Shown: one piece after another, positions 1-64,000 of the stretch
How the letters are laid out: every line of letters starts with the position of its first letter
Numbering within the stretch: position 1 is the stretch's first letter
Source: a virus
Lineage: Duplodnaviria > Heunggongvirae > Uroviricota > Caudoviricetes
Direction: 5' to 3' (one strand)
IMG/VR virus record: IMGVR_UViG_2791355477_000007
Length of the DNA: 64,000 nucleotides
Notes under the pieces: model-generated
The model's input: the letters and a program-made list of their open reading frames with translations, nothing else
What the model was told of the DNA's origin: nothing
The model's database searches: none
Made by a program: the position numbers and the translations under genes

Positions 1-17
1 GAGTCCACCCTGAACCA
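1..17 (+). tRNA. 3' fragment of a tRNA truncated by the window edge
   Basis: GAGTCCACC-CTGAACCA: end of T arm, acceptor strand and CCA. Confidence 0.6.
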
Positions 18-26
18 TCTTATTAT

Positions 27-103
27 TCACCTGTAGCTCAGTTGGTTAGAGCAGTCGCCTGTTAAGCGAAAGGTCGTAGGTTCAAGTCCTACCTGGTGAG
101 CCA
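27..103 (+). tRNA. tRNA-Asn(GTT)
   Basis: cloverleaf, loop CT-GTT-AA, TTCAAGT T loop, GCCA end. Confidence 0.9.
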
Positions 104-109
104 TATATG

Positions 110-229
110 GTAATCGTGGCGGAATTGGCAGACGCAGTTAGATTAGGGAAAATTAGTTGAAACCCAAAGCTGACGAGTGGACGTTAACTAAGACTAAACA
201 CTACTATGGGTTCAAGTCCCATCATTACA
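110..229 (+). ncRNA. tRNA-Leu-like RNA with expanded anticodon arm and long variable arm
   Basis: GTGGCGGAATTGGCAGACGC D arm, ATGGG-TTCAAGT-CCCAT T arm, no 7-nt anticodon loop. Confidence 0.65.
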
Positions 230-238
230 GCCTATGAC

Positions 239-340
239 AAGTTGACCATTAACAAAGAATGGAGAGATATATTTGTTAATAGGTCGGGTAAACTTTGGGG
301 TCGAGTTGATAGCCCGTTAACTTAACTCAACTCACTCTCC
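239..340 (+). ncRNA. candidate pseudoknotted structured RNA
   Basis: stems ATTAACAAA/TTTGTTAAT and GAGTTGA/TCAACTC; crossing pairs AAGTTGAC/GTTAACTT and GGAGAG/CTCTCC. Confidence 0.45.
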
Positions 341-347
341 TTATTAT

Positions 348-422
348 TGAACTATAGCCAAGTCGGTAAGGCACAGAGCTTTGGACTCTGCACCCCTGGT
401 TCGAAACCAGGTAGTTCAACCA
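348..422 (+). tRNA. tRNA-Gln(TTG)
   Basis: cloverleaf, CAGAG-CTTTGGA-CTCTG, ACCA end. Confidence 0.85.
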
Positions 423-425
423 AAT

Positions 426-502
426 GGTGCATTGGAGCAGTTGGAGTGCTCGCTTGCCTGTCACGCAAGAGGTCACGGGTTCAAGTCCCGTATGCACCGC
501 CA
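426..502 (+). tRNA. tRNA-Asp(GTC)
   Basis: canonical CTGTCAC loop, GCCA end. Confidence 0.92.
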
Positions 503-508
503 TATTAT

Positions 509-593
509 TTCTGGATGGACAAATTGGTAAAGTCACCTGTCTTTGACACAGGCGTCAGTATTGACATTGGAGGTTCGAAGCCTTCTCCAGAAG
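509..593 (+). tRNA. tRNA with TTG (Gln) anticodon and long variable arm
   Basis: TTCTGGA/TCCAGAA acceptor, CCTGT-CTTTGAC-ACAGG, variable hairpin GTCAGTATTGAC, G73. Confidence 0.8.
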
Positions 594-602
594 CTATTAT
601 TT

Positions 603-679
603 ATCTGAGTAGACAAGAGCTTGATTCACCACTCTCTTAAGAAGTGAGCATTCGTAGATTCAAACTCTTCTACTCGGAT
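603..679 (+). ncRNA. degenerate tRNA-like element
   Basis: long closing stem ATCTGAGTAGA/TCTACTCGGAT, TTCAAAC T-loop-like motif, no clear D arm. Confidence 0.45.
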
Positions 680-685
680 TATTAC

Positions 686-774
686 GGAAGGATACTCTAA
701 TTGGTAAGAGACCTGTCTTGAAAACAGGCGTGGACGTGAGGAGCGTTGTGGGGGTTCAAGTCCCTCTCCTTCCG
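686..774 (+). tRNA. tRNA-Ser(TGA)
   Basis: CCTGT-CTTGAAA-ACAGG, long variable arm, G73. Confidence 0.9.
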
Positions 775-785
775 CTTTATAACAT

Positions 786-844
786 GCGAGAATTGTTTTT
801 TCGGTTTCTGAATCGAACTTGGGTTAGATTCCTAAGTCTCGCCA
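786..844 (+). ncRNA. D-armless mini tRNA-like RNA
   Basis: GCGAGA/TCTCGC stem, TTCGGTT/AATCGAA hairpin, TTGGG-TTAGATT-CCTAA T-like arm. Confidence 0.5.
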
Positions 845-913
845 CAATACGGCAAAGGATTCGCTATCTTTTGTGCGATATTAGGGTGTGAGGGTAGCTC
901 CCTCACTGCTTAT

Positions 914-990
914 GGGGTATTGGTGAAGATGGTTAACACATCCGACTTTCTATCGGAGATTCAGGGGTTCAAGTCCCCTATACCCTACCA
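914..990 (+). tRNA. tRNA-Glu(TTC), U at position 37
   Basis: TCCGA-CTTTCTA-TCGGA, ACCA end. Confidence 0.88.
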
Positions 991-995
991 TTCAT

Positions 996-1068
996 GGGGA
1001 TATAGTGTAGCGGTTTAACACACTTGGCTGTCTACCAAGTAGCACGGGTTCAAATCCCGTTATCCTCG
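996..1068 (+). tRNA. tRNA-Asp(GTC), U at position 37
   Basis: CTTGG-CTGTCTA-CCAAG. Confidence 0.88.
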
Positions 1069-1069
1069 T

Positions 1070-1200
1070 TTAGGACTTAATACGTTTCTTTCTAATTAAG
1101 CACATATGAAGTGTAATAACTTGTAAGTGTCACTAATTATAGAAAGTTTTATGTTGCTTGGGTGTCCGACCTAAAAAAAACGAAAATAACCCTTGTACCA
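1070..1200 (+). ncRNA. structured RNA family A, copy 1
   Basis: homologous to 3111-3231 with compensatory changes. Confidence 0.6.
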
Positions 1201-1201
1201 T

Positions 1202-1275
1202 GTCGCATTGGTGAAATTGGCTAACACACTCGGCTTTCTACCGAGCATTCGCAGGTTCGAATCCTGTATGCGATG
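1202..1275 (+). tRNA. tRNA-Glu(TTC), U at position 37
   Basis: CTCGG-CTTTCTA-CCGAG. Confidence 0.88.
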
Positions 1276-1290
1276 TTCCACTTGGGCGTG

Positions 1291-1407
1291 TTTCCTTTTT
1301 AGGATAAAGTCTACGCTGAGTAATCAGGCGGTCTAAGGTGAAACATCTTAGAAAAAATGAACTGGTATGTACCCGTGAACCCTAACACGTCAAATAGGGA
1401 GCTTATA
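1291..1407 (+). ncRNA. structured RNA family B, copy 1
   Basis: shares CGGTCTAAGGTGAAA..CATCTTAG and GTGAAYCCTAACACGTYAAATA blocks with 1527-1635. Confidence 0.6.
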
Positions 1408-1408
1408 T

Positions 1409-1480
1409 GGGGATATAGTGTAGCGGTAAACACGCCTGGCTGTCTACCAGGTAGCACGGGTTCAAGTCCCGTTATTCTCG
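1409..1480 (+). tRNA. tRNA-Asp(GTC), U at position 37
   Basis: CCTGG-CTGTCTA-CCAGG. Confidence 0.88.
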
Positions 1481-1526
1481 CTTAGTTTTAGAGCCATAAA
1501 AAATGGCATAAGATGACTCTCAATTA

Positions 1527-1635
1527 TTTTCATGATTTAGTAGGTTATCTATTTAGTCAAGCAGACGGTCTAAGGTGAAAAACATCTTAGCGAAATGCGG
1601 TGAATCCTAACACGTTAAATAAATGGAAGCTTATA
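1527..1635 (+). ncRNA. structured RNA family B, copy 2
   Basis: homologous to 1291-1407. Confidence 0.6.
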
Positions 1636-1701
1636 AGGTGAACTGGAAATTGGAGACTGCCTGTAAAACAGACACCGTAGGGTCAATTCCCTACCACCTT
1701 C
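1635..1701 (+). tRNA. degenerate tRNA-Tyr(GTA)-like gene with short variable loop
   Basis: AAGGTG/CACCTT acceptor, CTGTAAA loop, GTAGGG/CCCTAC T stem, weak D arm. Confidence 0.5.
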
Positions 1702-1708
1702 TTATCAT

Positions 1709-1790
1709 GCCGATTTAGCTTAGTGGTAAAGCGATTAGGAGTACTCATTAACATGACTATTGGACGCAGGTTCGATTCCTGCATTCGGCT
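1709..1790 (+). ncRNA. tRNA-like RNA with expanded anticodon arm containing CTCATTA
   Basis: normal D arm GCTT/AAGC and T arm GCAGG-TTCGATT-CCTGC; ~28-nt irregular anticodon arm. Confidence 0.65.
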
Positions 1791-1805
1791 TTTCAAACTT
1801 AATAT

Positions 1806-1876
1806 TACTGAGCATATGGGACCTTAAAAGTTATTAACTTTGACGGGAGTGAGTTCGATACTCACCTCAGTAACCA
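1806..1876 (+). ncRNA. tRNA-like RNA lacking a D stem, CCA encoded
   Basis: TACTGAG/CTCAGTA-ACCA, GTGAG-TTCGATA-CTCAC T arm, AAAG-TTATTAA-CTTT arm. Confidence 0.6.
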
Positions 1877-1879
1877 CAT

Positions 1880-1950
1880 GCGGTCATGGTGTAGTGGTAA
1901 CATAACAGACTTCCAATCTGTTGTCACGGGTTCGAATCCCGTTGGTCGCT
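1880..1950 (+). tRNA. tRNA-Gly(TCC)
   Basis: ACAGA-CTTCCAA-TCTGT. Confidence 0.9.
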
Positions 1951-1953
1951 TTA

Positions 1954-2464
1954 TAAGAAGTATCCAAATCAGCAAATATTGCAGACCAGTTAGCAAAGGG
2001 TTACGTATTAATATATGGGCGCCTTTTGTTCGAAAGGATATGTTCTTACAAAATTAAACACCACTCCCTGCCTCTTAAATTGATTAATGTGCCTATCTTG
2101 GGGTGCAAAGAAGGGGAGCAACTGAGGATAGGTTAGACGAAAATGACTTGTTTATGGCACATGGCAAGTCTACCACGGAGTCCTCCAGAGCTGAAGTTAG
2201 AGACCAAGTAGTCCGAGTGGTTTGTAAGCTCTAAAAAGTGGTGTTTCACTACCGTAAATGTGACCTATAGAAATTCCTTTTAAGGACAATTTTAATGTGA
2301 GTGAGTCCTTACCGTTTTTAAAAACTTGAATTGTTCTCACAAGCAATTCTACACAACCAGGTCAAGTTTAGAGGTTTAGAGACCAGGCATTTTTTCTTAG
2401 GCCTTTTGAGCCAGTGCGAATTGCACATTTTCGGAGTTTTGAATGATAAAATCATTCTTTCTCC
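1954..2464 (+). ncRNA. large multi-domain structured RNA, candidate ROOL-like
   Basis: no ORF; nested long-range stems, kissing loops TGTGAG/CTCACA; size and tRNA-array context fit ROOL. Confidence 0.55.
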
Positions 2465-2471
2465 CTATCAT

Positions 2472-2544
2472 GGACGGTAATCTTGATGGTACGGGAGTGC
2501 GGTCTGCAAAACCGTAATGGACGGTTCGAATCCGTCACCGTTCT
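2472..2544 (+). tRNA. tRNA-Cys(GCA)
   Basis: GCGGT-CTGCAAA-ACCGT, U73. Confidence 0.85.
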
Positions 2545-2564
2545 TTAGCGTTAACTTATAAATT

Positions 2565-2645
2565 TCATAGAGGTAGACAAGGTTCTCTACACGCTTAGTA
2601 ATAACTAAGTCACCAGAGATGAGGGATATGCCGACCCTCCTATGA
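2565..2645 (+). ncRNA. cloverleaf-shaped element without canonical tRNA loops
   Basis: TCATAG/CTATGA, GTAGA/TCTAC, CTTAGT/ACTAAG, GAGGG/CCCTC. Confidence 0.45.
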
Positions 2646-2655
2646 TATTTATTAC

Positions 2656-2727
2656 ACCGATTTAGCTCAGTGGTAGAGCACCGTCTTGATAAGGCGTAGG
2701 TCAATGGTTCGAATCCATTAGTCGGTA
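2656..2727 (+). tRNA. tRNA-Ile(GAT)
   Basis: TT-GAT-AA loop, cloverleaf. Confidence 0.88.
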
Positions 2728-2731
2728 TTCA

Positions 2732-2810
2732 TTAAGAAGAGGTAAAGAATAGTAGCACTTTAGGTTACAACCATACTATTCGTGGATTATGTCCCTAACC
2801 TCTTCTTAAT
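2732..2810 (+). ncRNA. candidate three-way-junction RNA
   Basis: TTAAGAAGAGGT/ACCTCTTCTTAA closing stem, GAATAGTA/TACTATTC arm. Confidence 0.4.
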
Positions 2811-2845
2811 ATTAATAAAACATTATAAATTGATGTTTAATTTAT

Positions 2846-2931
2846 GGCAGGATAGCAAAGTGGTTAAACGCAACGGACTGTAAATCCGTTCTCTTCGGAG
2901 TTCGGGGGTTCAAATCCCTCTCCTGCCCCCA
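2846..2931 (+). tRNA. tRNA-Tyr(GTA)
   Basis: ACGGA-CTGTAAA-TCCGT, variable arm CTC-TTCG-GAG, CCA; discriminator is C, not the usual A. Confidence 0.88.
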
Positions 2932-2934
2932 TAT

Positions 2935-3031
2935 GTGCCATTAGCTTAATTGGTAGAGCCACGTAATTCTGCATATGACTCTTTGAGCATAAAACAGTCG
3001 TGAGGTCGGAGTTCGAATCTTCGATGGCACT
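2935..3031 (+). ncRNA. tRNA-like RNA with ~43-nt expanded anticodon arm
   Basis: GTGCCAT/ATGGCAC acceptor, normal D and T arms. Confidence 0.7.
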
Positions 3032-3037
3032 TTATTC

Positions 3038-3110
3038 GCCAACTTAGCTCAACAGGTAGAGCGATTGACTTGTAATCAATAGGTCGTGGGTTCGATCCCT
3101 ACAGTTGGCA
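3038..3110 (+). tRNA. tRNA-Thr(TGT)
   Basis: ATTGA-CTTGTAA-TCAAT. Confidence 0.92.
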
Positions 3111-3231
3111 TTAGAACTTAAAGAGTTTCTTTCTATCGGAAGGCACGGATAATGCCCTAATCCAAATATTCCAGTGAGAGTTTTATCTTCAAAAGGTGTT
3201 CGATTAAAAAACCAAATGAACCTTTTAGCCA
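3111..3231 (+). ncRNA. structured RNA family A, copy 2
   Basis: homologous to 1070-1200. Confidence 0.6.
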
Positions 3232-3234
3232 TAT

Positions 3235-3311
3235 GACGCATTGGTGAAACTGGCTAACACACTCGACTTTCTATCGAGCATTCAGGGGTTCGAATCCCCT
3301 ATGCGTTGCCA
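3235..3311 (+). tRNA. tRNA-Glu(TTC), U at position 37
   Basis: CTCGA-CTTTCTA-TCGAG, GCCA end. Confidence 0.88.
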
Positions 3312-3321
3312 ATTTTATTAT

Positions 3322-3421
3322 CGGTTTGTGCACGTATGGAGTGCAAGAAGGAATTATAAATAAGACCAACGCTTGCGTGTCTATTTATCCTTTTGGAGAA
3401 GTTCAAGACTTCTACTTACCG
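3322..3421 (+). ncRNA. tRNA-like RNA with long central arm
   Basis: TGCAC/GTGCA D-like arm, AGAAG-TTCAAGA-CTTCT T arm, ~50-nt central hairpin. Confidence 0.5.
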
Positions 3422-3476
3422 TTTTTAATAAGTGAATTTTACTTTTGTAATTAATAATGATGAAGGAGTTGTTTTT

Positions 3477-3761
3477 ATGACACCTCATGTTGTTGCAAGT
3501 AACACGTTTGGATTTAAAGAAGATGAATCAGTTTTCATTGTTCCTGTAAAAGAACTGAATAAAGAATTGGTTTTATCGGTTACCAAGAACTTTTTAGCTT
3601 TTGGTCGTTCATCAAACGTAAAAGTTGTAATATTAGCAAATTCTATTGAAGAATTAAAAAACATTTTAACTAAAGAAGATTTTGATTTTGTTGTGGAAAA
3701 TACACGTTCATTATTAAAGTCTTTCGAGTCATGGCGAGAACCTGAAAAATCATCTATTTAA
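3477..3761 (+). CDS. hypothetical protein embedded in tRNA array
   Basis: AAGGAG RBS before ATG 3477. Confidence 0.65.
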   Translation: MTPHVVASNTFGFKEDESVFIVPVKELNKELVLSVTKNFLAFGRSSNVKVVILANSIEELKNILTKEDFDFVVENTRSLLKSFESWREPEKSSI

Positions 3762-3781
3762 TTAGTTTCAAAGCTTGAACT

Positions 3782-3932
3782 TTCTTCAATACTGCTGATA
3801 CATGTGCTAACCTACCGCTATCAGTAGAAAAAACTTGTAGTTATAATAGCATACTTGAAGAAGCTCTCTTGAGTAGGTAGAACTTCTTCTTATAACGAAA
3901 GATTTCTAAGTTGGGAGTTTTATAAGAAATCT
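3782..3932 (+). ncRNA. candidate pseudoknotted structured RNA
   Basis: TTCTTCAA/TTGAAGAA, CTGCTGATA/TATCAGTAG, loop ACCTAC complementary to downstream GTAGGT. Confidence 0.4.
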
Positions 3933-3934
3933 AA

Positions 3935-4046
3935 GACTGTTGAGGTAGAACAGGTAGCTACACGCTTGAATATGTATTGAACAGTTCGAGTCTTAAAAAA
4001 AGCTTAATTGCTAAGAGATGCGGGATTACCACCCCACCAACAGTCA
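3935..4046 (+). ncRNA. tRNA-like RNA with 8-bp acceptor and expanded anticodon and variable arms
   Basis: GACTGTTG/CAACAGTC, GTAG/CTAC D arm, GCTTGAA/TTCGAGT arm. Confidence 0.55.
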
Positions 4047-4053
4047 CAACAAT

Positions 4054-4133
4054 TGCTGTTGATTGGATTACATCTTTGCCATTGTTATAAAAGACATGCA
4101 AATTTGTAGGAGGCTCGATTCCTCCCTTCAGCA
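4054..4133 (+). ncRNA. tRNA-like RNA with irregular anticodon arm
   Basis: TGCTG/CAGCA, TTTGC/GCAAA, GGAGG-CTCGATT-CCTCC T arm. Confidence 0.5.
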
Positions 4134-4141
4134 TTTTATAT

Positions 4142-4213
4142 GGTTTGATAGCTGAGATGGATTAGCATCAGTTTGAAGCACTGAGGAGGTTGGTTCGATT
4201 CCAACTCAAACCA
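4142..4213 (+). tRNA. tRNA-Phe(GAA)
   Basis: TCAGT-TTGAAGC-ACTGA. Confidence 0.85.
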
Positions 4214-4397
4214 CTTTGAGGTTTTGGGCGATTCCCACTATATTTTGTAGAAATAATCGCTTTTGTTTATTCATGGAATATTACTTTTGGATAGTATTAT
4301 TGACTGGTTTTACTGTTTCGACAGTTTGGGGCTGTTGATTTACAGGTTTGAAAGTATTACATTTACGATTTTAATTAACAAAAAGGTGGTGTTTACC

Positions 4398-4550
4398 ATG
4401 GGAGCAACGTATCCAACTACAAAGGGTCAATGCATTAAAGCCTTAAAAGAAAAAGGCATTAATCGACATCCACAAGACCTTCGTAAATTAGAGTTACATA
4501 AGCATTCCGAAGTATTAAATGTATACTTCAAATATGCTCACGCTGAATAA
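4398..4550 (+). CDS. small YflJ/DUF2639-like protein
   Basis: AAGGTGG RBS; TKG..I..LK..GI.RH...RKLE pattern. Confidence 0.55.
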   Translation: MGATYPTTKGQCIKALKEKGINRHPQDLRKLELHKHSEVLNVYFKYAHAE

Positions 4551-4583
4551 TTCGCTTTATCTATATAGATAAAGCTTTCCTAT

Positions 4584-4670
4584 GCGGAATAGTATAAGGC
4601 AGAACAGCTATTGGACGAGTGTACATATATGCCGATAGAAGGAACGGTTCGATTCCGTTAATCCGCTCCA
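4584..4670 (+). ncRNA. tRNA-Gly-like body with expanded anticodon arm, CCA encoded
   Basis: GCGGA/TCCGC-TCCA acceptor, CTATTGG/CCGATAG stem with 17-nt loop, AACGG-TTCGATT-CCGTT. Confidence 0.65.
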
Positions 4671-4699
4671 ATTCATTTTTATAAAGTCGGTGATTACTT

Positions 4700-4855
4700 A
4701 TGGATTTAAAGAAAAACAATAATGGGCGTTATTGGGCGAAGGCTCTGACTGCTTGTGTAGGCGTTATTTCAATTTCTACATTAGCTTATCTAATGAATGA
4801 CCCCTTTGTTTTAGTTGCTCTACTATTTGTTTTAGCAGTTGTTGAAATTATTTAA
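4700..4855 (+). CDS. 51-aa membrane peptide
   Basis: manual translation MDLKKNNNGRYWAKALTACVG...; two hydrophobic segments. Confidence 0.55.
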   Translation: MDLKKNNNGRYWAKALTACVGVISISTLAYLMNDPFVLVALLFVLAVVEII

Positions 4856-4860
4856 ATTAT

Positions 4861-4932
4861 TCTCTCGTAGCTCAATGGTAGAGCGGTTGGCTGTTAACCA
4901 ATAGGTTGCAGGTTCGAATCCTGTCGAGGGAG
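4861..4932 (+). tRNA. tRNA-Asn(GTT)
   Basis: GTTGG-CTGTTAA-CCAAT. Confidence 0.92.
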
Positions 4933-4942
4933 TTTCTATTAT

Positions 4943-5032
4943 GGAGCGGTACTCAAACTGGTAAAGAGGTCTGATTGCTAATCAGATAGGTGATGTTTAC
5001 ATCATGCGAGGGTTCGAATCCCTTCTGCTCCT
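4943..5032 (+). tRNA. tRNA-Ser(GCT)
   Basis: TCTGA-TTGCTAA-TCAGA, long variable arm. Confidence 0.9.
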
Positions 5033-5045
5033 TATTTCATATTTT

Positions 5046-5119
5046 GCCTCGTTAGCTCAATAGGATAGAGCAACGCACTTCTAATGCGTAGGCTACAGGT
5101 TCGAGTCCTGTACGGGGCG
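5046..5119 (+). tRNA. tRNA-Arg(TCT)
   Basis: ACGCA-CTTCTAA-TGCGT. Confidence 0.92.
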
Positions 5120-5138
5120 TATTCCCTTTTTACAGTAG

Positions 5139-5334
5139 TCATGTAAATTGATTGGACTTACCCAATTACATGATAAAAGCAAATAAAAAACTTCAAAAGG
5201 AAAGTATAAGAGAAGCAATGTTTGGTAAGTACAACTTCCTCCTTTTGTGATATTTTAAGTTTCTTTCAGACCTGTTACAGGGACCCAAATAGATTCCGAT
5301 GCGGAATAAGGGACTGTGTAAGACACAGACTGAA
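5139..5334 (+). ncRNA. candidate structured RNA: two hairpins and a four-way junction
   Basis: TCATGTAA/TTACATGA, CAAAAGGA/TCCTTTTG, TTCAG/CTGAA enclosing three hairpins. Confidence 0.45.
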
Positions 5335-5368
5335 TTATAGGTTTATAAAATATCAATCTTATATATAC

Positions 5369-5441
5369 GCTTCATTAACTCAGAGGATAGAGTATCCGTT
5401 TCCTAAACGGATTGTCGAAGGTTCGAACCCTTCATGGAGCA
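5369..5441 (+). tRNA. tRNA-Arg(CCT)
   Basis: TCCGT-TTCCTAA-ACGGA. Confidence 0.88.
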
Positions 5442-5508
5442 TAAGGAAAAAATCGGTTCGCCCGATTTGTACAGGTGGGATACTGTCTCGCCCTTAGTTT
5501 AGCGTTTG

Positions 5509-5531
5509 AAACAGGCATCTGCCTGTTTTTT
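5509..5531 (+). terminator. intrinsic terminator ending the tRNA array
   Basis: AAACAGGC-ATCT-GCCTGTTT plus T run. Confidence 0.8.
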
Positions 5532-5588
5532 GTTTGAAATAAAAAGGTGCCGATTTGTTTGCATATAAAATCATATGGAGGTGATTAT

Positions 5589-5924
5589 ATGATTCTTTTC
5601 AAAAACATGACAAAGAAAAACGATAGTAATATCCCTAAAAAATATCAAAAACAAATTACCGTAGATTTTTTAAAAGATTTCAAGAAAAATATAGACACTA
5701 CTTTTAAAATAAATAACACTGAGTCTCTACTTACCTATGAGAACACATATATTCATCTTGAATGCACGATTGGTTGGTGGGAAGCTGTAAAAAAAACTTG
5801 TGAAAAATATGAGTTACACGATTTATTAAGTTATTACAATAACTTAAATTGGATGAAAAGCGATGCCTTTGACTTAGAATTATCTCATCTATTGATAACA
5901 AATGCTATTATAAAACAAAAATAA
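5589..5924 (+). CDS. hypothetical protein
   Basis: GGAGGTG RBS before ATG 5589. Confidence 0.7.
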   Translation: MILFKNMTKKNDSNIPKKYQKQITVDFLKDFKKNIDTTFKINNTESLLTYENTYIHLECTIGWWEAVKKTCEKYELHDLLSYYNNLNWMKSDAFDLELSHLLITNAIIKQK

Positions 5925-5951
5925 ATATTAACTTACCGAAGGAGACCTTTT

Positions 5952-6413
5952 ATGAAAAGCAGATATAAAAAACACCTAAAAAGAATGAGTAAAAGAAGTC
6001 CTATCATTTCGTTTTCTCAAACAGATATTCATCATAAAGGTAGTGTTTTAATAGAAGACGAATTATCAACTTTCTCTCAACATATGAAATTAGACCCAGA
6101 AGAAACATATTCTGCTACCTATACATCTAAAAAAGAAGAAATGATTTCAAATCTATACTTCTTTGTTGATAATTATTTGATGTGCGGAGGTCATACACAT
6201 ATATTCTTGCTTGTTCCATTAACCAATGGCTTTTATCAAGTTATTGAGAAGGAAAATATATCAGAATGGGTTAATGCTTATTGGAAGAAAGAAGACCCTA
6301 ATAATCAACGAGATTGGCGTTATATGGACGAAGACATAAATGATTTGTTCGACTATATGATAAATCAATTCAATAAGCATGTTAAAAAGAAAAAAAGCGT
6401 GTATTTACAATGA
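5952..6413 (+). CDS. hypothetical protein
   Basis: ORF with AAGGAG RBS. Confidence 0.75.
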   Translation: MKSRYKKHLKRMSKRSPIISFSQTDIHHKGSVLIEDELSTFSQHMKLDPEETYSATYTSKKEEMISNLYFFVDNYLMCGGHTHIFLLVPLTNGFYQVIEKENISEWVNAYWKKEDPNNQRDWRYMDEDINDLFDYMINQFNKHVKKKKSVYLQ

Positions 6414-6544
6414 ATGTTTCCATTAAAGAGATTCAACGAATGATTAAAGAATCTATTGCTAACAATCCCCCGAAGCCTATAGTTGTAGGAGAAGTTCGAG
6501 AAGGTGTTTGCGATTATCTACGCCATGCAATTAAGAATTCATAG
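6410..6544 (+). CDS. 44-aa hypothetical protein
   Basis: ATGA overlap with upstream stop; contains IVVGEVR. Confidence 0.4.
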   Translation: MNVSIKEIQRMIKESIANNPPKPIVVGEVREGVCDYLRHAIKNS

Positions 6545-6639
6545 TTCAACAAAACACTTCTTTTAAGCCCTAAATCATGACAAAAAAAACGCAGAGACTT
6601 ATCCCTGCGTTTTTTATTTATATCAAGTTTCTTATTTTA

Positions 6640-6816
6640 TTATTCTCGACTATCTAAGAAGTCTTGTATTTCTTTTGCTTGCTTCAAATATACACCAGTA
6701 ACATCTGGTGGCTGAATTTCAGCCTCGCACTCTAACCACGTCTTGAGTTGCAATAACCATAGTTCAACTTTAAAAATTTCCTTTTGTTCCGTAATAGGTT
6801 CTAACACTTCATTCAC
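6640..6816 (-). CDS. 58-aa hypothetical protein
   Basis: GTG start with AAGGGAAG RBS, manual translation. Confidence 0.5.
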   Translation of the reverse strand: MNEVLEPITEQKEIFKVELWLLQLKTWLECEAEIQPPDVTGVYLKQAKEIQDFLDSRE

Positions 6817-6849
6817 ACTTCCCTTCTTTTGATAAACCCATCTCTTCTC

Positions 6850-7047
6850 TCATTCGCTCTCAAATTGATACATCTTATCTGATTCAACCATGTGCTGATA
6901 AGCTACATTCATTCCATCTAATTTCGCTTGCAGTCTCTTTTTCTCTTTACCACTTGTGTTTGCTATTCGTTCCTTTAAATAATTCATGCTATTTATAAGC
7001 TATGCCTTTTGTTCGTTCCAAGCTCTTTATATGTCATTCCGATTCAT
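6850..7047 (-). pseudogene. small gene with two in-frame stops
   Basis: MNRNDI*RAWNEQKA*LINSMNYLKERI... Confidence 0.4.
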
Positions 7048-7086
7048 CCCTTTCACTATATTTCATTTGCATTATAACATATTTTA

Positions 7087-7100
7087 TTGACTATAGTAAA
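7087..7100. promoter_or_regulatory. palindromic operator/-35 motif (consensus TTGACTATAGTCAA)
   Basis: TTGACTATAGTAAA; TGnTATGAT -10 downstream. Confidence 0.75.
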
Positions 7101-7149
7101 TAAAATGTTATGATTTATTTATAAAACACATAATTAAGGACGTGAAAAA

Positions 7150-7485
7150 ATGACTGAGCAAGAATATCGTGATTTTAGAATGTGGGAAACAAAGTTAAAA
7201 GTAAATGAACAGGCGAAAAAAGAATTGAAAACATCAGAAGGAGCAAGCTTTTCAGAAAATAAATTATTCTTAAATGCTAATCGAAATTGGGTCGCTACTT
7301 CCATGCCTATTCTATACTCCAATGACGAAATTCATTTTGTTGTATCACCACTAATAACTAATGGTACAGATGAAGGTGCCAGTGGTTTAGAAGCTATTAT
7401 TTTCACAAAGAAACAACTTATGAAGACCTTTGATATTCAATTAGAAACTAAAAATACAAATAACGAAATGGAGATAAGAAAATGA
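7150..7485 (+). CDS. hypothetical protein, paralog of 7763-8056
   Basis: shared W..T.MPI.Y.ND motif. Confidence 0.75.
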   Translation: MTEQEYRDFRMWETKLKVNEQAKKELKTSEGASFSENKLFLNANRNWVATSMPILYSNDEIHFVVSPLITNGTDEGASGLEAIIFTKKQLMKTFDIQLETKNTNNEMEIRK

Positions 7486-7766
7486 AGAATTATTTAGTTG
7501 CATTGCGTGTAGGTGGAGATATGGGTCAGCCTGATATCTCATATAATGATTTTCAAATTATTAAAGCAGAAAATAAATTAGATGCTTGTAAAAGATATAA
7601 CCAAATTAATAATTGCTCCTATTTTTATGGAGAAGCTTTAGCTTTAGTTAGAGATAAAGTGTCTGTAGAAAAAGCATTAACAAGAAGAATGAATATTAAA
7701 ATGTGGTTCAACCTATTTTCTACAGGTGCTTTAGAAGGCGTTGATAAAAAGGAGTCTCAAAAATGA
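7482..7766 (+). CDS. hypothetical protein
   Basis: overlapping operon ORF. Confidence 0.7.
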   Translation: MKNYLVALRVGGDMGQPDISYNDFQIIKAENKLDACKRYNQINNCSYFYGEALALVRDKVSVEKALTRRMNIKMWFNLFSTGALEGVDKKESQK

Positions 7767-8056
7767 CAGAATTAGAATTTGATAGAGTGCAAGCGCTCCA
7801 TACACCATTGTATTTAGCTAAAACATTTGTAGATACTTTAGAGGAAAAAGAGCTATTAGAATTAGCAGAGTCATTTATGTTAAATAGAAAACAAAACACT
7901 TGGTATCTTACAGCAATGCCTATTCCCTATCCTAACGACACGACTACTTATTTAGTACAAGCAGTCGATAAGGATAATCGAATCATCCCTGTTTCAGCTA
8001 TGGTTCTATCTAAAGAATATTTCATGAAGTTATTTTCGTTAAAAAAGGAGTTTTAA
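7763..8056 (+). CDS. hypothetical protein, paralog of 7150-7485
   Basis: shared motif. Confidence 0.75.
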   Translation: MTELEFDRVQALHTPLYLAKTFVDTLEEKELLELAESFMLNRKQNTWYLTAMPIPYPNDTTTYLVQAVDKDNRIIPVSAMVLSKEYFMKLFSLKKEF

Positions 8057-8059
8057 CGC

Positions 8060-8884
8060 ATGAAAAACAGATTTCAAGTGCAAATCTCAGCAATATATCA
8101 TTTCTTTAAAAGTACAAAAGCAACAAACAAAAAGGCGATAGAAACATTTATGTATCATGATTGGATGAAGTGTGACGATTTAGAAAAACGAGACGATACG
8201 GGTGTATATTTTACAATGGGTGCAATTGAACCAAATACAAAAAAATCTATTATTCTTGATTCCATTATTGTTGTATCTGAATCCGAATTTGAAAGTTTGT
8301 TTTACGGTGCAGAAAAACTTACTATCTCTCCTTCTGCCTATATTGAATCGTTGGAGAATTGGTTAATATTTGTAAGTAATTGTTATCAACATAACTTTGA
8401 TAGATTCTTAGAGTTACAGAAAACTGAACACTATGGAGCATTCGCAGAATATGAACAAATCGGATTTTTATCCCTTGCTTCTCTTGTTAAATCTATATCT
8501 AAATTGAAATACACTTCTTTTTATATAAAAGACTCTATGCCATTTGAGATTATGGCGAGAAGAACAAAATATGATTTTTACGAATTCGAAAATACAGAAG
8601 AAGAAAAATACATCTCTCATTTAGAAGAACTACTCATTTATGTTTGTCACTTCTATCAGAAAAATCATGACCACTTCTTCCAGATGTATATAGACCAGAA
8701 AAACAAATACTACTACCGATTAGCTACCGTTCAAGGCACTCGTTATCGTTCTGAAGTTAAAAATATTAGCGAGTTGTGTGATGAATGTTTTATCGTTACT
8801 TTTATTGAAGAAAAAGAACATGAAATTCTATTGAAAAAACTCACAGAGAATCAGACAAAAAGAAATAAGAAAGAAAATGCATAG
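8060..8884 (+). CDS. hypothetical protein with internal repeat
   Basis: YI..LE..LI.V...YQ.N.D.F occurs twice. Confidence 0.75.
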   Translation: MKNRFQVQISAIYHFFKSTKATNKKAIETFMYHDWMKCDDLEKRDDTGVYFTMGAIEPNTKKSIILDSIIVVSESEFESLFYGAEKLTISPSAYIESLENWLIFVSNCYQHNFDRFLELQKTEHYGAFAEYEQIGFLSLASLVKSISKLKYTSFYIKDSMPFEIMARRTKYDFYEFENTEEEKYISHLEELLIYVCHFYQKNHDHFFQMYIDQKNKYYYRLATVQGTRYRSEVKNISELCDECFIVTFIEEKEHEILLKKLTENQTKRNKKENA

Positions 8885-8907
8885 AGGGAAAACTCCCTCT
8901 ATTTTTT
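8881..8907 (+). terminator. intrinsic terminator
   Basis: ATAGAGGGA/TCCCTCTAT plus T run. Confidence 0.7.
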
Positions 8908-8926
8908 ATGAGTTCATTTTATTTTA

Positions 8927-8940
8927 TTGACTATAGTTAA
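8927..8940. promoter_or_regulatory. palindromic operator/-35 motif
   Basis: TTGACTATAGTTAA upstream of recD2. Confidence 0.75.
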
Positions 8941-8980
8941 TGAAATAAGTTAAAATGTATGTATACAAATATAAAGAAAT

Positions 8981-11596
8981 ATGTACGAATTAGTTAGAAA
9001 AGGAGAGGTGAAACACTTGTCTGTATTTAATTTAGAAAATTATCTTAGTGAACCAAAGTCAGCTTTAGATGATTTCGAAGTCGATGATGAAATTACCATT
9101 GTCACCCTTCCACTTGATACAATTTACGAAAATTCAGAATCGGGTTATCGTGTTTATGCTTGTCAAAGTGAAGAAGGTCAGTCATTTAAAATGAACGGAA
9201 AATTCATCATGCCACTTAATCCGAATATTCACTATCAGGTAAATGGAGTTATTGTATTTTATAAAGGTGAAAAACAAGTAAAAATGAATCGGGTTTCACC
9301 TATAAAGCCAATTGGGAAAAGAGGCATCGTTCGTTACTTACGAACTTTAAAAGGTCTGAAAAATAGAGCAGAGGATATTTATAGCGTTTTCGGTGATAAA
9401 TCTATTGATATGTTGATAGAAAACCCTGAAGAAGTTGTTAGTCGAATTAAAGGGATTGGTAAAAAAAGTGTGGAAGCTTGGAAAAAACAACTTGAAAGTC
9501 TAACAAATTCACAGTATACATTGTCTTATTTATTAGATATTGGTTTGTCGTTTGAGCAATCAAAAAGCTTATACAGCGAATATAAAGATGATATCATTCG
9601 TTTAATTTCAGAAAATCCTTATCTTTTAGCAAGGAAAATTCCAGGATACGGATTTAAAAAATGTGACAAAATCGCTAAAGATATTCACTTTGACATGCTA
9701 AGTGATGAACGTATTCAAGAAGGGATTATTCATGGACTTGATGAGGCAACAAAAGAAGGTCACTGCTTCTTACATAAAGATGATTTAATTGAAAAAACAA
9801 GAGAGATATTGAGAGTTACACTTCCTTCTAAAGAAAGCGAACGTTTATTAAAAGAAACAATAGATGAAAAAATCTCTTATTACTTTGGTACAATCCAAGT
9901 TATGATTCCAAGGGATGAACTAAACGCTTATTATGAACGTTGGAAATCAGCTCGTTATAAAAATGAAAAAGAAAAGTGTTTATATCCTTTATTTGATATT
10001 CCATATGAACTGATTGAGGAAGAAATTGAGAATTTGCTTACTTTTGAGAGAATTGTCATAGAACAAGACCGTGTGTATTTAGAATACATCCATAGTGCTG
10101 AAGTCCGTGTGGCAGAAGAGCTTTATCGTCTTTCAGATACGCAAGAATGGAAGAATCAAATAGATATTAAGGCTGAATTAGACAAGTATCTATCTGCTGA
10201 AGGTATTGAATTAGAAGAAAAACAAGAAGAAGCCATTTTAACATTCACGAAAAGACGTGGTGGTTTTTATGTACTAAATGGTTCCGCAGGTTGTGGGAAA
10301 ACATTCGTTTTAAAAATCATATTGAAAATCTTCAATATTGTATGTAAATCAAATGGCATTACTCCCTACCTTCAATTATTGGCTCCAACTGGAAAGGCCG
10401 CTAAAGTTGCTAAGAAATCAACAAATGAAATATGTCTTACTGTACATAGAGGATTAGAATTCCGTGGAGGAGAAGGATTTACCTTCAATGCATCCAATCC
10501 TTTACCAGGGAACATTATCGTTTTAGATGAAAGCTCGTTTTTAGATGTGGAATTATCTAAGGATTTACTACAAGCAATTAAACGTGGTGCTACAGTTATC
10601 TGGATGGGCGATATTAAACAGTTGCCGAGTATTGGTCCAGGCAGTGTTCTAAAAGATATCATTGAAAGTGGAGTTCTTCCAGTTGTTACATTAGATGTAG
10701 TAAAGCGTCAAGGAAAGCAATCAGGTATTGCAAAAAACGCAAAAAAAATCATTGATGGTGAAATGATTGAAACTTGCGAGGATACAAAGGATTCCTATGC
10801 TGTATTTCGTGATTCACCTAAGGTTATTTTGAAGAACATTCTCGAATCTGTTAAACGTGTCCTTACGTTCCCTGATTATACACTGGATGATATCCAAGTT
10901 CTATCACCTCAAAAAACAGGTATTTTAGGAACATATATGATTAACTTGTTAATGCAAGAAGCTTTTAACGAAACTGAATCAACTGTTACTTCTTTAAATA
11001 AAGAATTCACTGTAGATAATGAACGTTTTTCTCTGTACTTTAAAGAAGGCGATAAAGTCATTAACATGCGTAATAACGACTTAAAAGTTTGGTACAAAAA
11101 AAGTTACGTTTCAACTGAAGACAGTAACGTTCTTCTTACCCAATATACACCGAATAAAGATGCTAAAGGTGGCATTGCAAACGGTGAAACTGGTGTAATT
11201 GAAGCAATCCGAAAAATCAAAGAACCAGTTGATAATAAGGAGACTATAAAAGGTGCTGTTCCTGCAAAAACGAAGGAAATCATTCGTATAATTGTAAAAT
11301 ACGATGATGGTTATATCTTCTATGATAACAAGGAAAAAGAAGATTTAGACCATGCATACGCATTCTCTATTCACAAGTCTCAGGGTTCACAATGGAGAGC
11401 TTGTATCATGCCAATTTCTATGCTTCACTACAGAATGCTTGATAATAGCTTGTTCTATACTGGATTTACACGAGCTCAAGAATTTAATGTGGTAATTGGT
11501 GAAGAAAGAGCGATTAAACACGCAATTAAAACGTACAAGTCAAGAGAGCGTAACACCACTCTAAAAGAGCGTTTAGAAAGTTTATATCTCATTTAA
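8981..11596 (+). CDS. recD2: ATP-dependent RecD-like SF1B helicase (start may be TTG 9017)
   Basis: N-terminal HhH region, GSAGCGKT, DESS, GDIKQLPSIGPG, HKSQGSQW, YTGFTRA. Confidence 0.93.
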   Translation: MYELVRKGEVKHLSVFNLENYLSEPKSALDDFEVDDEITIVTLPLDTIYENSESGYRVYACQSEEGQSFKMNGKFIMPLNPNIHYQVNGVIVFYKGEKQVKMNRVSPIKPIGKRGIVRYLRTLKGLKNRAEDIYSVFGDKSIDMLIENPEEVVSRIKGIGKKSVEAWKKQLESLTNSQYTLSYLLDIGLSFEQSKSLYSEYKDDIIRLISENPYLLARKIPGYGFKKCDKIAKDIHFDMLSDERIQEGIIHGLDEATKEGHCFLHKDDLIEKTREILRVTLPSKESERLLKETIDEKISYYFGTIQVMIPRDELNAYYERWKSARYKNEKEKCLYPLFDIPYELIEEEIENLLTFERIVIEQDRVYLEYIHSAEVRVAEELYRLSDTQEWKNQIDIKAELDKYLSAEGIELEEKQEEAILTFTKRRGGFYVLNGSAGCGKTFVLKIILKIFNIVCKSNGITPYLQLLAPTGKAAKVAKKSTNEICLTVHRGLEFRGGEGFTFNASNPLPGNIIVLDESSFLDVELSKDLLQAIKRGATVIWMGDIKQLPSIGPGSVLKDIIESGVLPVVTLDVVKRQGKQSGIAKNAKKIIDGEMIETCEDTKDSYAVFRDSPKVILKNILESVKRVLTFPDYTLDDIQVLSPQKTGILGTYMINLLMQEAFNETESTVTSLNKEFTVDNERFSLYFKEGDKVINMRNNDLKVWYKKSYVSTEDSNVLLTQYTPNKDAKGGIANGETGVIEAIRKIKEPVDNKETIKGAVPAKTKEIIRIIVKYDDGYIFYDNKEKEDLDHAYAFSIHKSQGSQWRACIMPISMLHYRMLDNSLFYTGFTRAQEFNVVIGEERAIKHAIKTYKSRERNTTLKERLESLYLI

Positions 11597-11656
11597 TAAA
11601 AAAGTCGCAAAGAATATCAATTTCTCTGCGACTTTTTCTATGTTGTGTTCATAACT

Positions 11657-11947
11657 TTACATGCGAGGTAACTGCTCCCAATTTATTTCGGCAACCTCTA
11701 CTCCCCACTGCTTTGCTAATTGTTTTTCATGTTCAACAGCTTCTAATGGAAAAATCGTTTTGTTATTTTTTATATGAAATAAACAAAATTCATCTTTATC
11801 TTGGACAATGACTTCTTTCATTTTTTGTCTATTTCGATAGCAAAAACGAATAATTTCCTCATCATTTCTCAAAATAACAGGAGGTAATTGTACATCCTCC
11901 CCTTCTATTTCTGTTGTTAAGAAACCTTTATATGTATCTGTCGTCAT
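11657..11947 (-). CDS. hypothetical protein
   Basis: ORF, protein-like composition. Confidence 0.65.
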   Translation of the reverse strand: MTTDTYKGFLTTEIEGEDVQLPPVILRNDEEIIRFCYRNRQKMKEVIVQDKDEFCLFHIKNNKTIFPLEAVEHEKQLAKQWGVEVAEINWEQLPRM

Positions 11948-12151
11948 CTATTACATCCCCAATCCATACCATTCAATATTTACCTCAAGTTTATCATAAA
12001 ACTAACTGTGTAGTTATCATTCTTTTTATTAATGTTTTAAGAAATCGAAGAAATACATTATTTTATTTATACATAAAAATAAATCATATATCTTAGTCAC
12101 TCCCCACTTCGTTATTAAGTAAAATATTTTTTATTTACTTTATCTTTTATA

Positions 12152-12165
12152 TAGACTATAGTAAA
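12152..12165. promoter_or_regulatory. palindromic operator motif (degenerate)
   Basis: TAGACTATAGTAAA upstream of the ligA operon. Confidence 0.6.
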
Positions 12166-12204
12166 TGTTATAGTGAGTTATTGACAATAAAAGGTGGTGA
12201 CAGC

Positions 12205-12489
12205 ATGAATAAAGAAATGCATATCATATTAAAGGACGGAAAACCATGGTCTGGTGCTTCTCAAGAAACATTTGCTAAGGTATATTATGATGAGGAAAAA
12301 GCTATTCAAATTGCAAAAAGTGCTTGTACTGCTGAAGCAAATCGTTTTTATGAATATGGAGAAGGTTATTATCAAAATGAAGAGTTATCTTTAACTGAAC
12401 GCAGAAAATTAGCTAAAGATTTAGCAGATAAAGAATGGATTAAACGATGGAAAGTAAAACCAATGATATTAAAAGAGGAGCAAAACTAA
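12205..12489 (+). CDS. hypothetical protein
   Basis: AGGTGG RBS before ATG 12205. Confidence 0.7.
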   Translation: MNKEMHIILKDGKPWSGASQETFAKVYYDEEKAIQIAKSACTAEANRFYEYGEGYYQNEELSLTERRKLAKDLADKEWIKRWKVKPMILKEEQN

Positions 12490-14498
12490 TGATTGAACAA
12501 AAAATTAAACAATTACGTGAAGAAGTTATGAAACATGATTTGCTATATGATGAAGGTACTCCTATTATTACTGATAGCGAATATGACCAAATGTATTATG
12601 AATTGGTTTCATTGGAAGAAAAACACCCTGAATTTGCTGATGAAAATTCTCCTACCAAACGGATTTATTCAGTTGTAGTTGATAGTTTGAAAAAAATAAA
12701 ACACTCTACACCCATGTTGTCACAAGATAAAGGCCATACAGAAGAAGATATTGTGAAATTCGCAAACAAATCTGATGATGAAATTATTGCGGGAGATAAA
12801 GAAGACGGATTAACGATTGTATTAAAGTACAACAACGGTATCTACTATGAAGCTTCAACAAGAGGCGATGGTTATATTGGTGAAGATGTAACACACACTG
12901 TAAGAACTATTACTAACCTTCCTAAGAAAATCTCATTTAAAGGGTATCTTGAGGTTCGTGCTGAATCCGTTATTCCTTTCTCTGAGTTTGAACGAATTAA
13001 TGTAGATGGTAAATATAAATCCCCTCGCAACTTAGTTTCTGGTTCTGTACGTACATTAAATGCGAATATTGCTAAAGAACGTGGCTTAAGTATTATTGCT
13101 TTTGATTTAGTTAAAGCAGAGGGAATTACCTTTGAAAAGGATACTGAGCAATTGGAATTTTTAAAAGAACAAGGGTTTAACGTGGTTCCATATAAAGTGT
13201 TTAAAAACACACCTGAAGGAATAAAAGAATTGATTCAATATTGCTTAACATACAACAAAGAAGTTCGACCAACAATTCCTCATATGATTGATGGACTTGT
13301 GCTTAAATTTAATAATTTAGCTGTTCGAGAATCTTTAGGTTATACATCTAAGTTCCCTCGTTGGGGCTTTGCTTTTAAATTTGATAGTCTTGATGCCACA
13401 ACCAAACTACTTAATATCGTAGAGACCGTTGGTAAATCTGGACAAATTACACCAAATGGTATTTTTGAACCTGTTGAGATTGATGGTGTTACTATTCAAA
13501 AAGCTTCTCTTGCAAATTACGACAACATAAAAGAACGTGATATCCGTATTGGAGATACAATTGTCGTCGCTCGTGCAAATGATGTCATTCCACAAATTGT
13601 ATCGGCTGTTACTGAGCTACGTGATGGAACAGAAAAAGAAATCTTACCGCCTACTTGCTGTCCTGTATGTAAGGGAGAAGTAGTAAAAGAAGAAGATAAC
13701 GTTCATTACTTCTGTATTAACAGTACATGTAGTGCTCAACAAGAACGTATTTTAAAACATTTTGTATCTCGAAATGCAATGAATATTGATGGATTAGGGG
13801 CAAAAACAGTTGAAACATTTTACGAAAAAGGTATCCTTTCTTCTATTTCTGATATTTATACGTTAAAAGATAACTTAGATAAACTATCTGTATTACGTGG
13901 ATTCGGGGAAAAGAAGATTCAAAAAATGTTATCAGGGATTGAGGAAAGCAAACATGTTCCCCTATCTAAATTCTTATACGCTTTAGCTATTCCTAACGTT
14001 GGCTCCAGTACAGGAAAAGACATTGCAAAGAAATTTAAAACAATGAGACATCTAATCGAACTTTCAAAAGACCCTGTTGTGCTAAAAACAGAATTAATGA
14101 AAATTGATGGCATCGGTGAGACAGTAGCAAGTAGTATGGTAAGTTACTTTGAAGAATCTCACAATATTGAGCTTATTGAATTCTTGTATTCAATTGGATT
14201 TACAATGATGGAAGAAGTAGAAGAAATTATCGCTTCTGAAGAAATTGAGGGTAAAATTTTCGTCATTACAGGCTCATTATCTAAACCTCGTAATGATATC
14301 AAAAAAGAAATTGAAGCTCGTGGTGGAAAAGTATCAGGTTCAGTATCTGCAAAGACAAATTTCTTAGTTCTTGGTGGGTATAATCATGTAACAGGAGAAT
14401 TGCCTGAAAAAGAAACGAACAGCTCTAAGTATAAAAATGCTGTTAAATTTGAGTGTCCTATTATTTCTGAAGAAGAATTATTTGCAAAGATGCAATAG
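12489..14498 (+). CDS. ligA: NAD-dependent DNA ligase
   Basis: KEDG adenylation motif, TRGDG, OB fold, C4 zinc finger, HhH, BRCT (GKIFVITGSL). Confidence 0.96.
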   Translation: MIEQKIKQLREEVMKHDLLYDEGTPIITDSEYDQMYYELVSLEEKHPEFADENSPTKRIYSVVVDSLKKIKHSTPMLSQDKGHTEEDIVKFANKSDDEIIAGDKEDGLTIVLKYNNGIYYEASTRGDGYIGEDVTHTVRTITNLPKKISFKGYLEVRAESVIPFSEFERINVDGKYKSPRNLVSGSVRTLNANIAKERGLSIIAFDLVKAEGITFEKDTEQLEFLKEQGFNVVPYKVFKNTPEGIKELIQYCLTYNKEVRPTIPHMIDGLVLKFNNLAVRESLGYTSKFPRWGFAFKFDSLDATTKLLNIVETVGKSGQITPNGIFEPVEIDGVTIQKASLANYDNIKERDIRIGDTIVVARANDVIPQIVSAVTELRDGTEKEILPPTCCPVCKGEVVKEEDNVHYFCINSTCSAQQERILKHFVSRNAMNIDGLGAKTVETFYEKGILSSISDIYTLKDNLDKLSVLRGFGEKKIQKMLSGIEESKHVPLSKFLYALAIPNVGSSTGKDIAKKFKTMRHLIELSKDPVVLKTELMKIDGIGETVASSMVSYFEESHNIELIEFLYSIGFTMMEEVEEIIASEEIEGKIFVITGSLSKPRNDIKKEIEARGGKVSGSVSAKTNFLVLGGYNHVTGELPEKETNSSKYKNAVKFECPIISEEELFAKMQ

Positions 14499-14660
14499 TT
14501 GCCAGTACAAATATTTAAAAGCAGAGAACTTTCTCTGCTTTTTATTTTATTTTTAACAAATAAAATATTATGTAGATGAATTATTAAAAGTATTTATTTC
14601 ACACTCATATAAAAACACAATAAAAAAACTTGTATTCATAACGAATACAAGCTCTTCAAC

Positions 14661-15221
14661 TTAATGAATAATCGGATTGTAAAATGCTCGACCTGATTTT
14701 GTTAATTTCAAAGGTTTGAAATCATTATAAATCTGTTCAAAATGATTCGCATCAAAATCAAACCAACATGCATCCCATTCCCTATCCAGTTTGTTTAATT
14801 TGTTTTCAGACAAGAAATAAATTTGCATAGCGTGTGAACCGTCATGATGATGACCTGAGATGAATAGTGAACCATCTTTCTCTACACGCACATCAACCTC
14901 ATCTACTCGTCCCATACACTCTAATGGATTTTCATCCCACGATAACATTCTACCGCCTACAGGATTTCCATTCCAAAGTCCTACACGACCTACAAGAGCA
15001 ATGCGTTCAACGTTTGTTTTATATCGTTTTTCGTACTGCTTAATTTCGGATTGTAAGAAATCCATAAAATATCTTTTTTCATCTTCCCAAGCAGATTGTG
15101 ACCATTGAATTGTACTCACATCAAATCCATCTTCTGCTTTAAAATCATTACCGATATGCCAAACATCCTTAACCTTGTTATATGCTTCTTGGCAATCTCC
15201 TGTTGATAAAATTGTTGTCAT
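14661..15221 (-). CDS. acidic hypothetical protein
   Basis: AGGAGG RBS; preceded by conserved leader motif 2. Confidence 0.8.
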   Translation of the reverse strand: MTTILSTGDCQEAYNKVKDVWHIGNDFKAEDGFDVSTIQWSQSAWEDEKRYFMDFLQSEIKQYEKRYKTNVERIALVGRVGLWNGNPVGGRMLSWDENPLECMGRVDEVDVRVEKDGSLFISGHHHDGSHAMQIYFLSENKLNKLDREWDACWFDFDANHFEQIYNDFKPLKLTKSGRAFYNPIIH

Positions 15222-15229
15222 GATTATTT

Positions 15230-15290
15230 CCTCCTAAAATTAATTTGTATTTTGAATACACCTGTTTATATAATCCTTATATTATAGATA
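15230..15290 (-). promoter_or_regulatory. conserved promoter/leader motif 2
   Basis: TCTATAAT...TATAAACAGGTG...AGGAGG. Confidence 0.65.
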
Positions 15291-15351
15291 GATGGACTTC
15301 ATCCCATAACAAGTATAGAAATTTACATTTAACATAAACAATAATATTTTA

Positions 15352-15365
15352 TTGACTTTAGTTAA
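15352..15365. promoter_or_regulatory. palindromic operator/-35 motif
   Basis: TTGACTTTAGTTAA followed by TATAAT. Confidence 0.75.
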
Positions 15366-15427
15366 TAAAACGTTTTATAATTATTTATAGATACATAACG
15401 TTTAGATAACTAAGGAGAGATATTAAA

Positions 15428-16198
15428 ATGGCTATTACATTAGAGAAAAAAACGGAAATTGCAAAAATTGTATTAGAAAAGGTAAACCTTACAGGGGTCG
15501 TTGCTCAAGTTGTTTTTGTGCTCGATGGTTCTACTTCTATGACACATTTATATAAAAACAACACTGTACAGGACGTTACAGAATCCATCTTAGCTGTGGC
15601 TTTAAATATTGATGATAACAATTCTATTGATGTTTATGGATTCGGTAAAAGCCACAGAAATATTGGTGATGTAAGTCGAGCAAACTACCGTAATTACATT
15701 CAAAATGTTTTTCTGAAGAAGTTCGATTTAGAGCCTTATACTGCTTATGCAGGTGTTATGAACGAAATTGTAAACGAGTACGGAACAAAAACTACAACAA
15801 AAACTATCGAACAACCTAAAAGCGGATTTTTATCAAAATTGTTAGGAAAAACAGAAGTTGTAAAAGTCGACAAAGAACAGGGACCTGTAAAGCACCCAAC
15901 TTTTGTAGTGTTCATTACAGATGGTGATAATTTCGATAAGCCAGAAGCAGAACGTATTATCCGTGAGTCTTCTGACCAACCTATCTTCTGGCAATTTGTT
16001 GGAATTGGTCAAAAAGGAAACTTTTCATTCCTTGAAAAATTAGATAATATGAGTGGTCGTGTAATTGACAACGCTAATTTTGTTCGATTTACCAAAGAAG
16101 AAATTAATAGCATGTCTCAAGAAAAACTATATGAAACGCTTATGAATGAGTTCCCTCTTTGGATTAAAGAAGCAAAAGCTCATGGTTTCATTCAATAA
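15428..16198 (+). CDS. vWA domain protein (vWA-TerF-like)
   Basis: MIDAS DGSTS, FITDGDN, PIFWQFVGIG, R.IDNANF. Confidence 0.85.
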   Translation: MAITLEKKTEIAKIVLEKVNLTGVVAQVVFVLDGSTSMTHLYKNNTVQDVTESILAVALNIDDNNSIDVYGFGKSHRNIGDVSRANYRNYIQNVFLKKFDLEPYTAYAGVMNEIVNEYGTKTTTKTIEQPKSGFLSKLLGKTEVVKVDKEQGPVKHPTFVVFITDGDNFDKPEAERIIRESSDQPIFWQFVGIGQKGNFSFLEKLDNMSGRVIDNANFVRFTKEEINSMSQEKLYETLMNEFPLWIKEAKAHGFIQ

Positions 16199-16232
16199 TA
16201 GATAACAAATAGAAAAGCTCAATGACTTGTAA

Positions 16233-16970
16233 TCATTGAGCTTTTTCTTGTTCATTTAAATGACGTTTTAACCCTTCCAATAATTCTTCTTTATCTTCTA
16301 CTGCTACGCCATCTATTTCTTTATAGCGAATCACATCTTCTCCCTCTTTTTTGAACTCTATATAAGTATAAAAATAGTATCTAAAATTCAACTCTCCTTC
16401 TTTTATCTCATAAGGCTTTACAGTTATTTTTCCATTAAATTTAAAATGTGTATCATTTGCTGTTCTCTGTCCTTTGTACGTAAATAAAATCCAATCGTTG
16501 TGTTCATAACCTTCAAGTTGTGCTAAGAATTCAGAGGACTCAACACTGGAATCTTTCCATTTTGCATAAATTCCCTTCCACATATCTTCTATTCTTTCCA
16601 CTCTTTGATTCCACAGTGATGCTGTGATAATTTGAATGTTCTTACCTTCAAACAAGAGCTCATCTAAATCAAAATATTCTCCATATATTCTTCTTTTATT
16701 TCCAACCAATGCAGGTTCCCCTTTTAAATCACTAACTTTTTGTTGTTCTTCTAAAAATAAATGCTCAAATAACGCCACCTCACTTTTTTTACGCTTCAAA
16801 ACACTCTTTGTTCGCTTCACTGCAAACTTCTCGTTTTCTAACATCTTCAATAAATCTGGTACTCCCTTTTCAACAAGCATTATTGCAGTCGTTTGAGCAA
16901 CTTCTTTTTCCCCTTTCTTCATCGCTTCGTCATATGCTTCTTTTAATTTTAAAATTTCTTGTATTTCCAT
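16233..16970 (-). CDS. hypothetical protein
   Basis: GAGGTG RBS before ATG 16970. Confidence 0.75.
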   Translation of the reverse strand: MEIQEILKLKEAYDEAMKKGEKEVAQTTAIMLVEKGVPDLLKMLENEKFAVKRTKSVLKRKKSEVALFEHLFLEEQQKVSDLKGEPALVGNKRRIYGEYFDLDELLFEGKNIQIITASLWNQRVERIEDMWKGIYAKWKDSSVESSEFLAQLEGYEHNDWILFTYKGQRTANDTHFKFNGKITVKPYEIKEGELNFRYYFYTYIEFKKEGEDVIRYKEIDGVAVEDKEELLEGLKRHLNEQEKAQ

Positions 16971-17014
16971 TGTCACACCTCGTAAATTATTTTTTACTAT
17001 TTCATAGTATATCA

Positions 17015-17028
17015 TTGACTTTAGTTAA
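17015..17028. promoter_or_regulatory. palindromic operator/-35 motif between divergent genes
   Basis: TTGACTTTAGTTAA. Confidence 0.75.
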
Positions 17029-17112
17029 TAACAAATGTAATATTGATTATAGATTTTAAAGAAAAAAGTAAATGAAAAGACATATAAATTTAAATTTTTA
17101 GGAGATGTAATT

Positions 17113-18174
17113 ATGAGTTCAAACAAATTAGGTGCTCGAATGAAAGAGTACGAAAATAAAACAAAATTAACAAAAAGAAGCCCCGTAATTATTCGTATTG
17201 ACGGTACACACTTTCACACATATACAAAAAATATGAAAAAACCGTTTGACGAGGTACTCGCAAAAGCATTCTGGGAAACAGCGAAATATCTTGCTCAAAA
17301 CATTATGGGTTGCAAAATGGTTTACCACCAAAGCGATGAAATTTCATTATTATTAACAAACTATGAAAAAGTAACGACTCAATCATGGTTCGGTAATGAC
17401 TTGCAAAAAATGGTTTCTGTATCTGCTTCTATGGCCACTGCAAAATTCAATGAGATTATGTTCCCTATTACAGGAACACTTGCATTTTTTGACAGTAGAG
17501 CATTTGTATTACCGAAAGAAGAAGTGACGAACTATTTCTTATGGAGACAACAAGACGCTACGAAAAACAGTATTGCGATGGTTGCTCAAGCAAACTTTAA
17601 ACACAAAGAATTACAAGGATATAACGGTTCTCAGTTACAAGAAAAACTATTTACAGAGAAGAACATTAACTGGAACAACCTCCCTATTTGGCAAAAACGA
17701 GGTGTATGTATTACGAAACAATCCTATTTAAAAGGTACTGCTACAAGAACAAAATGGGATGTAGACTTTAACACACCTCAGTTCTCTAAAGATAGAGATT
17801 ATATTGACCAACATGTCTTCAGTGAATTTGAAATGATTTCAAGAAAAGTTGAGCTGAATCTTCCAAAAGAACAACTTCAATCTTTATTGAGTGAATACTA
17901 TGATTCTAAAATTTTGATTCCGTCTTGCCGTAATATAAGTGAAAAAGAGAGAATTGAAAATAGTCATTACCACGAATTATGGTCAATAACTGAAACCATT
18001 TTCGATGCTTTTAAAGAACATTCTATCCAAACTCTATCAGACTTTGCTGTTGTTCTTCGATATGTCTTTATCCAAACTTTCGGAGATACAGTGGAAATTA
18101 ATTTAGATATTTATATGGATGTTGCGAAAAATTTAATTAAAAAATCAAAGCACTACGATTCGATTGTAGCGTAG
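17113..18174 (+). CDS. tRNA(His) guanylyltransferase Thg1-like 3'-5' polymerase with C-terminal extension
   Basis: IRIDGTHFHTYT, QSDEISL, FDSRAF, YFLWRQQDA motifs. Confidence 0.92.
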   Translation: MSSNKLGARMKEYENKTKLTKRSPVIIRIDGTHFHTYTKNMKKPFDEVLAKAFWETAKYLAQNIMGCKMVYHQSDEISLLLTNYEKVTTQSWFGNDLQKMVSVSASMATAKFNEIMFPITGTLAFFDSRAFVLPKEEVTNYFLWRQQDATKNSIAMVAQANFKHKELQGYNGSQLQEKLFTEKNINWNNLPIWQKRGVCITKQSYLKGTATRTKWDVDFNTPQFSKDRDYIDQHVFSEFEMISRKVELNLPKEQLQSLLSEYYDSKILIPSCRNISEKERIENSHYHELWSITETIFDAFKEHSIQTLSDFAVVLRYVFIQTFGDTVEINLDIYMDVAKNLIKKSKHYDSIVA

Positions 18175-18205
18175 GCTAACTACTATATAAGGAGTTGCAT
18201 ATAAC

Positions 18206-18415
18206 ATGCTTGCACTCATCCATAAAATGATTGAAAATCCCCACCTATTTGTGGTGGGGGCTTTATCTATAGCACTTCTTTTATCACTACTTCCTACCTC
18301 TAAGGGTAATTATAGAGGAACAATTCGTTTCCCCCCTCCCACAAAAGAAATGCAGGATGAATTTGATATGTTTTTAGGGATTAATAAAGAAATTTCTCCA
18401 TCTAAAGATGATTAA
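18206..18415 (+). CDS. small membrane-anchored protein
   Basis: RBS, one hydrophobic segment. Confidence 0.6.
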   Translation: MLALIHKMIENPHLFVVGALSIALLLSLLPTSKGNYRGTIRFPPPTKEMQDEFDMFLGINKEISPSKDD

Positions 18416-18425
18416 ATTGTGACCA

Positions 18426-18617
18426 TTGAAAGGAATGAACACTATGCAATTAACAAAAGACGAATTATTAAAAAAAGTTGATGAGTTAGCACTTAAGAAC
18501 TTCAAGGTAAGAGCATTACTACAACACAATGGCAGTTTCGACAATATTCCAGACTATCAACAAAAACTTATTCTTGATGCAATTGGTGTGAAAAAACAAG
18601 ACATACTCACAAACTAA
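18426..18617 (+). CDS. hypothetical protein
   Basis: operon ORF. Confidence 0.6.
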   Translation: MKGMNTMQLTKDELLKKVDELALKNFKVRALLQHNGSFDNIPDYQQKLILDAIGVKKQDILTN

Positions 18618-18671
18618 TTACCTATTAACACTAATCTATCAGGGGATTTTTTAGATAACGGAGGAACCAAC

Positions 18672-19037
18672 ATGGAACAAAAGTGTAAGGATTGCCAAGA
18701 ACCTTTTTCACTATCAGAACATGACAAGCGTTTTTATTCAGATAGGGATTTAGCACTACCAAAAAGATGTTATTACTGTCGTCAAAAAAGACGAGATAAC
18801 AATAGGATTGATTTACATACATGCATTGGTCAATATATCTATCGAACGAAAGCCAGTGTCACTGGTGACCGCTCCTTTGTTGGTGAAATTAGTAAGATAA
18901 AACTATTGAATATCTTAGAAGATGGAACACTTGTATTTGAGGATAAATGGAAATGGCTTTCAGAATCAGAAGAAAGAACGTTACCTCCCCATTATAATGA
19001 TGGCTATTGGAAAGTTGCCAAGGTTAAAAATACATAA
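18672..19037 (+). CDS. zinc-ribbon domain protein
   Basis: CKDC..F......RFY....PKRC..CR. Confidence 0.75.
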   Translation: MEQKCKDCQEPFSLSEHDKRFYSDRDLALPKRCYYCRQKRRDNNRIDLHTCIGQYIYRTKASVTGDRSFVGEISKIKLLNILEDGTLVFEDKWKWLSESEERTLPPHYNDGYWKVAKVKNT

Positions 19038-19060
19038 AATCAGAAATGAGTGAGTAATAA

Positions 19061-19354
19061 ATGGAAATGAAACACTTAGTTGAAATCAAGAGAAATAACT
19101 ATTTGCTCTTCCATCCTGGAGAAGATACAGAAGTCATTCCATTTGTTTCGAAAGATGACGAACAAGAGGTTTTAGATGCACTTTTAAAGGACTCCTATTT
19201 GTTTAATGGTTATATCGTTAAGGCATCTCTTATTTATGGTAATGAGTATGCTGTCGTTGATACAGAGAAAAACACTACATTGGGTGAGCTACAAATTACT
19301 CCTATATTCGAACACTTAGGAAGATATTTTAAATTAGAAGAAATTGAAATTTGA
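19061..19354 (+). CDS. hypothetical protein
   Basis: operon ORF. Confidence 0.65.
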   Translation: MEMKHLVEIKRNNYLLFHPGEDTEVIPFVSKDDEQEVLDALLKDSYLFNGYIVKASLIYGNEYAVVDTEKNTTLGELQITPIFEHLGRYFKLEEIEI

Positions 19355-19610
19355 CATAAGGATGAATCATATTATGACTGAAAAAGAACGTTTATTAGCA
19401 AAGAGCGATGGTGTCAAAGATTGTGTAAAACACTTGAAAAAGAAGATTAAAGCGGAACAAAGATTATTAAAACAGGAAGAAGAAAAAGATTTTTTTGCTA
19501 ACGAATTCCAGATTGCAAGACACAGAGAAACAATTCGAGTTTTGACTGAGGAAAAAATCAGCTTAGAAAAGTACGCCAAAAAATTAAAGCATTTAGCAAA
19601 TGAATGCTGA
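19344..19610 (+). CDS. coiled-coil hypothetical protein
   Basis: operon ORF. Confidence 0.6.
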   Translation: MKFDIRMNHIMTEKERLLAKSDGVKDCVKHLKKKIKAEQRLLKQEEEKDFFANEFQIARHRETIRVLTEEKISLEKYAKKLKHLANEC

Positions 19611-19872
19611 AAGGATACGATACAACATGGATTTAAAAGAAGAGTTATTATTTATGGGATTCTTAGATGCAAATGTAGATGATGGAGTAGATGATGAAAT
19701 TTATGTAATGGTACGTTTTAAATATCATTATCCTACCAAAGTAAATAAAATCTTCCGTGATGGAAAGAAAGAATTTTCAAAAGCTACAACGCCTGAACAA
19801 ATGTTTAAAGAAATCATTCAATGGGCAAAGAATTGTCCCGCAAATCATGGATTCGAAATTATCTTTTGGTAA
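19600..19872 (+). CDS. hypothetical protein
   Basis: operon ORF. Confidence 0.65.
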   Translation: MNAERIRYNMDLKEELLFMGFLDANVDDGVDDEIYVMVRFKYHYPTKVNKIFRDGKKEFSKATTPEQMFKEIIQWAKNCPANHGFEIIFW

Positions 19873-19878
19873 AAGGTT

Positions 19879-20229
19879 GTGATGAATATGTTTATCGGAG
19901 CTATACTGAAACAACGCATGTCTTCTCTTGGGTATGACATGAATCATTTATCTGAAGCATCTACGGTGGATGTTCATGTTATAAATGGATTATTGAATAA
20001 TTCACTGTCAATGAAACAAGTACATGAAGTAGATATGGACTATATTTGTCAGGTTCTCATGTGTGAGCCAGTTTACTTTACAGATGCAAACATTAGAAAG
20101 CAGGATATGGTTTATAACTCCCCTATACAGGAAGTTAAATCAAATAGGGCAAAAGCTAACTTAATGTCATTTGTAAATGATTTTGCATTTATCATGGAAA
20201 TTTCAAGAGAATCTAAATCTACTAACTAA
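19879..20229 (+). CDS. possible XRE-type HTH protein
   Basis: IG..LK.RM...G......LSEAS.V pattern. Confidence 0.5.
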   Translation: MMNMFIGAILKQRMSSLGYDMNHLSEASTVDVHVINGLLNNSLSMKQVHEVDMDYICQVLMCEPVYFTDANIRKQDMVYNSPIQEVKSNRAKANLMSFVNDFAFIMEISRESKSTN

Positions 20230-20244
20230 AATTATTAATAATAG

Positions 20245-20700
20245 GTGATATACATGAATCTTATTTTCTTAGATATTGATGGTGTTATGAATCATTCAAA
20301 TTATTTTGTGAGAAGCAAACAGCATATGCTACAGGCATTTTGTCCAAAAGCATTAGCAAATCTAAAAGAAATACTTGAAAAGTGTGATGCGAAAATAGTA
20401 GTATCTTCTACTTGGAGAAAACTCGGCTCGGTAAAAACACTCAAGAAGGCTATTTTCTCTCATTACGGTTTACAAAAATATATTATAGGCAGAACACCTG
20501 AATTAAGAGGCGAACCAAGAGGAGCTGAAATACAAGCATTTATGAATGGGTTTAAGAGACCTATTGATAGATTTATAATTATAGATGATGGCGATGACAT
20601 GCTACACTTATCAGATAGACTTATTCTGACAAGCCCTTATGAAGATGGATTAAATGAAATAAAACGAGAAGAAGCGATTCAACTATTGAATGAATTTTAG
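20245..20700 (+). CDS. HAD phosphatase, Swiss-army-knife RNA-repair-like family
   Basis: IFLDIDGV, IVVSSTWR, RG.EI, FIIIDD. Confidence 0.8.
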   Translation: MIYMNLIFLDIDGVMNHSNYFVRSKQHMLQAFCPKALANLKEILEKCDAKIVVSSTWRKLGSVKTLKKAIFSHYGLQKYIIGRTPELRGEPRGAEIQAFMNGFKRPIDRFIIIDDGDDMLHLSDRLILTSPYEDGLNEIKREEAIQLLNEF

Positions 20701-20734
20701 GTAACAAAGTATATCAATTATGTTATAATATTTA

Positions 20735-20861
20735 TACAAGGTGAAGTGCTCCAACATCTCGCCTTATGTAACTGTTACCGCAAGGTGGATGGTTGCTAAA
20801 AAAGTTTATTTTTTCTTAGAATCGCCCTTCGAACGCTTGCCGGCATTGTGGGCGGTTTTTT
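20735..20861 (+). ncRNA. candidate sRNA resembling type I antitoxin RNAs
   Basis: TGnTATAAT at 20721-20729, no ORF, terminator AATCGCCC/GGGCGGTT-TTTT. Confidence 0.45.
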
Positions 20862-20946
20862 ATCTTAAGAAATGGTAATGATTTGATTTTTACTCAATGA
20901 AATAATAAAAAGCAAGGATTAAATTACTCCTTGCTTTTTCTGAATT

Positions 20947-21141
20947 TTAATATTGTATTCCAAAAGGAATTTCTATATTGTTTTCCTGGCAGCATTCCAC
21001 AATTTCCATATATTGCTTCGCTTCAATTTCAGTAAGTTTTCTTTCATCATTAAATTCAATTTTTGTTAATTCGTATAATTCATCTAATAGTTTTTCACTA
21101 TATACATTCTCTTTTGAAGTTGAAATTTGATTTTTACTCAT
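20947..21141 (-). CDS. small acidic hypothetical protein
   Basis: RBS, leader motif 2. Confidence 0.7.
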   Translation of the reverse strand: MSKNQISTSKENVYSEKLLDELYELTKIEFNDERKLTEIEAKQYMEIVECCQENNIEIPFGIQY

Positions 21142-21150
21142 TTTAGTTCC

Positions 21151-21208
21151 TCACCTTTTTAAATAATTTTTAATAAATATCTATTTATATAAATTTATTT
21201 ATAATAGA
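21151..21208 (-). promoter_or_regulatory. conserved promoter/leader motif 2
   Basis: TCTATTAT...ATATAAATAGATATTT...AAAAAGGTG. Confidence 0.6.
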
Positions 21209-21209
21209 C

Positions 21210-21371
21210 TTACAAAGAAATATAATTCTTGTTTACTAAAATAATTGTTTATAATTTTGTAACCCAATAAACGTCCCATTTTTCTGCTTTTGCATAATCA
21301 TCACATTCTTTTTCCGTATCGTAATTTGTATAATACTTAATTCCATTTATATATGTATAGACTTGAAACAT
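21210..21371 (-). CDS. 53-aa hypothetical protein
   Basis: GGAGGT RBS, MFQVYTYINGIKYY... Confidence 0.55.
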
Positions 21372-21385
21372 GTTAGTACCTCCAT

Positions 21386-21703
21386 TTAAGACAAATATTT
21401 TTCCTTTGTTATTCTCAAAATTCCATTTTCAAATCGTTTATAAATATAATACTGTTCATTTTCTGTTAATAAATCGTGTAGAAATTTCCCTGGTTCACAT
21501 TCAGATGGTTTAAAAAACTCATCAGTTTTATGCATTACTCCTACATTTCTTTCATAATACCGAAAAACCCATTTGTGAGAACCAAAAAAATCCGTCTCAT
21601 CTACCTTATCTGGCTTCCCAAACCAAAAACTATCCGCAGAATCTAAATGCTCCTTATAGTTACTTCCTCGCATTACAGATTGATATTCTTGTACACTCAA
21701 CAT
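21386..21703 (-). CDS. hypothetical protein
   Basis: RBS, leader motif 2. Confidence 0.75.
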   Translation of the reverse strand: MLSVQEYQSVMRGSNYKEHLDSADSFWFGKPDKVDETDFFGSHKWVFRYYERNVGVMHKTDEFFKPSECEPGKFLHDLLTENEQYYIYKRFENGILRITKEKYLS

Positions 21704-21714
21704 TTTTAAACAGT

Positions 21715-21773
21715 CCCTTCCTTTTTAGTGAATTTTTTAAAATACCTGTTTATAGTTATCTTTATATTATAGA
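21715..21773 (-). promoter_or_regulatory. conserved promoter/leader motif 2
   Basis: TCTATAATATAAAGATAACTATAAACAGGTATTTT. Confidence 0.7.
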
Positions 21774-21854
21774 AAATAGGTGTATTCATTATAAATATAA
21801 AAAATAAAAAAGAACGTACCTTATAGGCAACGTTCTTTCATCTGTCTATATATA

Positions 21855-22370
21855 TTAGAAATATAAAAATTGTTCTCTTAATGCATCTGTAATTTTTAAA
21901 TCAAAACTACCGACACATCCTAAAATATTCTTAACATCAGCAGGTGTGTACATAGACAATGTACAACCCATTAACGGAAAGGTTAAAATATCTTTACCTA
22001 CTTCTGCTAATCTTTCAAATACACTTTCTTGTAAATAATGTGATAGACCACATCCATGAGAGTATTCCACTAATCCATTTACATAATTAAATGGGATTAA
22101 CATTGCATACTCCCCTGGTTCTATATCTTTTTTAGCTTCTTCATTAAATTTATCAATAGCATAAGATAATTCACGAGTCACATCTCTCACTTCTTTTGTT
22201 TCCATAGAAAGATAAAAGAATCGAGTTTTAATTGCTCCAGGTACCTTTATTGAATTAATACATCCCACTAAAAATCCTGGTTCTATAATCGAATCATTCA
22301 ATGTCTGATTATAGTTTCCTTTAGGATTTAAACCGAATTTAATTGATTTATTTTCATTTACTTGTGTCAT
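21855..22370 (-). CDS. hypothetical protein
   Basis: RBS, leader motif 2. Confidence 0.75.
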   Translation of the reverse strand: MTQVNENKSIKFGLNPKGNYNQTLNDSIIEPGFLVGCINSIKVPGAIKTRFFYLSMETKEVRDVTRELSYAIDKFNEEAKKDIEPGEYAMLIPFNYVNGLVEYSHGCGLSHYLQESVFERLAEVGKDILTFPLMGCTLSMYTPADVKNILGCVGSFDLKITDALREQFLYF

Positions 22371-22377
22371 TACAATT

Positions 22378-22415
22378 CCACCTTTTAATAATTTTTGTAA
22401 AATACCTGTTTATAT
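22378..22415 (-). promoter_or_regulatory. leader motif 2 lacking the -10 part
   Basis: ATATAAACAGGTATTTT...AAAAGGTGG. Confidence 0.65.
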
Positions 22416-22427
22416 CTGAACTATAAT

Positions 22428-22676
22428 TTAACGCACATAAACCGTTGTACCAGTTTCTAAAATAAGATATTCTGCTTCATCTACTAATGTCTTTTTCTCA
22501 AATAACATTTTAAGACACTGTTGTAGTTTTAAATCATCGTGTAACCAATAGAAAAACGCTTCATATGAAGGGAAAATCTGAATATCTCCCTTTTTAATAT
22601 CCTCTTTCAAGCTTTCTACAGTCCTTTTAAATTCATTTGCTACAGTTTGTAATTCCTGTTCAGTAAGTTCTAACAT
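22428..22676 (-). CDS. small acidic hypothetical protein
   Basis: RBS, leader motif 2. Confidence 0.75.
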   Translation of the reverse strand: MLELTEQELQTVANEFKRTVESLKEDIKKGDIQIFPSYEAFFYWLHDDLKLQQCLKMLFEKKTLVDEAEYLILETGTTVYVR

Positions 22677-22682
22677 CTTAAC

Positions 22683-22740
22683 TCCACCTTTTTAATCAAT
22701 TTTATAAAATACCTGTTTATATTTATCTCTATATAATAGA
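22683..22740 (-). promoter_or_regulatory. conserved promoter/leader motif 2
   Basis: TCTATTATATAGAGATAAATATAAACAGGTATTTT. Confidence 0.7.
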
Positions 22741-22787
22741 TATCATTGGCTTCACATATTCTATGGAACATAAAAAAAGAACCGCAT

Positions 22788-23006
22788 TTAAGCAGTTCTT
22801 CTTTTTTTCCAATCTCTAAACGGTGTTACAACATCAGTAATCGTTTCATTTGAGATATGTTCATTTTGAGATTTAATAATTAACGAACCATCTACATGAA
22901 TTTCAACTTTATCATACAAACCAATTTTGTCCATCAAATGTGGTTTCTTATAAATTTCCTTCATTACATCTTGTTTCCATTTGTTAATCATACTTTTAAA
23001 ACTCAT
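22788..23006 (-). CDS. hypothetical protein
   Basis: RBS, leader motif 2. Confidence 0.7.
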   Translation of the reverse strand: MSFKSMINKWKQDVMKEIYKKPHLMDKIGLYDKVEIHVDGSLIIKSQNEHISNETITDVVTPFRDWKKRRTA

Positions 23007-23015
23007 TTTAAAATA

Positions 23016-23073
23016 CCTACCTTTTTAATAAATTTTATCAAATGCCTATTTATAGTTATCTATACATTATAGA
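23016..23073 (-). promoter_or_regulatory. conserved promoter/leader motif 2
   Basis: TCTATAATGTATAGATAACTATAAATAGGCATTT. Confidence 0.65.
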
Positions 23074-23138
23074 TATTTAAGATTATTTCATTCTGCATCC
23101 AAGAAAAAAGAATCGTCAGAAACGATTCTCGAAATGAA

Positions 23139-23669
23139 TTAATTTCCATCAACTTCAACTTTGAAATAAGGTTTATTTCCCTTTAACGCTTGCAAGTCTT
23201 CTTCTAACACTTGAACAATTTGTAATAACATTTCTTTTGTTGTGTCTTTACACATATCACTTTCCGTAAACTCCTTAAAATATCTAACAATTACTTGGAT
23301 ATCCTCAGGCTCAATGAAACAATCTCCACTATTCAATACACCAAAAAAGATTGAAACTTTATCATCATATAGGAGAGCATTATTTTTACAAGTAAAAATC
23401 TTTAAATTGCGTGAGGAATACTCGTCTTCATCCTTCATATAGCTTTCTTTTTGGAATTCGTCAAACATACCAAGAGCCATCTCACCATCCCCGTCTTCAC
23501 GGTCATCAGCCAATTCTGAAAGGTGTTCTAACACATTAGCCATCGTGCTTAATTCATCACCAGTTTCAAACACAATCACTTTTGGTACTCGTGCCATAAT
23601 CATAACTGTATTTCTTTTTGCTTCTAACATTACTTCATTTTCTTTATTTGTAAAATCATAGACTAACAT
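23139..23669 (-). CDS. acidic hypothetical protein
   Basis: ORF with RBS. Confidence 0.75.
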   Translation of the reverse strand: MLVYDFTNKENEVMLEAKRNTVMIMARVPKVIVFETGDELSTMANVLEHLSELADDREDGDGEMALGMFDEFQKESYMKDEDEYSSRNLKIFTCKNNALLYDDKVSIFFGVLNSGDCFIEPEDIQVIVRYFKEFTESDMCKDTTKEMLLQIVQVLEEDLQALKGNKPYFKVEVDGN

Positions 23670-23679
23670 TTTCTCACTC

Positions 23680-23970
23680 CTAAATTTTTAGTTTCGCAGT
23701 AAAAGGTTGGTTGTCAAAATCCTTCATATCTCCTCTGCTACGCTTCCCACATTTTTCGCAAGTAAAAGGATATAATGGACCAAGACCCCAACCACCCGTA
23801 CCATGACAAACCCATTCATGCCCTTGTTTCTTACATGAACACCTCCACGGAAACTTTACAATCATTACAACTGTAGTAGATACAAACTCCCACGCATATC
23901 CAAGAATAAATGCAACTAATAAATAGAGCAGAATCCCAAGACCTTTTATTACATTTACAATAACTTGCAT
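23680..23970 (-). CDS. membrane protein with C...GH.W/CxxC zinc motif, paralog of 27408-27704
   Basis: CKKQGHEW ... CEKCGK. Confidence 0.65.
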   Translation of the reverse strand: MQVIVNVIKGLGILLYLLVAFILGYAWEFVSTTVVMIVKFPWRCSCKKQGHEWVCHGTGGWGLGPLYPFTCEKCGKRSRGDMKDFDNQPFTAKLKI

Positions 23971-24019
23971 TTAATTAACACCTTCTCATCAAACCTATAA
24001 TCCTTATATGTAAAACAAA

Positions 24020-24301
24020 TTATTTATCGTATACAATAAAGAAATCTTCTGTTTTAGCGTTGTCATAGTCAATAAATGTATCGGTAACAAAATCTAAAAA
24101 CTTATCGTCTACTGCTCCAAATCGTTTAATTGCTACTTCTACATATAATCCATCAACAGTCAATTGTTCGGATTCAACACCATCTTTTTTCATTCGTTCA
24201 TAAAATTCTTGTTCCTCGTATCTTTTCTTAAAGTACATGGCCGCATATTCGTCACCCTTGACATGTAAGCAAATTAAACCTGACATATTAACTCCTACTT
24301 T
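24020..24301 (-). CDS. hypothetical protein, tandem paralog 1 of 3 (ORF track start 24304)
   Basis: shared ICL.V.G.EYA...F...Y..Q.FYE.M motif. Confidence 0.75.
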   Translation of the reverse strand, partial: KVGVNMSGLICLHVKGDEYAAMYFKKRYEEQEFYERMKKDGVESEQLTVDGLYVEVAIKRFGAVDDKFLDFVTDTFIDYDNAKTEDFFIVYDK

Positions 24302-24336
24302 CATTTTAATCTTTTTGAAATACTATTGTTTTCGTT

Positions 24337-24645
24337 TCACATTTCCTCTTCTTTGACGATATAAAGATTCTTATCATCAGCAGAGTTATGAATAAAATTA
24401 AATTTTAGAAATTCAAGAAATACCTCATCTACATTAATAAACTCCTTAATTTCCACTTCCACACAAACCTCTGTTTCATCACAATCATCTTCTATAATTA
24501 AATTTTTAGAGGTAACTCCTTCTTTTTTCATTTTATTAAAGAAATCTTCAGGATTGTATTTTTCGTTGAATTTTTGATAAGCAAAATAATCTCCATCTAT
24601 ATACAAACAAATTATTTTCTTCAAACCTACCCATCCCTCTCTCAT
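24337..24645 (-). CDS. hypothetical protein, tandem paralog 2 of 3
   Basis: shared motif. Confidence 0.75.
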   Translation of the reverse strand: MREGWVGLKKIICLYIDGDYFAYQKFNEKYNPEDFFNKMKKEGVTSKNLIIEDDCDETEVCVEVEIKEFINVDEVFLEFLKFNFIHNSADDKNLYIVKEEEM

Positions 24646-24688
24646 TGATTACATCATGAATTAATATTGATTTTCACATGTATAACAA

Positions 24689-25060
24689 CTACTCTCTCGT
24701 AGCAGTTTTATTTCCTAATCCCATCTCTTTTATTAAACCTGATACTTCTGTACCTCTAACTTCAGTAACATCAACTTTCTGCTCCACATCTATGCCTTTT
24801 ACCTCGTAAATGTTTACATCCTTTGCATGTTCATAATCCATCAGTTCCTTCTTTACCAGTTCGATAAATAAAGGACTAATATAAGGGAATTCATGAATAG
24901 AAACCACAATGGTAGTTCCCTCTTCGTGCAGATATTCCTTTTTGGTATTTCCGATATCGACCATTTGCTCATAAAATTCTTGAGGGTTATAGTCCTCTTC
25001 AAAACGACAAGAAGCATATTCTCCTCCATTTACTAATAACAAGACTGTGTTACTCATCAT
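24689..25060 (-). CDS. hypothetical protein, tandem paralog 3 of 3
   Basis: shared motif. Confidence 0.75.
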   Translation of the reverse strand: MMSNTVLLLVNGGEYASCRFEEDYNPQEFYEQMVDIGNTKKEYLHEEGTTIVVSIHEFPYISPLFIELVKKELMDYEHAKDVNIYEVKGIDVEQKVDVTEVRGTEVSGLIKEMGLGNKTATRE

Positions 25061-25108
25061 TTATCATCTCCACATAAGATTAACCATGGAATAATTGTAC
25101 TTTTTACA

Positions 25109-25122
25109 TTGACTATTGTCAA
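25109..25122. promoter_or_regulatory. palindromic operator/-35 motif between divergent genes
   Basis: TTGACTATTGTCAA. Confidence 0.75.
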
Positions 25123-25179
25123 TATAATTGTTAGGATTTACTATGTGCTTGATACGTTCGAATAAAAGGAGAGGGAATC

Positions 25180-25830
25180 ATGATTTCACCACAAGAAGGA
25201 AACATATCGTTAATTGTAGGTCCCATGTTTGCAGGAAAAACACAGTTTTTAGGAAGGGAAGTAACACGACATCAGTATGCAAAAAAACGTATTATTGGCT
25301 TTAAACCAATGATTGATAACCGATTTAGTGAAAATACAATTACTGATAGAGATAGAATGTTTGAATTACCATGTCATAACCTCCCAAGGCAACTTACAGA
25401 AAAAGAGACGAGAGAGATTTGTAATCTATCTTCTTCTTATGAAATTGTTATTTTTGATGAGGTACAGTTTTTCTCTGAAGAGATTGTCACCATTGCTTTA
25501 ACACTTCGACTACAAGGAAAAATTGTCTATATGAGTGGATTAGACATGTCTTATGAAGGGAAACCATTTGGTTTTACACCTCAACTTATGGCAGTTGCTA
25601 ACGTTGTTCATAAGCTATCTGCTGTATGTCTTTCGTGTGGAAGTTATGATGCTATTCATACACAAAGACTTGTGAACAATGAACCTGCTCCTCCTGGAGA
25701 TGTAGTTTTGATTGGAGATACAACGGATTATGAAGCAAGATGTTCTGCATGTTTTGTATATCCTGCATGGGTAGGAAATGACAAGGTCACAGGAGTATTA
25801 CCGAAAAAGAGAGAAGAGTGGATTCAATGA
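25180..25830 (+). CDS. tdk: thymidine kinase
   Basis: GPMFAGKT, FDEVQFF, GLDM....PFG, CLSC...YEARC..C. Confidence 0.93.
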   Translation: MISPQEGNISLIVGPMFAGKTQFLGREVTRHQYAKKRIIGFKPMIDNRFSENTITDRDRMFELPCHNLPRQLTEKETREICNLSSSYEIVIFDEVQFFSEEIVTIALTLRLQGKIVYMSGLDMSYEGKPFGFTPQLMAVANVVHKLSAVCLSCGSYDAIHTQRLVNNEPAPPGDVVLIGDTTDYEARCSACFVYPAWVGNDKVTGVLPKKREEWIQ

Positions 25831-26669
25831 AAAGATTTATAGAATACATATTACTAACCATTGGTGCAATGATATCAGCCGTTGCTATTGATTTAATTTT
25901 ATCCCCCAATAATTTAGTAGATGGTGGAGTAACCGCCTTATCTATTATGGGGAATGAATTATTTGGATTGCCTGTTTATGTCTTGTTTATTAGTTTAAAC
26001 CTTCCCATTTTGTTATTTACGTCCAGAACAATGGGGAAAAAGTTTGCAATTCGCACATTATATGCAAATTTAGTTGCAACAGGCTCTATGATGTTTTTAA
26101 AACAATTCCCTCCTATTACATCTTCTGAATTATTAATTGTATTATATGGCGGTTTATTATTTGGTCTTGGTGTCGGGATTGTCGTTCGTCTTGGAGGAGC
26201 GATTGATGGTCTGGAAATGTTAGCTGTATGGGTTAATAAAAATTATGGTATTGCAGTAAGCACCATTTTATTAAGTGCTAATGCTATTATTTTAATTGCA
26301 GTAGCAATTGTATTTTCTTTAGAGCAAGCAATGTTCTCATTAGCAATCTTCTATATTGTAACGAAAATGATTGACCTTATTTTAGATGGGTTTAATCAAG
26401 GGAAATCCGTAATGATTATATCTGATAAAGCCGAAGTGATTGGACAGGAATTAATAAAAGAATTGAATCTTTCTATCACCTACCTACATGGCGAAGGTGG
26501 TTACAAAGGAGATGCAAAAAAAGTCATCTACTGTATTACAAGCAGGGTAACCTATTCGAAATTAAAAGATACAGTATTAGAAATTGACCCTTCCGCTATT
26601 TTAGAGGCTTCACATACGGCAGAAACAACAGGTGTACGAGTAAGGGAAACGAAATCAGAAGAAAAATAA
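25818..26669 (+). CDS. YitT family membrane protein
   Basis: PNNLVDGGVTALS, GGAIDGLE, C-terminal DUF2179-like GEGGY...IDP.A. Confidence 0.88.
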   Translation: MDSMKRFIEYILLTIGAMISAVAIDLILSPNNLVDGGVTALSIMGNELFGLPVYVLFISLNLPILLFTSRTMGKKFAIRTLYANLVATGSMMFLKQFPPITSSELLIVLYGGLLFGLGVGIVVRLGGAIDGLEMLAVWVNKNYGIAVSTILLSANAIILIAVAIVFSLEQAMFSLAIFYIVTKMIDLILDGFNQGKSVMIISDKAEVIGQELIKELNLSITYLHGEGGYKGDAKKVIYCITSRVTYSKLKDTVLEIDPSAILEASHTAETTGVRVRETKSEEK

Positions 26670-26812
26670 AAGATGAAGTAAAGATAGTAGAGTATATAAA
26701 CCTACTATCTTTTTTATTACAAATATGTAAGCATTCTTTTTTGATTATTTTGAACTGATTTTCACTATAATAGATTAGCTTTATAAAATACATATTGAAA
26801 TGAGGGATACCT

Positions 26813-27097
26813 ATGATTATCGAAATGCTAAACGCTAAAAACAATTTAAGAGAAGAAGTAAAAGTAGGATTTAGTTGGACAACATTTTTCTTTGGAGCAC
26901 TTGTCCCATTACTACGTGGTGACTGGAAGTGGTTCTTAATCCTTATTGTTGCAGGACTATGTACATATGGGTTTGCAGGAATTATCTTTGCCTTCTTCTA
27001 TAATAAGATTTACATTCGTGAATTAATTAGAAAAGGTTATACACCTACGTCAGAGTTAGGAAAAGAAACTTTAAAGAGTCAAGGAATTATAATGTAG
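26813..27097 (+). CDS. DUF2628-like small membrane protein
   Basis: VKVGFSWTTFFFG.L.PL.RGDWKW. Confidence 0.75.
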   Translation: MIIEMLNAKNNLREEVKVGFSWTTFFFGALVPLLRGDWKWFLILIVAGLCTYGFAGIIFAFFYNKIYIRELIRKGYTPTSELGKETLKSQGIIM

Positions 27098-27103
27098 TTT
27101 ATA

Positions 27104-27117
27104 TTGACTATAGTAAA
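27104..27117. promoter_or_regulatory. palindromic operator/-35 motif
   Basis: TTGACTATAGTAAA. Confidence 0.75.
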
Positions 27118-27156
27118 TATAAAGTAGTATACTAATCTCAGAAAGAGGTGTTCAAA

Positions 27157-27324
27157 TTGACAGAAACCGAAGCGGAAATGAAGAACATTTTAACAGATGA
27201 TAATTTATTCTATGTTTTACAACGAGCTATTAGAAAACCAGAATCTATCGGATTAAGTCAAGATGAAACCGAACAATTCATGCAAGTGTTTTCTAAAATT
27301 AAAAGAATAAGAGATGAAAAATAG
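27157..27324 (+). CDS. 55-aa hypothetical protein
   Basis: GAGGTG RBS, TTG start, directly after the palindrome promoter. Confidence 0.6.
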   Translation: MTETEAEMKNILTDDNLFYVLQRAIRKPESIGLSQDETEQFMQVFSKIKRIRDEK

Positions 27325-27407
27325 AATTCAATTTTTACGGGTAGATATGGTAACCATTCTACCTTTTTTGATAGACAATATAATACTTAGAAAGGAGATT
27401 TCATATC

Positions 27408-27704
27408 ATGAGACACATTACTTCCTCCCTTTTATATTACATATGCTATATTCCTATCCTATTATTGATGGGAGTTGATTACCTATTACGGTTCTTGTTC
27501 TTTGTTGCGGTAGGTTGGTGGAAAAGTTACTTCTTTTGCTCTCTCCGAGGTCATGACTGGTATTTTATCGGTGGTGGTTGGATTTCTTTCGAATTTGGAA
27601 ATAAAAATTCTTTTGAATGTAAATGTTGCAAGAAGCAAGTTGAAGATATTCCAGATAATGATAAATATTTAGATATGATTGTAGAAGAAAATAAACAAAT
27701 ATAA
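27408..27704 (+). CDS. membrane protein with zinc motif, paralog of 23680-23970
   Basis: CSLRGHDW ... CKCCKK. Confidence 0.65.
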   Translation: MRHITSSLLYYICYIPILLLMGVDYLLRFLFFVAVGWWKSYFFCSLRGHDWYFIGGGWISFEFGNKNSFECKCCKKQVEDIPDNDKYLDMIVEENKQI

Positions 27705-27838
27705 CGAGGTGCTTCGATATGCACAATGCAATTAACACAAGATTTAGCTAATAAAAAAACAAAAAACCACAAAGAACAAAAATTCTTTTGTGGTTTTTAT
27801 TTTATTTTTATTTTTATTTCGAGCTCACTATATTTGTA

Positions 27839-28189
27839 TTAATTTAAATGTTCATGCTCAAATACATCACTAAATTTATGTATAAACTCCTTATTACTTA
27901 TATAGTAAGTAATACAATCTTTTAAGTTTTTACAGTTTGCATATTGTTCTTTATGATTACCCTTTAGTATATAAAATACCTCTCTTTCATTATTTCCTAT
28001 TGTTATAACTAAAGCCGTTGTATCTACTCCATAATCTCTTTTTGAAGGATTATAACTGATATAATACTTTTCTTCTTTACTACTTTTTGTAATTGTGTTG
28101 TTTATACTAATTGGCATCCCATTAAAAAACTTTATCATATAAATGCACTCCTTTTTCTTTCTTCGTGTTACGTGTCTACTATTCATCAA
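27839..28189 (-). CDS. hypothetical protein (start probably ATG ~28138)
   Basis: AAGGAG RBS before MIKFF. Confidence 0.7.
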   Translation of the reverse strand: MMNSRHVTRRKKKECIYMIKFFNGMPISINNTITKSSKEEKYYISYNPSKRDYGVDTTALVITIGNNEREVFYILKGNHKEQYANCKNLKDCITYYISNKEFIHKFSDVFEHEHLN

Positions 28190-28210
28190 TTTTCACTTTA
28201 TAATTCCTTA

Positions 28211-28288
28211 TCAAATCCATATTTTTCCGTTATATACCTTCGCCTCATCACATGTATGCATTACTACTTTGTCACCTTTTTTAAGCAT
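28211..28288 (-). pseudogene. truncated gene (MLKKGDKVVMHTCDEAKVYNGKIWI*)
   Basis: strong RBS and leader motif 2 but stop after 25 codons. Confidence 0.45.
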
Positions 28289-28296
28289 CTTTCATT

Positions 28297-28352
28297 CTCC
28301 TTTTTAATGAATTTAATAAAATACCTATCTATATTTATCTCTTTATAATAGA
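28297..28352 (-). promoter_or_regulatory. conserved promoter/leader motif 2
   Basis: TCTATTATAAAGAGATAAATATAGATAGGTATTTT...AAAAAGGAG. Confidence 0.7.
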
Positions 28353-28470
28353 TATTTTTAAATTTCTTTATTCTCGTATATAATGAAATTACAAATTAAA
28401 AGCTCTAATACTATTAGAAAAAGAATAAAAAGCAAAGAACTACTCTCTGCTTTTTACATACTTTATCTAA

Positions 28471-28785
28471 CTATTTTTTATGTCCCGTATTTCTTTTTGC
28501 ATGTTCTATTGACCATTGTAGCTCATCAGCATAGATTCTTGTATGAGTTTGGATTGTTCTTCCATCATAGTTTTCATGTGCAAAATCTAAGAAATCACGA
28601 ATTCCTTTCAATCTCTCTTCCATTACCTCCAGTTTTTCATCCTCTAAAAGCTCATCAAACTTTAATTCTCTACCCCATAATTCTCTATCCTCTTCTCTAC
28701 GTTTTATGAATTCCCGCTTCATTTCATCCCTATCCGAAAATCTTTCAAGAATTACACCGTTTTTAACAATTCCGTATTTTTTCAT
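28471..28785 (-). CDS. hypothetical protein
   Basis: ORF with RBS. Confidence 0.7.
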   Translation of the reverse strand: MKKYGIVKNGVILERFSDRDEMKREFIKRREEDRELWGRELKFDELLEDEKLEVMEERLKGIRDFLDFAHENYDGRTIQTHTRIYADELQWSIEHAKRNTGHKK

Positions 28786-28828
28786 TATAAACTGTCCCTT
28801 TCTTTTCTAAGTTATATTCATAACTCTG

Positions 28829-29293
28829 TTAATTATTAATAGCCTCTCGAATCATTTCCGCATTATTCTTATACCATTCAGATTCTACAAATCCATGTTT
28901 TTTATAGAACTTCTTCAATACTCTTTTCCCTACGCCGAATTTAGGGTCAATATTTAAAGATAGTTTGAATCCATGTGTATCTGCAATGCGAGTTAACTCT
29001 TCCATCATTTGAGTCCCTAATCCTTGTCTTCTCTTCTCAGTAGGAACACCAATAAAAGCAATAAATATATGTTCATCATTAATCTCATGTATTTCAAACT
29101 TAGAACCTGTTTGAGATTGAATTAAAAACTTCCCCATATACAAGTAGTTGTAATTGAATCTCAATTCATTGATAAGGAGATTATTAGATTGACTCTCAAC
29201 AAAGATACCATTCATCGCTTGTTCAAATTCTTTCTCTCTCTGTTTCTCCAATCGCTCCAAATCTTCTTTTGAAATACTTGCAAAATCAATCAT
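28829..29293 (-). CDS. GNAT family acetyltransferase
   Basis: V..E.RRQGLGT motif A, FYKKHGF. Confidence 0.8.
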   Translation of the reverse strand: MIDFASISKEDLERLEKQREKEFEQAMNGIFVESQSNNLLINELRFNYNYLYMGKFLIQSQTGSKFEIHEINDEHIFIAFIGVPTEKRRQGLGTQMMEELTRIADTHGFKLSLNIDPKFGVGKRVLKKFYKKHGFVESEWYKNNAEMIREAINN

Positions 29294-29386
29294 TCTCTAT
29301 TCTCCTTTATATAAAAAAGAGCAAATGTTATATACGCTCTTTCATTGTTTTTGTACACATAATCAGCTATTTAATCTCAATCTTAC

Positions 29387-29689
29387 TTAATCCTCTGTAC
29401 TTTTTTCTCCTTCAATGATAAATGGTGCATACTGAGAAATATATACCTTTTTACCAATACGATATTTTAATTCTCCATCCATAATTTCATAATCATCAAT
29501 TTTAAGTTCTTTTACTACTTCAGCATTGTTATTCAAAAATTGTAATTTTACATCCTTTTCTGGCAACCCACACAGCCACTTAATAAAAATACTGTTCCTA
29601 ATGCAATCAATGTTTTCTTCATTATTATTCCCATCTTTCTTTGTTCGTATAGTTCTATCAATCTCTCTAAAAAACTGCACTCTCTTCAT
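29387..29689 (-). CDS. hypothetical protein
   Basis: ORF. Confidence 0.6.
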   Translation of the reverse strand: MKRVQFFREIDRTIRTKKDGNNNEENIDCIRNSIFIKWLCGLPEKDVKLQFLNNNAEVVKELKIDDYEIMDGELKYRIGKKVYISQYAPFIIEGEKSTED

Positions 29690-29717
29690 ATATAGAAGAG
29701 AAATGCAGTTAGATAGA

Positions 29718-30362
29718 TTATTTTACAGCTTGGAAATCATCCATTAGATATTTCCCAATTTTGATACTTTCATCTTTTGTAGCAAATAAATGAAAGCTTC
29801 TTTCTGAGAAATTAAATTCCCCTGCAAAACCAATTGCACATCCATTTGTAACTAACTGTCCTTGTTTAATGTCATTTTCCATTCGATATATATTCATTTG
29901 AATCGCAAGTAAAACTGAATCTCGCCAACTATTGTTTTTTCCTCTGTATACTTCTCTTGCTCGCATATATTCTTCATCTTTTCTTAATGTCTTAGAAGGT
30001 TTTTCGCTCACTAAGGCTTCAATGATTGAAGACACATTCCAATCTTCTTTTTTCTTTCGTGCCCAGGCTACAACAACCTCTTGTTCTTCTAAAATTATTG
30101 GTACAATATTTATAACTTCCACTGCTTCTGCTTCACTAACATCTTTCATAAAGCCTGTAGAATCTCCATTAATAATTTCCCATTTTACTTCATCTTTTTC
30201 TATCTCACTAAAGATAGTTTCTAAATCATCCTGCTCTGCATCAGATTGAGCCATTTCTTCAATCGTCATCCCTTTGTCATAACACTCAGGGTTTGGTACG
30301 TATTCTGTTACCATTGTTCGAATTAACCTAATTTTCTTAGTCATTTCTATCTCCCTTTTCAA
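29718..30362 (-). CDS. two-domain hypothetical protein; C-terminal part paralogous to 39481-39909
   Basis: DIK.G.LVTNG..IGFA motif. Confidence 0.75.
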   Translation of the reverse strand: MKREIEMTKKIRLIRTMVTEYVPNPECYDKGMTIEEMAQSDAEQDDLETIFSEIEKDEVKWEIINGDSTGFMKDVSEAEAVEVINIVPIILEEQEVVVAWARKKKEDWNVSSIIEALVSEKPSKTLRKDEEYMRAREVYRGKNNSWRDSVLLAIQMNIYRMENDIKQGQLVTNGCAIGFAGEFNFSERSFHLFATKDESIKIGKYLMDDFQAVK

Positions 30363-30400
30363 TTTTATTTATATAAACGGAAATAACGCTATATTTATCA

Positions 30401-30814
30401 TTACTTTTTATATTTTGTAATGAGTTTATTTACCTTTTCTGCTATAGTTACATCCGAATAGAATCGCATTTCATTATAATTACGAGGATTCGGATTATCC
30501 TCTTCACTCGATTGACAACCTTCACGATTGAATTGATGTTGCATGTTTTCTTCAGAGCACCATTTTAAACCGCCCCATGATACCCAAGCGTTATCAGAAA
30601 CACTGACACTGGCTTGTCCTATAGAGGTAAGCTCATTATGTTGTCGTAAGATTTGCAAGTATTCCTCAAGCTGTCTTTCCCATGATTCATAAGAATTACC
30701 AAACATTATTACCTTTTCTTTTGAAAATTGAACCCTTACGATTTTATCTTTTTGTTTTCTGGCCATTTTGATTACCTCTTTTCCTTTTTTATTAACAGAT
30801 AAAAAAGAGTGCAA
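30401..30814 (-). CDS. hypothetical protein
   Basis: ORF; internal RBS before MARKQ. Confidence 0.7.
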   Translation of the reverse strand: MHSFLSVNKKGKEVIKMARKQKDKIVRVQFSKEKVIMFGNSYESWERQLEEYLQILRQHNELTSIGQASVSVSDNAWVSWGGLKWCSEENMQHQFNREGCQSSEEDNPNPRNYNEMRFYSDVTIAEKVNKLITKYKK

Positions 30815-30840
30815 TCATCACACTCTTTTCATTTGTTTAT

Positions 30841-31608
30841 CTACTTAGTTAATGCAGATTTCTGAAATTTATTTTCAAGATTAATCCAAAACTCTTTCTT
30901 TATAGCAAGAGCAATTTCAAGTTTCTCTGCAACTTCCTCTGTAATGCGAGTTTCTGCACTTAAGATTTTTAATAAATTTTTAACAGGAATTCCAGTTACA
31001 GTTTCTAAATCCATTAGAGAAATATTTCTATCCATCATTACCTCCGCTAACGATTCCACAGGTTGAACACAACCTATAAATCTTTTAGCTTCTTCTAAAT
31101 GCCACTGAATAACGTGCTCATATTTCTCACCAACATAGCCTATTACATACGTACTAAATTCCGTTGCATCAGCTCTTAAATATCCCATCTCCTTTGCCTT
31201 GTTAATAATCATGTCCCTAACTAATAAAGGAATACGACTGCCCCAATTTAAAGCGTATAATCCACTATATCCATGAATTCCATTTGATGGTTCTCCTGTC
31301 TTAATCCACTCTTTAAAATCACTAACAAGACCCCACATTGTTCCACCAGAAGAAAATCCTCGATGTTTACTTGCAGGATGGAAAGATACTCTTTCTTCCG
31401 TATAATTATCAATGTAATAAATATTTCTTCCCTCTAAAACAAACGATGCATAGTGATTTTGTGTTCCTTTACTTGATTCAGTCGAAAAGAACATTGCACT
31501 ACTTTTTTCTGTGCAAGCCATATCAACATCTGCAATAAATTTAATTAATTCATTTACCATTTCTACTCTTTCTAATTTTTGGTCGTTTACCTTTACCATA
31601 ACAAACAT
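30841..31608 (-). CDS. protein with C-terminal HigA-like XRE HTH domain
   Basis: RITEEVAEKLEIALAIKKEFWINLE. Confidence 0.7.
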   Translation of the reverse strand: MFVMVKVNDQKLERVEMVNELIKFIADVDMACTEKSSAMFFSTESSKGTQNHYASFVLEGRNIYYIDNYTEERVSFHPASKHRGFSSGGTMWGLVSDFKEWIKTGEPSNGIHGYSGLYALNWGSRIPLLVRDMIINKAKEMGYLRADATEFSTYVIGYVGEKYEHVIQWHLEEAKRFIGCVQPVESLAEVMMDRNISLMDLETVTGIPVKNLLKILSAETRITEEVAEKLEIALAIKKEFWINLENKFQKSALTK

Positions 31609-31644
31609 CCTCTCAAATTAATTTATCCTATTGATTTATTTTAT

Positions 31645-31977
31645 TTACTGTTTAATTAATGGAGTAAAGTTATCCATTGAACATGTACCCAGACTTATTG
31701 CTTTTCCTTTTGAAGCAAATAATTCAAATGTCTTGTTCTCATCATTAATGTTTTCTGCAAATCCAACAATTGAGCCATTTGTTACAATTTGACCTTCAGT
31801 AAAACTAAAAGTACGTACAGCCTTTTCAAATTTGCTATAGTATGTATATAACGGATGGTCTTCCGCTACCATTTCAAACCCTTTCTTTTTCATTTCCTCG
31901 GAATGTAAATCTCTTTCCTCTGGAGAGTCATAGGTATATTCCCTCACATAAAAAATATCTTCATAGATACGTTCCAT
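31645..31977 (-). CDS. hypothetical protein sharing C-terminal domain with 29718 and 39481
   Basis: EGQIVTNGSIVGFA. Confidence 0.7.
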   Translation of the reverse strand: MERIYEDIFYVREYTYDSPEERDLHSEEMKKKGFEMVAEDHPLYTYYSKFEKAVRTFSFTEGQIVTNGSIVGFAENINDENKTFELFASKGKAISLGTCSMDNFTPLIKQ

Positions 31978-31985
31978 TTAAAACA

Positions 31986-32040
31986 TCCTCTCAAATTAAT
32001 TAGTATTAATACCTTGTTTTTCATATCTATTTATTATAGA
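31986..32040 (-). promoter_or_regulatory. conserved promoter/leader motif 2 (degenerate)
   Basis: TCTATAATAAATAGATATGAAAAACAAGGTATT. Confidence 0.55.
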
Positions 32041-32089
32041 TATACGTGGCATTAAAAATTACGCAAAAAATATAGCGGAATAACTATTC

Positions 32090-32353
32090 TTAATTTGAAT
32101 ACATATCTATAAAGCTACACATAATGTTTCGACTCTTAATAACTGAGCTATTCTCTGGTCCGCAAAGTAATATCCCTGTTTTTTCATGTATTGCTTTCAA
32201 ACATAGTAATGAACTACTGACACGAACACCTTTTGTTTCCCATTTATCATAGGTATAAAAGAGAAAGCCTTTGTACGTAAAATCCATTACATTTAATGTC
32301 TTTGCTTCGGAATCTATAACTAATACCTTTTCCTCATCTATGCCATACAGCAA
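32090..32353 (-). CDS. hypothetical protein
   Basis: operon ORF. Confidence 0.6.
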   Translation of the reverse strand: MLYGIDEEKVLVIDSEAKTLNVMDFTYKGFLFYTYDKWETKGVRVSSSLLCLKAIHEKTGILLCGPENSSVIKSRNIMCSFIDMYSN

Positions 32354-33378
32354 CTTAGGTCAACCCCTAACAACATTCGTAATACTTCTTCTACTTGCAA
32401 TAAATCAACTAAACTTGCTTTACTATCATGAGTCTCAATTGTTCCATCCAAATAAAACTCATAAATAATTCCGTCCTTTTCAATAAACAAAACTTCATCT
32501 TTAATCGAACAGTTGAATTCATTTCTTTCAAATACTTGCTTGAAATCTATAAAGTCAAATTTATCTAATTTCCAAATCAAAAACTCTTTTTTCGAAAAAT
32601 CCCCTTGATACACAATGACCCTACTTTTTGTTTCTGCTAAACATTTACTTCCGTAGCAAATCTCTTCATCTTTCTTTTTGAAAATTTGATATACCTTAGA
32701 AGACTCCCATTCTCTATAACGAGTATGTATCTGAAGCTCCTTCAAATTATTAGCAATTACTAAAAGTTCTGCTCTTGCCCTATGAATCGTTTCTTCACTT
32801 TTAGCTTTCTCATATGCATCTTGATATTTTGATAAGTTCATTTCTAAAGAAGACTTTCGTTTCTCCAGTTCTTGTTTTTTCTCCACGAGAGATTTTAGTT
32901 CATTTGCAGTTGTTTTAAGTAGTCGTTTTGGAAATCCTTCTAATTTCTTTTGATGTTTATCCATTTCTTTTAGCTGATATTTGAAATAAGCTCCTTCTGT
33001 TTTTGTTTGAAGTATATTTGCAGGTAATACTGTATATTGACTACAAAACGAATTATATATATGTAGTTCTGAACTTCCCAAATGCAGAAAGCCAATAACT
33101 TCATCCTCTACATACAAATAGATGACCACTTCAAAACTACCATGCATACCAAAACGAAAAACACTATTTGAAGGAATTATATGTTTGTTTAAATAATCCT
33201 CAATATCTTTGGTAATAACCATTTTGTTCGAATGACTTAATACTCTCCACAATTTTTCATTCTTTATAAATTCCAAACAATTTTCTATGCTTTTATCTTT
33301 TAATAGAAGAGTTGCTTCATTTATCAATGTTCTTGAGCTTTCTACAAGTTCATCAAGTTCTTGTTTTTTACCTAACAT
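32338..33378 (-). CDS. hypothetical protein with central coiled coil
   Basis: 346-aa ORF, GGAGGTG RBS. Confidence 0.8.
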   Translation of the reverse strand: MLGKKQELDELVESSRTLINEATLLLKDKSIENCLEFIKNEKLWRVLSHSNKMVITKDIEDYLNKHIIPSNSVFRFGMHGSFEVVIYLYVEDEVIGFLHLGSSELHIYNSFCSQYTVLPANILQTKTEGAYFKYQLKEMDKHQKKLEGFPKRLLKTTANELKSLVEKKQELEKRKSSLEMNLSKYQDAYEKAKSEETIHRARAELLVIANNLKELQIHTRYREWESSKVYQIFKKKDEEICYGSKCLAETKSRVIVYQGDFSKKEFLIWKLDKFDFIDFKQVFERNEFNCSIKDEVLFIEKDGIIYEFYLDGTIETHDSKASLVDLLQVEEVLRMLLGVDLSCCMA

Positions 33379-33896
33379 GTTGTATCACCTCCATTATTTC
33401 CTTGCTTCTTATTCTTTTTATTCCAATGAAATAATTTATATATCCCACTTGCGAGTACAGAGAAGACATTGTAAGTGACTTGATATGGTGTATGAGCATC
33501 TAAAAACATAGGATATTCTCCTGCTTTATCAGGGTAATTTTTCTTTACGAATTTTATGTATCCATCCATTCTTAAGTAATGTAATACAAATGTTGTCGTC
33601 AATAACTCTTCAAAAAAACCACTTAGCTCAATGTACAAACCCCTATCAACAATCTGAAATCCTGAACGCCTAAATCTATATGGTCTTTGATACATTTCAC
33701 GTTTCTCTAACTTCTGTATCTTTGATTTAGGAATAAGAATGACAATATACTCAGATTTTCGAATCACATTCCCTTCCCAATCCATCGCTCCATCATGTCT
33801 TTCTCTTATAACCTTTGATACATAGCACTCGTTTTTCCCTTTAATGACAAATTTGTTTTTTCCAAATATAGAGCCCATTTCTGCCGATATCATCAT
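33372..33896 (-). CDS. hypothetical protein
   Basis: ORF with RBS. Confidence 0.7.
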   Translation of the reverse strand: MMISAEMGSIFGKNKFVIKGKNECYVSKVIRERHDGAMDWEGNVIRKSEYIVILIPKSKIQKLEKREMYQRPYRFRRSGFQIVDRGLYIELSGFFEELLTTTFVLHYLRMDGYIKFVKKNYPDKAGEYPMFLDAHTPYQVTYNVFSVLASGIYKLFHWNKKNKKQGNNGGDTTC

Positions 33897-33960
33897 TCAC
33901 TCACCTCAATCAAAATAGTTACCGAACTTCATTTATCTATAGTTAATATTATTTCATTCA

Positions 33961-33974
33961 TTTACTATAGTCAA
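33961..33974. promoter_or_regulatory. palindromic operator/-35 motif between divergent genes
   Basis: TTTACTATAGTCAA. Confidence 0.7.
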
Positions 33975-33984
33975 TTATTTTATT

Positions 33985-34464
33985 TTGTGTATAATAATGA
34001 TTATGACTTACTATTTTGAAGTAATGGAAAGGGGAAAGAAAATGGCTTTACAAACAAACGCTGAAGAAACAGATTGGTTACATAGACAAAACAACATCCT
34101 TCTCGATATAGAAAGTAACCCCTCTTCTTATTCTGATGCACAAATAAAGAATTTTTTTGATATATTTTACAATACGGTTTGCTCTTGGCAACTAAAATAT
34201 CCAACGCAACATTTAATGATGTTTTGGGCGATTGGTGCAGATTATGATGGGTTTATTGCAGGAAATAACCATTCTTTCATTGGTTTGTATCGAGAATTAA
34301 TGGATATGGTTAAAGATGGTGATATGACAAAACCAATTAGAGCAGTTTCGAATAACCAATTAATTGAAATCCATGAAGATGGAACCAAAATTGTAGTTGA
34401 CTCAAACTACGAGGAAAAAGAAAGAAAAAACAAAAAAGAAAGGATGATGCAGAATGAAGCGTAA
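33985..34464 (+). CDS. hypothetical protein (start probably ATG 34042)
   Basis: RBS before MALQT. Confidence 0.7.
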   Translation: MCIIMIMTYYFEVMERGKKMALQTNAEETDWLHRQNNILLDIESNPSSYSDAQIKNFFDIFYNTVCSWQLKYPTQHLMMFWAIGADYDGFIAGNNHSFIGLYRELMDMVKDGDMTKPIRAVSNNQLIEIHEDGTKIVVDSNYEEKERKNKKERMMQNEA

Positions 34465-34846
34465 AGATTCGATTAATAGATTAAAAGAAATTAAAAGTGA
34501 ATTAGAAAAGAAACTATCCCAACTTGATAAGGATTCTTCCTCATATCAAATGCTTAAAAATAAAATTGGACATTTTTCAGAGGCAATTGATTTGCTAAAT
34601 GTGTACTTCGATTCAAACGGTGTGTCAACCGCTACGATGATTCAAACAATACAAGTTGGGCAAATTGCACAGTGTATGAATAGCCCACGCACAAATGAAT
34701 TAGACTTATGTCCTGCATATAACAATGCTTATTGTGTGAAGAAATATGAGGATGGTTCTATTCGATGGTTATTTGGCAAAAAAAGAACACTAAGAATGAC
34801 ACCTTTTGTGGTAGATAATGCTTTGTGGGTTTTACAAAAACAATAA
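34454..34846 (+). CDS. hypothetical protein
   Basis: operon ORF. Confidence 0.7.
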   Translation: MKRKDSINRLKEIKSELEKKLSQLDKDSSSYQMLKNKIGHFSEAIDLLNVYFDSNGVSTATMIQTIQVGQIAQCMNSPRTNELDLCPAYNNAYCVKKYEDGSIRWLFGKKRTLRMTPFVVDNALWVLQKQ

Positions 34847-34870
34847 AGTATCTAATAGGAGGACAAGCAT

Positions 34871-35287
34871 ATGGATTTACAGGTAGAAGATGCTATATTA
34901 TTTGACGCTATTTTTAGGGAACTAACAAATAATCCCTTTGTTAAAAAAAAAGTCATCTTAGAAATTTCTCAACCAATTATTTGGGAGTTGAATTATAAAA
35001 ATGAAACGTATTTGGTTTATCTTTTACAAGACAATTCAAAACAAAGTAGCTTTGGAGTAATAACCATTCGAGAATTATTATTCAGCGAAGTAAATGAGAC
35101 TACTGTTTCTAAGTTAATGAACTCTGAGATACCCATATCTGATGCTTTCTTTAACTCGAATAATATATGGAGGATTGGGAAAATTGATAGTAAACTATAT
35201 CCGAGAAAAACATTAAAAAGCTATAAGGAAATAAAAGATAGATTCCCAAGGCAGGGAATATCTTTAAAAGATGTACAGAGCATATAA
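34871..35287 (+). CDS. hypothetical protein
   Basis: AGGAGG RBS. Confidence 0.75.
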   Translation: MDLQVEDAILFDAIFRELTNNPFVKKKVILEISQPIIWELNYKNETYLVYLLQDNSKQSSFGVITIRELLFSEVNETTVSKLMNSEIPISDAFFNSNNIWRIGKIDSKLYPRKTLKSYKEIKDRFPRQGISLKDVQSI

Positions 35288-35319
35288 AAAAGATGACTAT
35301 TTATAAGTCATCTTTTTTG

Positions 35320-35592
35320 TTATATTCCTTTCCTTTGTGCTTCGTAAAATCTTTCATAAAAATTATCTGGTGTTACAGGAATGAAGAATCTCTCGTAATA
35401 TATAGGGGATAGCATATCCAAAGAAAATGAGTCTAAATTCCCTAACTCATTTCGAACATACATATATTTTTTCGTTACTTTTTCAATCGCATATTCCTTG
35501 TCATATTCAAACAAAAGGATTTCCGCATTCTCTCTCATTCTCATTGTTGTACGAACGTGCGTTATTTCAACGCCCCTGAAGTCTTTCATCAT
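35320..35592 (-). CDS. hypothetical protein
   Basis: operon ORF. Confidence 0.65.
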   Translation of the reverse strand: MMKDFRGVEITHVRTTMRMRENAEILLFEYDKEYAIEKVTKKYMYVRNELGNLDSFSLDMLSPIYYERFFIPVTPDNFYERFYEAQRKGI

Positions 35593-35596
35593 ACAG

Positions 35597-35848
35597 CTAA
35601 ATCTCCTCTTTCTTTACCTGCTTATCTTTCATATTCTTAAGTTCTAAATCGCTGAAATATCCTCCGCAATCAGGACACCAAGACTTAGGTGGATTAGATG
35701 CATATCCATGCTCTAAACGTAGATGACTACATTTATCCTCTCGCTCTTTTCGGATTCTTCCTAACTCTCCATTTCTAAACTCTTTGCCACAATCCAAACA
35801 TTGAGGGTATCCTTTTGCAAGCGAAATTGCGTTATGATAACATTCCAT
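35597..35848 (-). CDS. small zinc-finger protein
   Basis: two C.H...CxxCG repeats. Confidence 0.7.
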   Translation of the reverse strand: MECYHNAISLAKGYPQCLDCGKEFRNGELGRIRKEREDKCSHLRLEHGYASNPPKSWCPDCGGYFSDLELKNMKDKQVKKEEI

Positions 35849-35872
35849 GAATTCTATCTCTCCCTTTATTAT

Positions 35873-36208
35873 CTATTGTTGTTTTTCTATTAATTCCATT
35901 AAGCCCTCTTTCCGTAAGAAGACCTGCATGTAATCAATCGTATGTAATAGCTTATTAAGCAACTCTACATCTTTTGGTAAATCCATAATCATCCAATCTT
36001 CATATAAGGTGCTGTTTGATACCCTACACTTTTCTATGCATTCCTCATAATACTTTTCAACGTCTTTCTTATTACCTAATTGATGACGAGTAAAGAAGTT
36101 TCTATCAAACAGAATGGCAGGTTCTTTCATTTCAAACAGAACCTCTCCCCTTTCATCAAACAAATATATACTTCCGTATTTCTCAGCATATTCATACATA
36201 ATTATCAA
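35873..36208 (-). CDS. hypothetical protein
   Basis: operon ORF. Confidence 0.7.
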   Translation of the reverse strand: MIIMYEYAEKYGSIYLFDERGEVLFEMKEPAILFDRNFFTRHQLGNKKDVEKYYEECIEKCRVSNSTLYEDWMIMDLPKDVELLNKLLHTIDYMQVFLRKEGLMELIEKQQ

Positions 36209-36259
36209 ACCCCTTTCATTTTTTATTCAGTAATATGTATTAATAAACATACAAATCCA

Positions 36260-36733
36260 TTAAACAGTTTCACTTTTGAACATTTTTTCTGCACATTGTT
36301 TTGGAACTACATACCAACCAGTTTTTAAGTTTTCGAGAGAATCTGTGTCTATCTTTTCCCATTCATCTACATGAGTATTTTTTTCTTTATGCCAGTATTC
36401 ATAAATCCCTCTTTCACTATTAAATCGGCAATACTTGTTTGTTCCCTCCTGAATGCAACAGCAAATATATCCTGCTTCTAATTTTTCTATAGCACCAAAA
36501 ATGTCCATGTATTCAACATCATAATCTTCTTCAACTGCGATAAACAATTTGACGGAGTTCCCCCCGATTTTCAACCAGGATTTTAATTCTTCATTGTCTT
36601 GAGATTCCTTGTAAACGTTATTCAAAACATCCACAGTAGAAGTTACGCTTTGCTTCGCTTCTTGTATTTTAATAGCTACAAAGTAAGGTATTTTTATTTT
36701 CTTCATATGACGCTCTCCTTCTATGTAATACAT
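36260..36733 (-). CDS. hypothetical protein, DUF1642-like N-terminus
   Basis: KIKIPYFVA..I...K pattern. Confidence 0.6.
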   Translation of the reverse strand: MYYIEGERHMKKIKIPYFVAIKIQEAKQSVTSTVDVLNNVYKESQDNEELKSWLKIGGNSVKLFIAVEEDYDVEYMDIFGAIEKLEAGYICCCIQEGTNKYCRFNSERGIYEYWHKEKNTHVDEWEKIDTDSLENLKTGWYVVPKQCAEKMFKSETV

Positions 36734-36745
36734 GGAAACTTCTTT

Positions 36746-37096
36746 TTAAGCTCCAATTCTTTGTTTTTTACTTTTAACTTCATAAGCAAGTACTTGAAAA
36801 GAAAGAATTTGACTTCCATCTATACAGAAATAACGATTCTCATCACAATCTTTTCTTGCATAAGTAATAGATAGTGGCATTTTTTGTTGTACTGCCTCTT
36901 TCATCATTTTTCTTATCACTTGCAATGTATCATCTATAGTATCTACAGAAAGATAAACATCTTCTATTTGATACGTTATGCCATTCAAACATTCGATGAT
37001 TATCCAAACATCTACATCATTCTTTTCATTATTCGTATTATGTAGAATCACATCATATGTTTTTGTTTCATTCATCATAGGCAGTAATCTCACCAT
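36746..37096 (-). CDS. hypothetical protein
   Basis: operon ORF. Confidence 0.65.
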   Translation of the reverse strand: MVRLLPMMNETKTYDVILHNTNNEKNDVDVWIIIECLNGITYQIEDVYLSVDTIDDTLQVIRKMMKEAVQQKMPLSITYARKDCDENRYFCIDGSQILSFQVLAYEVKSKKQRIGA

Positions 37097-37481
37097 CTAC
37101 AGCCCGAGCAATTTCAGATGTAATAGTCATACCTACCCATGCCAGAACACCTAAACAAATTACAGCCATCATCTCTACATGTTCTTCTTCATGCCTAATG
37201 TTTTTTTCCTTGTCAAATATTTTGAAATTATAGGCAGTTTGTTTTTCATTCACTCCTATTAAAAATTTCACATGTTGTTTCTTCAACTCATCTAAAATCA
37301 TGAGAGCTTGCTCTTCTTTCTTCAAAGGATTAAACTTGTGAACTGCCATGATTTCTCGTCCATCTTTATCTACATATACACGAATAGGATTCCAATTCTC
37401 CTCACTGAACGGTCTTTCTATCTCTTTCCATCCCATGCATCTTTCTGCTATTACATCTGCTATAAAACTTAAGATATTCAT
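37068..37481 (-). CDS. phage ABA-sandwich-like protein
   Basis: IAE..MGW ... FNP......A..IL..L. Confidence 0.55.
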   Translation of the reverse strand: MNILSFIADVIAERCMGWKEIERPFSEENWNPIRVYVDKDGREIMAVHKFNPLKKEEQALMILDELKKQHVKFLIGVNEKQTAYNFKIFDKEKNIRHEEEHVEMMAVICLGVLAWVGMTITSEIARAVDGEITAYDE

Positions 37482-37930
37482 TGCTTTTCCACCTCTTTCT
37501 CTTTTTCAATGAACCAATTTCCATAAACAATATCTTCTAACATTAATTTAAAATCAGATTCATGAATCATAGTGCGATTTAATTCGCCACTACATACGAC
37601 TTCCATTTCGATAAAATATCTCGACTTTTTGCGAAAACGCATCTTTTTAAAAACCACATTATTATTTTCATATTTTTTATTCGTAACCACTATCCACTCT
37701 TGCATTCCTTTTTTTCTTAAAACAGATACAAGGTTTTGAAACGGACAAAACTCAATCTTTTCTAATTCCATTTCATTTACACACTTCTTACAAAAATGTC
37801 CTGATACTTTAAACCCCATATCTATTACCTGCACATGCATTTCTGCTACCTCATTACAAAATAAACAGTTCTGTATATCTCTTGTGAATTGCGGTGAAAC
37901 AATCATTTGTTTTTTACACATAATGCACAT
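37478..37930 (-). CDS. Cys-rich zinc-binding protein
   Basis: three CxxC motifs. Confidence 0.65.
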   Translation of the reverse strand: MCIMCKKQMIVSPQFTRDIQNCLFCNEVAEMHVQVIDMGFKVSGHFCKKCVNEMELEKIEFCPFQNLVSVLRKKGMQEWIVVTNKKYENNNVVFKKMRFRKKSRYFIEMEVVCSGELNRTMIHESDFKLMLEDIVYGNWFIEKEKEVEKQ

Positions 37931-37937
37931 CTCCCTC

Positions 37938-38240
37938 TTAGTTAATTTTGTTGAATTTGTATAATAAATCTGGATACTTTTCTTTTAAATACATACGTTT
38001 TTCATAATCGTCAATCATAGGCGAAATCACCTTATAACAATGAACAAACCCAATAATGAAACCAATACTTAAAATTGATATAAGCATTGTCATCATTACC
38101 CAATCCGTTGTGTTTGTATATATTTGTATGAGGAATATCGTTATAACGGCTCCAAATATGATTGATAATCCGATGCCCTTGTCTTTCATATAGAAGTTAA
38201 AAATGAATTTCAACTTGCTTATTCCGCTCAGTTTAACCAA
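37938..38240 (-). CDS. two-TM membrane protein
   Basis: hydrophobic segments, GAGGTG RBS. Confidence 0.65.
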   Translation of the reverse strand: MVKLSGISKLKFIFNFYMKDKGIGLSIIFGAVITIFLIQIYTNTTDWVMMTMLISILSIGFIIGFVHCYKVISPMIDDYEKRMYLKEKYPDLLYKFNKIN

Positions 38241-38260
38241 TCAGAAACACCTCTTTTTCA

Positions 38261-38274
38261 TTGACTATAGTATA
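38261..38274. promoter_or_regulatory. palindromic operator/-35 motif between divergent genes
   Basis: TTGACTATAGTATA. Confidence 0.7.
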
Positions 38275-38385
38275 TGAATAATGATAAACTAAATCCATAA
38301 AAAATGAAAGTTCAAATTCGATTAACGGTCAAAAATAGCGTAATCATAGCTCATTATTTTGAGTGTGTAATGCGTTTATTTAGGA

Positions 38386-38799
38386 GTGAAAAATAGAATG
38401 CAAATAAAAATTAGGTTCTTTGATGGATGCGGTAACTTCCATGATGAAAAAATCACATCTAAAAACATGTATGAATTAGAAACGTCCATTATTTCTATTC
38501 AACAGGAATTATCGGTTAAATGGGCATACCCTGACAATCAAAAAACGATTGTCAGATGGCGTAAAGTGAATGACCCTTCTCAAGAAGAAATTAATTTAAA
38601 AGTTGAGATTGATTTGCAGAAAGAAAAAGAATTTGTTTCGTTTTTAAATGAGCAAAGTTGGTTCTTTAACAAAATTCAATACACCCAGTCTTTATATTTA
38701 TGGCGAGTAGATATTGATAATCAAAAAGATAAAGAAATGATTCAATCCCTACCCTATGTTATCCGTATCTCTGAAATGGCAAAGATAACAGTAGATTAA
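38386..38799 (+). CDS. hypothetical protein
   Basis: ORF. Confidence 0.7.
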   Translation: MKNRMQIKIRFFDGCGNFHDEKITSKNMYELETSIISIQQELSVKWAYPDNQKTIVRWRKVNDPSQEEINLKVEIDLQKEKEFVSFLNEQSWFFNKIQYTQSLYLWRVDIDNQKDKEMIQSLPYVIRISEMAKITVD

Positions 38800-38891
38800 C
38801 AAAACGGATGGAACTATAGCGTAAAACGATTACGAAATGCGTATAAGAAATAGAGACCAATTTACTAATAAAAAGAAAGAGGTGATAAAAT

Positions 38892-39083
38892 ATGGTCACA
38901 GAAAGAACAGTAGCAGTATACAAACAAGATGGTAACAACTATATTCGTCAATATTCATTCCCTACTGAAAATCGTCCATTTGTAATTGGAGAAGTCATTC
39001 GTGGAGCAGATGGAGGAAATTATGTAATTTTTGAAATTGATGTTGAAGTGGCCGTTGTTCCTGAAATAAAACATTCCGATTAG
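38892..39083 (+). CDS. small hypothetical protein
   Basis: GAGGTG RBS. Confidence 0.7.
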   Translation: MVTERTVAVYKQDGNNYIRQYSFPTENRPFVIGEVIRGADGGNYVIFEIDVEVAVVPEIKHSD

Positions 39084-39173
39084 AGAGCTCTTATGCTCTC
39101 TGTTTTTGTATTCAGTGTAGCTTTTATATCTTTGTTTGATTATCAATCAATATTAATATAAAGTAATAAACAG

Positions 39174-39230
39174 TCTATAATAAAAAGAGTTTACATATCT
39201 GGTATTTTTTTAAAATATAATTACAAGGAG
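39174..39230 (+). promoter_or_regulatory. conserved promoter/leader motif 2 (degenerate, + strand)
   Basis: TCTATAATAAAAAGAG...GGTATTTTTTTAAAAT...AAGGAG. Confidence 0.55.
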
Positions 39231-39239
39231 TGTTTTATT

Positions 39240-39446
39240 ATGAAAAATTCTTACTCATTATGCTGGATTAATACACCAAAGTGGGGAGATGAGGGAACTT
39301 ACAAAAAATCTATGCCATTTGATTCTATTGATGAAATCATTGAAAATATGAAAAATTGTTACTATAGAGGCGAATGGGTTGAAGATGAAAATGGAAATAA
39401 AGTAGATATTGATTTATCGAAGTACACTTTAAAAGAAGAAGCATAG
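39240..39446 (+). CDS. small acidic hypothetical protein
   Basis: AAGGAG RBS. Confidence 0.7.
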   Translation: MKNSYSLCWINTPKWGDEGTYKKSMPFDSIDEIIENMKNCYYRGEWVEDENGNKVDIDLSKYTLKEEA

Positions 39447-39480
39447 GATAAGAGATTTATACAATGAAGGACTGAATAAA

Positions 39481-39909
39481 ATGAAAAAAGAATTGAATGT
39501 ACCAGTAATTTTACCAGAACATGAGAAAGTTGTTGTGTGGGTACTGCATAAAATAAACAGAAATGAATTTGCAGAAGGTCAGTTTGCTGTAGACTACATG
39601 GACTGTGGAACACCAAACAAACGCAAACTGCATGATACAGAGTATGTAACGATGTGGGATATATATAATTCTTATACAAGAGAACAGAGAGATAATATTA
39701 ATCGTGCAATATTAACAGAGATGTATAGGCTGACAACTGATATAAAAGAAGAGGAAATTGTTACAGATGGTAACCGTGTGGGATTTGCCTTCACATTCGA
39801 TTACAATTGGAAAAAAAGATGCTTCAAATTGGCGACTTCCAAAAGTGCTAATTTAGATTGGTGTAGTGATTGTAGAATTGATGAATTTCAGAGAGTTATT
39901 CAATTTTAA
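39481..39909 (+). CDS. hypothetical protein, paralog of the 29718 C-terminus
   Basis: shared motif. Confidence 0.75.
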   Translation: MKKELNVPVILPEHEKVVVWVLHKINRNEFAEGQFAVDYMDCGTPNKRKLHDTEYVTMWDIYNSYTREQRDNINRAILTEMYRLTTDIKEEEIVTDGNRVGFAFTFDYNWKKRCFKLATSKSANLDWCSDCRIDEFQRVIQF

Positions 39910-39978
39910 AGAGTTAATTAAATGAATTTAAAAAAACATCAAGAGTTTTATTTAAACCATACAAAAGGAATTACTCAT

Positions 39979-41253
39979 TTATAGAGCAATTCCTTTTTCT
40001 AATTTCTCAAATTCCCTTTTGTATCGTTTCCAACGTTTGTCAATAAAAACATGGTCTTCCTTTGATAAAAGGCTTCCTTTACAAAATCTTTTTTCTACAA
40101 ACCCTGGAACTTCATCATTGAAATGATAAAAGAAGAATTCACCATGCTCTAACAAATATAGTTTAGGAATTTCATTACCCATTACAAAATATTCTTTGAA
40201 TACATTTATATCCTGAGGATTTAGACCTGGCATTAAAATGAAATTTTTAAAATTAGCAATTAAGTAATTCTCATAATCAGAAACATTCATTTTTAGTAAT
40301 GACAGACTTTGGATATCGGCAATAATTGAAACATCCATTGCATAATTAATTGAAAAGAAATCCTCAAAGCCATTCATCCAAGCATTTAAATCTTTAACGT
40401 ACAAATTATTGTTATTCTTTCCATTATTTCGTTTGTTACAAATACATGCTTGTTTATATACACCAGATATTAATTGTGGGAGCATTCTCGCAATATCCCT
40501 ATCTAATGAATACCCTTCCAAATTAAAGATAACAACTTCTTTGTTTTTGATGTGTTTAACAAAATCAATTTCCTCAAACTCACCTTTTTCCTTCGTATTA
40601 AAAATGTGAGAAACTTTAGCGTTTGATGTTAAGCGAGACAACATCATTCTCAATCCACTATTATGCTCAAATGCTTTACTTCCTTCTTCAAAATATTTTC
40701 CAATATACAATACAGTAAGACTATCAGCATCCTCTAATGAGCAATATAAATCAAATAACTCTTTTCCTTTTCTATTTGTATTGTTAACAAAATCACTTAA
40801 TTCTTGTAATGTAATATGATTATCAAAAATTTTGTTTAGAATTTTGATAGATGCTTCTAATATACGTTCATGTGTGTCTAAGAAAAATTTAGGGGTATCT
40901 CTCCCTTCCCATTTCACTATTTTTTTCATTAGATTAATAACGAATTCTTCTTCTCCCCTTAATGGGTTAAATTTCACATTTTTAAGATAGGGACTAAAAT
41001 AAATCACGTTTCTTCGATTACTTTTTGCTAATGTATAAGCAACCTTTGCTACATCCCCTTGGTTATCAAAGACTGTGACACCATGATTCTTTTGTTCTAT
41101 ATCTTGTTTTATCATTGGTATGTGAAACATCCCTGATATTCCAGTACCTACACTGCCTACAATCAAGGTGTTAAGTCCTCTACTCGATTCTTTTAAAAAG
41201 ACTTTCTTTTTCTTCTCCTTATCAGTTCCAACAAACAAACTATTATTTTTCAT
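39979..41253 (-). CDS. VirD4/TraG-like coupling-protein homolog with degenerate Walker motifs
   Basis: NTLIVGSVGTGIS, GVTVFD..GD.A, FNPL.G, ADIQSLS. Confidence 0.7.
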   Translation of the reverse strand: MKNNSLFVGTDKEKKKKVFLKESSRGLNTLIVGSVGTGISGMFHIPMIKQDIEQKNHGVTVFDNQGDVAKVAYTLAKSNRRNVIYFSPYLKNVKFNPLRGEEEFVINLMKKIVKWEGRDTPKFFLDTHERILEASIKILNKIFDNHITLQELSDFVNNTNRKGKELFDLYCSLEDADSLTVLYIGKYFEEGSKAFEHNSGLRMMLSRLTSNAKVSHIFNTKEKGEFEEIDFVKHIKNKEVVIFNLEGYSLDRDIARMLPQLISGVYKQACICNKRNNGKNNNNLYVKDLNAWMNGFEDFFSINYAMDVSIIADIQSLSLLKMNVSDYENYLIANFKNFILMPGLNPQDINVFKEYFVMGNEIPKLYLLEHGEFFFYHFNDEVPGFVEKRFCKGSLLSKEDHVFIDKRWKRYKREFEKLEKGIAL

Positions 41254-41275
41254 GTTAATTCCCCCTTCTTAATTA

Positions 41276-41289
41276 TTGACTTTAGTTAA
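41276..41289. promoter_or_regulatory. palindromic operator motif
   Basis: TTGACTTTAGTTAA upstream of the VirD4-like gene. Confidence 0.7.
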
Positions 41290-41452
41290 TAATATAAATA
41301 GAAGAGGAATGTTATAACTTTTTTCTGCTCTAACAACCCATGTAGTTGCTCTAATCATAAATAAAATGTCCTGGAATAAACGGTTTTTGCACTGAAACCA
41401 TTAATTCATAGAAAATAAAAAGAGACCTACTCAGGTCTCTTCTAATCTGTTG

Positions 41453-41842
41453 TTAATCATGATAAGCACGTTTCATACGAAAACCTGCAATTTCTTTTTC
41501 ATATACTGATATATTTGAAATTAAATCTAATAATTCTTGTCCAGTAAAAGAGAATTTCGAAGGACATTGGATTACCTTCCCTATTGCAATTTCATATAGT
41601 GCTAATGACCGTTCCATATCAGCGATGTCTTCGGCAACAAGAGGATATACTTCTTTATAACTTTGCAGTCTATTTTCAATCCCTTTTTTCTCCAATAACA
41701 CATCATCATTGGTCTTAATTTTACTGTGAATATTACTTCTTTGATAATAATCAAAATATTTCTCTGCATGTTTGCGAATGCTTTTCTCATATTGATATTT
41801 CTCTATAATCTTACTTAACTCTACATTCTCATCTTTATTCAT
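41453..41842 (-). CDS. hypothetical protein
   Basis: AGGAGG RBS. Confidence 0.7.
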   Translation of the reverse strand: MNKDENVELSKIIEKYQYEKSIRKHAEKYFDYYQRSNIHSKIKTNDDVLLEKKGIENRLQSYKEVYPLVAEDIADMERSLALYEIAIGKVIQCPSKFSFTGQELLDLISNISVYEKEIAGFRMKRAYHD

Positions 41843-41920
41843 ATAGACCTCCTGAATTGTTAAATTTTACATTATTATATCATAATCAACAGAAAGAGCA
41901 TTGTTTGTTTATTAACTTCT

Positions 41921-42172
41921 TCAATTAAGTACGCATTCATAATCTGAAGATTTACCTATACAGTTTAAAGTACACTCCTTGCCAGAACCAACCAGTAAGT
42001 TTGTAGGAAACGGAAGAAATTGATTTATATATACACCTGTTTTATCTCGTATAATTATTTTGTTTTGTTGGCTCACAAAAATAGGTACATGCAATTTACT
42101 ACTAATCGGAAAAAATTCCTCTCCAATTTCTTTTAATCTGTTTTTATTTTTGCTTGTTGTCATATTCAGCAC
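41921..42172 (-). CDS. hypothetical protein
   Basis: ORF. Confidence 0.5.
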   Translation of the reverse strand: MLNMTTSKNKNRLKEIGEEFFPISSKLHVPIFVSQQNKIIIRDKTGVYINQFLPFPTNLLVGSGKECTLNCIGKSSDYECVLN

Positions 42173-42225
42173 CTCTTAAACGTTTTATAAACTACCTTAA
42201 ATAAAACTTCTTTCTGAAGTTATCT

Positions 42226-42828
42226 TCACAACATGGTTTCATCCATTTTTTTATTAACCACATTTAATACATGTTGATTAGGAGAATATCTATTGTTGTC
42301 CATAATCCTTTTTGCCAAATCCGTATCCCCTAAATATCTTGCTACTCCAATTGCAATTGCAGGACTTCGACTCACTCCCGCTCCACAATGAATAACAAAA
42401 GAATCTGCTTTCTTATGGTTCTCAATAAATGAAAATAGCTGAAATGCTTGTAAGTCCGTAAAAATAGGATACTTTTCTAATCCTCTATTTCTCCATTCAT
42501 CTTCTGTTACTCGTAAATCATAGAAATATAGTTCTAATATTCCTTTGTATTGCTTCTGATTATCCAGTGGAGGTAAATCCCCATCTTTATCTGCAATGCG
42601 AATTAGAACAGGGTATTCCCATTCTGATTGATGTTTTACCGCTTCATCTTCTGATAAAATTAGACACTTATCTTCTTCTAATTTCTTTAATTCAGGGAAT
42701 ATCTCTTTTACATCCACTTCTTTACCATTACAGTAAATACCAGGCGTATCCGAATTCAACTTAACTGTAAGACCTAATTGTTCAGCTAATGCAATTGCTT
42801 TTTCTTTATCAAATGCAAACTCTTTCAT
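42226..42828 (-). CDS. PTP/dual-specificity phosphatase-like protein
   Basis: HCGAGVSRS CX5R motif, YSPN. Confidence 0.85.
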   Translation of the reverse strand: MKEFAFDKEKAIALAEQLGLTVKLNSDTPGIYCNGKEVDVKEIFPELKKLEEDKCLILSEDEAVKHQSEWEYPVLIRIADKDGDLPPLDNQKQYKGILELYFYDLRVTEDEWRNRGLEKYPIFTDLQAFQLFSFIENHKKADSFVIHCGAGVSRSPAIAIGVARYLGDTDLAKRIMDNNRYSPNQHVLNVVNKKMDETML

Positions 42829-42831
42829 CCC

Positions 42832-43167
42832 TCACGCCCCCTTTTTGACAAACTGATAAGAATCCGATTTTTCTAAAGCATCCTCTATTTCTTCATGTTC
42901 AAATCCACATAAATCACAATCATAGGGAAATGAAATCTTTGATTTTTCACCTTCTACATACGAGTCCATTACTCGATAACATTCATAGCATAAAATATCA
43001 TTCTTCTGAACTAATAATCCCTCAGATACAAGCTCCTCACATACTTCAGTGGCTTCTTGCGTGGATAGATTGAATCTTTTCACCAATATCGTATAGCAAA
43101 AAGATTTTACTAATCCTTTTGATAGCTTCTTAATATACTCTTTTGCTTTTGTCTGATTTTCATTCAT
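42832..43167 (-). CDS. winged-helix/zinc-ribbon-like hypothetical protein
   Basis: CYEC ... CDLC. Confidence 0.6.
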   Translation of the reverse strand: MNENQTKAKEYIKKLSKGLVKSFCYTILVKRFNLSTQEATEVCEELVSEGLLVQKNDILCYECYRVMDSYVEGEKSKISFPYDCDLCGFEHEEIEDALEKSDSYQFVKKGA

Positions 43168-43234
43168 AATGAATACCTCTCCATTCTATCTACTTATTTT
43201 AGTGATTTATTTTTTACTATTACACATAAAATTA

Positions 43235-43248
43235 TTGACTATAGTTTT
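43235..43248. promoter_or_regulatory. palindromic operator/-35 motif between divergent genes
   Basis: TTGACTATAGTTTT. Confidence 0.65.
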
Positions 43249-43335
43249 TAATGATTATATCATAAATATAAAGTGACAAACAGAACTATCGTTGATAATC
43301 ACCTTAGATTTTACAGATAGATACAAGGAGATAAC

Positions 43336-43458
43336 ATGTACGGAAAATATGTAAATATTATTTTTAAAAATGAGAAATATAAAGTTTTTGTTCCTTGCAA
43401 CCCAGATACACCAGAAAAAGTTTTGGAGGTATTTGCACTAAGGATACTACTTAGTTAA
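43336..43458 (+). CDS. 40-aa hypothetical protein
   Basis: AAGGAG RBS. Confidence 0.5.
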   Translation: MYGKYVNIIFKNEKYKVFVPCNPDTPEKVLEVFALRILLS

Positions 43459-43473
43459 TTAGTAAAGAAAAGA

Positions 43474-44283
43474 GTGATAAACATGCCAAGAAAAACTCGA
43501 AAAACAGAAGAAAGCAAACCATTAACAATTGAAGAAATAAGAGAAATAGAGCTACATAAGCTTAGAACAGGTCGGGCATTCACTCCCACTCCTACTTATC
43601 AACATAAAATTGGAGATACCGTAAATGTTAGTCATTTAAGAAATGCAAAAGTAGAAGCTGTTTACGATGATGGTCGTTTTTATGAAATTTCTTATCAGAA
43701 AAGTTTTAGAGTTGGAGGAGAACATAAATATACAGAGAGAATCGCTTGGTTTGAGTGGATGAAGGTAAGAGCTATTCCTGATGAATCTGCAACGAATTTT
43801 GTTAAAGAAGATAATGTTCGTTTGGATTTTTTTCAAGTAACTATCAATTCTCTTCTTCACAAGTTATACCATTTAGGTATTGATACATCACCTTTTTATC
43901 AAAGAGATTATGTATGGTCTCAAGAAGACAAAGAATCTTTAATTGATAGCATTTTTAATCACATTGAAATTGGTAAATTCGTTCTTGTTTTTAAAGGATA
44001 TGAAGGCGATATGTATGAAGTGTTAGATGGAAAACAACGGCTATCTGCATTACAAGAGTTTTTTGAAGATAGATTCACTTACAGAGGAAAGTACTTTAGC
44101 CAATTAACACAACGGGACCAGAATCATTTTGGGAACTACTCTATTTCATTAGCCGAAAGTCAAAATGAACTAACAGAAAAACAGAAATTAGAATATTTCA
44201 TTCAACTGAATACAACTGGTCGTGTGATGGATAAACAACATTTGAAAAAAGTAGAAACTCTTTATGCTACATTCACTGAATAG
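43474..44283 (+). CDS. DUF262 (ParB/Srx-like, GmrS-type) domain protein
   Basis: YQRDYVW, LIDSI, VLDGKQRL, F..LN..G. Confidence 0.85.
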   Translation: MINMPRKTRKTEESKPLTIEEIREIELHKLRTGRAFTPTPTYQHKIGDTVNVSHLRNAKVEAVYDDGRFYEISYQKSFRVGGEHKYTERIAWFEWMKVRAIPDESATNFVKEDNVRLDFFQVTINSLLHKLYHLGIDTSPFYQRDYVWSQEDKESLIDSIFNHIEIGKFVLVFKGYEGDMYEVLDGKQRLSALQEFFEDRFTYRGKYFSQLTQRDQNHFGNYSISLAESQNELTEKQKLEYFIQLNTTGRVMDKQHLKKVETLYATFTE

Positions 44284-44293
44284 GAGAAAAAAC

Positions 44294-44632
44294 ATGGAAT
44301 ACAATTTATTTACAATGGATGAACATATTCCAACTCAATACATCCCTCCCACAGGCGAATATATTTCTTTTGGAACAAAAGAACATTACGTCGAAAAGTG
44401 TAAAGAATGGGGATTATTTAACACAAAACCAAAGAAAGATTTCCTATACAAAAGAGATAACAAACAGTTTGTTGTAACAATTGCAGGTTATCAAGAATCT
44501 GGCAAAGAAAAAAATGTAAATACACTGGTTATTCAATTCGATGATGGGAATTTGAGTTGTATTTTACCTGCGTTTTTGAAAGAAATGCAATCATCAAATT
44601 TCAATACGAAAAAAGAAATAATTTCAGAATAA
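44294..44632 (+). CDS. hypothetical protein
   Basis: AGGAG RBS before ATG 44294. Confidence 0.7.
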   Translation: MEYNLFTMDEHIPTQYIPPTGEYISFGTKEHYVEKCKEWGLFNTKPKKDFLYKRDNKQFVVTIAGYQESGKEKNVNTLVIQFDDGNLSCILPAFLKEMQSSNFNTKKEIISE

Positions 44633-44694
44633 AGACACTTTATATATAAAGGAAATATTGTTGAATGTCACTCATTAAAAATGTTATAATTTGT

Positions 44695-44798
44695 ATGAAA
44701 GTGTTCATAAAAGCGTATTAAAAACTTCTGGGCTACGAAAATACAATCTACCACAAGTTCGTAAGAAAAGACTCTTTAGAAAAAGAGTCTTTTCTTAC
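44695..44798 (+). ncRNA. candidate sRNA
   Basis: TGnTATAAT at 44682-44690, no ORF, 17-bp hairpin 44761-44798. Confidence 0.35.
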
Positions 44799-44882
44799 TG
44801 AATAACATTTACCATAAATTATTCAATGAGTCTTTCACCTTTTTAAGTGAAGGACTTTTTTATTTCTATGACCTAAATTAAA

Positions 44883-44896
44883 TTGACAATAGTCAA
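44883..44896. promoter_or_regulatory. palindromic operator/-35 motif
   Basis: TTGACAATAGTCAA. Confidence 0.75.
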
Positions 44897-45045
44897 TGAA
44901 AAATAGTAATCTATTTATAAGGATATTAATTTATCCAGAAATAACAAAAAACGTTTTCTATTTATATTGTTTTTATGTAAATAGTTTCTTTATGTTTTAT
45001 TTGAATAAATTCAATTTAAGAAAAAATATTTAAGTATATAGGTTT

Positions 45046-45486
45046 ATGTTTCGGAGGGGTTTTGTATTTAATGGAAAGGCGTTGGTTCTGATGTTTCGAT
45101 TTTTAAAATCTATTTTAGGTAAAAAGAAAGTGAATGTCACAAATTCAGGGACAGATATACCCTCTTCCCCTATTATCTTGACTCCTAAACAATGGGCAGA
45201 GGTATTAAATATTTCGTATGAGGATGATTCTATTTTATTTAAAAAAATTAATCACCGTGAAGATTCTCGAATTACAAAAAGCGAGTTCTTATCTATTAAC
45301 TCTCTTTATCATCGGTCTTATTTAGCAGAAGAAATATCCGATTTATTGAGAGATAATGAATCTATTAAAAACGTGACATATGCGGGAACAAGAGTCTATA
45401 TTGTTTCGAAAGACCCACTCTTAGGAACGTTTTATATGGATATTAAACGAGTACGTGAAAGTGTAGAGGATAGATATGACAAATAA
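45046..45486 (+). CDS. hypothetical protein
   Basis: ORF. Confidence 0.65.
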   Translation: MFRRGFVFNGKALVLMFRFLKSILGKKKVNVTNSGTDIPSSPIILTPKQWAEVLNISYEDDSILFKKINHREDSRITKSEFLSINSLYHRSYLAEEISDLLRDNESIKNVTYAGTRVYIVSKDPLLGTFYMDIKRVRESVEDRYDK

Positions 45487-45633
45487 GGTTTACGTATCAA
45501 TTGAAGAAATAAAATCATTAGAACGTAATCTACATATAATAAATAATATTAATATCCTTATTGCACAGAGAAGACTGGCGAAAATGAGATTTGACATGAT
45601 TTTTGAAAAAGCTAAACGAAGAATAGAAAGTAG

Positions 45634-45867
45634 GTGATGTATATGGATACATTCTTTTTCATTGCAAAAACTTATCTATTAATTGGATGTCTAACTCCAT
45701 TAGTAGGTATTATCCTTAATTCCATTAGTCATAGAGAAAAACCAGATTTTACATTTGGCGAAACAAAACTCGTGGATATTATACAAGTCTATTGCATTTC
45801 CATTTTTGCATGGCCTATCGCCATTGCTTGTGCCATTATTGCACATAGTCGTGGTAGATGGCTTTAA
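45634..45867 (+). CDS. small two-TM protein, tandem paralog 1 of 3
   Basis: shared EKPDF..GE....D....Y...IF.W motif. Confidence 0.7.
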   Translation: MMYMDTFFFIAKTYLLIGCLTPLVGIILNSISHREKPDFTFGETKLVDIIQVYCISIFAWPIAIACAIIAHSRGRWL

Positions 45868-45883
45868 AAAAATATGAAAGCAG

Positions 45884-46117
45884 GTGATTGGAATGGAATT
45901 ATTTAAACTAATTTGCATCATATATATATCCTTAGGAATTATTTTTACATTTGGAATGATATTTACAAAGGCTATTAGAGATAAGGAAAAACCTGATTTT
46001 AAAATCGGAGAAGACACTTACCTGGATGCAATAAAATGTTATGCACTCGCTATTTTCTTATGGTGGCTTTGTTTATTTGTATTCATCTGCATGTCTAAAC
46101 GTGGTGGATGGGTTTAA
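45884..46117 (+). CDS. small two-TM protein, tandem paralog 2 of 3
   Basis: shared motif. Confidence 0.7.
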   Translation: MIGMELFKLICIIYISLGIIFTFGMIFTKAIRDKEKPDFKIGEDTYLDAIKCYALAIFLWWLCLFVFICMSKRGGWV

Positions 46118-46138
46118 TAGGAAAGGAGATGGATATTT

Positions 46139-46378
46139 ATGTTGGTGTTTATCGGGAAATTATATTTACTGGCAGGGTTTTTATTTTTATTATCTATGAT
46201 TTTTGCACGAACTATGAAAGAAAAATCAGGTATCAATCTTATGCTTGGAGCTTCTAACTTCAAAGATGCTGTAAAGAGTTATGCAGTTGCTATATTCCTA
46301 TGGTGGCTTTGCATTCTTGCATTTTTCTTTGTATATAAAAATAAGGATTCTGAAAAAAAGGAGAATAAAAATGGTTGA
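46139..46378 (+). CDS. small two-TM protein, tandem paralog 3 of 3
   Basis: YA.AIFLWWLC shared. Confidence 0.7.
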   Translation: MLVFIGKLYLLAGFLFLLSMIFARTMKEKSGINLMLGASNFKDAVKSYAVAIFLWWLCILAFFFVYKNKDSEKKENKNG

Positions 46379-46672
46379 TTTGATTCATTTACTCAGTAAA
46401 TCAGAACATGCTTCCGTTTACAAAATGCATTCAGAGATTTCGAATTGGGATGGTGTACACGTTATTGTAAGGAAAGATAATGGATATATACAACTGTCCA
46501 TATAGAAGGCACAGTACTACCGAAAACGTCTAATATCAAGAGCAAGGAAAAATACAAAGGTGGCAATACCCTTTCCTTAATCGGTGCAGTTACCAACGCT
46601 CGATATGAATATCTTTACACGAAAAAAGAATATGCCGTCATATACTCTTCTTCCAGCCAAATAACGGCATGA
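46371..46672 (+). pseudogene. probable frameshifted gene
   Basis: RBS plus MVDLIHLL...; stop at 46503-46505, and a second frame continues open to 46672. Confidence 0.4.
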
Positions 46673-46785
46673 ATTTTTGTTAAAAAACCCTTTCTATATT
46701 CATAGAAAAGGTCTTTTTTATTAGAAAACGCATCTTTGAAACAATTATTAATATCAAAAATACCTTACTTGATTAAGTTTATTAA

Positions 46786-46799
46786 TTGACTATAGTAAA
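46786..46799. promoter_or_regulatory. palindromic operator/-35 motif
   Basis: TTGACTATAGTAAA, TATAAT at 46810. Confidence 0.75.
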
Positions 46800-46842
46800 T
46801 AATTATGTTTATAATTTTAATAGATTAGATATATCAGAGAGG

Positions 46843-47007
46843 ATGAATAACATGACAGAACCAAAAAAATATGGGATTCTCATGCAAGACAAATCAGGAA
46901 AAGTTGTACAATTAGAAAAAGGTTTAACGTTCAAGGAAGCCTATTCTAAAGTATGGGATTTAAGGGCAAAGCGTGATGGAAACTATTATCGGTTAGGGAA
47001 TCTATAA
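46843..47007 (+). CDS. small basic hypothetical protein
   Basis: GAGG RBS; start 46843 or 46852. Confidence 0.6.
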   Translation: MNNMTEPKKYGILMQDKSGKVVQLEKGLTFKEAYSKVWDLRAKRDGNYYRLGNL

Positions 47008-47009
47008 AA

Positions 47010-47225
47010 ATGAAAGACAAAATAGATTTACAAAAAATCAAGGGCTTCCCCTCTTCTATTAAACTTCTGTTTTTTATCTATTTCATTTTAGTTCTCTGCT
47101 CTTCTATGAGAATTTGTAGAGAAAATCTATATTTTGACATCTCCTATTTCTCAAGTGCCAGTATTTTAATATTTTTTTTATTTGTAGCAACCATAAAAGA
47201 CCAGATTAAAGAGCCCAAATGGTAG
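47010..47225 (+). CDS. small membrane protein
   Basis: two hydrophobic segments. Confidence 0.5.
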   Translation: MKDKIDLQKIKGFPSSIKLLFFIYFILVLCSSMRICRENLYFDISYFSSASILIFFLFVATIKDQIKEPKW

Positions 47226-47349
47226 TACCAAGGGTTCTTTTTTATTTAATTTGAAAGAACATTTCCTTTGATTTATAAATATGTGATAGAGAAATGCATG
47301 AGGAATATTCACTTATCTTTATCAATAACATATAAAAACTAAAATTGAG

Positions 47350-48402
47350 GTGATGATAATGGATAAAGAAATGCTTGAATTAATTAAAGAATTCAATATG
47401 AAATATAGCCAGTTAGAAGAGTCGTCTTTTTTCTCTGTTCATGAAATAGCAAAAGAAACGATATTAAAAGGGATTGATATATCATTAGATTCCTTTTCTG
47501 AGGAATCCTATAAGCAAATTTTACAACGGTACATACAAGCAAGTAATTATTTTCAACAAGAAGATGATAACAAAGCAAGATGCATCAGAGAAAACCTTCA
47601 TGCTATATACTCCTACTACAGAGGACTAAACCCTGTCATGAAAACAGTGAATGGAAAAAGATTATATGGAAATAAGTTTAAAATATTTACAATTCATCAA
47701 ACTGAACCTAAAATGAAAAAGGTCTTTGTTACAAAAATGACTGGAGAAAAATTAGAACATATTTTGATGTTTATTGAAGCAGTTGTTGGAAAGGAACTTG
47801 ATTTATCTCAACTCGCTTTTTACGCAGGTTTATTCTTTGATATATACGAGTTGCAAAACGATGAATTGCGTGTTTTTGGTGAAGAAAATTTAATTGATTT
47901 TGATTTTGATAATTTAGGGACTGGTTATGGCTCACATATAAAATCAATTCGAAATCGTCATGCAAATCACAAGCCACTTCTATTGCAATCAAATTTATTA
48001 TGGAAGGAAATGTACTTAGGAGATAGGCTACCTCGACTCATTCATTTTTATGAAGATAACTTTGATTTAATTACAGAAGCAGAATATCAAGACAATGGTC
48101 ATTCCGTTCATGAACAGTTATATCAATGTTTAGATGCATACTTACATAACAGTCAGTTATTACTGACTCTATCAATATTTGTAAAGCATATCCAAACAGA
48201 TAACGGTAGCTATATCGGCAGTGATTGTGCCGTAAGTATCATGACAGCACCATATACATTTGAATTACGTTTAGAAAGACCATCTGAAACACCATTCGAA
48301 CTGTTTTTCAATAGAGATAAAAATGAAGAATTTACAATTGAAGATATATTGAGACCCTATTACGCAGAAGATTTAGTTGCAAAACAAAAACAAGGAGCCT
48401 AA
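47350..48402 (+). CDS. hypothetical protein
   Basis: 350-aa ORF, GAGGTG RBS. Confidence 0.8.
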   Translation: MMIMDKEMLELIKEFNMKYSQLEESSFFSVHEIAKETILKGIDISLDSFSEESYKQILQRYIQASNYFQQEDDNKARCIRENLHAIYSYYRGLNPVMKTVNGKRLYGNKFKIFTIHQTEPKMKKVFVTKMTGEKLEHILMFIEAVVGKELDLSQLAFYAGLFFDIYELQNDELRVFGEENLIDFDFDNLGTGYGSHIKSIRNRHANHKPLLLQSNLLWKEMYLGDRLPRLIHFYEDNFDLITEAEYQDNGHSVHEQLYQCLDAYLHNSQLLLTLSIFVKHIQTDNGSYIGSDCAVSIMTAPYTFELRLERPSETPFELFFNRDKNEEFTIEDILRPYYAEDLVAKQKQGA

Positions 48403-48537
48403 TTAGCCCCTTGTTTTTGTACAACTATTATTTGTACGATTGTGGTTGTTGTAAGCTTGCAACAAATTTATAAATTTTATTATAAATATATAAAAATTAA
48501 TCATTGTTATAAATTGTTTTTATGATTATAATGGATA

Positions 48538-48682
48538 AATAGTCTAATTCTACGCATAAGTATATCAAGCGCACCGATATCACTTTAAATTGCCAGAGTA
48601 TTAGGTTAATAATCACATTACAAGAAGTATAACATATTCTCCTTGAAAATCACTTTCCTATAATTGAGGAAGTGATTTTTTT
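48538..48682 (+). ncRNA. candidate sRNA
   Basis: TATAAT 48527-48532, no ORF, hairpin TAGTCTAAT/ATTAGGTTA, terminator 48647-48682. Confidence 0.35.
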
Positions 48683-48737
48683 GTTTAAGGATACTGGTTA
48701 CTGTACTAAGTTTATTTACAAACAACTTCTATTCAAC

Positions 48738-49274
48738 TCAATTTTCTGCTTTTTCATTTTTAACTTCATAACCGAAGTACATCGCTTTTATAAAATTATC
48801 TGTCCCTAATTCAGTAAGAACTTTAAGTCCATCACCTTGCTCCTCCCATTCAAAACGCATATCAAAATATTCATTTACTGCACAAACTATATCAGTTCTG
48901 CACATATTTAATAGTTCAGATAATGCATCAGCAATTTCTTTCGTAACTTTTATTTTGTCATTCTTCATGAGTAGGTCAGCGTTACTTTCGTTTTCTATCT
49001 TATTAATAACTTTTACAGTATTAATATCAACTGGATACCATTTTTCAAACCCTAAATCATTCGTTTCAAACTTGTCCTTTCCTATCTTTCTTAGGTATTC
49101 TCTATCACTCTTTGAAACAGGATATGAAGTATTTCCTTGTGTATACATACCATTATTTTCAGTAGGAATAATAATAGCTTGATGCTCTTTCTCGCAATCG
49201 GTTGTGTATACTAAATTACCTCGCACCCATTTCCCTTCTTTTGTAAGTCCTTTATATAATAGTGGTTTAATCAT
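48738..49274 (-). CDS. YopX-like N-terminal domain protein
   Basis: L.KG....GKWV.GNLV ... VD..TV. Confidence 0.6.
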   Translation of the reverse strand: MIKPLLYKGLTKEGKWVRGNLVYTTDCEKEHQAIIIPTENNGMYTQGNTSYPVSKSDREYLRKIGKDKFETNDLGFEKWYPVDINTVKVINKIENESNADLLMKNDKIKVTKEIADALSELLNMCRTDIVCAVNEYFDMRFEWEEQGDGLKVLTELGTDNFIKAMYFGYEVKNEKAEN

Positions 49275-49789
49275 ATTATTTCTCTTCCTTCTGGATAAAA
49301 ATTATAATCCTTATATCTTTTCAACTCCCTTTTAACTTCCTCGCTCTTCTCTTCTCCACTTTTCTTTTTACCAAAATGAAAGATTCGCTCCTCCGACTTA
49401 TTCTCAATTTCAGACTTTATCATGTGACACCATAATTCTTTAGAACAATAAATTCGTTTAAATTCATGGTCTACAAAGGGTTTATTTGTTTTTTCATCCC
49501 AGAAACAATTAATTTTCCCGATTTCAAAATACTCATATCGCTTAAAGCGGTTATAAATGGTTGGAACAACTGGCCCATTTACCCATGCGTGAATATCATC
49601 TGTAAACATCGGCTCTCCATGAATCCCTAAATTCCATCCTTGTGCATAGTACAGCAATTTTTGCAATTTTAGATGTGTGATAGACTCGTTCGTATTTGGT
49701 TTACTTTTATTAATTAATTCTTGTGCAATATGCATGGCTGTTATCTCAGTCTTGTTTTCACCTTTTAGATATATAAGTTCTTTCAGCAT
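49271..49789 (-). CDS. Panacea/DUF4065 (SocA/GepA-like) antitoxin-domain protein
   Basis: ITHLKLQKLLYYAQG, AWVNGPVVP. Confidence 0.8.
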   Translation of the reverse strand: MLKELIYLKGENKTEITAMHIAQELINKSKPNTNESITHLKLQKLLYYAQGWNLGIHGEPMFTDDIHAWVNGPVVPTIYNRFKRYEYFEIGKINCFWDEKTNKPFVDHEFKRIYCSKELWCHMIKSEIENKSEERIFHFGKKKSGEEKSEEVKRELKRYKDYNFYPEGREII

Positions 49790-49831
49790 CCTCGCCTCGT
49801 AAAATATTATTTACTTAAGTATAACATATCA

Positions 49832-49845
49832 TTGACTATAGTTAA
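49832..49845. promoter_or_regulatory. palindromic operator/-35 motif between divergent genes
   Basis: TTGACTATAGTTAA, TATAAT at 49855. Confidence 0.75.
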
Positions 49846-49896
49846 ATATAATATTATAATGTTACTTACAATAAATAGATTGTGAGGATATGAAAA

Positions 49897-50148
49897 ATGA
49901 GATTAATTTCACTATTCAAAGATAATGAAAAAGCTTATATTAACCTCCCATTTAAGAGAGAGTTTTTCTTAAAAAGCCCTTTAGTTGAATGGATTTTAAT
50001 TTTTTTATTTATTTTTACTGTTTTAATTGCAGTTTGCGGTTCGCATTTTCATATTAATAGTCCATACTACCAATGCTTTTCATTCTCTTTAAATATCATC
50101 TGTTTTTTCTTTCTCAATATTTATATTGGTGTTAAATGGAATAAGTAG
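49897..50148 (+). CDS. small membrane protein
   Basis: two hydrophobic segments. Confidence 0.6.
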   Translation: MRLISLFKDNEKAYINLPFKREFFLKSPLVEWILIFLFIFTVLIAVCGSHFHINSPYYQCFSFSLNIICFFFLNIYIGVKWNK

Positions 50149-50174
50149 AGTAATTAAAAACAGGAGGGTATAGA

Positions 50175-50570
50175 ATGACTCAAAAAATAACCGTAACTTT
50201 AGAGAATAAAAGCAAACATATATATGATTATCACTACCTTGTAACAGTGATTCATTACTTAGAAAGTGAGAATATTGAACTCGTATTTCAAAGCGAAAAT
50301 GATTCTGAAGTAGACGGTCATTCTGAACGTGAAGTTTGCATTCAATCAGATTTATTACAACGCATGTTATTTCTTGCAAAAACTACAAATAACAAAGTAA
50401 GTGTTACTGTAAAATCTGATTCATTTAACACACCCTATCCTACAGAACCATTACATATTTCTTATAATAAAGAAGAAGATTTTTTCGAATTAGGCATGGG
50501 GAATTCATCTGAAGAACTTGTTTTTGAAGCAGATATTTTATTAGGAGTAGTGAATTCTTTGCTTTTCTAA
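50175..50570 (+). CDS. hypothetical protein
   Basis: AGGAGG RBS. Confidence 0.75.
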   Translation: MTQKITVTLENKSKHIYDYHYLVTVIHYLESENIELVFQSENDSEVDGHSEREVCIQSDLLQRMLFLAKTTNNKVSVTVKSDSFNTPYPTEPLHISYNKEEDFFELGMGNSSEELVFEADILLGVVNSLLF

Positions 50571-50581
50571 ATAGATATTGT

Positions 50582-51286
50582 ATGGATACGAGAAAGGAAG
50601 GAAGTATGATTAAAAGAGTATTTTATAAAGGTAATGAACGTTTTTTTACAAGTGAAGGAAAAGAAATCTTATTATTCGATATGGATGATACGATTGCTAA
50701 TTTCGTAGATGAATGGTTGTCTGTATATAACAATCATTATCAAGATAATTTAAAAAAAGAACAATTGTTAAGTTGGGATGTTCAGCATTACACGAAAGAT
50801 TATTGCGGGGCACAAATATATGACTTATTAAAACATCCAGGATTATACTTACACTATCCTAAGCCATTCCCTGGAGCCGTTGACGTATTGCAAGAGCTAT
50901 CTGATACCTATGAAATCGTATTAGTCTCAGCAAGCCCAAGAGGACACGCTAATGGTGAGGCACACTGCCACAAGTATTGCAAAACTTCTAACCCTGCTGA
51001 CGATAAAAGAAAATGGGTGGAGAAAAACTTGCCCTTTGTTCAGCAAAAGAACATTGTTTTTACTTCTTCAAAATATTTAGTAACAGGTTCATTACTATTT
51101 GATGATGCTCCTCATAATTTAGAAGAGTTTCATTCATTAGGGCGTGTTACTGTATGTATGAATCAACCATGGAACCAAGAGGTATCAGCGGATATTACGA
51201 GAGTGAACAATTGGCAGGAGTTTAAAGAAAAACTACCTGTATTGCTCCCTCCTATCCCTGAACTGATTAAAAGAATAACTCAATAA
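50582..51286 (+). CDS. 5'(3')-deoxyribonucleotidase (NT5C, HAD family)
   Basis: FDMDDTIA, P.PGA, K..W, LFDDAPHNL, PWN. Confidence 0.85.
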   Translation: MDTRKEGSMIKRVFYKGNERFFTSEGKEILLFDMDDTIANFVDEWLSVYNNHYQDNLKKEQLLSWDVQHYTKDYCGAQIYDLLKHPGLYLHYPKPFPGAVDVLQELSDTYEIVLVSASPRGHANGEAHCHKYCKTSNPADDKRKWVEKNLPFVQQKNIVFTSSKYLVTGSLLFDDAPHNLEEFHSLGRVTVCMNQPWNQEVSADITRVNNWQEFKEKLPVLLPPIPELIKRITQ

Positions 51287-51360
51287 CTAAAAAGAAGGCA
51301 TTCCAGTTCATCCAAATGCCTTTTTGTAAATTTATTAAAAACAATAAGGAAGTGAATAGA

Positions 51361-51720
51361 ATGGGTACATTAGATGCACCTCTTATGATACTTAATAAAC
51401 ATTTGGAGTGTATAAAAGAAGATATCGAGAATTACAAGAAACAAGCACGGGAAAATCCTACAAGTACGGAAATTATTCAAAATTTATTAATTCCTAAAAA
51501 CGAATTAAATAGCAAAAAAGTTGAATTCGCCATCCGTATTTTAGAAACTTTTGAACCTAAAGAAGATAATTCTGATAAATATCCGTTTTTTAAAGGGGAT
51601 TCAGTTCTTAACAAAAGAAGTGGCAAAACACATGTCATTGAAAGTTATGTAGGCAACGGGCAATTCAAAAGCAAGAATGGTTCTACTTTACATATGAAAA
51701 ACTTAGAGAAAATCTCATAA
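51361..51720 (+). CDS. hypothetical protein
   Basis: RBS before ATG 51361. Confidence 0.65.
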   Translation: MGTLDAPLMILNKHLECIKEDIENYKKQARENPTSTEIIQNLLIPKNELNSKKVEFAIRILETFEPKEDNSDKYPFFKGDSVLNKRSGKTHVIESYVGNGQFKSKNGSTLHMKNLEKIS

Positions 51721-51834
51721 ATCTAATACATCTATACAATAAATTAGTTGACGAAAAAGTTTCTTCTCGATATGCTGAAAAAAGAAAGTGTATACATTGT
51801 TCAGCTTGTATACATTGAAAGGATGTTTTAGCAT

Positions 51835-52131
51835 ATGAACAAGAGAATTAAGAAAAAACAAATAAAACAAAATGTATGTATGGTTTGTGGTTCTACATTA
51901 GTAGAGAAATCTTCTAATTATAGTAGTGTGTTAATCTCAGTTAAAGAAGAATGTCCAAATTGCCATAATTACATAGTTGAAACAACGTTAACAGGAATTA
52001 ACAAAACAATTTCAGGTTCTCAATTTAACTATAATTTTGATATGAATAACTCCGAAAAACAGGTTCTTGAAAGAAAAGAAAGAAAATTACTACGTTTCTT
52101 AAAGAAAAACGGAAAAATCAAGGTTAACTAA
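51835..52131 (+). CDS. zinc-ribbon protein
   Basis: CMVC ... CPNC. Confidence 0.65.
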   Translation: MNKRIKKKQIKQNVCMVCGSTLVEKSSNYSSVLISVKEECPNCHNYIVETTLTGINKTISGSQFNYNFDMNNSEKQVLERKERKLLRFLKKNGKIKVN

Positions 52132-52346
52132 CATTTGTTTTTCTCTTTGCAGTAAGATATAATATTGATTAATTGGTAAACATCCGATATGGAGATAGGA
52201 GTATAAACTTATATACTTCTTACAAAAACACCGTACTGTAATACGGTGTTTTTTATTTTATATAATCTCAAAAAACAATAATAATTGTCTATTTAAGTAA
52301 TATATTTTTTACTTATTTTATATATTTTATTTACAATAGTTTAATT

Positions 52347-52643
52347 GTGTTTTACAATAGCTATATACGAGTAACACTGATAAAGGACGTGACTTCTATA
52401 AATGATAGAATTCAATTAATAAAGTTATACTTTTGCAGTAAAAATGCATATCTTACTTTATTACAGACAACATTGGCTGTACTATTCAGCTCCCTTTTTC
52501 TTTTGTTAATGAATGATAAAGAACTTGAATCTTTTTTGTTTCATAAAAGATTTTTATATTATGCACTGGCAATGAATGTTTTTGTCTGTTTTATTACTAT
52601 GCCCTTATTAATATTCTTTGTACCAAATAAAAAATCCCACTAA
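52347..52643 (+). CDS. possible small membrane protein
   Basis: hydrophobic ORF, uncertain start. Confidence 0.4.
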   Translation: MFYNSYIRVTLIKDVTSINDRIQLIKLYFCSKNAYLTLLQTTLAVLFSSLFLLLMNDKELESFLFHKRFLYYALAMNVFVCFITMPLLIFFVPNKKSH

Positions 52644-52664
52644 AGAAAGGATTGTCTTTTACAC

Positions 52665-53243
52665 ATGGCTCGTTTATCAAAAACAAAAGCAAATAAACTC
52701 GGTGGATTCCTTTGTAAAATCCTTCGTCATTCCCCTTCTCAATTCCATGTTTCTTTAGATGAATATGGTTATGCACCAATTGATGAACTATTAAATGCCA
52801 TTTCTTCGAATGAAAAATGGGTTAATCTTGTGACTGTTGAGATGATTTTAGAGGTTGTTAAAACAGACGAAAAACAACGTTACAAACTCGACTCTACAGG
52901 AACAAAAATAAAAGCTCGATACGGTCATAGTATTGCGGTGAAAAGTGATGAAGAGCAAAATCGAGTGTTACCAGATATTCTTTATCATGGTACTGGTATG
53001 GAACATTTGGACTCTATTCAAAAATTGGGGTTACTGCCAATGAAACGAGTAAATGTTCATTTATCAGAAACAACCTTTTTTGCAAATAAATCTGCGAAAC
53101 GTAATCAGTTTCCCGTTTTATTAAAAGTAGATACCATTATGGCCAAGAATCTTGGCGTAACTGTTGAATATGCAGGTGACGAGGTGTGGTTGAGCTCCCC
53201 TATTCCATCTGATTGCTTAACAGATGTAAATAAAGAGATGTAA
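52665..53243 (+). CDS. kptA: RNA 2'-phosphotransferase (Tpt1/KptA)
   Basis: LRH, KQRY, ARYGHS, LYHGT, VHLS motifs. Confidence 0.9.
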   Translation: MARLSKTKANKLGGFLCKILRHSPSQFHVSLDEYGYAPIDELLNAISSNEKWVNLVTVEMILEVVKTDEKQRYKLDSTGTKIKARYGHSIAVKSDEEQNRVLPDILYHGTGMEHLDSIQKLGLLPMKRVNVHLSETTFFANKSAKRNQFPVLLKVDTIMAKNLGVTVEYAGDEVWLSSPIPSDCLTDVNKEM

Positions 53244-53406
53244 ATAAAGGAAGTAGTTATTAATGAGAACCATTACATGTAAATGCGGAGAGAAGAAAAC
53301 CATTGACAGCGGTATCGCATCTGTTGGAGATATCTTCTTACCGAAGTGAGCTTCATTCCTCCCACTTCTTTAGTGGTGGGAGGAATGAAGTTCTTTTTCC
53401 TTTATA

Positions 53407-53418
53407 GAACATACGTTT
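53407..53418. promoter_or_regulatory. putative LexA (DinR) box in the tnpB promoter
   Basis: GAAC-ATAC-GTTT next to TATAAT 53425-53430. Confidence 0.45.
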
Positions 53419-53463
53419 ACATTATATAATATGCATAAACAAAAAAGAAAGGAGTGAAGGGCA

Positions 53464-54960
53464 ATGACAAAACCAAAGAAAGATTGTTTTATTGTAGAAC
53501 TAAAATTAATGTTGGATACATGGCAAACGGATATTCTATGTAAACGTTTTGAAATTGCCCGTAAACTCTATAACACCACATTATCTTACGCAACGAAACA
53601 ATATAGGCTCATGAAAGAATCAAAAGCTTATAGAAAACAAATACGTTGCTATCAAAAGGCAAAAAAAGCAAATCACCCAAAAGAATGGAAAGAAATATCA
53701 AAAGAATTAGATAGTATTCGTCAATCTTTTGGATTAAGTGAATATCAACTTCACGCTTATATAAAAAAACACCAACATAATTATAAAAAACACATAGATA
53801 GCTATACCTCTCAAAAAATTGCTTCTACCGTTTGGAAAGCGATGGAAGATGTGATATTTAAAGGGGCAAAAGCACACTTTAAATCATACGGAATGCTTCA
53901 TTCGGTAGAAGGGAAATCGAATAAAACGGGTATTCGATTTAAAGAAAACAGGGTCTATTGGAATGGATTACTCCTTCCTGTTCATTTTCGCAAGAATGAT
54001 TTATTTATAAAAGAATCTCTCGCCCTTCATACGATAAAATATTGTCGTTTTGTCAAAAAAGTAATTCGTGGAAAAGTTACGTTTTATGTACAGCTTGTTA
54101 TGGGTGGCATTCCCCCTGCAAAGAGAATCAATAAAACAGGAGCATTTCGACATTCCTACCAAAAGAAAAAGCGAGTAGGTATAGATATTGGTCCTTCTAC
54201 CATTGCCATTGTTTCGGAAGAAACCGTTTCTATCCAAAAAATTGCTCCTGATGTTCCTTTATTTGAGAATCAAAAAAGACGTTTATTACGCAAGTTAGAT
54301 AGAAGCCGTAGACGTACAAATCCAAATAACTTTAACACAAATGGCACAATAAAACGTGGCATCAAGCTTCATTGGATATGTAGTAAAAACTATCAAAAAA
54401 CAAAAAAATTATTAAATGAGTTGTACAGAAAAAAAGCTTCTTATATCAAAGAAAAACATGGTGCATTAGCAAATCACATTTTATCTTTAGGTGATGAAGT
54501 GTATATTGAAACCATGCATTTTAAAGGATTAGCAAAACGTACAAAAGAGACAAAAACAAATCAACAAGGCAGATTCCAATCCAAAAAGCGTTTTGGGAAA
54601 AGTATTGGGAATCATGCCCCTGCCATGTTAGTGAACATCATCAATCAAAAATTGAAGTATGGTAAACAAGAGATACAAAAAGTAAATACGATAACTTTTA
54701 GAGCCAGTCAATATAATCATGTAACAAATAGCTATGAAAAGAAAAAACTCCATCAACGATGGAGTCAAATCGGAAATCATCTCGTACAACGAGATTTATA
54801 TAGTGCTTTTTTATTAATGAATAGTGATGCAAATTTAAAACAAACCAATCAAGAACGCTGTATCGAAACATTCGATACCTTTGTACATCTACATAATCAA
54901 CACATAGAAGCATTACAACAAACAAAGAAAAAATACCCACTCAGCATGGGTATCCTATAA
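53464..54960 (+). CDS. tnpB: RNA-guided endonuclease TnpB
   Basis: RuvC motifs GIDIG, VYIETM, QRDLYSA. Confidence 0.88.
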   Translation: MTKPKKDCFIVELKLMLDTWQTDILCKRFEIARKLYNTTLSYATKQYRLMKESKAYRKQIRCYQKAKKANHPKEWKEISKELDSIRQSFGLSEYQLHAYIKKHQHNYKKHIDSYTSQKIASTVWKAMEDVIFKGAKAHFKSYGMLHSVEGKSNKTGIRFKENRVYWNGLLLPVHFRKNDLFIKESLALHTIKYCRFVKKVIRGKVTFYVQLVMGGIPPAKRINKTGAFRHSYQKKKRVGIDIGPSTIAIVSEETVSIQKIAPDVPLFENQKRRLLRKLDRSRRRTNPNNFNTNGTIKRGIKLHWICSKNYQKTKKLLNELYRKKASYIKEKHGALANHILSLGDEVYIETMHFKGLAKRTKETKTNQQGRFQSKKRFGKSIGNHAPAMLVNIINQKLKYGKQEIQKVNTITFRASQYNHVTNSYEKKKLHQRWSQIGNHLVQRDLYSAFLLMNSDANLKQTNQERCIETFDTFVHLHNQHIEALQQTKKKYPLSMGIL

Positions 54961-55190
54961 AATAAGGAACCATTCCTTCGTAGGTAGAGCTACCTGCCTT
55001 CGTTAAAACTTATTGCCAACACAACATCGGTTGTGTAAATAAGAAAGTCTTATGGAACAGAAGATAAATCAAAGATGTTGTACACAGAATATCGTAACAC
55101 CATCTGTGGAGAGCTTTGTAACGATTCTCTTAAGTACATAAGAACCCCACTGCTTTAGCCGAGGGAGTAGTCAGATACAGGATTTCAAAC
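54961..55190 (+). ncRNA. predicted omega RNA (scaffold in right end, guide in flank)
   Basis: inferred from known TnpB architecture; limits approximate. Confidence 0.45.
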
Positions 55191-55328
55191 TATATTTACT
55201 TTTGATGCAGAGTGCATTCATTTATGCCCTACATGTTGGACTAAAGCAAAAGAACATGCTGTAGCCATACATCAACTTCTTGAAAAGCCTTATATATCTA
55301 TAGACCAATTCTTAGAAGATGAGATTAA

Positions 55329-55583
55329 ATGATGCATAAAGTAACTTGTACATGTGGACAGCATAGTATAGAGGCAAATAAAAACTCTCTAAATAAAGAA
55401 CTAATAGATGCAGGATGGGGTGTAATCCCTTCTAATCGAGGTACATTTATTTATATTTGCCCTTCTTGCTATCAAAGAGCAAGACAGTTAATCAAAGAGT
55501 TTCATCAAATAACACAAGATACATACATTAGTATCTCCTCTATCATTCGCAAAATAGAGGAAGAAAATGAAACCAAGCAGTAA
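55329..55583 (+). CDS. small zinc-finger protein
   Basis: CTCG ... CPSC. Confidence 0.7.
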   Translation: MMHKVTCTCGQHSIEANKNSLNKELIDAGWGVIPSNRGTFIYICPSCYQRARQLIKEFHQITQDTYISISSIIRKIEEENETKQ

Positions 55584-55602
55584 TTAGAAAGGATGAATAG
55601 AA

Positions 55603-56406
55603 ATGGGTTGGCGTTTTGAAGTATTATTACTACCAAAAACAATTAAAAATGAAGACTTAATTCAATCAACGCATCAAATACTTAAGGATGAACCAAAGAT
55701 AATAATGGACAGCCATGTTTTAATGGTAGCCCCACCCTCACCTGATTTTTATTTCAAAAAAATCTCATTAGATTCTATTGGAAATTATGAATCTCCTGTT
55801 TTTACACCCAGGGAATTCGCACTGAAATTATCAAACGTAATTAGAAATGAGGATTTTATCATTGCCAATTATTGCGACGGAACTGCCCAAGGGTTAATCT
55901 CGCATTTTAGAAATGGATGCCTTGTGCAAAAAATTGAAAGTCCAGAACTCGATAAATTAGAAATAGGACGACAGTTATTAACTGATACCTTACACTTCCC
56001 TGTTTCTGAATCTATCCTATCATCAATTGATTCTTATTTTTCTTTTCTGCATGAGAGAAATCCCTATTCTCTTATCTCTTATGCTCACCTGCATTTCTCT
56101 TCTGTATCCGAAAAAAGACCGATGCGTAGAGCATTGTATGAACAAGTACAAGCGTTGATTCAAAATCCTAATGTAACGGATGAAGAATTAGGTACATTGA
56201 AAGGTTCCCACAGTTTCCCTCCTTCTATCGTTCGACCTTATTATCAACGTTACATAATGGAGTCAAATAAAAATATAGCGTTAGAAAAAATGTATCTGTT
56301 TACGAATGGATTCGAGGGTGACGCAACATTAAAAGATGCTCCCACCTATCTATCACCTAATAATTATTTCCAATTAACATCGGATTATAGAAATCTTACA
56401 ATTTAA
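55603..56406 (+). CDS. hypothetical protein, paralog of 57051-57836
   Basis: shared ERNPY...SYAHL.F and TNGF...ATL.D.P..L.P..YF. Confidence 0.8.
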   Translation: MGWRFEVLLLPKTIKNEDLIQSTHQILKDEPKIIMDSHVLMVAPPSPDFYFKKISLDSIGNYESPVFTPREFALKLSNVIRNEDFIIANYCDGTAQGLISHFRNGCLVQKIESPELDKLEIGRQLLTDTLHFPVSESILSSIDSYFSFLHERNPYSLISYAHLHFSSVSEKRPMRRALYEQVQALIQNPNVTDEELGTLKGSHSFPPSIVRPYYQRYIMESNKNIALEKMYLFTNGFEGDATLKDAPTYLSPNNYFQLTSDYRNLTI

Positions 56407-56435
56407 TACACACGAGCAAACCTCCTTTAATTTTA

Positions 56436-56449
56436 TTGACTATAGTTAA
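56436..56449. promoter_or_regulatory. palindromic operator/-35 motif
   Basis: TTGACT-17 nt-TATAAT. Confidence 0.8.
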
Positions 56450-56497
56450 TAATTTATTTATAATATAACTTATAAATACACATCGAAGGTTTTTCTT

Positions 56498-57049
56498 GTG
56501 TTCAGAGTACATATCTTAAATCAAAACTTACTGGTTACAGGCGGTATCGCAGTGGGAAAGACTTTTTTCTTAAATGAATCACTTATGGATTTATTAACAA
56601 AATGCGAAAACACCCTACTATTAACACCTAATATAAATGAATTTAAAACACCTATTACAACATTTAATGGAAGAACAATTTCTTCTACTAAAATAAATAA
56701 TGATATTGATGGTTCTTTATTTCAAATCGTTGAAATTAATCCATTTTCACAATCATTAGATGAAGTCAAACATTCATTCATGGAATTTGTAAGCAGTTTT
56801 GAAACTATAATTCAAAGTGGAATAAAAACGGTAATGATTGATGAAGGAATGCAACTACTAAATGAAGTACCTTTCCCCTCATTTATAAAGTTTGTTGAAC
56901 GATTAAATGAAAAAGGTGTACGAGTAATTTTCACCTCTCAATTAGAGCTTCATCGACTTCCTATCGACCAGTTCATGCAAGTAGATAAATTGTTTCCTTG
57001 TGTATTAAAACTGAATCATCAATATAAACCATTAGAAACCGCATCATAA
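56498..57049 (+). CDS. small P-loop ATPase
   Basis: GGIAVGKT Walker A, VMIDEG Walker B, IFTSQ. Confidence 0.75.
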   Translation: MFRVHILNQNLLVTGGIAVGKTFFLNESLMDLLTKCENTLLLTPNINEFKTPITTFNGRTISSTKINNDIDGSLFQIVEINPFSQSLDEVKHSFMEFVSSFETIIQSGIKTVMIDEGMQLLNEVPFPSFIKFVERLNEKGVRVIFTSQLELHRLPIDQFMQVDKLFPCVLKLNHQYKPLETAS

Positions 57050-57050
57050 A

Positions 57051-57836
57051 ATGAAGGAGGATGAATATATGAGTAGACAATATTACGGAATCATGGTTCA
57101 TGGTTCTATCTCAAACAAAGTATTAGCAGAAAAAACATTAGAAATTTTAAAGGATAACGAATTAAAAGTTAACTACGGAAGTCAGTGCTTAGTCACGCTA
57201 CCTGTAGATGAAAAATATAATTTCAAGGTTATCAATTACGGAAGCATTTTGAATCACGAGATTACACCATTTGCTGATGAGACATTAGCAAAGGAATTAT
57301 CAGAAAGAATTCCTTTTCAGGATTTCATAGTCTTCCATTTCCATAGCGTAACGGATACAGGCTATTTTAGACACTATATGAATGGTGTTCTGATTGAAGA
57401 AAAAGCTGATAAAATCGAAGGAGATAATTTTATCTGTGCTCAAAATCTATTCAAGCAGGTTTTTGGTATCCCAAGATATAAAAATCTGATGCAAATCATT
57501 GAGAAGTATTTCAAAGTGGCATTAGAACGTAACCCGTATTTACAAGGTGCCTCTTATGCTCATCTGTTATTCGCACAAGAGGATGCATTTTGGGGAAATA
57601 AAGAATTATGTGATGCAATTCAAGAACAATTAAAGCATCCAACGAAGCAAAAGGAAAATCACTCTTCACTTCAATATTATTTAAATAGATATGAAAATGA
57701 GAAAGTAGATAATAGAGTAATGTATTACTTATTAACTAACGGTTTTTATCGAAGTGCTACCTTATTAGATTCTCCACATCAGTTAAAACCTGAAGAATAC
57801 TTTGAATTTCATCAAAGTGTTAAAAAAATAGCATAA
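57051..57836 (+). CDS. hypothetical protein, paralog of 55603-56406
   Basis: shared motifs. Confidence 0.8.
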   Translation: MKEDEYMSRQYYGIMVHGSISNKVLAEKTLEILKDNELKVNYGSQCLVTLPVDEKYNFKVINYGSILNHEITPFADETLAKELSERIPFQDFIVFHFHSVTDTGYFRHYMNGVLIEEKADKIEGDNFICAQNLFKQVFGIPRYKNLMQIIEKYFKVALERNPYLQGASYAHLLFAQEDAFWGNKELCDAIQEQLKHPTKQKENHSSLQYYLNRYENEKVDNRVMYYLLTNGFYRSATLLDSPHQLKPEEYFEFHQSVKKIA

Positions 57837-57875
57837 CAGAATGAAAGCAATACCTAATAGGTGTTGCTTTTTTCA

Positions 57876-57889
57876 TTGACTATAGTTAA
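57876..57889. promoter_or_regulatory. palindromic operator/-35 motif
   Basis: TTGACTATAGTTAA. Confidence 0.75.
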
Positions 57890-57938
57890 TTAAATTGTTA
57901 CTATAATATTATCAACAAAAGGACGGTGAAAGAAGGTT

Positions 57939-58733
57939 ATGAAAGGACTTGTAATTAAGAAACATTGGATAAATCTTATATTAAGCGGTCAAAAAGATTG
58001 GGAAATTCGAGGAAAAAATGCAAAAATCCGAGGAACAATTGCGTTGATTCAAAGTGGTTCAGGCATGGTATTTGGAACTGTCGATTTAGTAGATTGCATT
58101 CCCTTAACGAAAGAAGCCTTTAATAGCAATCATGAACATCACAAAATCCCTGTGACTGGAGATACAGAACCACCTTATAAAAAAACTCACGCATGGGTCT
58201 TTAGAAATCCTGTTATCTTTCCAAAACCGATTCCTTACTCTCACCCTCTCGGTGCAGTGATATGGATAAATATTAAAGAGAATATAGAAGTAAAAGATGA
58301 TGATATTAGGGATTGGTTCAACATCTCAACATCATCTAACTTATTACATTCAGGCGATGTTTCATTCAATAATCTTTTACGCTTATATAAATCAGCACTC
58401 ATGAAGTATTACAACATTCATACATCTACAAATATAACGAACTTTTTTGAACAGGTGAAAAAATTAGAGATGCCTCGTTCAGCAGAATTATGTACGGAAT
58501 GGATGTTAGACAAGGGGCTTTCTCACTTAGAGACTATCAAATCAAAACTACCTATTTCTAAAGAGGATATCCCTTATTTAGATTATGATGCTTGGGCTCT
58601 TCAAGAGACATTAAAGCATGAAGACTCCCCATATGCAGATGATTTATGCTCTACATTAATAGACATCCTTAGTACCCTTTCTACAAGTACATTAAATAGA
58701 AAGTTCCGAAACGAAAAAGAGTGGAGTGAATGA
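57939..58733 (+). CDS. ASCH domain protein with C-terminal extension
   Basis: W..LILSGQKDWEIRG, G.V.LVDC, HP.GAVIW. Confidence 0.82.
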   Translation: MKGLVIKKHWINLILSGQKDWEIRGKNAKIRGTIALIQSGSGMVFGTVDLVDCIPLTKEAFNSNHEHHKIPVTGDTEPPYKKTHAWVFRNPVIFPKPIPYSHPLGAVIWINIKENIEVKDDDIRDWFNISTSSNLLHSGDVSFNNLLRLYKSALMKYYNIHTSTNITNFFEQVKKLEMPRSAELCTEWMLDKGLSHLETIKSKLPISKEDIPYLDYDAWALQETLKHEDSPYADDLCSTLIDILSTLSTSTLNRKFRNEKEWSE

Positions 58734-59130
58734 AATGACAAAAGAATATCAGATAAAAGAAGGCATGATTATTTACGCAATTATACCTTCATGCAGAGGT
58801 GAAAAAGTTGAACCCTGTAAAGTAAGGAAGTCACTGAATAACTCTATAGAATGGAACTTAAAATGCTTATCTGAGGAAGAGAAGTATTTTAGCATCGGGT
58901 TTGATACGAATTATATTGGAAAAATCTACTCCTTTGACAAAATAGAAGCAGAAACACACTTGAAAGAAATGAAGGAGAAAAGCAATAAAGCTTTCCAAAA
59001 TGCCCTCTCCTCAAAAGAAGAGATTTTAAAAAGATTATTTTCAGGATGGGCATATGATATGACGGAAGGTGAAGAAGTTCAGATTATGGAAAGACGAATT
59101 GAAGAAGAGTTTGGAGTAAAAGTGCGATGA
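58726..59130 (+). CDS. hypothetical protein
   Basis: operon ORF. Confidence 0.7.
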   Translation: MNEMTKEYQIKEGMIIYAIIPSCRGEKVEPCKVRKSLNNSIEWNLKCLSEEEKYFSIGFDTNYIGKIYSFDKIEAETHLKEMKEKSNKAFQNALSSKEEILKRLFSGWAYDMTEGEEVQIMERRIEEEFGVKVR

Positions 59131-59639
59131 ACTACTCTCTTAATTCGAAGACTACATTAGGTTTTAAATGGTCAGAAAAAGAGAATGATTGGATGATTTA
59201 TTTTCCAAGGTCAGGAAGTGGTTCTTATCTACATTCTCAACTGCTTGAAAGACGTTTCTTTCTCTCTTTATTACAGGAATTGTTAAATAGAGATTATGAC
59301 CTCTCTACTTTTTTGTTCCGAGTTCATACAAACGAATTTTCTGAATCACATCCGAGAAAACGAACAAGCCATTTTAGAAAGGAAAATGTTCTGGCCGTTT
59401 ACTGGAACTACCAGACAAACGATTGGATGATTCGCTATCCTGATAAGTCAGATGGCTCTCTCATTGCATTTGACTTAATCGGTAATGATTACTTCAAGAA
59501 TGTTTTAAAAGAGCTTGAAAACCGAAAATATGACGTTAAAACACTATGTATTTACGTTGAAAGAAGAGAAATGGATTCAACGACCCAAAACAATATAAGC
59601 ACTTGGATAAAAAGACGTTTATCAACCGCTTATAAATAA
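59127..59639 (+). CDS. hypothetical protein with two internal repeats
   Basis: W....NDWMI..P....GS ... L.EL..R.YD..T twice. Confidence 0.75.
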   Translation: MNYSLNSKTTLGFKWSEKENDWMIYFPRSGSGSYLHSQLLERRFFLSLLQELLNRDYDLSTFLFRVHTNEFSESHPRKRTSHFRKENVLAVYWNYQTNDWMIRYPDKSDGSLIAFDLIGNDYFKNVLKELENRKYDVKTLCIYVERREMDSTTQNNISTWIKRRLSTAYK

Positions 59640-59653
59640 AAGGAGGATACAAC

Positions 59654-59848
59654 ATGTTACTGGTAGAGTTCTTTCAAAATACACATGACCTAAGACGTGA
59701 AGTTCAGAAACAGTTCAAAGAACGTGGTTTTACACTTCCTGAAAAATATTTCGTTATGAATGAAGCATTAGGATATGCTCCTAATATAAAAGAACTAACA
59801 AATGATGAGATACATAGAGTTTTAACATTACTGAAGGAAAAGTATTAG
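59654..59848 (+). CDS. small hypothetical protein
   Basis: AGGAGG RBS. Confidence 0.7.
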   Translation: MLLVEFFQNTHDLRREVQKQFKERGFTLPEKYFVMNEALGYAPNIKELTNDEIHRVLTLLKEKY

Positions 59849-60011
59849 ACAGTTTACGGAGAAATTTATGTCAAAAAAACGTGAAATATTTAGATTATTA
59901 GAAGAAGATTGTGTAAACCCTACAAGTGAAGAAATCATAAAGAAGTATATTAATAATTTGATAAGAGAAAATGAAGAATTAAAAAAGAAAAAACGAAAGG
60001 TTGTGTCATAA

Positions 60012-60218
60012 ATGAACGAAGCAATTGACGGAAAGAAAATGTATGAGAATTTAATAAAGATAGGATATAAAAGTGTTGGTGTACACGATGATAATGAAAT
60101 TCTTTCTAAAGAATTTTCTGAAGGAACTTTCATTCTTTTCGCATTTAAGAACGATGAGTGTATTGGAACAATGATTCTATCACAAGAGCAGTTACATGCG
60201 ATGCAGAATCTTAAATAA
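60012..60218 (+). CDS. small hypothetical protein
   Basis: operon ORF. Confidence 0.6.
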   Translation: MNEAIDGKKMYENLIKIGYKSVGVHDDNEILSKEFSEGTFILFAFKNDECIGTMILSQEQLHAMQNLK

Positions 60219-60221
60219 GAA

Positions 60222-60497
60222 ATGAATAATAAAATCAAGTTTATTCATTTCTTAGTAACCATGATTTTAGGTGGGGGCGTGGGGATATCAGGAATTTTTG
60301 CTCTTGTAATTCCTTTTGCGGAGAATAAATCCATGTTTAGTTTATTCGTATTAGCATTCCCTGTTCTCTCTCTTATTTATTTTATTTACTTAATACGTTC
60401 CAATACAAAAAATATAGGCAGTTTATTCACTCATGTAGGAGTATTTATTGCATCTGTTATATTGATACCTTGGCTTGTACTCTATCTTACAAGTTAG
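60222..60497 (+). CDS. three-TM membrane protein
   Basis: hydrophobic segments. Confidence 0.65.
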   Translation: MNNKIKFIHFLVTMILGGGVGISGIFALVIPFAENKSMFSLFVLAFPVLSLIYFIYLIRSNTKNIGSLFTHVGVFIASVILIPWLVLYLTS

Positions 60498-60617
60498 CGA
60501 AGAAAAGCACCTATTGGTGCTTTTTTCTTTTTATGTGGTAACTATTTCAAAAAAACAATCTATCTTTCGTTGATTCCCCATATAATAAGTATAACTGTAC
60601 AGAATGGAGTTGATAGT

Positions 60618-60899
60618 ATGGATGGATTTTTCGAGCTAATTCTTCTTGGTCTTATTTTATTTATATTGATTCTTTCTTTCTCTGCTTTTATCGAACAAAA
60701 ATATCCTGAAAAACAAGGTCTAAAATTTGTGCTACCTACAATTCTTATTGCTATGTCCTGCTTAACCTTTTATATCTCTGCATTCCTTTTTGACGGTTGG
60801 TTTATCATAGGAGTAAGTGTTTTATGTACAACTGTTTTTATAAGCTCCACTATTGGTTTTATTGCATCTGTATTTATACATAATAAAAAAGAGCAGTAA
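60618..60899 (+). CDS. YesK-like membrane protein
   Basis: GGAG RBS, three TM segments, KYPEK and DGW motifs. Confidence 0.55.
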   Translation: MDGFFELILLGLILFILILSFSAFIEQKYPEKQGLKFVLPTILIAMSCLTFYISAFLFDGWFIIGVSVLCTTVFISSTIGFIASVFIHNKKEQ

Positions 60900-60911
60900 T
60901 TTACTGTTCTT

Positions 60912-61256
60912 TTAATCAAATCTATCATTTTCTCCTAATACCCATTTCAAAGCTGAAATTTGCGAGCTATTTTGTAGCAGTTGGGAACGAAAGGCTTCCC
61001 TATCTATTTCCCTTTTCTTGTAAGAATCTCGTATAATATCTTCGGTGGTATCCAAATCCTTAATCTTATCTCTTATCCACTGCTCTGTTTTCATTTTTAA
61101 AACGGAATTAAATGATATTATCATAGATTCATTTTCCATAACGACAGTCTGGAAAACATCTTTAGGAATTCGTTTTTCATAAAAAGCATTTTTATAGTTT
61201 TCAATCGTTTTAAAACAAGCTCTCATTTCGTCCTGTATTTCGTGAACTGTTTTCAT
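60912..61256 (-). CDS. hypothetical protein with internal repeat
   Basis: MKT...I.D occurs twice; LKWVLGE end. Confidence 0.7.
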   Translation of the reverse strand: MKTVHEIQDEMRACFKTIENYKNAFYEKRIPKDVFQTVVMENESMIISFNSVLKMKTEQWIRDKIKDLDTTEDIIRDSYKKREIDREAFRSQLLQNSSQISALKWVLGENDRFD

Positions 61257-61268
61257 GTATTAGCTCCT

Positions 61269-61559
61269 TTATTTTCTTTTGTATCGTTTGTACCAATCCT
61301 TATATGAATAATCATCACAATAAGACCATTTTTGCCCACTATTTAATAATGATTTTTCTTCAGCTCCTTTATCTTTAACATATGTATTGTAATAATAGGT
61401 AACTTTCCATTCACAAATGTCATATTGGTCATATAGTTTTTTATATGCACTTCCGTTTGCAATCTCACCTTTAAACTTTCTAACCTTTCGATTGGCAAAT
61501 TTTCTTTCTGCTTTTTGATTATCTTTTACACATGGTACTTTTTTATAACTTCTGCTCAT
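61269..61559 (-). CDS. small basic protein (MSRSYKK...ANRKVR type)
   Basis: RBS, highly basic and aromatic. Confidence 0.7.
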   Translation of the reverse strand: MSRSYKKVPCVKDNQKAERKFANRKVRKFKGEIANGSAYKKLYDQYDICEWKVTYYYNTYVKDKGAEEKSLLNSGQKWSYCDDYSYKDWYKRYKRK

Positions 61560-61686
61560 ACATATCACATCCCTTTCTTAGGGACCATTATTTGGTCCAC
61601 CTAATGGACTGTGAAATGAGGAATTCTCACTCTTTGTTGATGCATCTTTCTCATATACACCACATCCTTTCAGTCTCTCCATACGC

Positions 61687-62367
61687 CTATTCAATCGTAA
61701 CAAAGTGTTTAAATACCCTTTGTCTTTCTACATTATCTAATCCATAGGCATATTTATCCGTAAACTCTTTCCAGTTTGTACTTTCATTCAAAGTATCCAT
61801 TTTTACTTTCAGAACTTTTTCTAATTCTTTTTTATTGATAGAAGCCTCATATGTTTTCCCTTCAAACGGAAGGATAACTTCTAAGTTTTCTAATACTGGA
61901 TTCTTTTTGAATAGTCTTGTTGTTTCAATCACAAATAATTTATCAATCTTGTCTCCTGTACTCCAATACTCTTTATATGTTTCTTCTTTTAAATCTTTCA
62001 TTGAAGAGTTTTCAGAAATGACCGCTTGATATGAATCATAATAGGTTAAGGTAGCATGAGTATCAGCAATATCAATTTTTTTAATGTATTCCCCACCCAT
62101 CATTAAATTCACTTCATTTGTAAACTTATCTTTTTCCAACTTTGGCTTTTCTTTCTGCTTATTTTCGTCAGATGCATTACCATCTTTATTTTCTTCAGTT
62201 TTATCTTTTTTCTTATTCTGAGAATCTAAAACTTTTTGCAATTGCTCTTGTGTTAATTTTGTAGTTTGTGTTTTTTGTTCTTCTTCATTGTTTTCACAAC
62301 CTACAGAAATCGCTAACACACCTATACTTAGAATCCCTAATAGACACCTTTTTGCAGTTTTATTCAC
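61687..62367 (-). CDS. lipoprotein
   Basis: signal peptide with lipobox ISVG-C. Confidence 0.8.
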   Translation of the reverse strand: MNKTAKRCLLGILSIGVLAISVGCENNEEEQKTQTTKLTQEQLQKVLDSQNKKKDKTEENKDGNASDENKQKEKPKLEKDKFTNEVNLMMGGEYIKKIDIADTHATLTYYDSYQAVISENSSMKDLKEETYKEYWSTGDKIDKLFVIETTRLFKKNPVLENLEVILPFEGKTYEASINKKELEKVLKVKMDTLNESTNWKEFTDKYAYGLDNVERQRVFKHFVTIE

Positions 62368-62402
62368 GATATCAACTCCCTTATTTAATTTTATTTATTT
62401 TA

Positions 62403-62416
62403 TCAACTAAAGTCAA
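62403..62416. promoter_or_regulatory. palindromic operator/-35 motif (minus orientation)
   Basis: reverse complement TTGACTTTAGTTGA. Confidence 0.65.
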
Positions 62417-62536
62417 TAAAAAGAAGTTTTATAGAATATATGCCTTTTTGTTATCCTCTATTAACAAAATCATCTTTATAGAGGATTATTTAACAATAAA
62501 TCAAATAAAAACACAGATTCTATACAGAACCTGCGT

Positions 62537-63463
62537 TCAATTTATTCTCTCCCTCAAATAAGGAGATATTTTATTCTTTATCACTTTTTCTGACAACTCA
62601 TCTAAGTATGTTACATACACTAAATCCAGATTATAATACTTACATAAATCTATTTTTTCCTTATCTCTTTCCTGCCTTCTCTTCAGTCCTTCTTCACCAC
62701 CCATGAACGGAATAGGTTTGTAATGTTGTTCCCCCTGATATTCAATGACAAGCTGTAATTCTTCAATATAGATATCCGCTTTTAGATGGTCTAACTCATA
62801 TTGATGAATAACCGTGTATCCAGGAAACATTTCTTTAATTAATTCTAAAAGTTTAATTTCAGATGTCCACTTTTTCCCTATTGCAAAGTACCCCATTCGA
62901 GTTCTTATAACATTTTCACAGTATCGTTTAAAATCTTTAGAGGATTGCTCGTCCAGAACCAGTCGTCCCCCATATTGCTCTTCTGCAATTAGAAGCGGGA
63001 CAATATCCCCAGGAATATGCTTTGGGTAGCAAATATCTCTAAATCTATTATCTAATCCATAAGAATAGGACAATGCCTTTATATAATATCCATAAATAGA
63101 ATAAAACTTTGTTTCATTCATTGTTTTTCCATGTCCATACTTCGGACAAACTTTATTACAGATATGGCATAAGTTATCTTCGAATTTAATGTTTTGAATA
63201 AAGATTTCCATTAATTCCAACTGTGATGCTTTCGGAAGACCACTAAACGATAAACGTTCTTTTACTTTTAAATAATTTTCAACACCTTGCTTTTGACACG
63301 AACAATAAAATAAGGGGCCATATTTCTCTTGTTGAAAGGCATGAAATACTCCCATTCTTGTAGGATAGTGAACAAATGGATATGGCAACTCTGGTTCATA
63401 TTCGACAAATACTCCTCTTGTAATCTCAGGTATCATTTCTTTCGGCACAATTTTAGAACGCAT
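62537..63463 (-). CDS. Cys-rich protein with C-terminal Vsr/DUF559-like endonuclease domain
   Basis: ADIYI....LVIEYQGEQHY, RD..K...C. Confidence 0.75.
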   Translation of the reverse strand: MRSKIVPKEMIPEITRGVFVEYEPELPYPFVHYPTRMGVFHAFQQEKYGPLFYCSCQKQGVENYLKVKERLSFSGLPKASQLELMEIFIQNIKFEDNLCHICNKVCPKYGHGKTMNETKFYSIYGYYIKALSYSYGLDNRFRDICYPKHIPGDIVPLLIAEEQYGGRLVLDEQSSKDFKRYCENVIRTRMGYFAIGKKWTSEIKLLELIKEMFPGYTVIHQYELDHLKADIYIEELQLVIEYQGEQHYKPIPFMGGEEGLKRRQERDKEKIDLCKYYNLDLVYVTYLDELSEKVIKNKISPYLRERIN

Positions 63464-63484
63464 GGGTTCACCTTCTCATCTTTG

Positions 63485-63931
63485 TTATTGATAGATTACT
63501 TGATAACCATCTTCTTCTAATAAACGCCCTACAATCCCCCTATGACACTTATCTTTATTCTCGCAATAACAAACCAATACTGCATTTTCTCCTGCCTCTA
63601 AACGCTCTTTAAGACGCTTATACGCTTTTTGAAAGTCCTTTCTTTCTGTTGCTTCTTTAATAAACGATTCTTCATACAAATCATACCATGTCCCTGTATT
63701 TCCTTTTTTTAATTTCTCTTTCTCTTCCTCTGTAAATTTTAACTTTTTCCATTTATCTTTTGTTTGAAAAAAGAGATGTAAGGATGGAGATAGATGTGGT
63801 ACATGAACAAATCCTTTTCCAACCATAATCCCTTGTTTTATGCTTCGGGTAATATGCAGACGCACAGCATATGGGTGTGGGTCAAAGTCGTGTAAATTCT
63901 CAAATGATGTAATACAAACAAACCCTTTCAC
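63485..63931 (-). CDS. DUF488-like protein
   Basis: LSPS..L, Y...F..E, VLVCYC....KCHR; probable GTG start. Confidence 0.6.
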   Translation of the reverse strand: MKGFVCITSFENLHDFDPHPYAVRLHITRSIKQGIMVGKGFVHVPHLSPSLHLFFQTKDKWKKLKFTEEEKEKLKKGNTGTWYDLYEESFIKEATERKDFQKAYKRLKERLEAGENAVLVCYCENKDKCHRGIVGRLLEEDGYQVIYQ

Positions 63932-64000
63932 TTTTGTTTCCCCCTTATTTTTTATAATCAAATTAATAGAAATATTTATATATCTTTCCCTTTGCAAACG

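Follow-up and report, generated by a model that had tools for sequence, protein, structure and literature searches.

How can a host afford a very large plasmid that brings along its own replisome, 33 tRNA genes and hundreds of other genes, most of them unknown? The question is raised here by a stretch of 64,000 nucleotides (the window) belonging to the 502-kb megaplasmid BTB_502p of Bacillus thuringiensis 407 (Bt), in which an earlier note had listed 17 copies of a 14-bp palindrome and proposed that one element-encoded dimeric regulator acts through them on dozens of operons. Re-scanning the window recovered all 17 copies at their listed positions. Ten differ from the consensus by one mismatch, five by two and two (43235 and 62403) by three; no perfect palindrome occurs in the window and three occur on the whole plasmid. 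With up to three mismatches allowed, 23 matches were found against a shuffle mean of 6.95, a number reached by 0 of 100 shuffles. In the record's annotation all 17 listed copies are intergenic, nine in divergent gaps, as the claim that many separate divergent genes had it, eight in co-directional gaps and none in convergent ones. The further statement that no copy lies inside an ORF is valid for good matches only, since three of the six additional three-mismatch matches (17954, 41741 and 53008) fall in ORFs. Weight-matrix scoring brings in 33933 and 52330 as well as 17954, which is intragenic. The elements considered are the following, unstranded unless a strand is given.

7087..7100, predicted operator copy in a divergent gap, leading the 7150-8884 operon
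8927..8940, predicted operator copy ahead of recD2 (8981-11596; Pfam)
12152..12165, predicted operator copy flanked by a leftward gene and the ligA operon
15352..15365, predicted operator copy in a divergent gap, TATAAT 18 nt on, ahead of a vWA gene (Pfam)
16982..16997, copy of the second dyad (GTAAA-N6-TTTAC) covering a predicted leftward start, roughly 32 bp away from the 17015 site
17015..17028, predicted operator copy in a divergent gap, ahead of the Thg1 operon
25109..25122, predicted operator copy in a divergent gap, ahead of tdk
27104..27117, predicted operator copy in a co-directional gap
33933..33946, weaker copy, paired with 33961 at 28 bp, absent from the earlier list
33961..33974, predicted operator copy in a divergent gap, better arm pointing left
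38261..38274, predicted operator copy in a divergent gap
41276..41289, predicted operator copy 23 bp ahead of a leftward 424-aa gene
43235..43248, predicted operator copy with three mismatches in a divergent gap, ahead of the DUF262/GmrSD gene
44883..44896, predicted operator copy, left arm TTGACA
46786..46799, predicted operator copy, followed after 18 nt by TATAAT
49799..49814, copy of the second dyad (GTAAA-N6-TTTAC) ahead of a SocA/Panacea antitoxin gene (Pfam), roughly 32 bp away from the 49832 site
49832..49845, predicted operator copy in a divergent gap, followed after 17 nt by TATAAT
52330..52343, weak copy picked up by the weight matrix alone, TTTACA followed by TACAAT 17 nt on
56436..56464, plus strand, predicted operator copy (56436-56449) with a full predicted sigma-A promoter, TTGACT-17-TATAAT, read from the sequence
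57876..57889, predicted operator copy ahead of the ASCH gene (Pfam)
62403..62416, predicted operator copy with three mismatches, intact arm pointing to a leftward gene

Among the targets named earlier, recD2, Thg1, thymidine kinase, DUF262/GmrSD and ASCH agree with Pfam and ligA with the annotation; the VirD4-like assignment stays tentative, the gene at 39979-41253 having no Pfam match at E 0.001. TATAAT is present at 56459 as described. Of the 17 copies, 16 also have a loose TAnnnT hexamer at a distance of 16-18 nt from one of the arms, but this test is weak because the DNA is A+T-rich, and the plasmid-wide peak at 17 bp is the stronger evidence. The 25109 site has -10-like hexamers 17 nt off on both sides (TACAAT leftward, a weak TAGGAT rightward), and neither side of the 41276 site shows a -10 at 16-18 nt.

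Over the whole of BTB_502p the consensus is TTGAC-W4-GTCAA, flanked by A/T runs. With up to two mismatches, 111 sites were found against 3.0 in simulation; the weight matrix retrieved 148, against 7 on the reversed sequence used as control, and only 6 of these 148 lie inside long ORFs. The sites are evenly spread (8-20 in every 50 kb) and are borne by 36 of 74 divergent, 74 of 290 co-directional and 2 of 53 convergent gaps. When a single arm was searched for, the second arm accompanied TTGACWW at 86 of 173 intergenic and 11 of 197 coding occurrences, and at none of 28 on an unrelated plasmid.

The left arm aligns as a sigma-A -35 box, with a plasmid-wide -10 peak 17 bp downstream that places the site centre near -28. 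Strict -10 counts peak at this spacer in Bt (40), Jeotgalibacillus (63) and C. perfringens (81); of the 148 Bt sites, only 38 have a strict -10 at 17 bp. The promoter-facing arm is kept nearer TTGAC (G3 in 51 of 66 versus C12 in 25 of 66), and a TTGACA arm is found in 51 of 77 C. perfringens sites. A large fraction of the family's promoter regions have TTGAC-W4-GTCAA lying across the predicted -35 and spacer. In Clostridioides the single good arm may point either way relative to the -10, a freedom that a plain -35 lacks.

The motif is present in 20-207 copies on each of seven related conjugative megaplasmids, whose hosts are Jeotgalibacillus, Paenibacillus, Brevibacillus, Aneurinibacillus, Bacillus and Clostridium perfringens. 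Its centre is a TATA core in Bt, relaxed to W4 in C. perfringens, and a degenerate form occurs in Geobacillus and Clostridioides plasmids. The CTATCTA dyad of Clostridioides was set aside as a terminator-like family. In the complete Aneurinibacillus genome 20 of 20 sites are on the plasmid, no site was found in the 5.52-Mb Bacillus sp. N5-665 record standing in for the Bt407 chromosome, and at most 4 exact sites occur in any of 400 genomes. Thus, on the chromosomes searched (with the N5-665 record in place of Bt407's own) the motif is at chance level, and not as common as on the plasmid. Upstream sites are found in 5 of 5 plasmids for ssb, dnaE, ftsH, the operon of an 82-aa gene and the relaxase, and the LysM-pilus operon, at distances that are approximate because the genes of the relatives were simple ORF calls. 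Among relaxase loci of at least 4 kb, sites were found in 8 of 8 with both an XRE gene and the 82-aa gene and in 6 of 54 with neither nearby, but in none of the 7 where the 82-aa gene occurs by itself; in the one locus that has only the XRE gene, 12 kb of sequence gave no site above threshold. No match to recD2-ligA was found in the phage collection. In IMG/VR no relaxase relative was found, and a motif scan of 43 of 64 parts returned 120 stretches, the 80 listed being single sites on separate contigs. A literature search, covering searchable text rather than motifs shown only in figures and few subscription journals, returned no relevant paper on the motif or its core or on a regulon on these plasmids.

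Of the earlier proposal, a plasmid-specific, promoter-locked, palindromic and family-conserved site therefore stands as observed, from which we infer the dimer and its binding. The site is very probably a protein operator, and probably one that serves a repressor. With slightly less assurance, and by analogy, we favour a single plasmid-encoded dimeric repressor resembling IncP-1 KorA, most likely the XRE protein BTB_RS31475. Each HTH of the dimer would recognise a single GTC and hold on to the central W4, in the manner of C.Esp1396I on GAC-TATA-GTC, and the dimer, its centre lying near -28, would stand in the way of sigma-A region 4. The repressor's own gene being under the same site, some 150 promoters would be kept at moderate output once the plasmid is established, and entry into a cell lacking the repressor would release a burst of expression.

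BTB_RS31475 (485307-486260 of the record, outside the window) is encoded next to the relaxase operon, facing away from it and preceding ATPase and pilus genes, and the site is present ahead of its own gene; none was seen upstream of the Clostridioides XRE gene. Orthologs, with lengths of 196-360 aa, were found on 11 of 11 PLSDB records having a full-length relaxase match. Aligned to the controller protein C.BclI, the candidate has SASY opposite HRTY and retains R46. S36, Y37 and R46 are invariant in 37 of 38 XRE homologs, position 35 is R in none of the 37 read, and the Clostridioides ortholog has K46 alongside its half-degenerate site. This signature is not diagnostic of the reader: it also occurs in other XRE proteins of these plasmids and in one on a motif-free B. 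amyloliquefaciens plasmid. Its closest fold matches, C.BclI, C.AhdI, SinR and ClgR among them, do not reach E 0.001. The chances that the conserved XRE protein beside the relaxase reads the site are about even.

A second dyad, GTAAA-N6-TTTAC, lies 32-33 bp from the main motif at some promoters. It precedes a 219-aa XRE gene in 5 of 6 plasmids, and the 219-aa protein was accordingly assigned to this dyad rather than to the main motif. The second XRE protein BTB_RS31395 likely binds the second dyad, and would co-repress a subset of promoters from 32-33 bp away. Two other candidates were rejected. The XerS-like recombinase RS29620, which first led by its presence pattern, has intact catalytic motifs and no close site; two plasmids without it carry degenerate sites, and both plasmid tyrosine recombinases keep the catalytic R, K, HxxR, H and Y (read by eye). 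The plasmid sigma factor was set aside because its SigK/SigE-like type misfits TTGACA/TATAAT promoters.

As to expression, led operons are covered by RNA contigs in two culture studies (coverage only, since contig depth cannot rank genes), and the plasmid SSB and other plasmid proteins were detected by proteomics in wild-type cultures (PMC12109265). The led genes are thus not silent in culture, and any repression would be at most partial in those cultures. The plasmid was absent from three raw-read RNA runs of 2026, and the Jeotgalibacillus supplement mentions plasmid locus tags only three times, too few for expression analysis.

The best surviving alternative, which we count as a share of the repressor reading itself and consider possible but the lesser part of it, is a repressor other than the XRE protein: the 82-aa helical protein encoded before the relaxase, or another core protein. 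In 5 of 5 plasmids, and in 9 further loci, the 82-aa gene has the site just upstream, and between loci with the site the protein shows 59-82% identity. It is modelled as a bundle of four helices whose HTH-like matches are weak (Z up to 5.4). Against it, the matches are not significant (Atlas best score 0.84, none at E 0.001 in Foldseek, best Z 5.4 in VIA), the gene (up to 61% identical) also occurs in 7 loci that lack a site, and at one locus, of 2.4 kb, the site and the XRE gene are present but the 82-aa gene is not. Several core proteins with no assigned family could also be readers.

A more far-reaching version of the XRE reading, which we think unlikely, is that the family rebuilt a third or more of its promoters round a C-box-type site, one controller-protein relative becoming a master switch for the whole replicon. 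Activation or repression would then be set by arm strength and position, with the second XRE protein layered at 32-33 bp; the result would be a private transcription dial for a replicon of 0.3-0.7 Mb, kept from Bacilli to Clostridia.

Less likely still, the same dimeric protein could license promoters, binding over the -35, bending the DNA and helping the sigma-A polymerase, so that plasmid promoters need it. Controller proteins are able to activate (PMC2691842). RNA coverage of the led operons, the core replication genes among them, the 109 of 148 sites without a strict -10 and some Clostridioides promoters that hold the good arm in the spacer beside a poor -35 are in keeping with this. However, the bias of the promoter-facing arm to TTGAC and TTGACA is what direct reading by sigma-A would give, and the site centre falls where the polymerase sits. 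In addition the spacer is the optimal 17 bp, which is not the case in MerR-type activated promoters.

The two alternatives offered in the earlier note fare worse than the repressor reading. A site that organises the nucleoid or marks the replicon (Noc, MatP or parS-like) and favours intergenic DNA would suit many palindromic, evenly spread copies, but seems improbable given the fixed phase to the -10 and the near absence from convergent gaps; unlike a parS-type centromere the sites are unclustered, and the annotation has a ParM partition system and no ParB. A built-in bidirectional sigma-A promoter or, considered with it, a hairpin promoter acting without protein is a shade more improbable: both arms do read TTGACT/A and nearly half of the divergent gaps carry the site, but only 2 of the 148 sites are flanked by a strict -10 to the left as well as to the right, the second arm persists even when it points at no gene, 180 arm changes affect one side only against 10 that are compensated, and the half-degenerate Clostridioides form is unable to pair. 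Weakest of all, reading by a host regulator (suggested by a 5-4-5 layout like that of FNR and PrfA boxes and a half-site like the CtsR repeat) has very little to recommend it, given the chance-level counts on chromosomes, hosts spanning Bacilli and Clostridia and the direct repeats used by CtsR. The palindrome is not known to match the CIRCE, LexA, cre, Fur, PlcR or Spo0A consensus.

One short site thus marks a regulon across a little-studied family of conjugative megaplasmids of soil, gut and pathogenic Bacillota, and the motif flags family members and predicts their promoters. If the repressor reading is right, one plasmid protein sets replication, transfer and many unknown genes together.

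Among known systems, CRP/FNR sites are centred near -41.5, unlike the present one, and the CRP-type HTH PF13545 was over cut-off in 0 of 5 plasmids against 14 of 14 control genomes. The SPbeta element read by MrpR was likewise a repeated intergenic site found by computation across a large Bacillus element and later proved to be a master-repressor site; the differences are that MrpR is itself a dead tyrosine recombinase, that its motif spans 15 bp and that ChAP-seq gave nine peaks (PMC10516654); both recombinases here keep their catalytic motifs. Plasmid p576 is, like the BTB_502p family, a conjugative Gram-positive plasmid, whose establishment regulon has an autoregulated repressor, Reg576, and zygotic induction; Reg576 is an RHH protein acting on TTATCCC direct repeats at four promoters in 7.9 kb (PMC6294495), unlike the inverted repeat here. 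In the negative-feedback network of R388 (IncW), plasmid repressors restrain strong promoters, tight repression was measured and expression overshoots after transfer (PMC3937220); damping and overshoot are here only part of a proposed model, and R388 is a small proteobacterial plasmid with six repressors.

The candidate shares its XRE fold and the equivalents of T/S36, Y37 and R46 with restriction-modification (R-M) controller proteins. The core of the C.Esp1396I OM operator, GAC-TATA-GTC, matches that of the BTB_502p site; it is read via T36 and R46 with Y37 gripping TATA, and a single symmetric site shuts a promoter active in a naive host (PMC3488213, PMC2691842). Controller proteins are of about 80-100 aa and serve one or two R-M promoters, versus 196-360 aa and more than 100 promoters proposed here, and they use R35 and an outer TG contact, whereas the candidate never has R35 and its sites have A/T-run flanks. 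There is no endonuclease gene overlap or double C-box, the XRE gene preceding an ATPase and pilus operon. If the candidate is the reader, controller-protein DNA chemistry works outside restriction-modification.

The closest organisation is that of IncP-1 (RK2/RP4) KorA/KorB. There, a plasmid-encoded dimer recognizes a short symmetric operator at replication, transfer and maintenance promoters, as the site is repeated at replication and transfer promoters here, and a second operator lies 32-33 bp off at some promoters, the same spacing as between our motif and the second dyad (PMC2665229). The KorA operator is GTTTAGCTAAAC in 7 copies (PMC2665229), unlike TTGAC-W4-GTCAA with 20-207 per plasmid. 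The plasmid annotation contains neither KorA (TrfB) nor a ParB-type KorB, and Pfam searches of 67 of about 709 proteins gave one KORA match, below cut-off and on another XRE protein. Here the site is built on the -35 itself, the hosts are Gram-positive, the partition system is of the ParM type and the candidate reader belongs to the XRE proteins. If the repressor reading holds, Kor-type global control would extend to Gram-positive megaplasmids, where its operators would outnumber those known ten- to twentyfold.

The stretch that bears the palindrome TTGAC-W4-GTCAA (the motif, or site) is the reverse complement of positions 39355-103354 of NC_018878.1, plasmid BTB_502p (501,911 bp) of Bacillus thuringiensis 407, which was termed entirely novel in its genome paper and is present at 1.8 copies per cell (PMC3569317). 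The annotated genes include dnaE, a primase-like gene, ssb, gyrase, ligA, ParM, VirB4/VirD4-like genes, a relaxase and a Tad pilus, and because no virion genes were seen in the annotation we read BTB_502p as a conjugative megaplasmid. It further encodes secA, clpX, ftsH, raiA and a SigK/SigE-like sigma factor. Additional features are as follows, L-handles designating stretches of the plasmid record:

Window 1-5450 and record 103,336-106,395 (L002): 33 tRNA genes clustered in one 50-kb stretch, with a motif copy inside the cluster at record 103551, ~200 bp ahead of the window start
Window 132, 936 and 1224 (tRNA cluster): A>G differences in the RNA contigs of one study, perhaps read-through of tRNA modifications
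Window 53464-54960: IS605-type TnpB-like gene (weak Pfam hit), without a motif copy
L005:18890-19500 (record 207,890-208,500): by eye, ~12 degenerate repeats with 35-40 nt spacers adjoining the XerS-like recombinase, resembling a type I-B CRISPR array that has decayed; the cas6/cas7/cas3 genes lie a long way off (435-445 kb), and cas6 and cas3 have the motif upstream
L005:26502-28961 and L005:44835-47256: two CBASS-like pairs (SAVED protein and nucleotidyltransferase), within the region with the fewest close motif matches
L006:4725-7571 (record 243,724-246,570): plasmid copy of the chromosomal rplU-prp-rpmA-spo0B-obgE operon
L010:24714-25661 (record 463,713-464,660): core protein of 315 aa with 41-56% identity throughout the plasmid family, resembling a second relaxase-type winged-helix nuclease

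All 17 motif coordinates reported for the window in the earlier note were correct, 15 of them having at most two mismatches. Over the whole of BTB_502p the motif was counted 3, 65 and 43 times at 0, 1 and 2 mismatches, whereas 10 third-order Markov simulations of the plasmid gave 0, 0.1 and 2.9. An iterated weight matrix detected 148 sites versus 7 on the reversed sequence; 6 of the 148 lie inside long ORFs, and motif density is 8-20 per 50 kb around the entire circle. Among gaps of at least 60 bp, those containing a site were 36/74 divergent, 74/290 co-directional and 2/53 convergent. The conserved part of the motif, A-TTGACTATAGTCAA-T, is flanked by runs of T and A.

On the chromosomes searched, the earlier note having proposed to look for the motif on the host chromosome, its frequency was chance-like: no site within one mismatch in a 5.52-Mb Bacillus record, and at most 4 exact TTGAC-W4-GTCAA in any one of 400 other genomes of that order, similar to the reversed control. 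In one of these genomes (G077) the reversed control pattern occurs 11 times and probably represents a repeat family peculiar to that genome. In an Aneurinibacillus genome all 20 sites within one mismatch are on its plasmid. Of the 21 exact matches of Bacillus sp. M6-12, 19 are on a 739-kb contig and 2 on an 80-kb contig that also carries homologs of plasmid genes. Judged by these chromosomes and genomes, the motif is very unlikely to be a host site.

The count of strict -10 hexamers peaks at 17 bp past the left TTGACT, with 40 cases in BTB_502p versus 2-16 at other spacers; the same peak reaches 63 in Jeotgalibacillus and 81 in C. perfringens. The palindrome is therefore centred near -28, spanning the -35 plus half of the spacer. 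In co-directional gaps the gene-facing arm keeps its G in 51/66 cases and the opposite arm the matching C in 25/66. When TTGACWW alone was used as anchor, 86 of 173 intergenic cases continued to GTCAA with at most one mismatch, versus 11 of 197 coding ones; the count was 0/28 on an unrelated Bacillus plasmid. Since this anchor still finds GTCAA, the second arm is not explained by having selected on the palindrome.

Related plasmids, found by ParM, DnaE and relaxase searches, span 127-722 kb.

Sites on related plasmids
Jeotgalibacillus: 207 matrix sites
Bacillus M6-12: 140 matrix sites
C. perfringens pJFP838A: 137 matrix sites
Brevibacillus: 81 matrix sites
P. thiaminolyticus: 71 matrix sites
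P. polymyxa pSC2: 34 pattern sites within one mismatch
Aneurinibacillus: 20 pattern sites within one mismatch

Unrelated plasmids of B. amyloliquefaciens and Lysinibacillus have 0 and 1 sites. Across the family TTGAC...GTCAA is retained but the centre varies (TATA, AATA, mixed W4), and degenerate forms occur on Geobacillus and Clostridioides plasmids. In the latter, intergenic TTGAC continues to TATA in 22/68 cases and the good arm is found in either orientation relative to the -10. The Clostridioides plasmid (L243-L258, mostly 231-303 kb) also contains 25 near-copies of a terminator-like hairpin, CTATCTA-N6-TAGATAG. For 8 ortholog groups the site is upstream in 5/5 plasmids; ssb, dnaE, ftsH, the LysM-pilus operon and the 82-aa gene that precedes the relaxase are among these. 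For recD2, recJ, nucS and tmk it is upstream in 4 of 5. A survey of 86 relaxase loci taken from genomes and metagenomes yielded 33 sites, mostly in the closest relatives, versus 1 in the control; within 10 kb, most of the distant gut relatives have no site.

Which protein might read the motif was approached by elimination. No CRP/FNR protein over the cut-off was detected on the 5 plasmids tested, the plasmid sigma factor is SigK/SigE-like, both tyrosine recombinases keep their catalytic motifs, and a 219-aa XRE protein has a different dyad ahead of its own gene. With these set aside, a conserved divergent pair is left: the motif lies between the relaxase operon, which includes the 82-aa gene, and a 317-aa XRE gene. 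In the controller protein C.Esp1396I bound to OM, whose operator core is GAC-TATA-GTC, GTC is read by T36 and R46, TATA is gripped by Y37 and its neighbours, and the outer G is read by R35 (PMC3488213). Aligned with C.BclI, the plasmid XRE shows SASY against HRTY and keeps R46; S36, Y37 and R46 are invariant in the 37 of 38 homologs that were read, none of which has R at position 35. The motif keeps GAC-W4-GTC but not the outer TG, matching the absence of R35 in the plasmid XRE. Of the HTH proteins, only this XRE carries the S36/Y37/R46 signature on all plasmids examined, with K46 in the Clostridioides copy. Counting against the assignment, the signature is common among XRE proteins and present in one on a motif-free plasmid. 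Sites were counted by locus type in 70 loci of at least 4 kb, leaving out 16 shorter ones:

XRE and 82-aa genes: 8/8
XRE gene only: 0/1
82-aa gene only: 0/7
Neither: 6/54

A 2.4-kb locus, outside this count, has the XRE gene and a site without the 82-aa gene. In a model of an XRE ortholog (pLDDT 80) the HTH is preceded by a helical N-terminal region and followed by a C-terminal one; only the HTH has known-fold matches. From these sequence comparisons we infer that the 317-aa XRE is a candidate reader of the motif. Ahead of the relaxase in many relatives is a highly conserved four-helix protein of 76-96 aa (L010:45933-46181, record 484,932-485,180) matching no known family, possibly a relaxosome helper.

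The dyad of the 219-aa XRE, GTMAA-N6-TTKAC, precedes its gene in 5/6 plasmids, and GTAAA-N6-TTTAC is likely to be its binding site. On BTB_502p 10 of 13 exact copies are at most 80 bp from the motif, including six at 32-33 bp, versus 1/12 in controls; the association is weaker on other plasmids (3/11, 4/14, 3/35). Exact copies number 35 on the M6-12 contig, 14 in Brevibacillus and 5 in Geobacillus. KorA and KorB operators are likewise 32-33 bp apart at korAp, trfAp and klaAp (PMC2665229). Two pairs fall in the window:

16982-16997: second dyad paired with the motif
49799-49814: second dyad paired with the motif

Most likely, judging from sequence, the motif is the operator of a plasmid XRE dimer acting over many sigma-A promoters. 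The dimer would occupy their -35, its own region included, and hold them at a moderate level; a burst of expression would be predicted when the plasmid enters a new host, of the kind demonstrated for R388 (PMC3937220), p576 (PMC6294495) and the Esp1396I methylase promoter (PMC2691842). In two studies, operons with the motif upstream are covered by RNA-seq contigs of 1-26.5 kb.

Beginnings of RNA contigs and predicted starts (window positions)
7132: predicted 7122
9003-9028: predicted 8962
12199: predicted 12187
16986: predicted 16993, leftward
17054 and 17063: predicted 17050

One contig passes through the 12152 site. Beginnings just after predicted starts are a weak hint in favour of those starts, since contigs show neither starts nor levels. 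Among the proteins that proteomic tables list for wild-type Bt407 (PMC12109265) are plasmid SSB and TPR proteins, assigned here to plasmid genes by inference from accession order. Given these RNA contigs and proteins, the regulon is not fully silent in culture, which fits negative-feedback damping better than a lock. The same observation is compatible with an activator, a less likely reading in which the protein bound at this site would promote rather than repress. The built-in bidirectional promoter suggested in the earlier note fares worse: a strict -10 is present on both sides at 2/148 sites, too few for a general two-way promoter, and on neither side at 109/148, so that at many sites the promoter is weak or placed differently. 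The pattern of arm changes, with 180 one-sided and 10 compensated, argues against a DNA hairpin.

Our literature search found no description of the motif or of a regulon on these plasmids; what is new is the occurrence in a Gram-positive family, its scale, the retention in two classes and a candidate reader whose chemistry matches. The set of sites would operate in the manner of the Kor regulon without belonging to it, and the candidate XRE, though similar to controller proteins, is not one of them.
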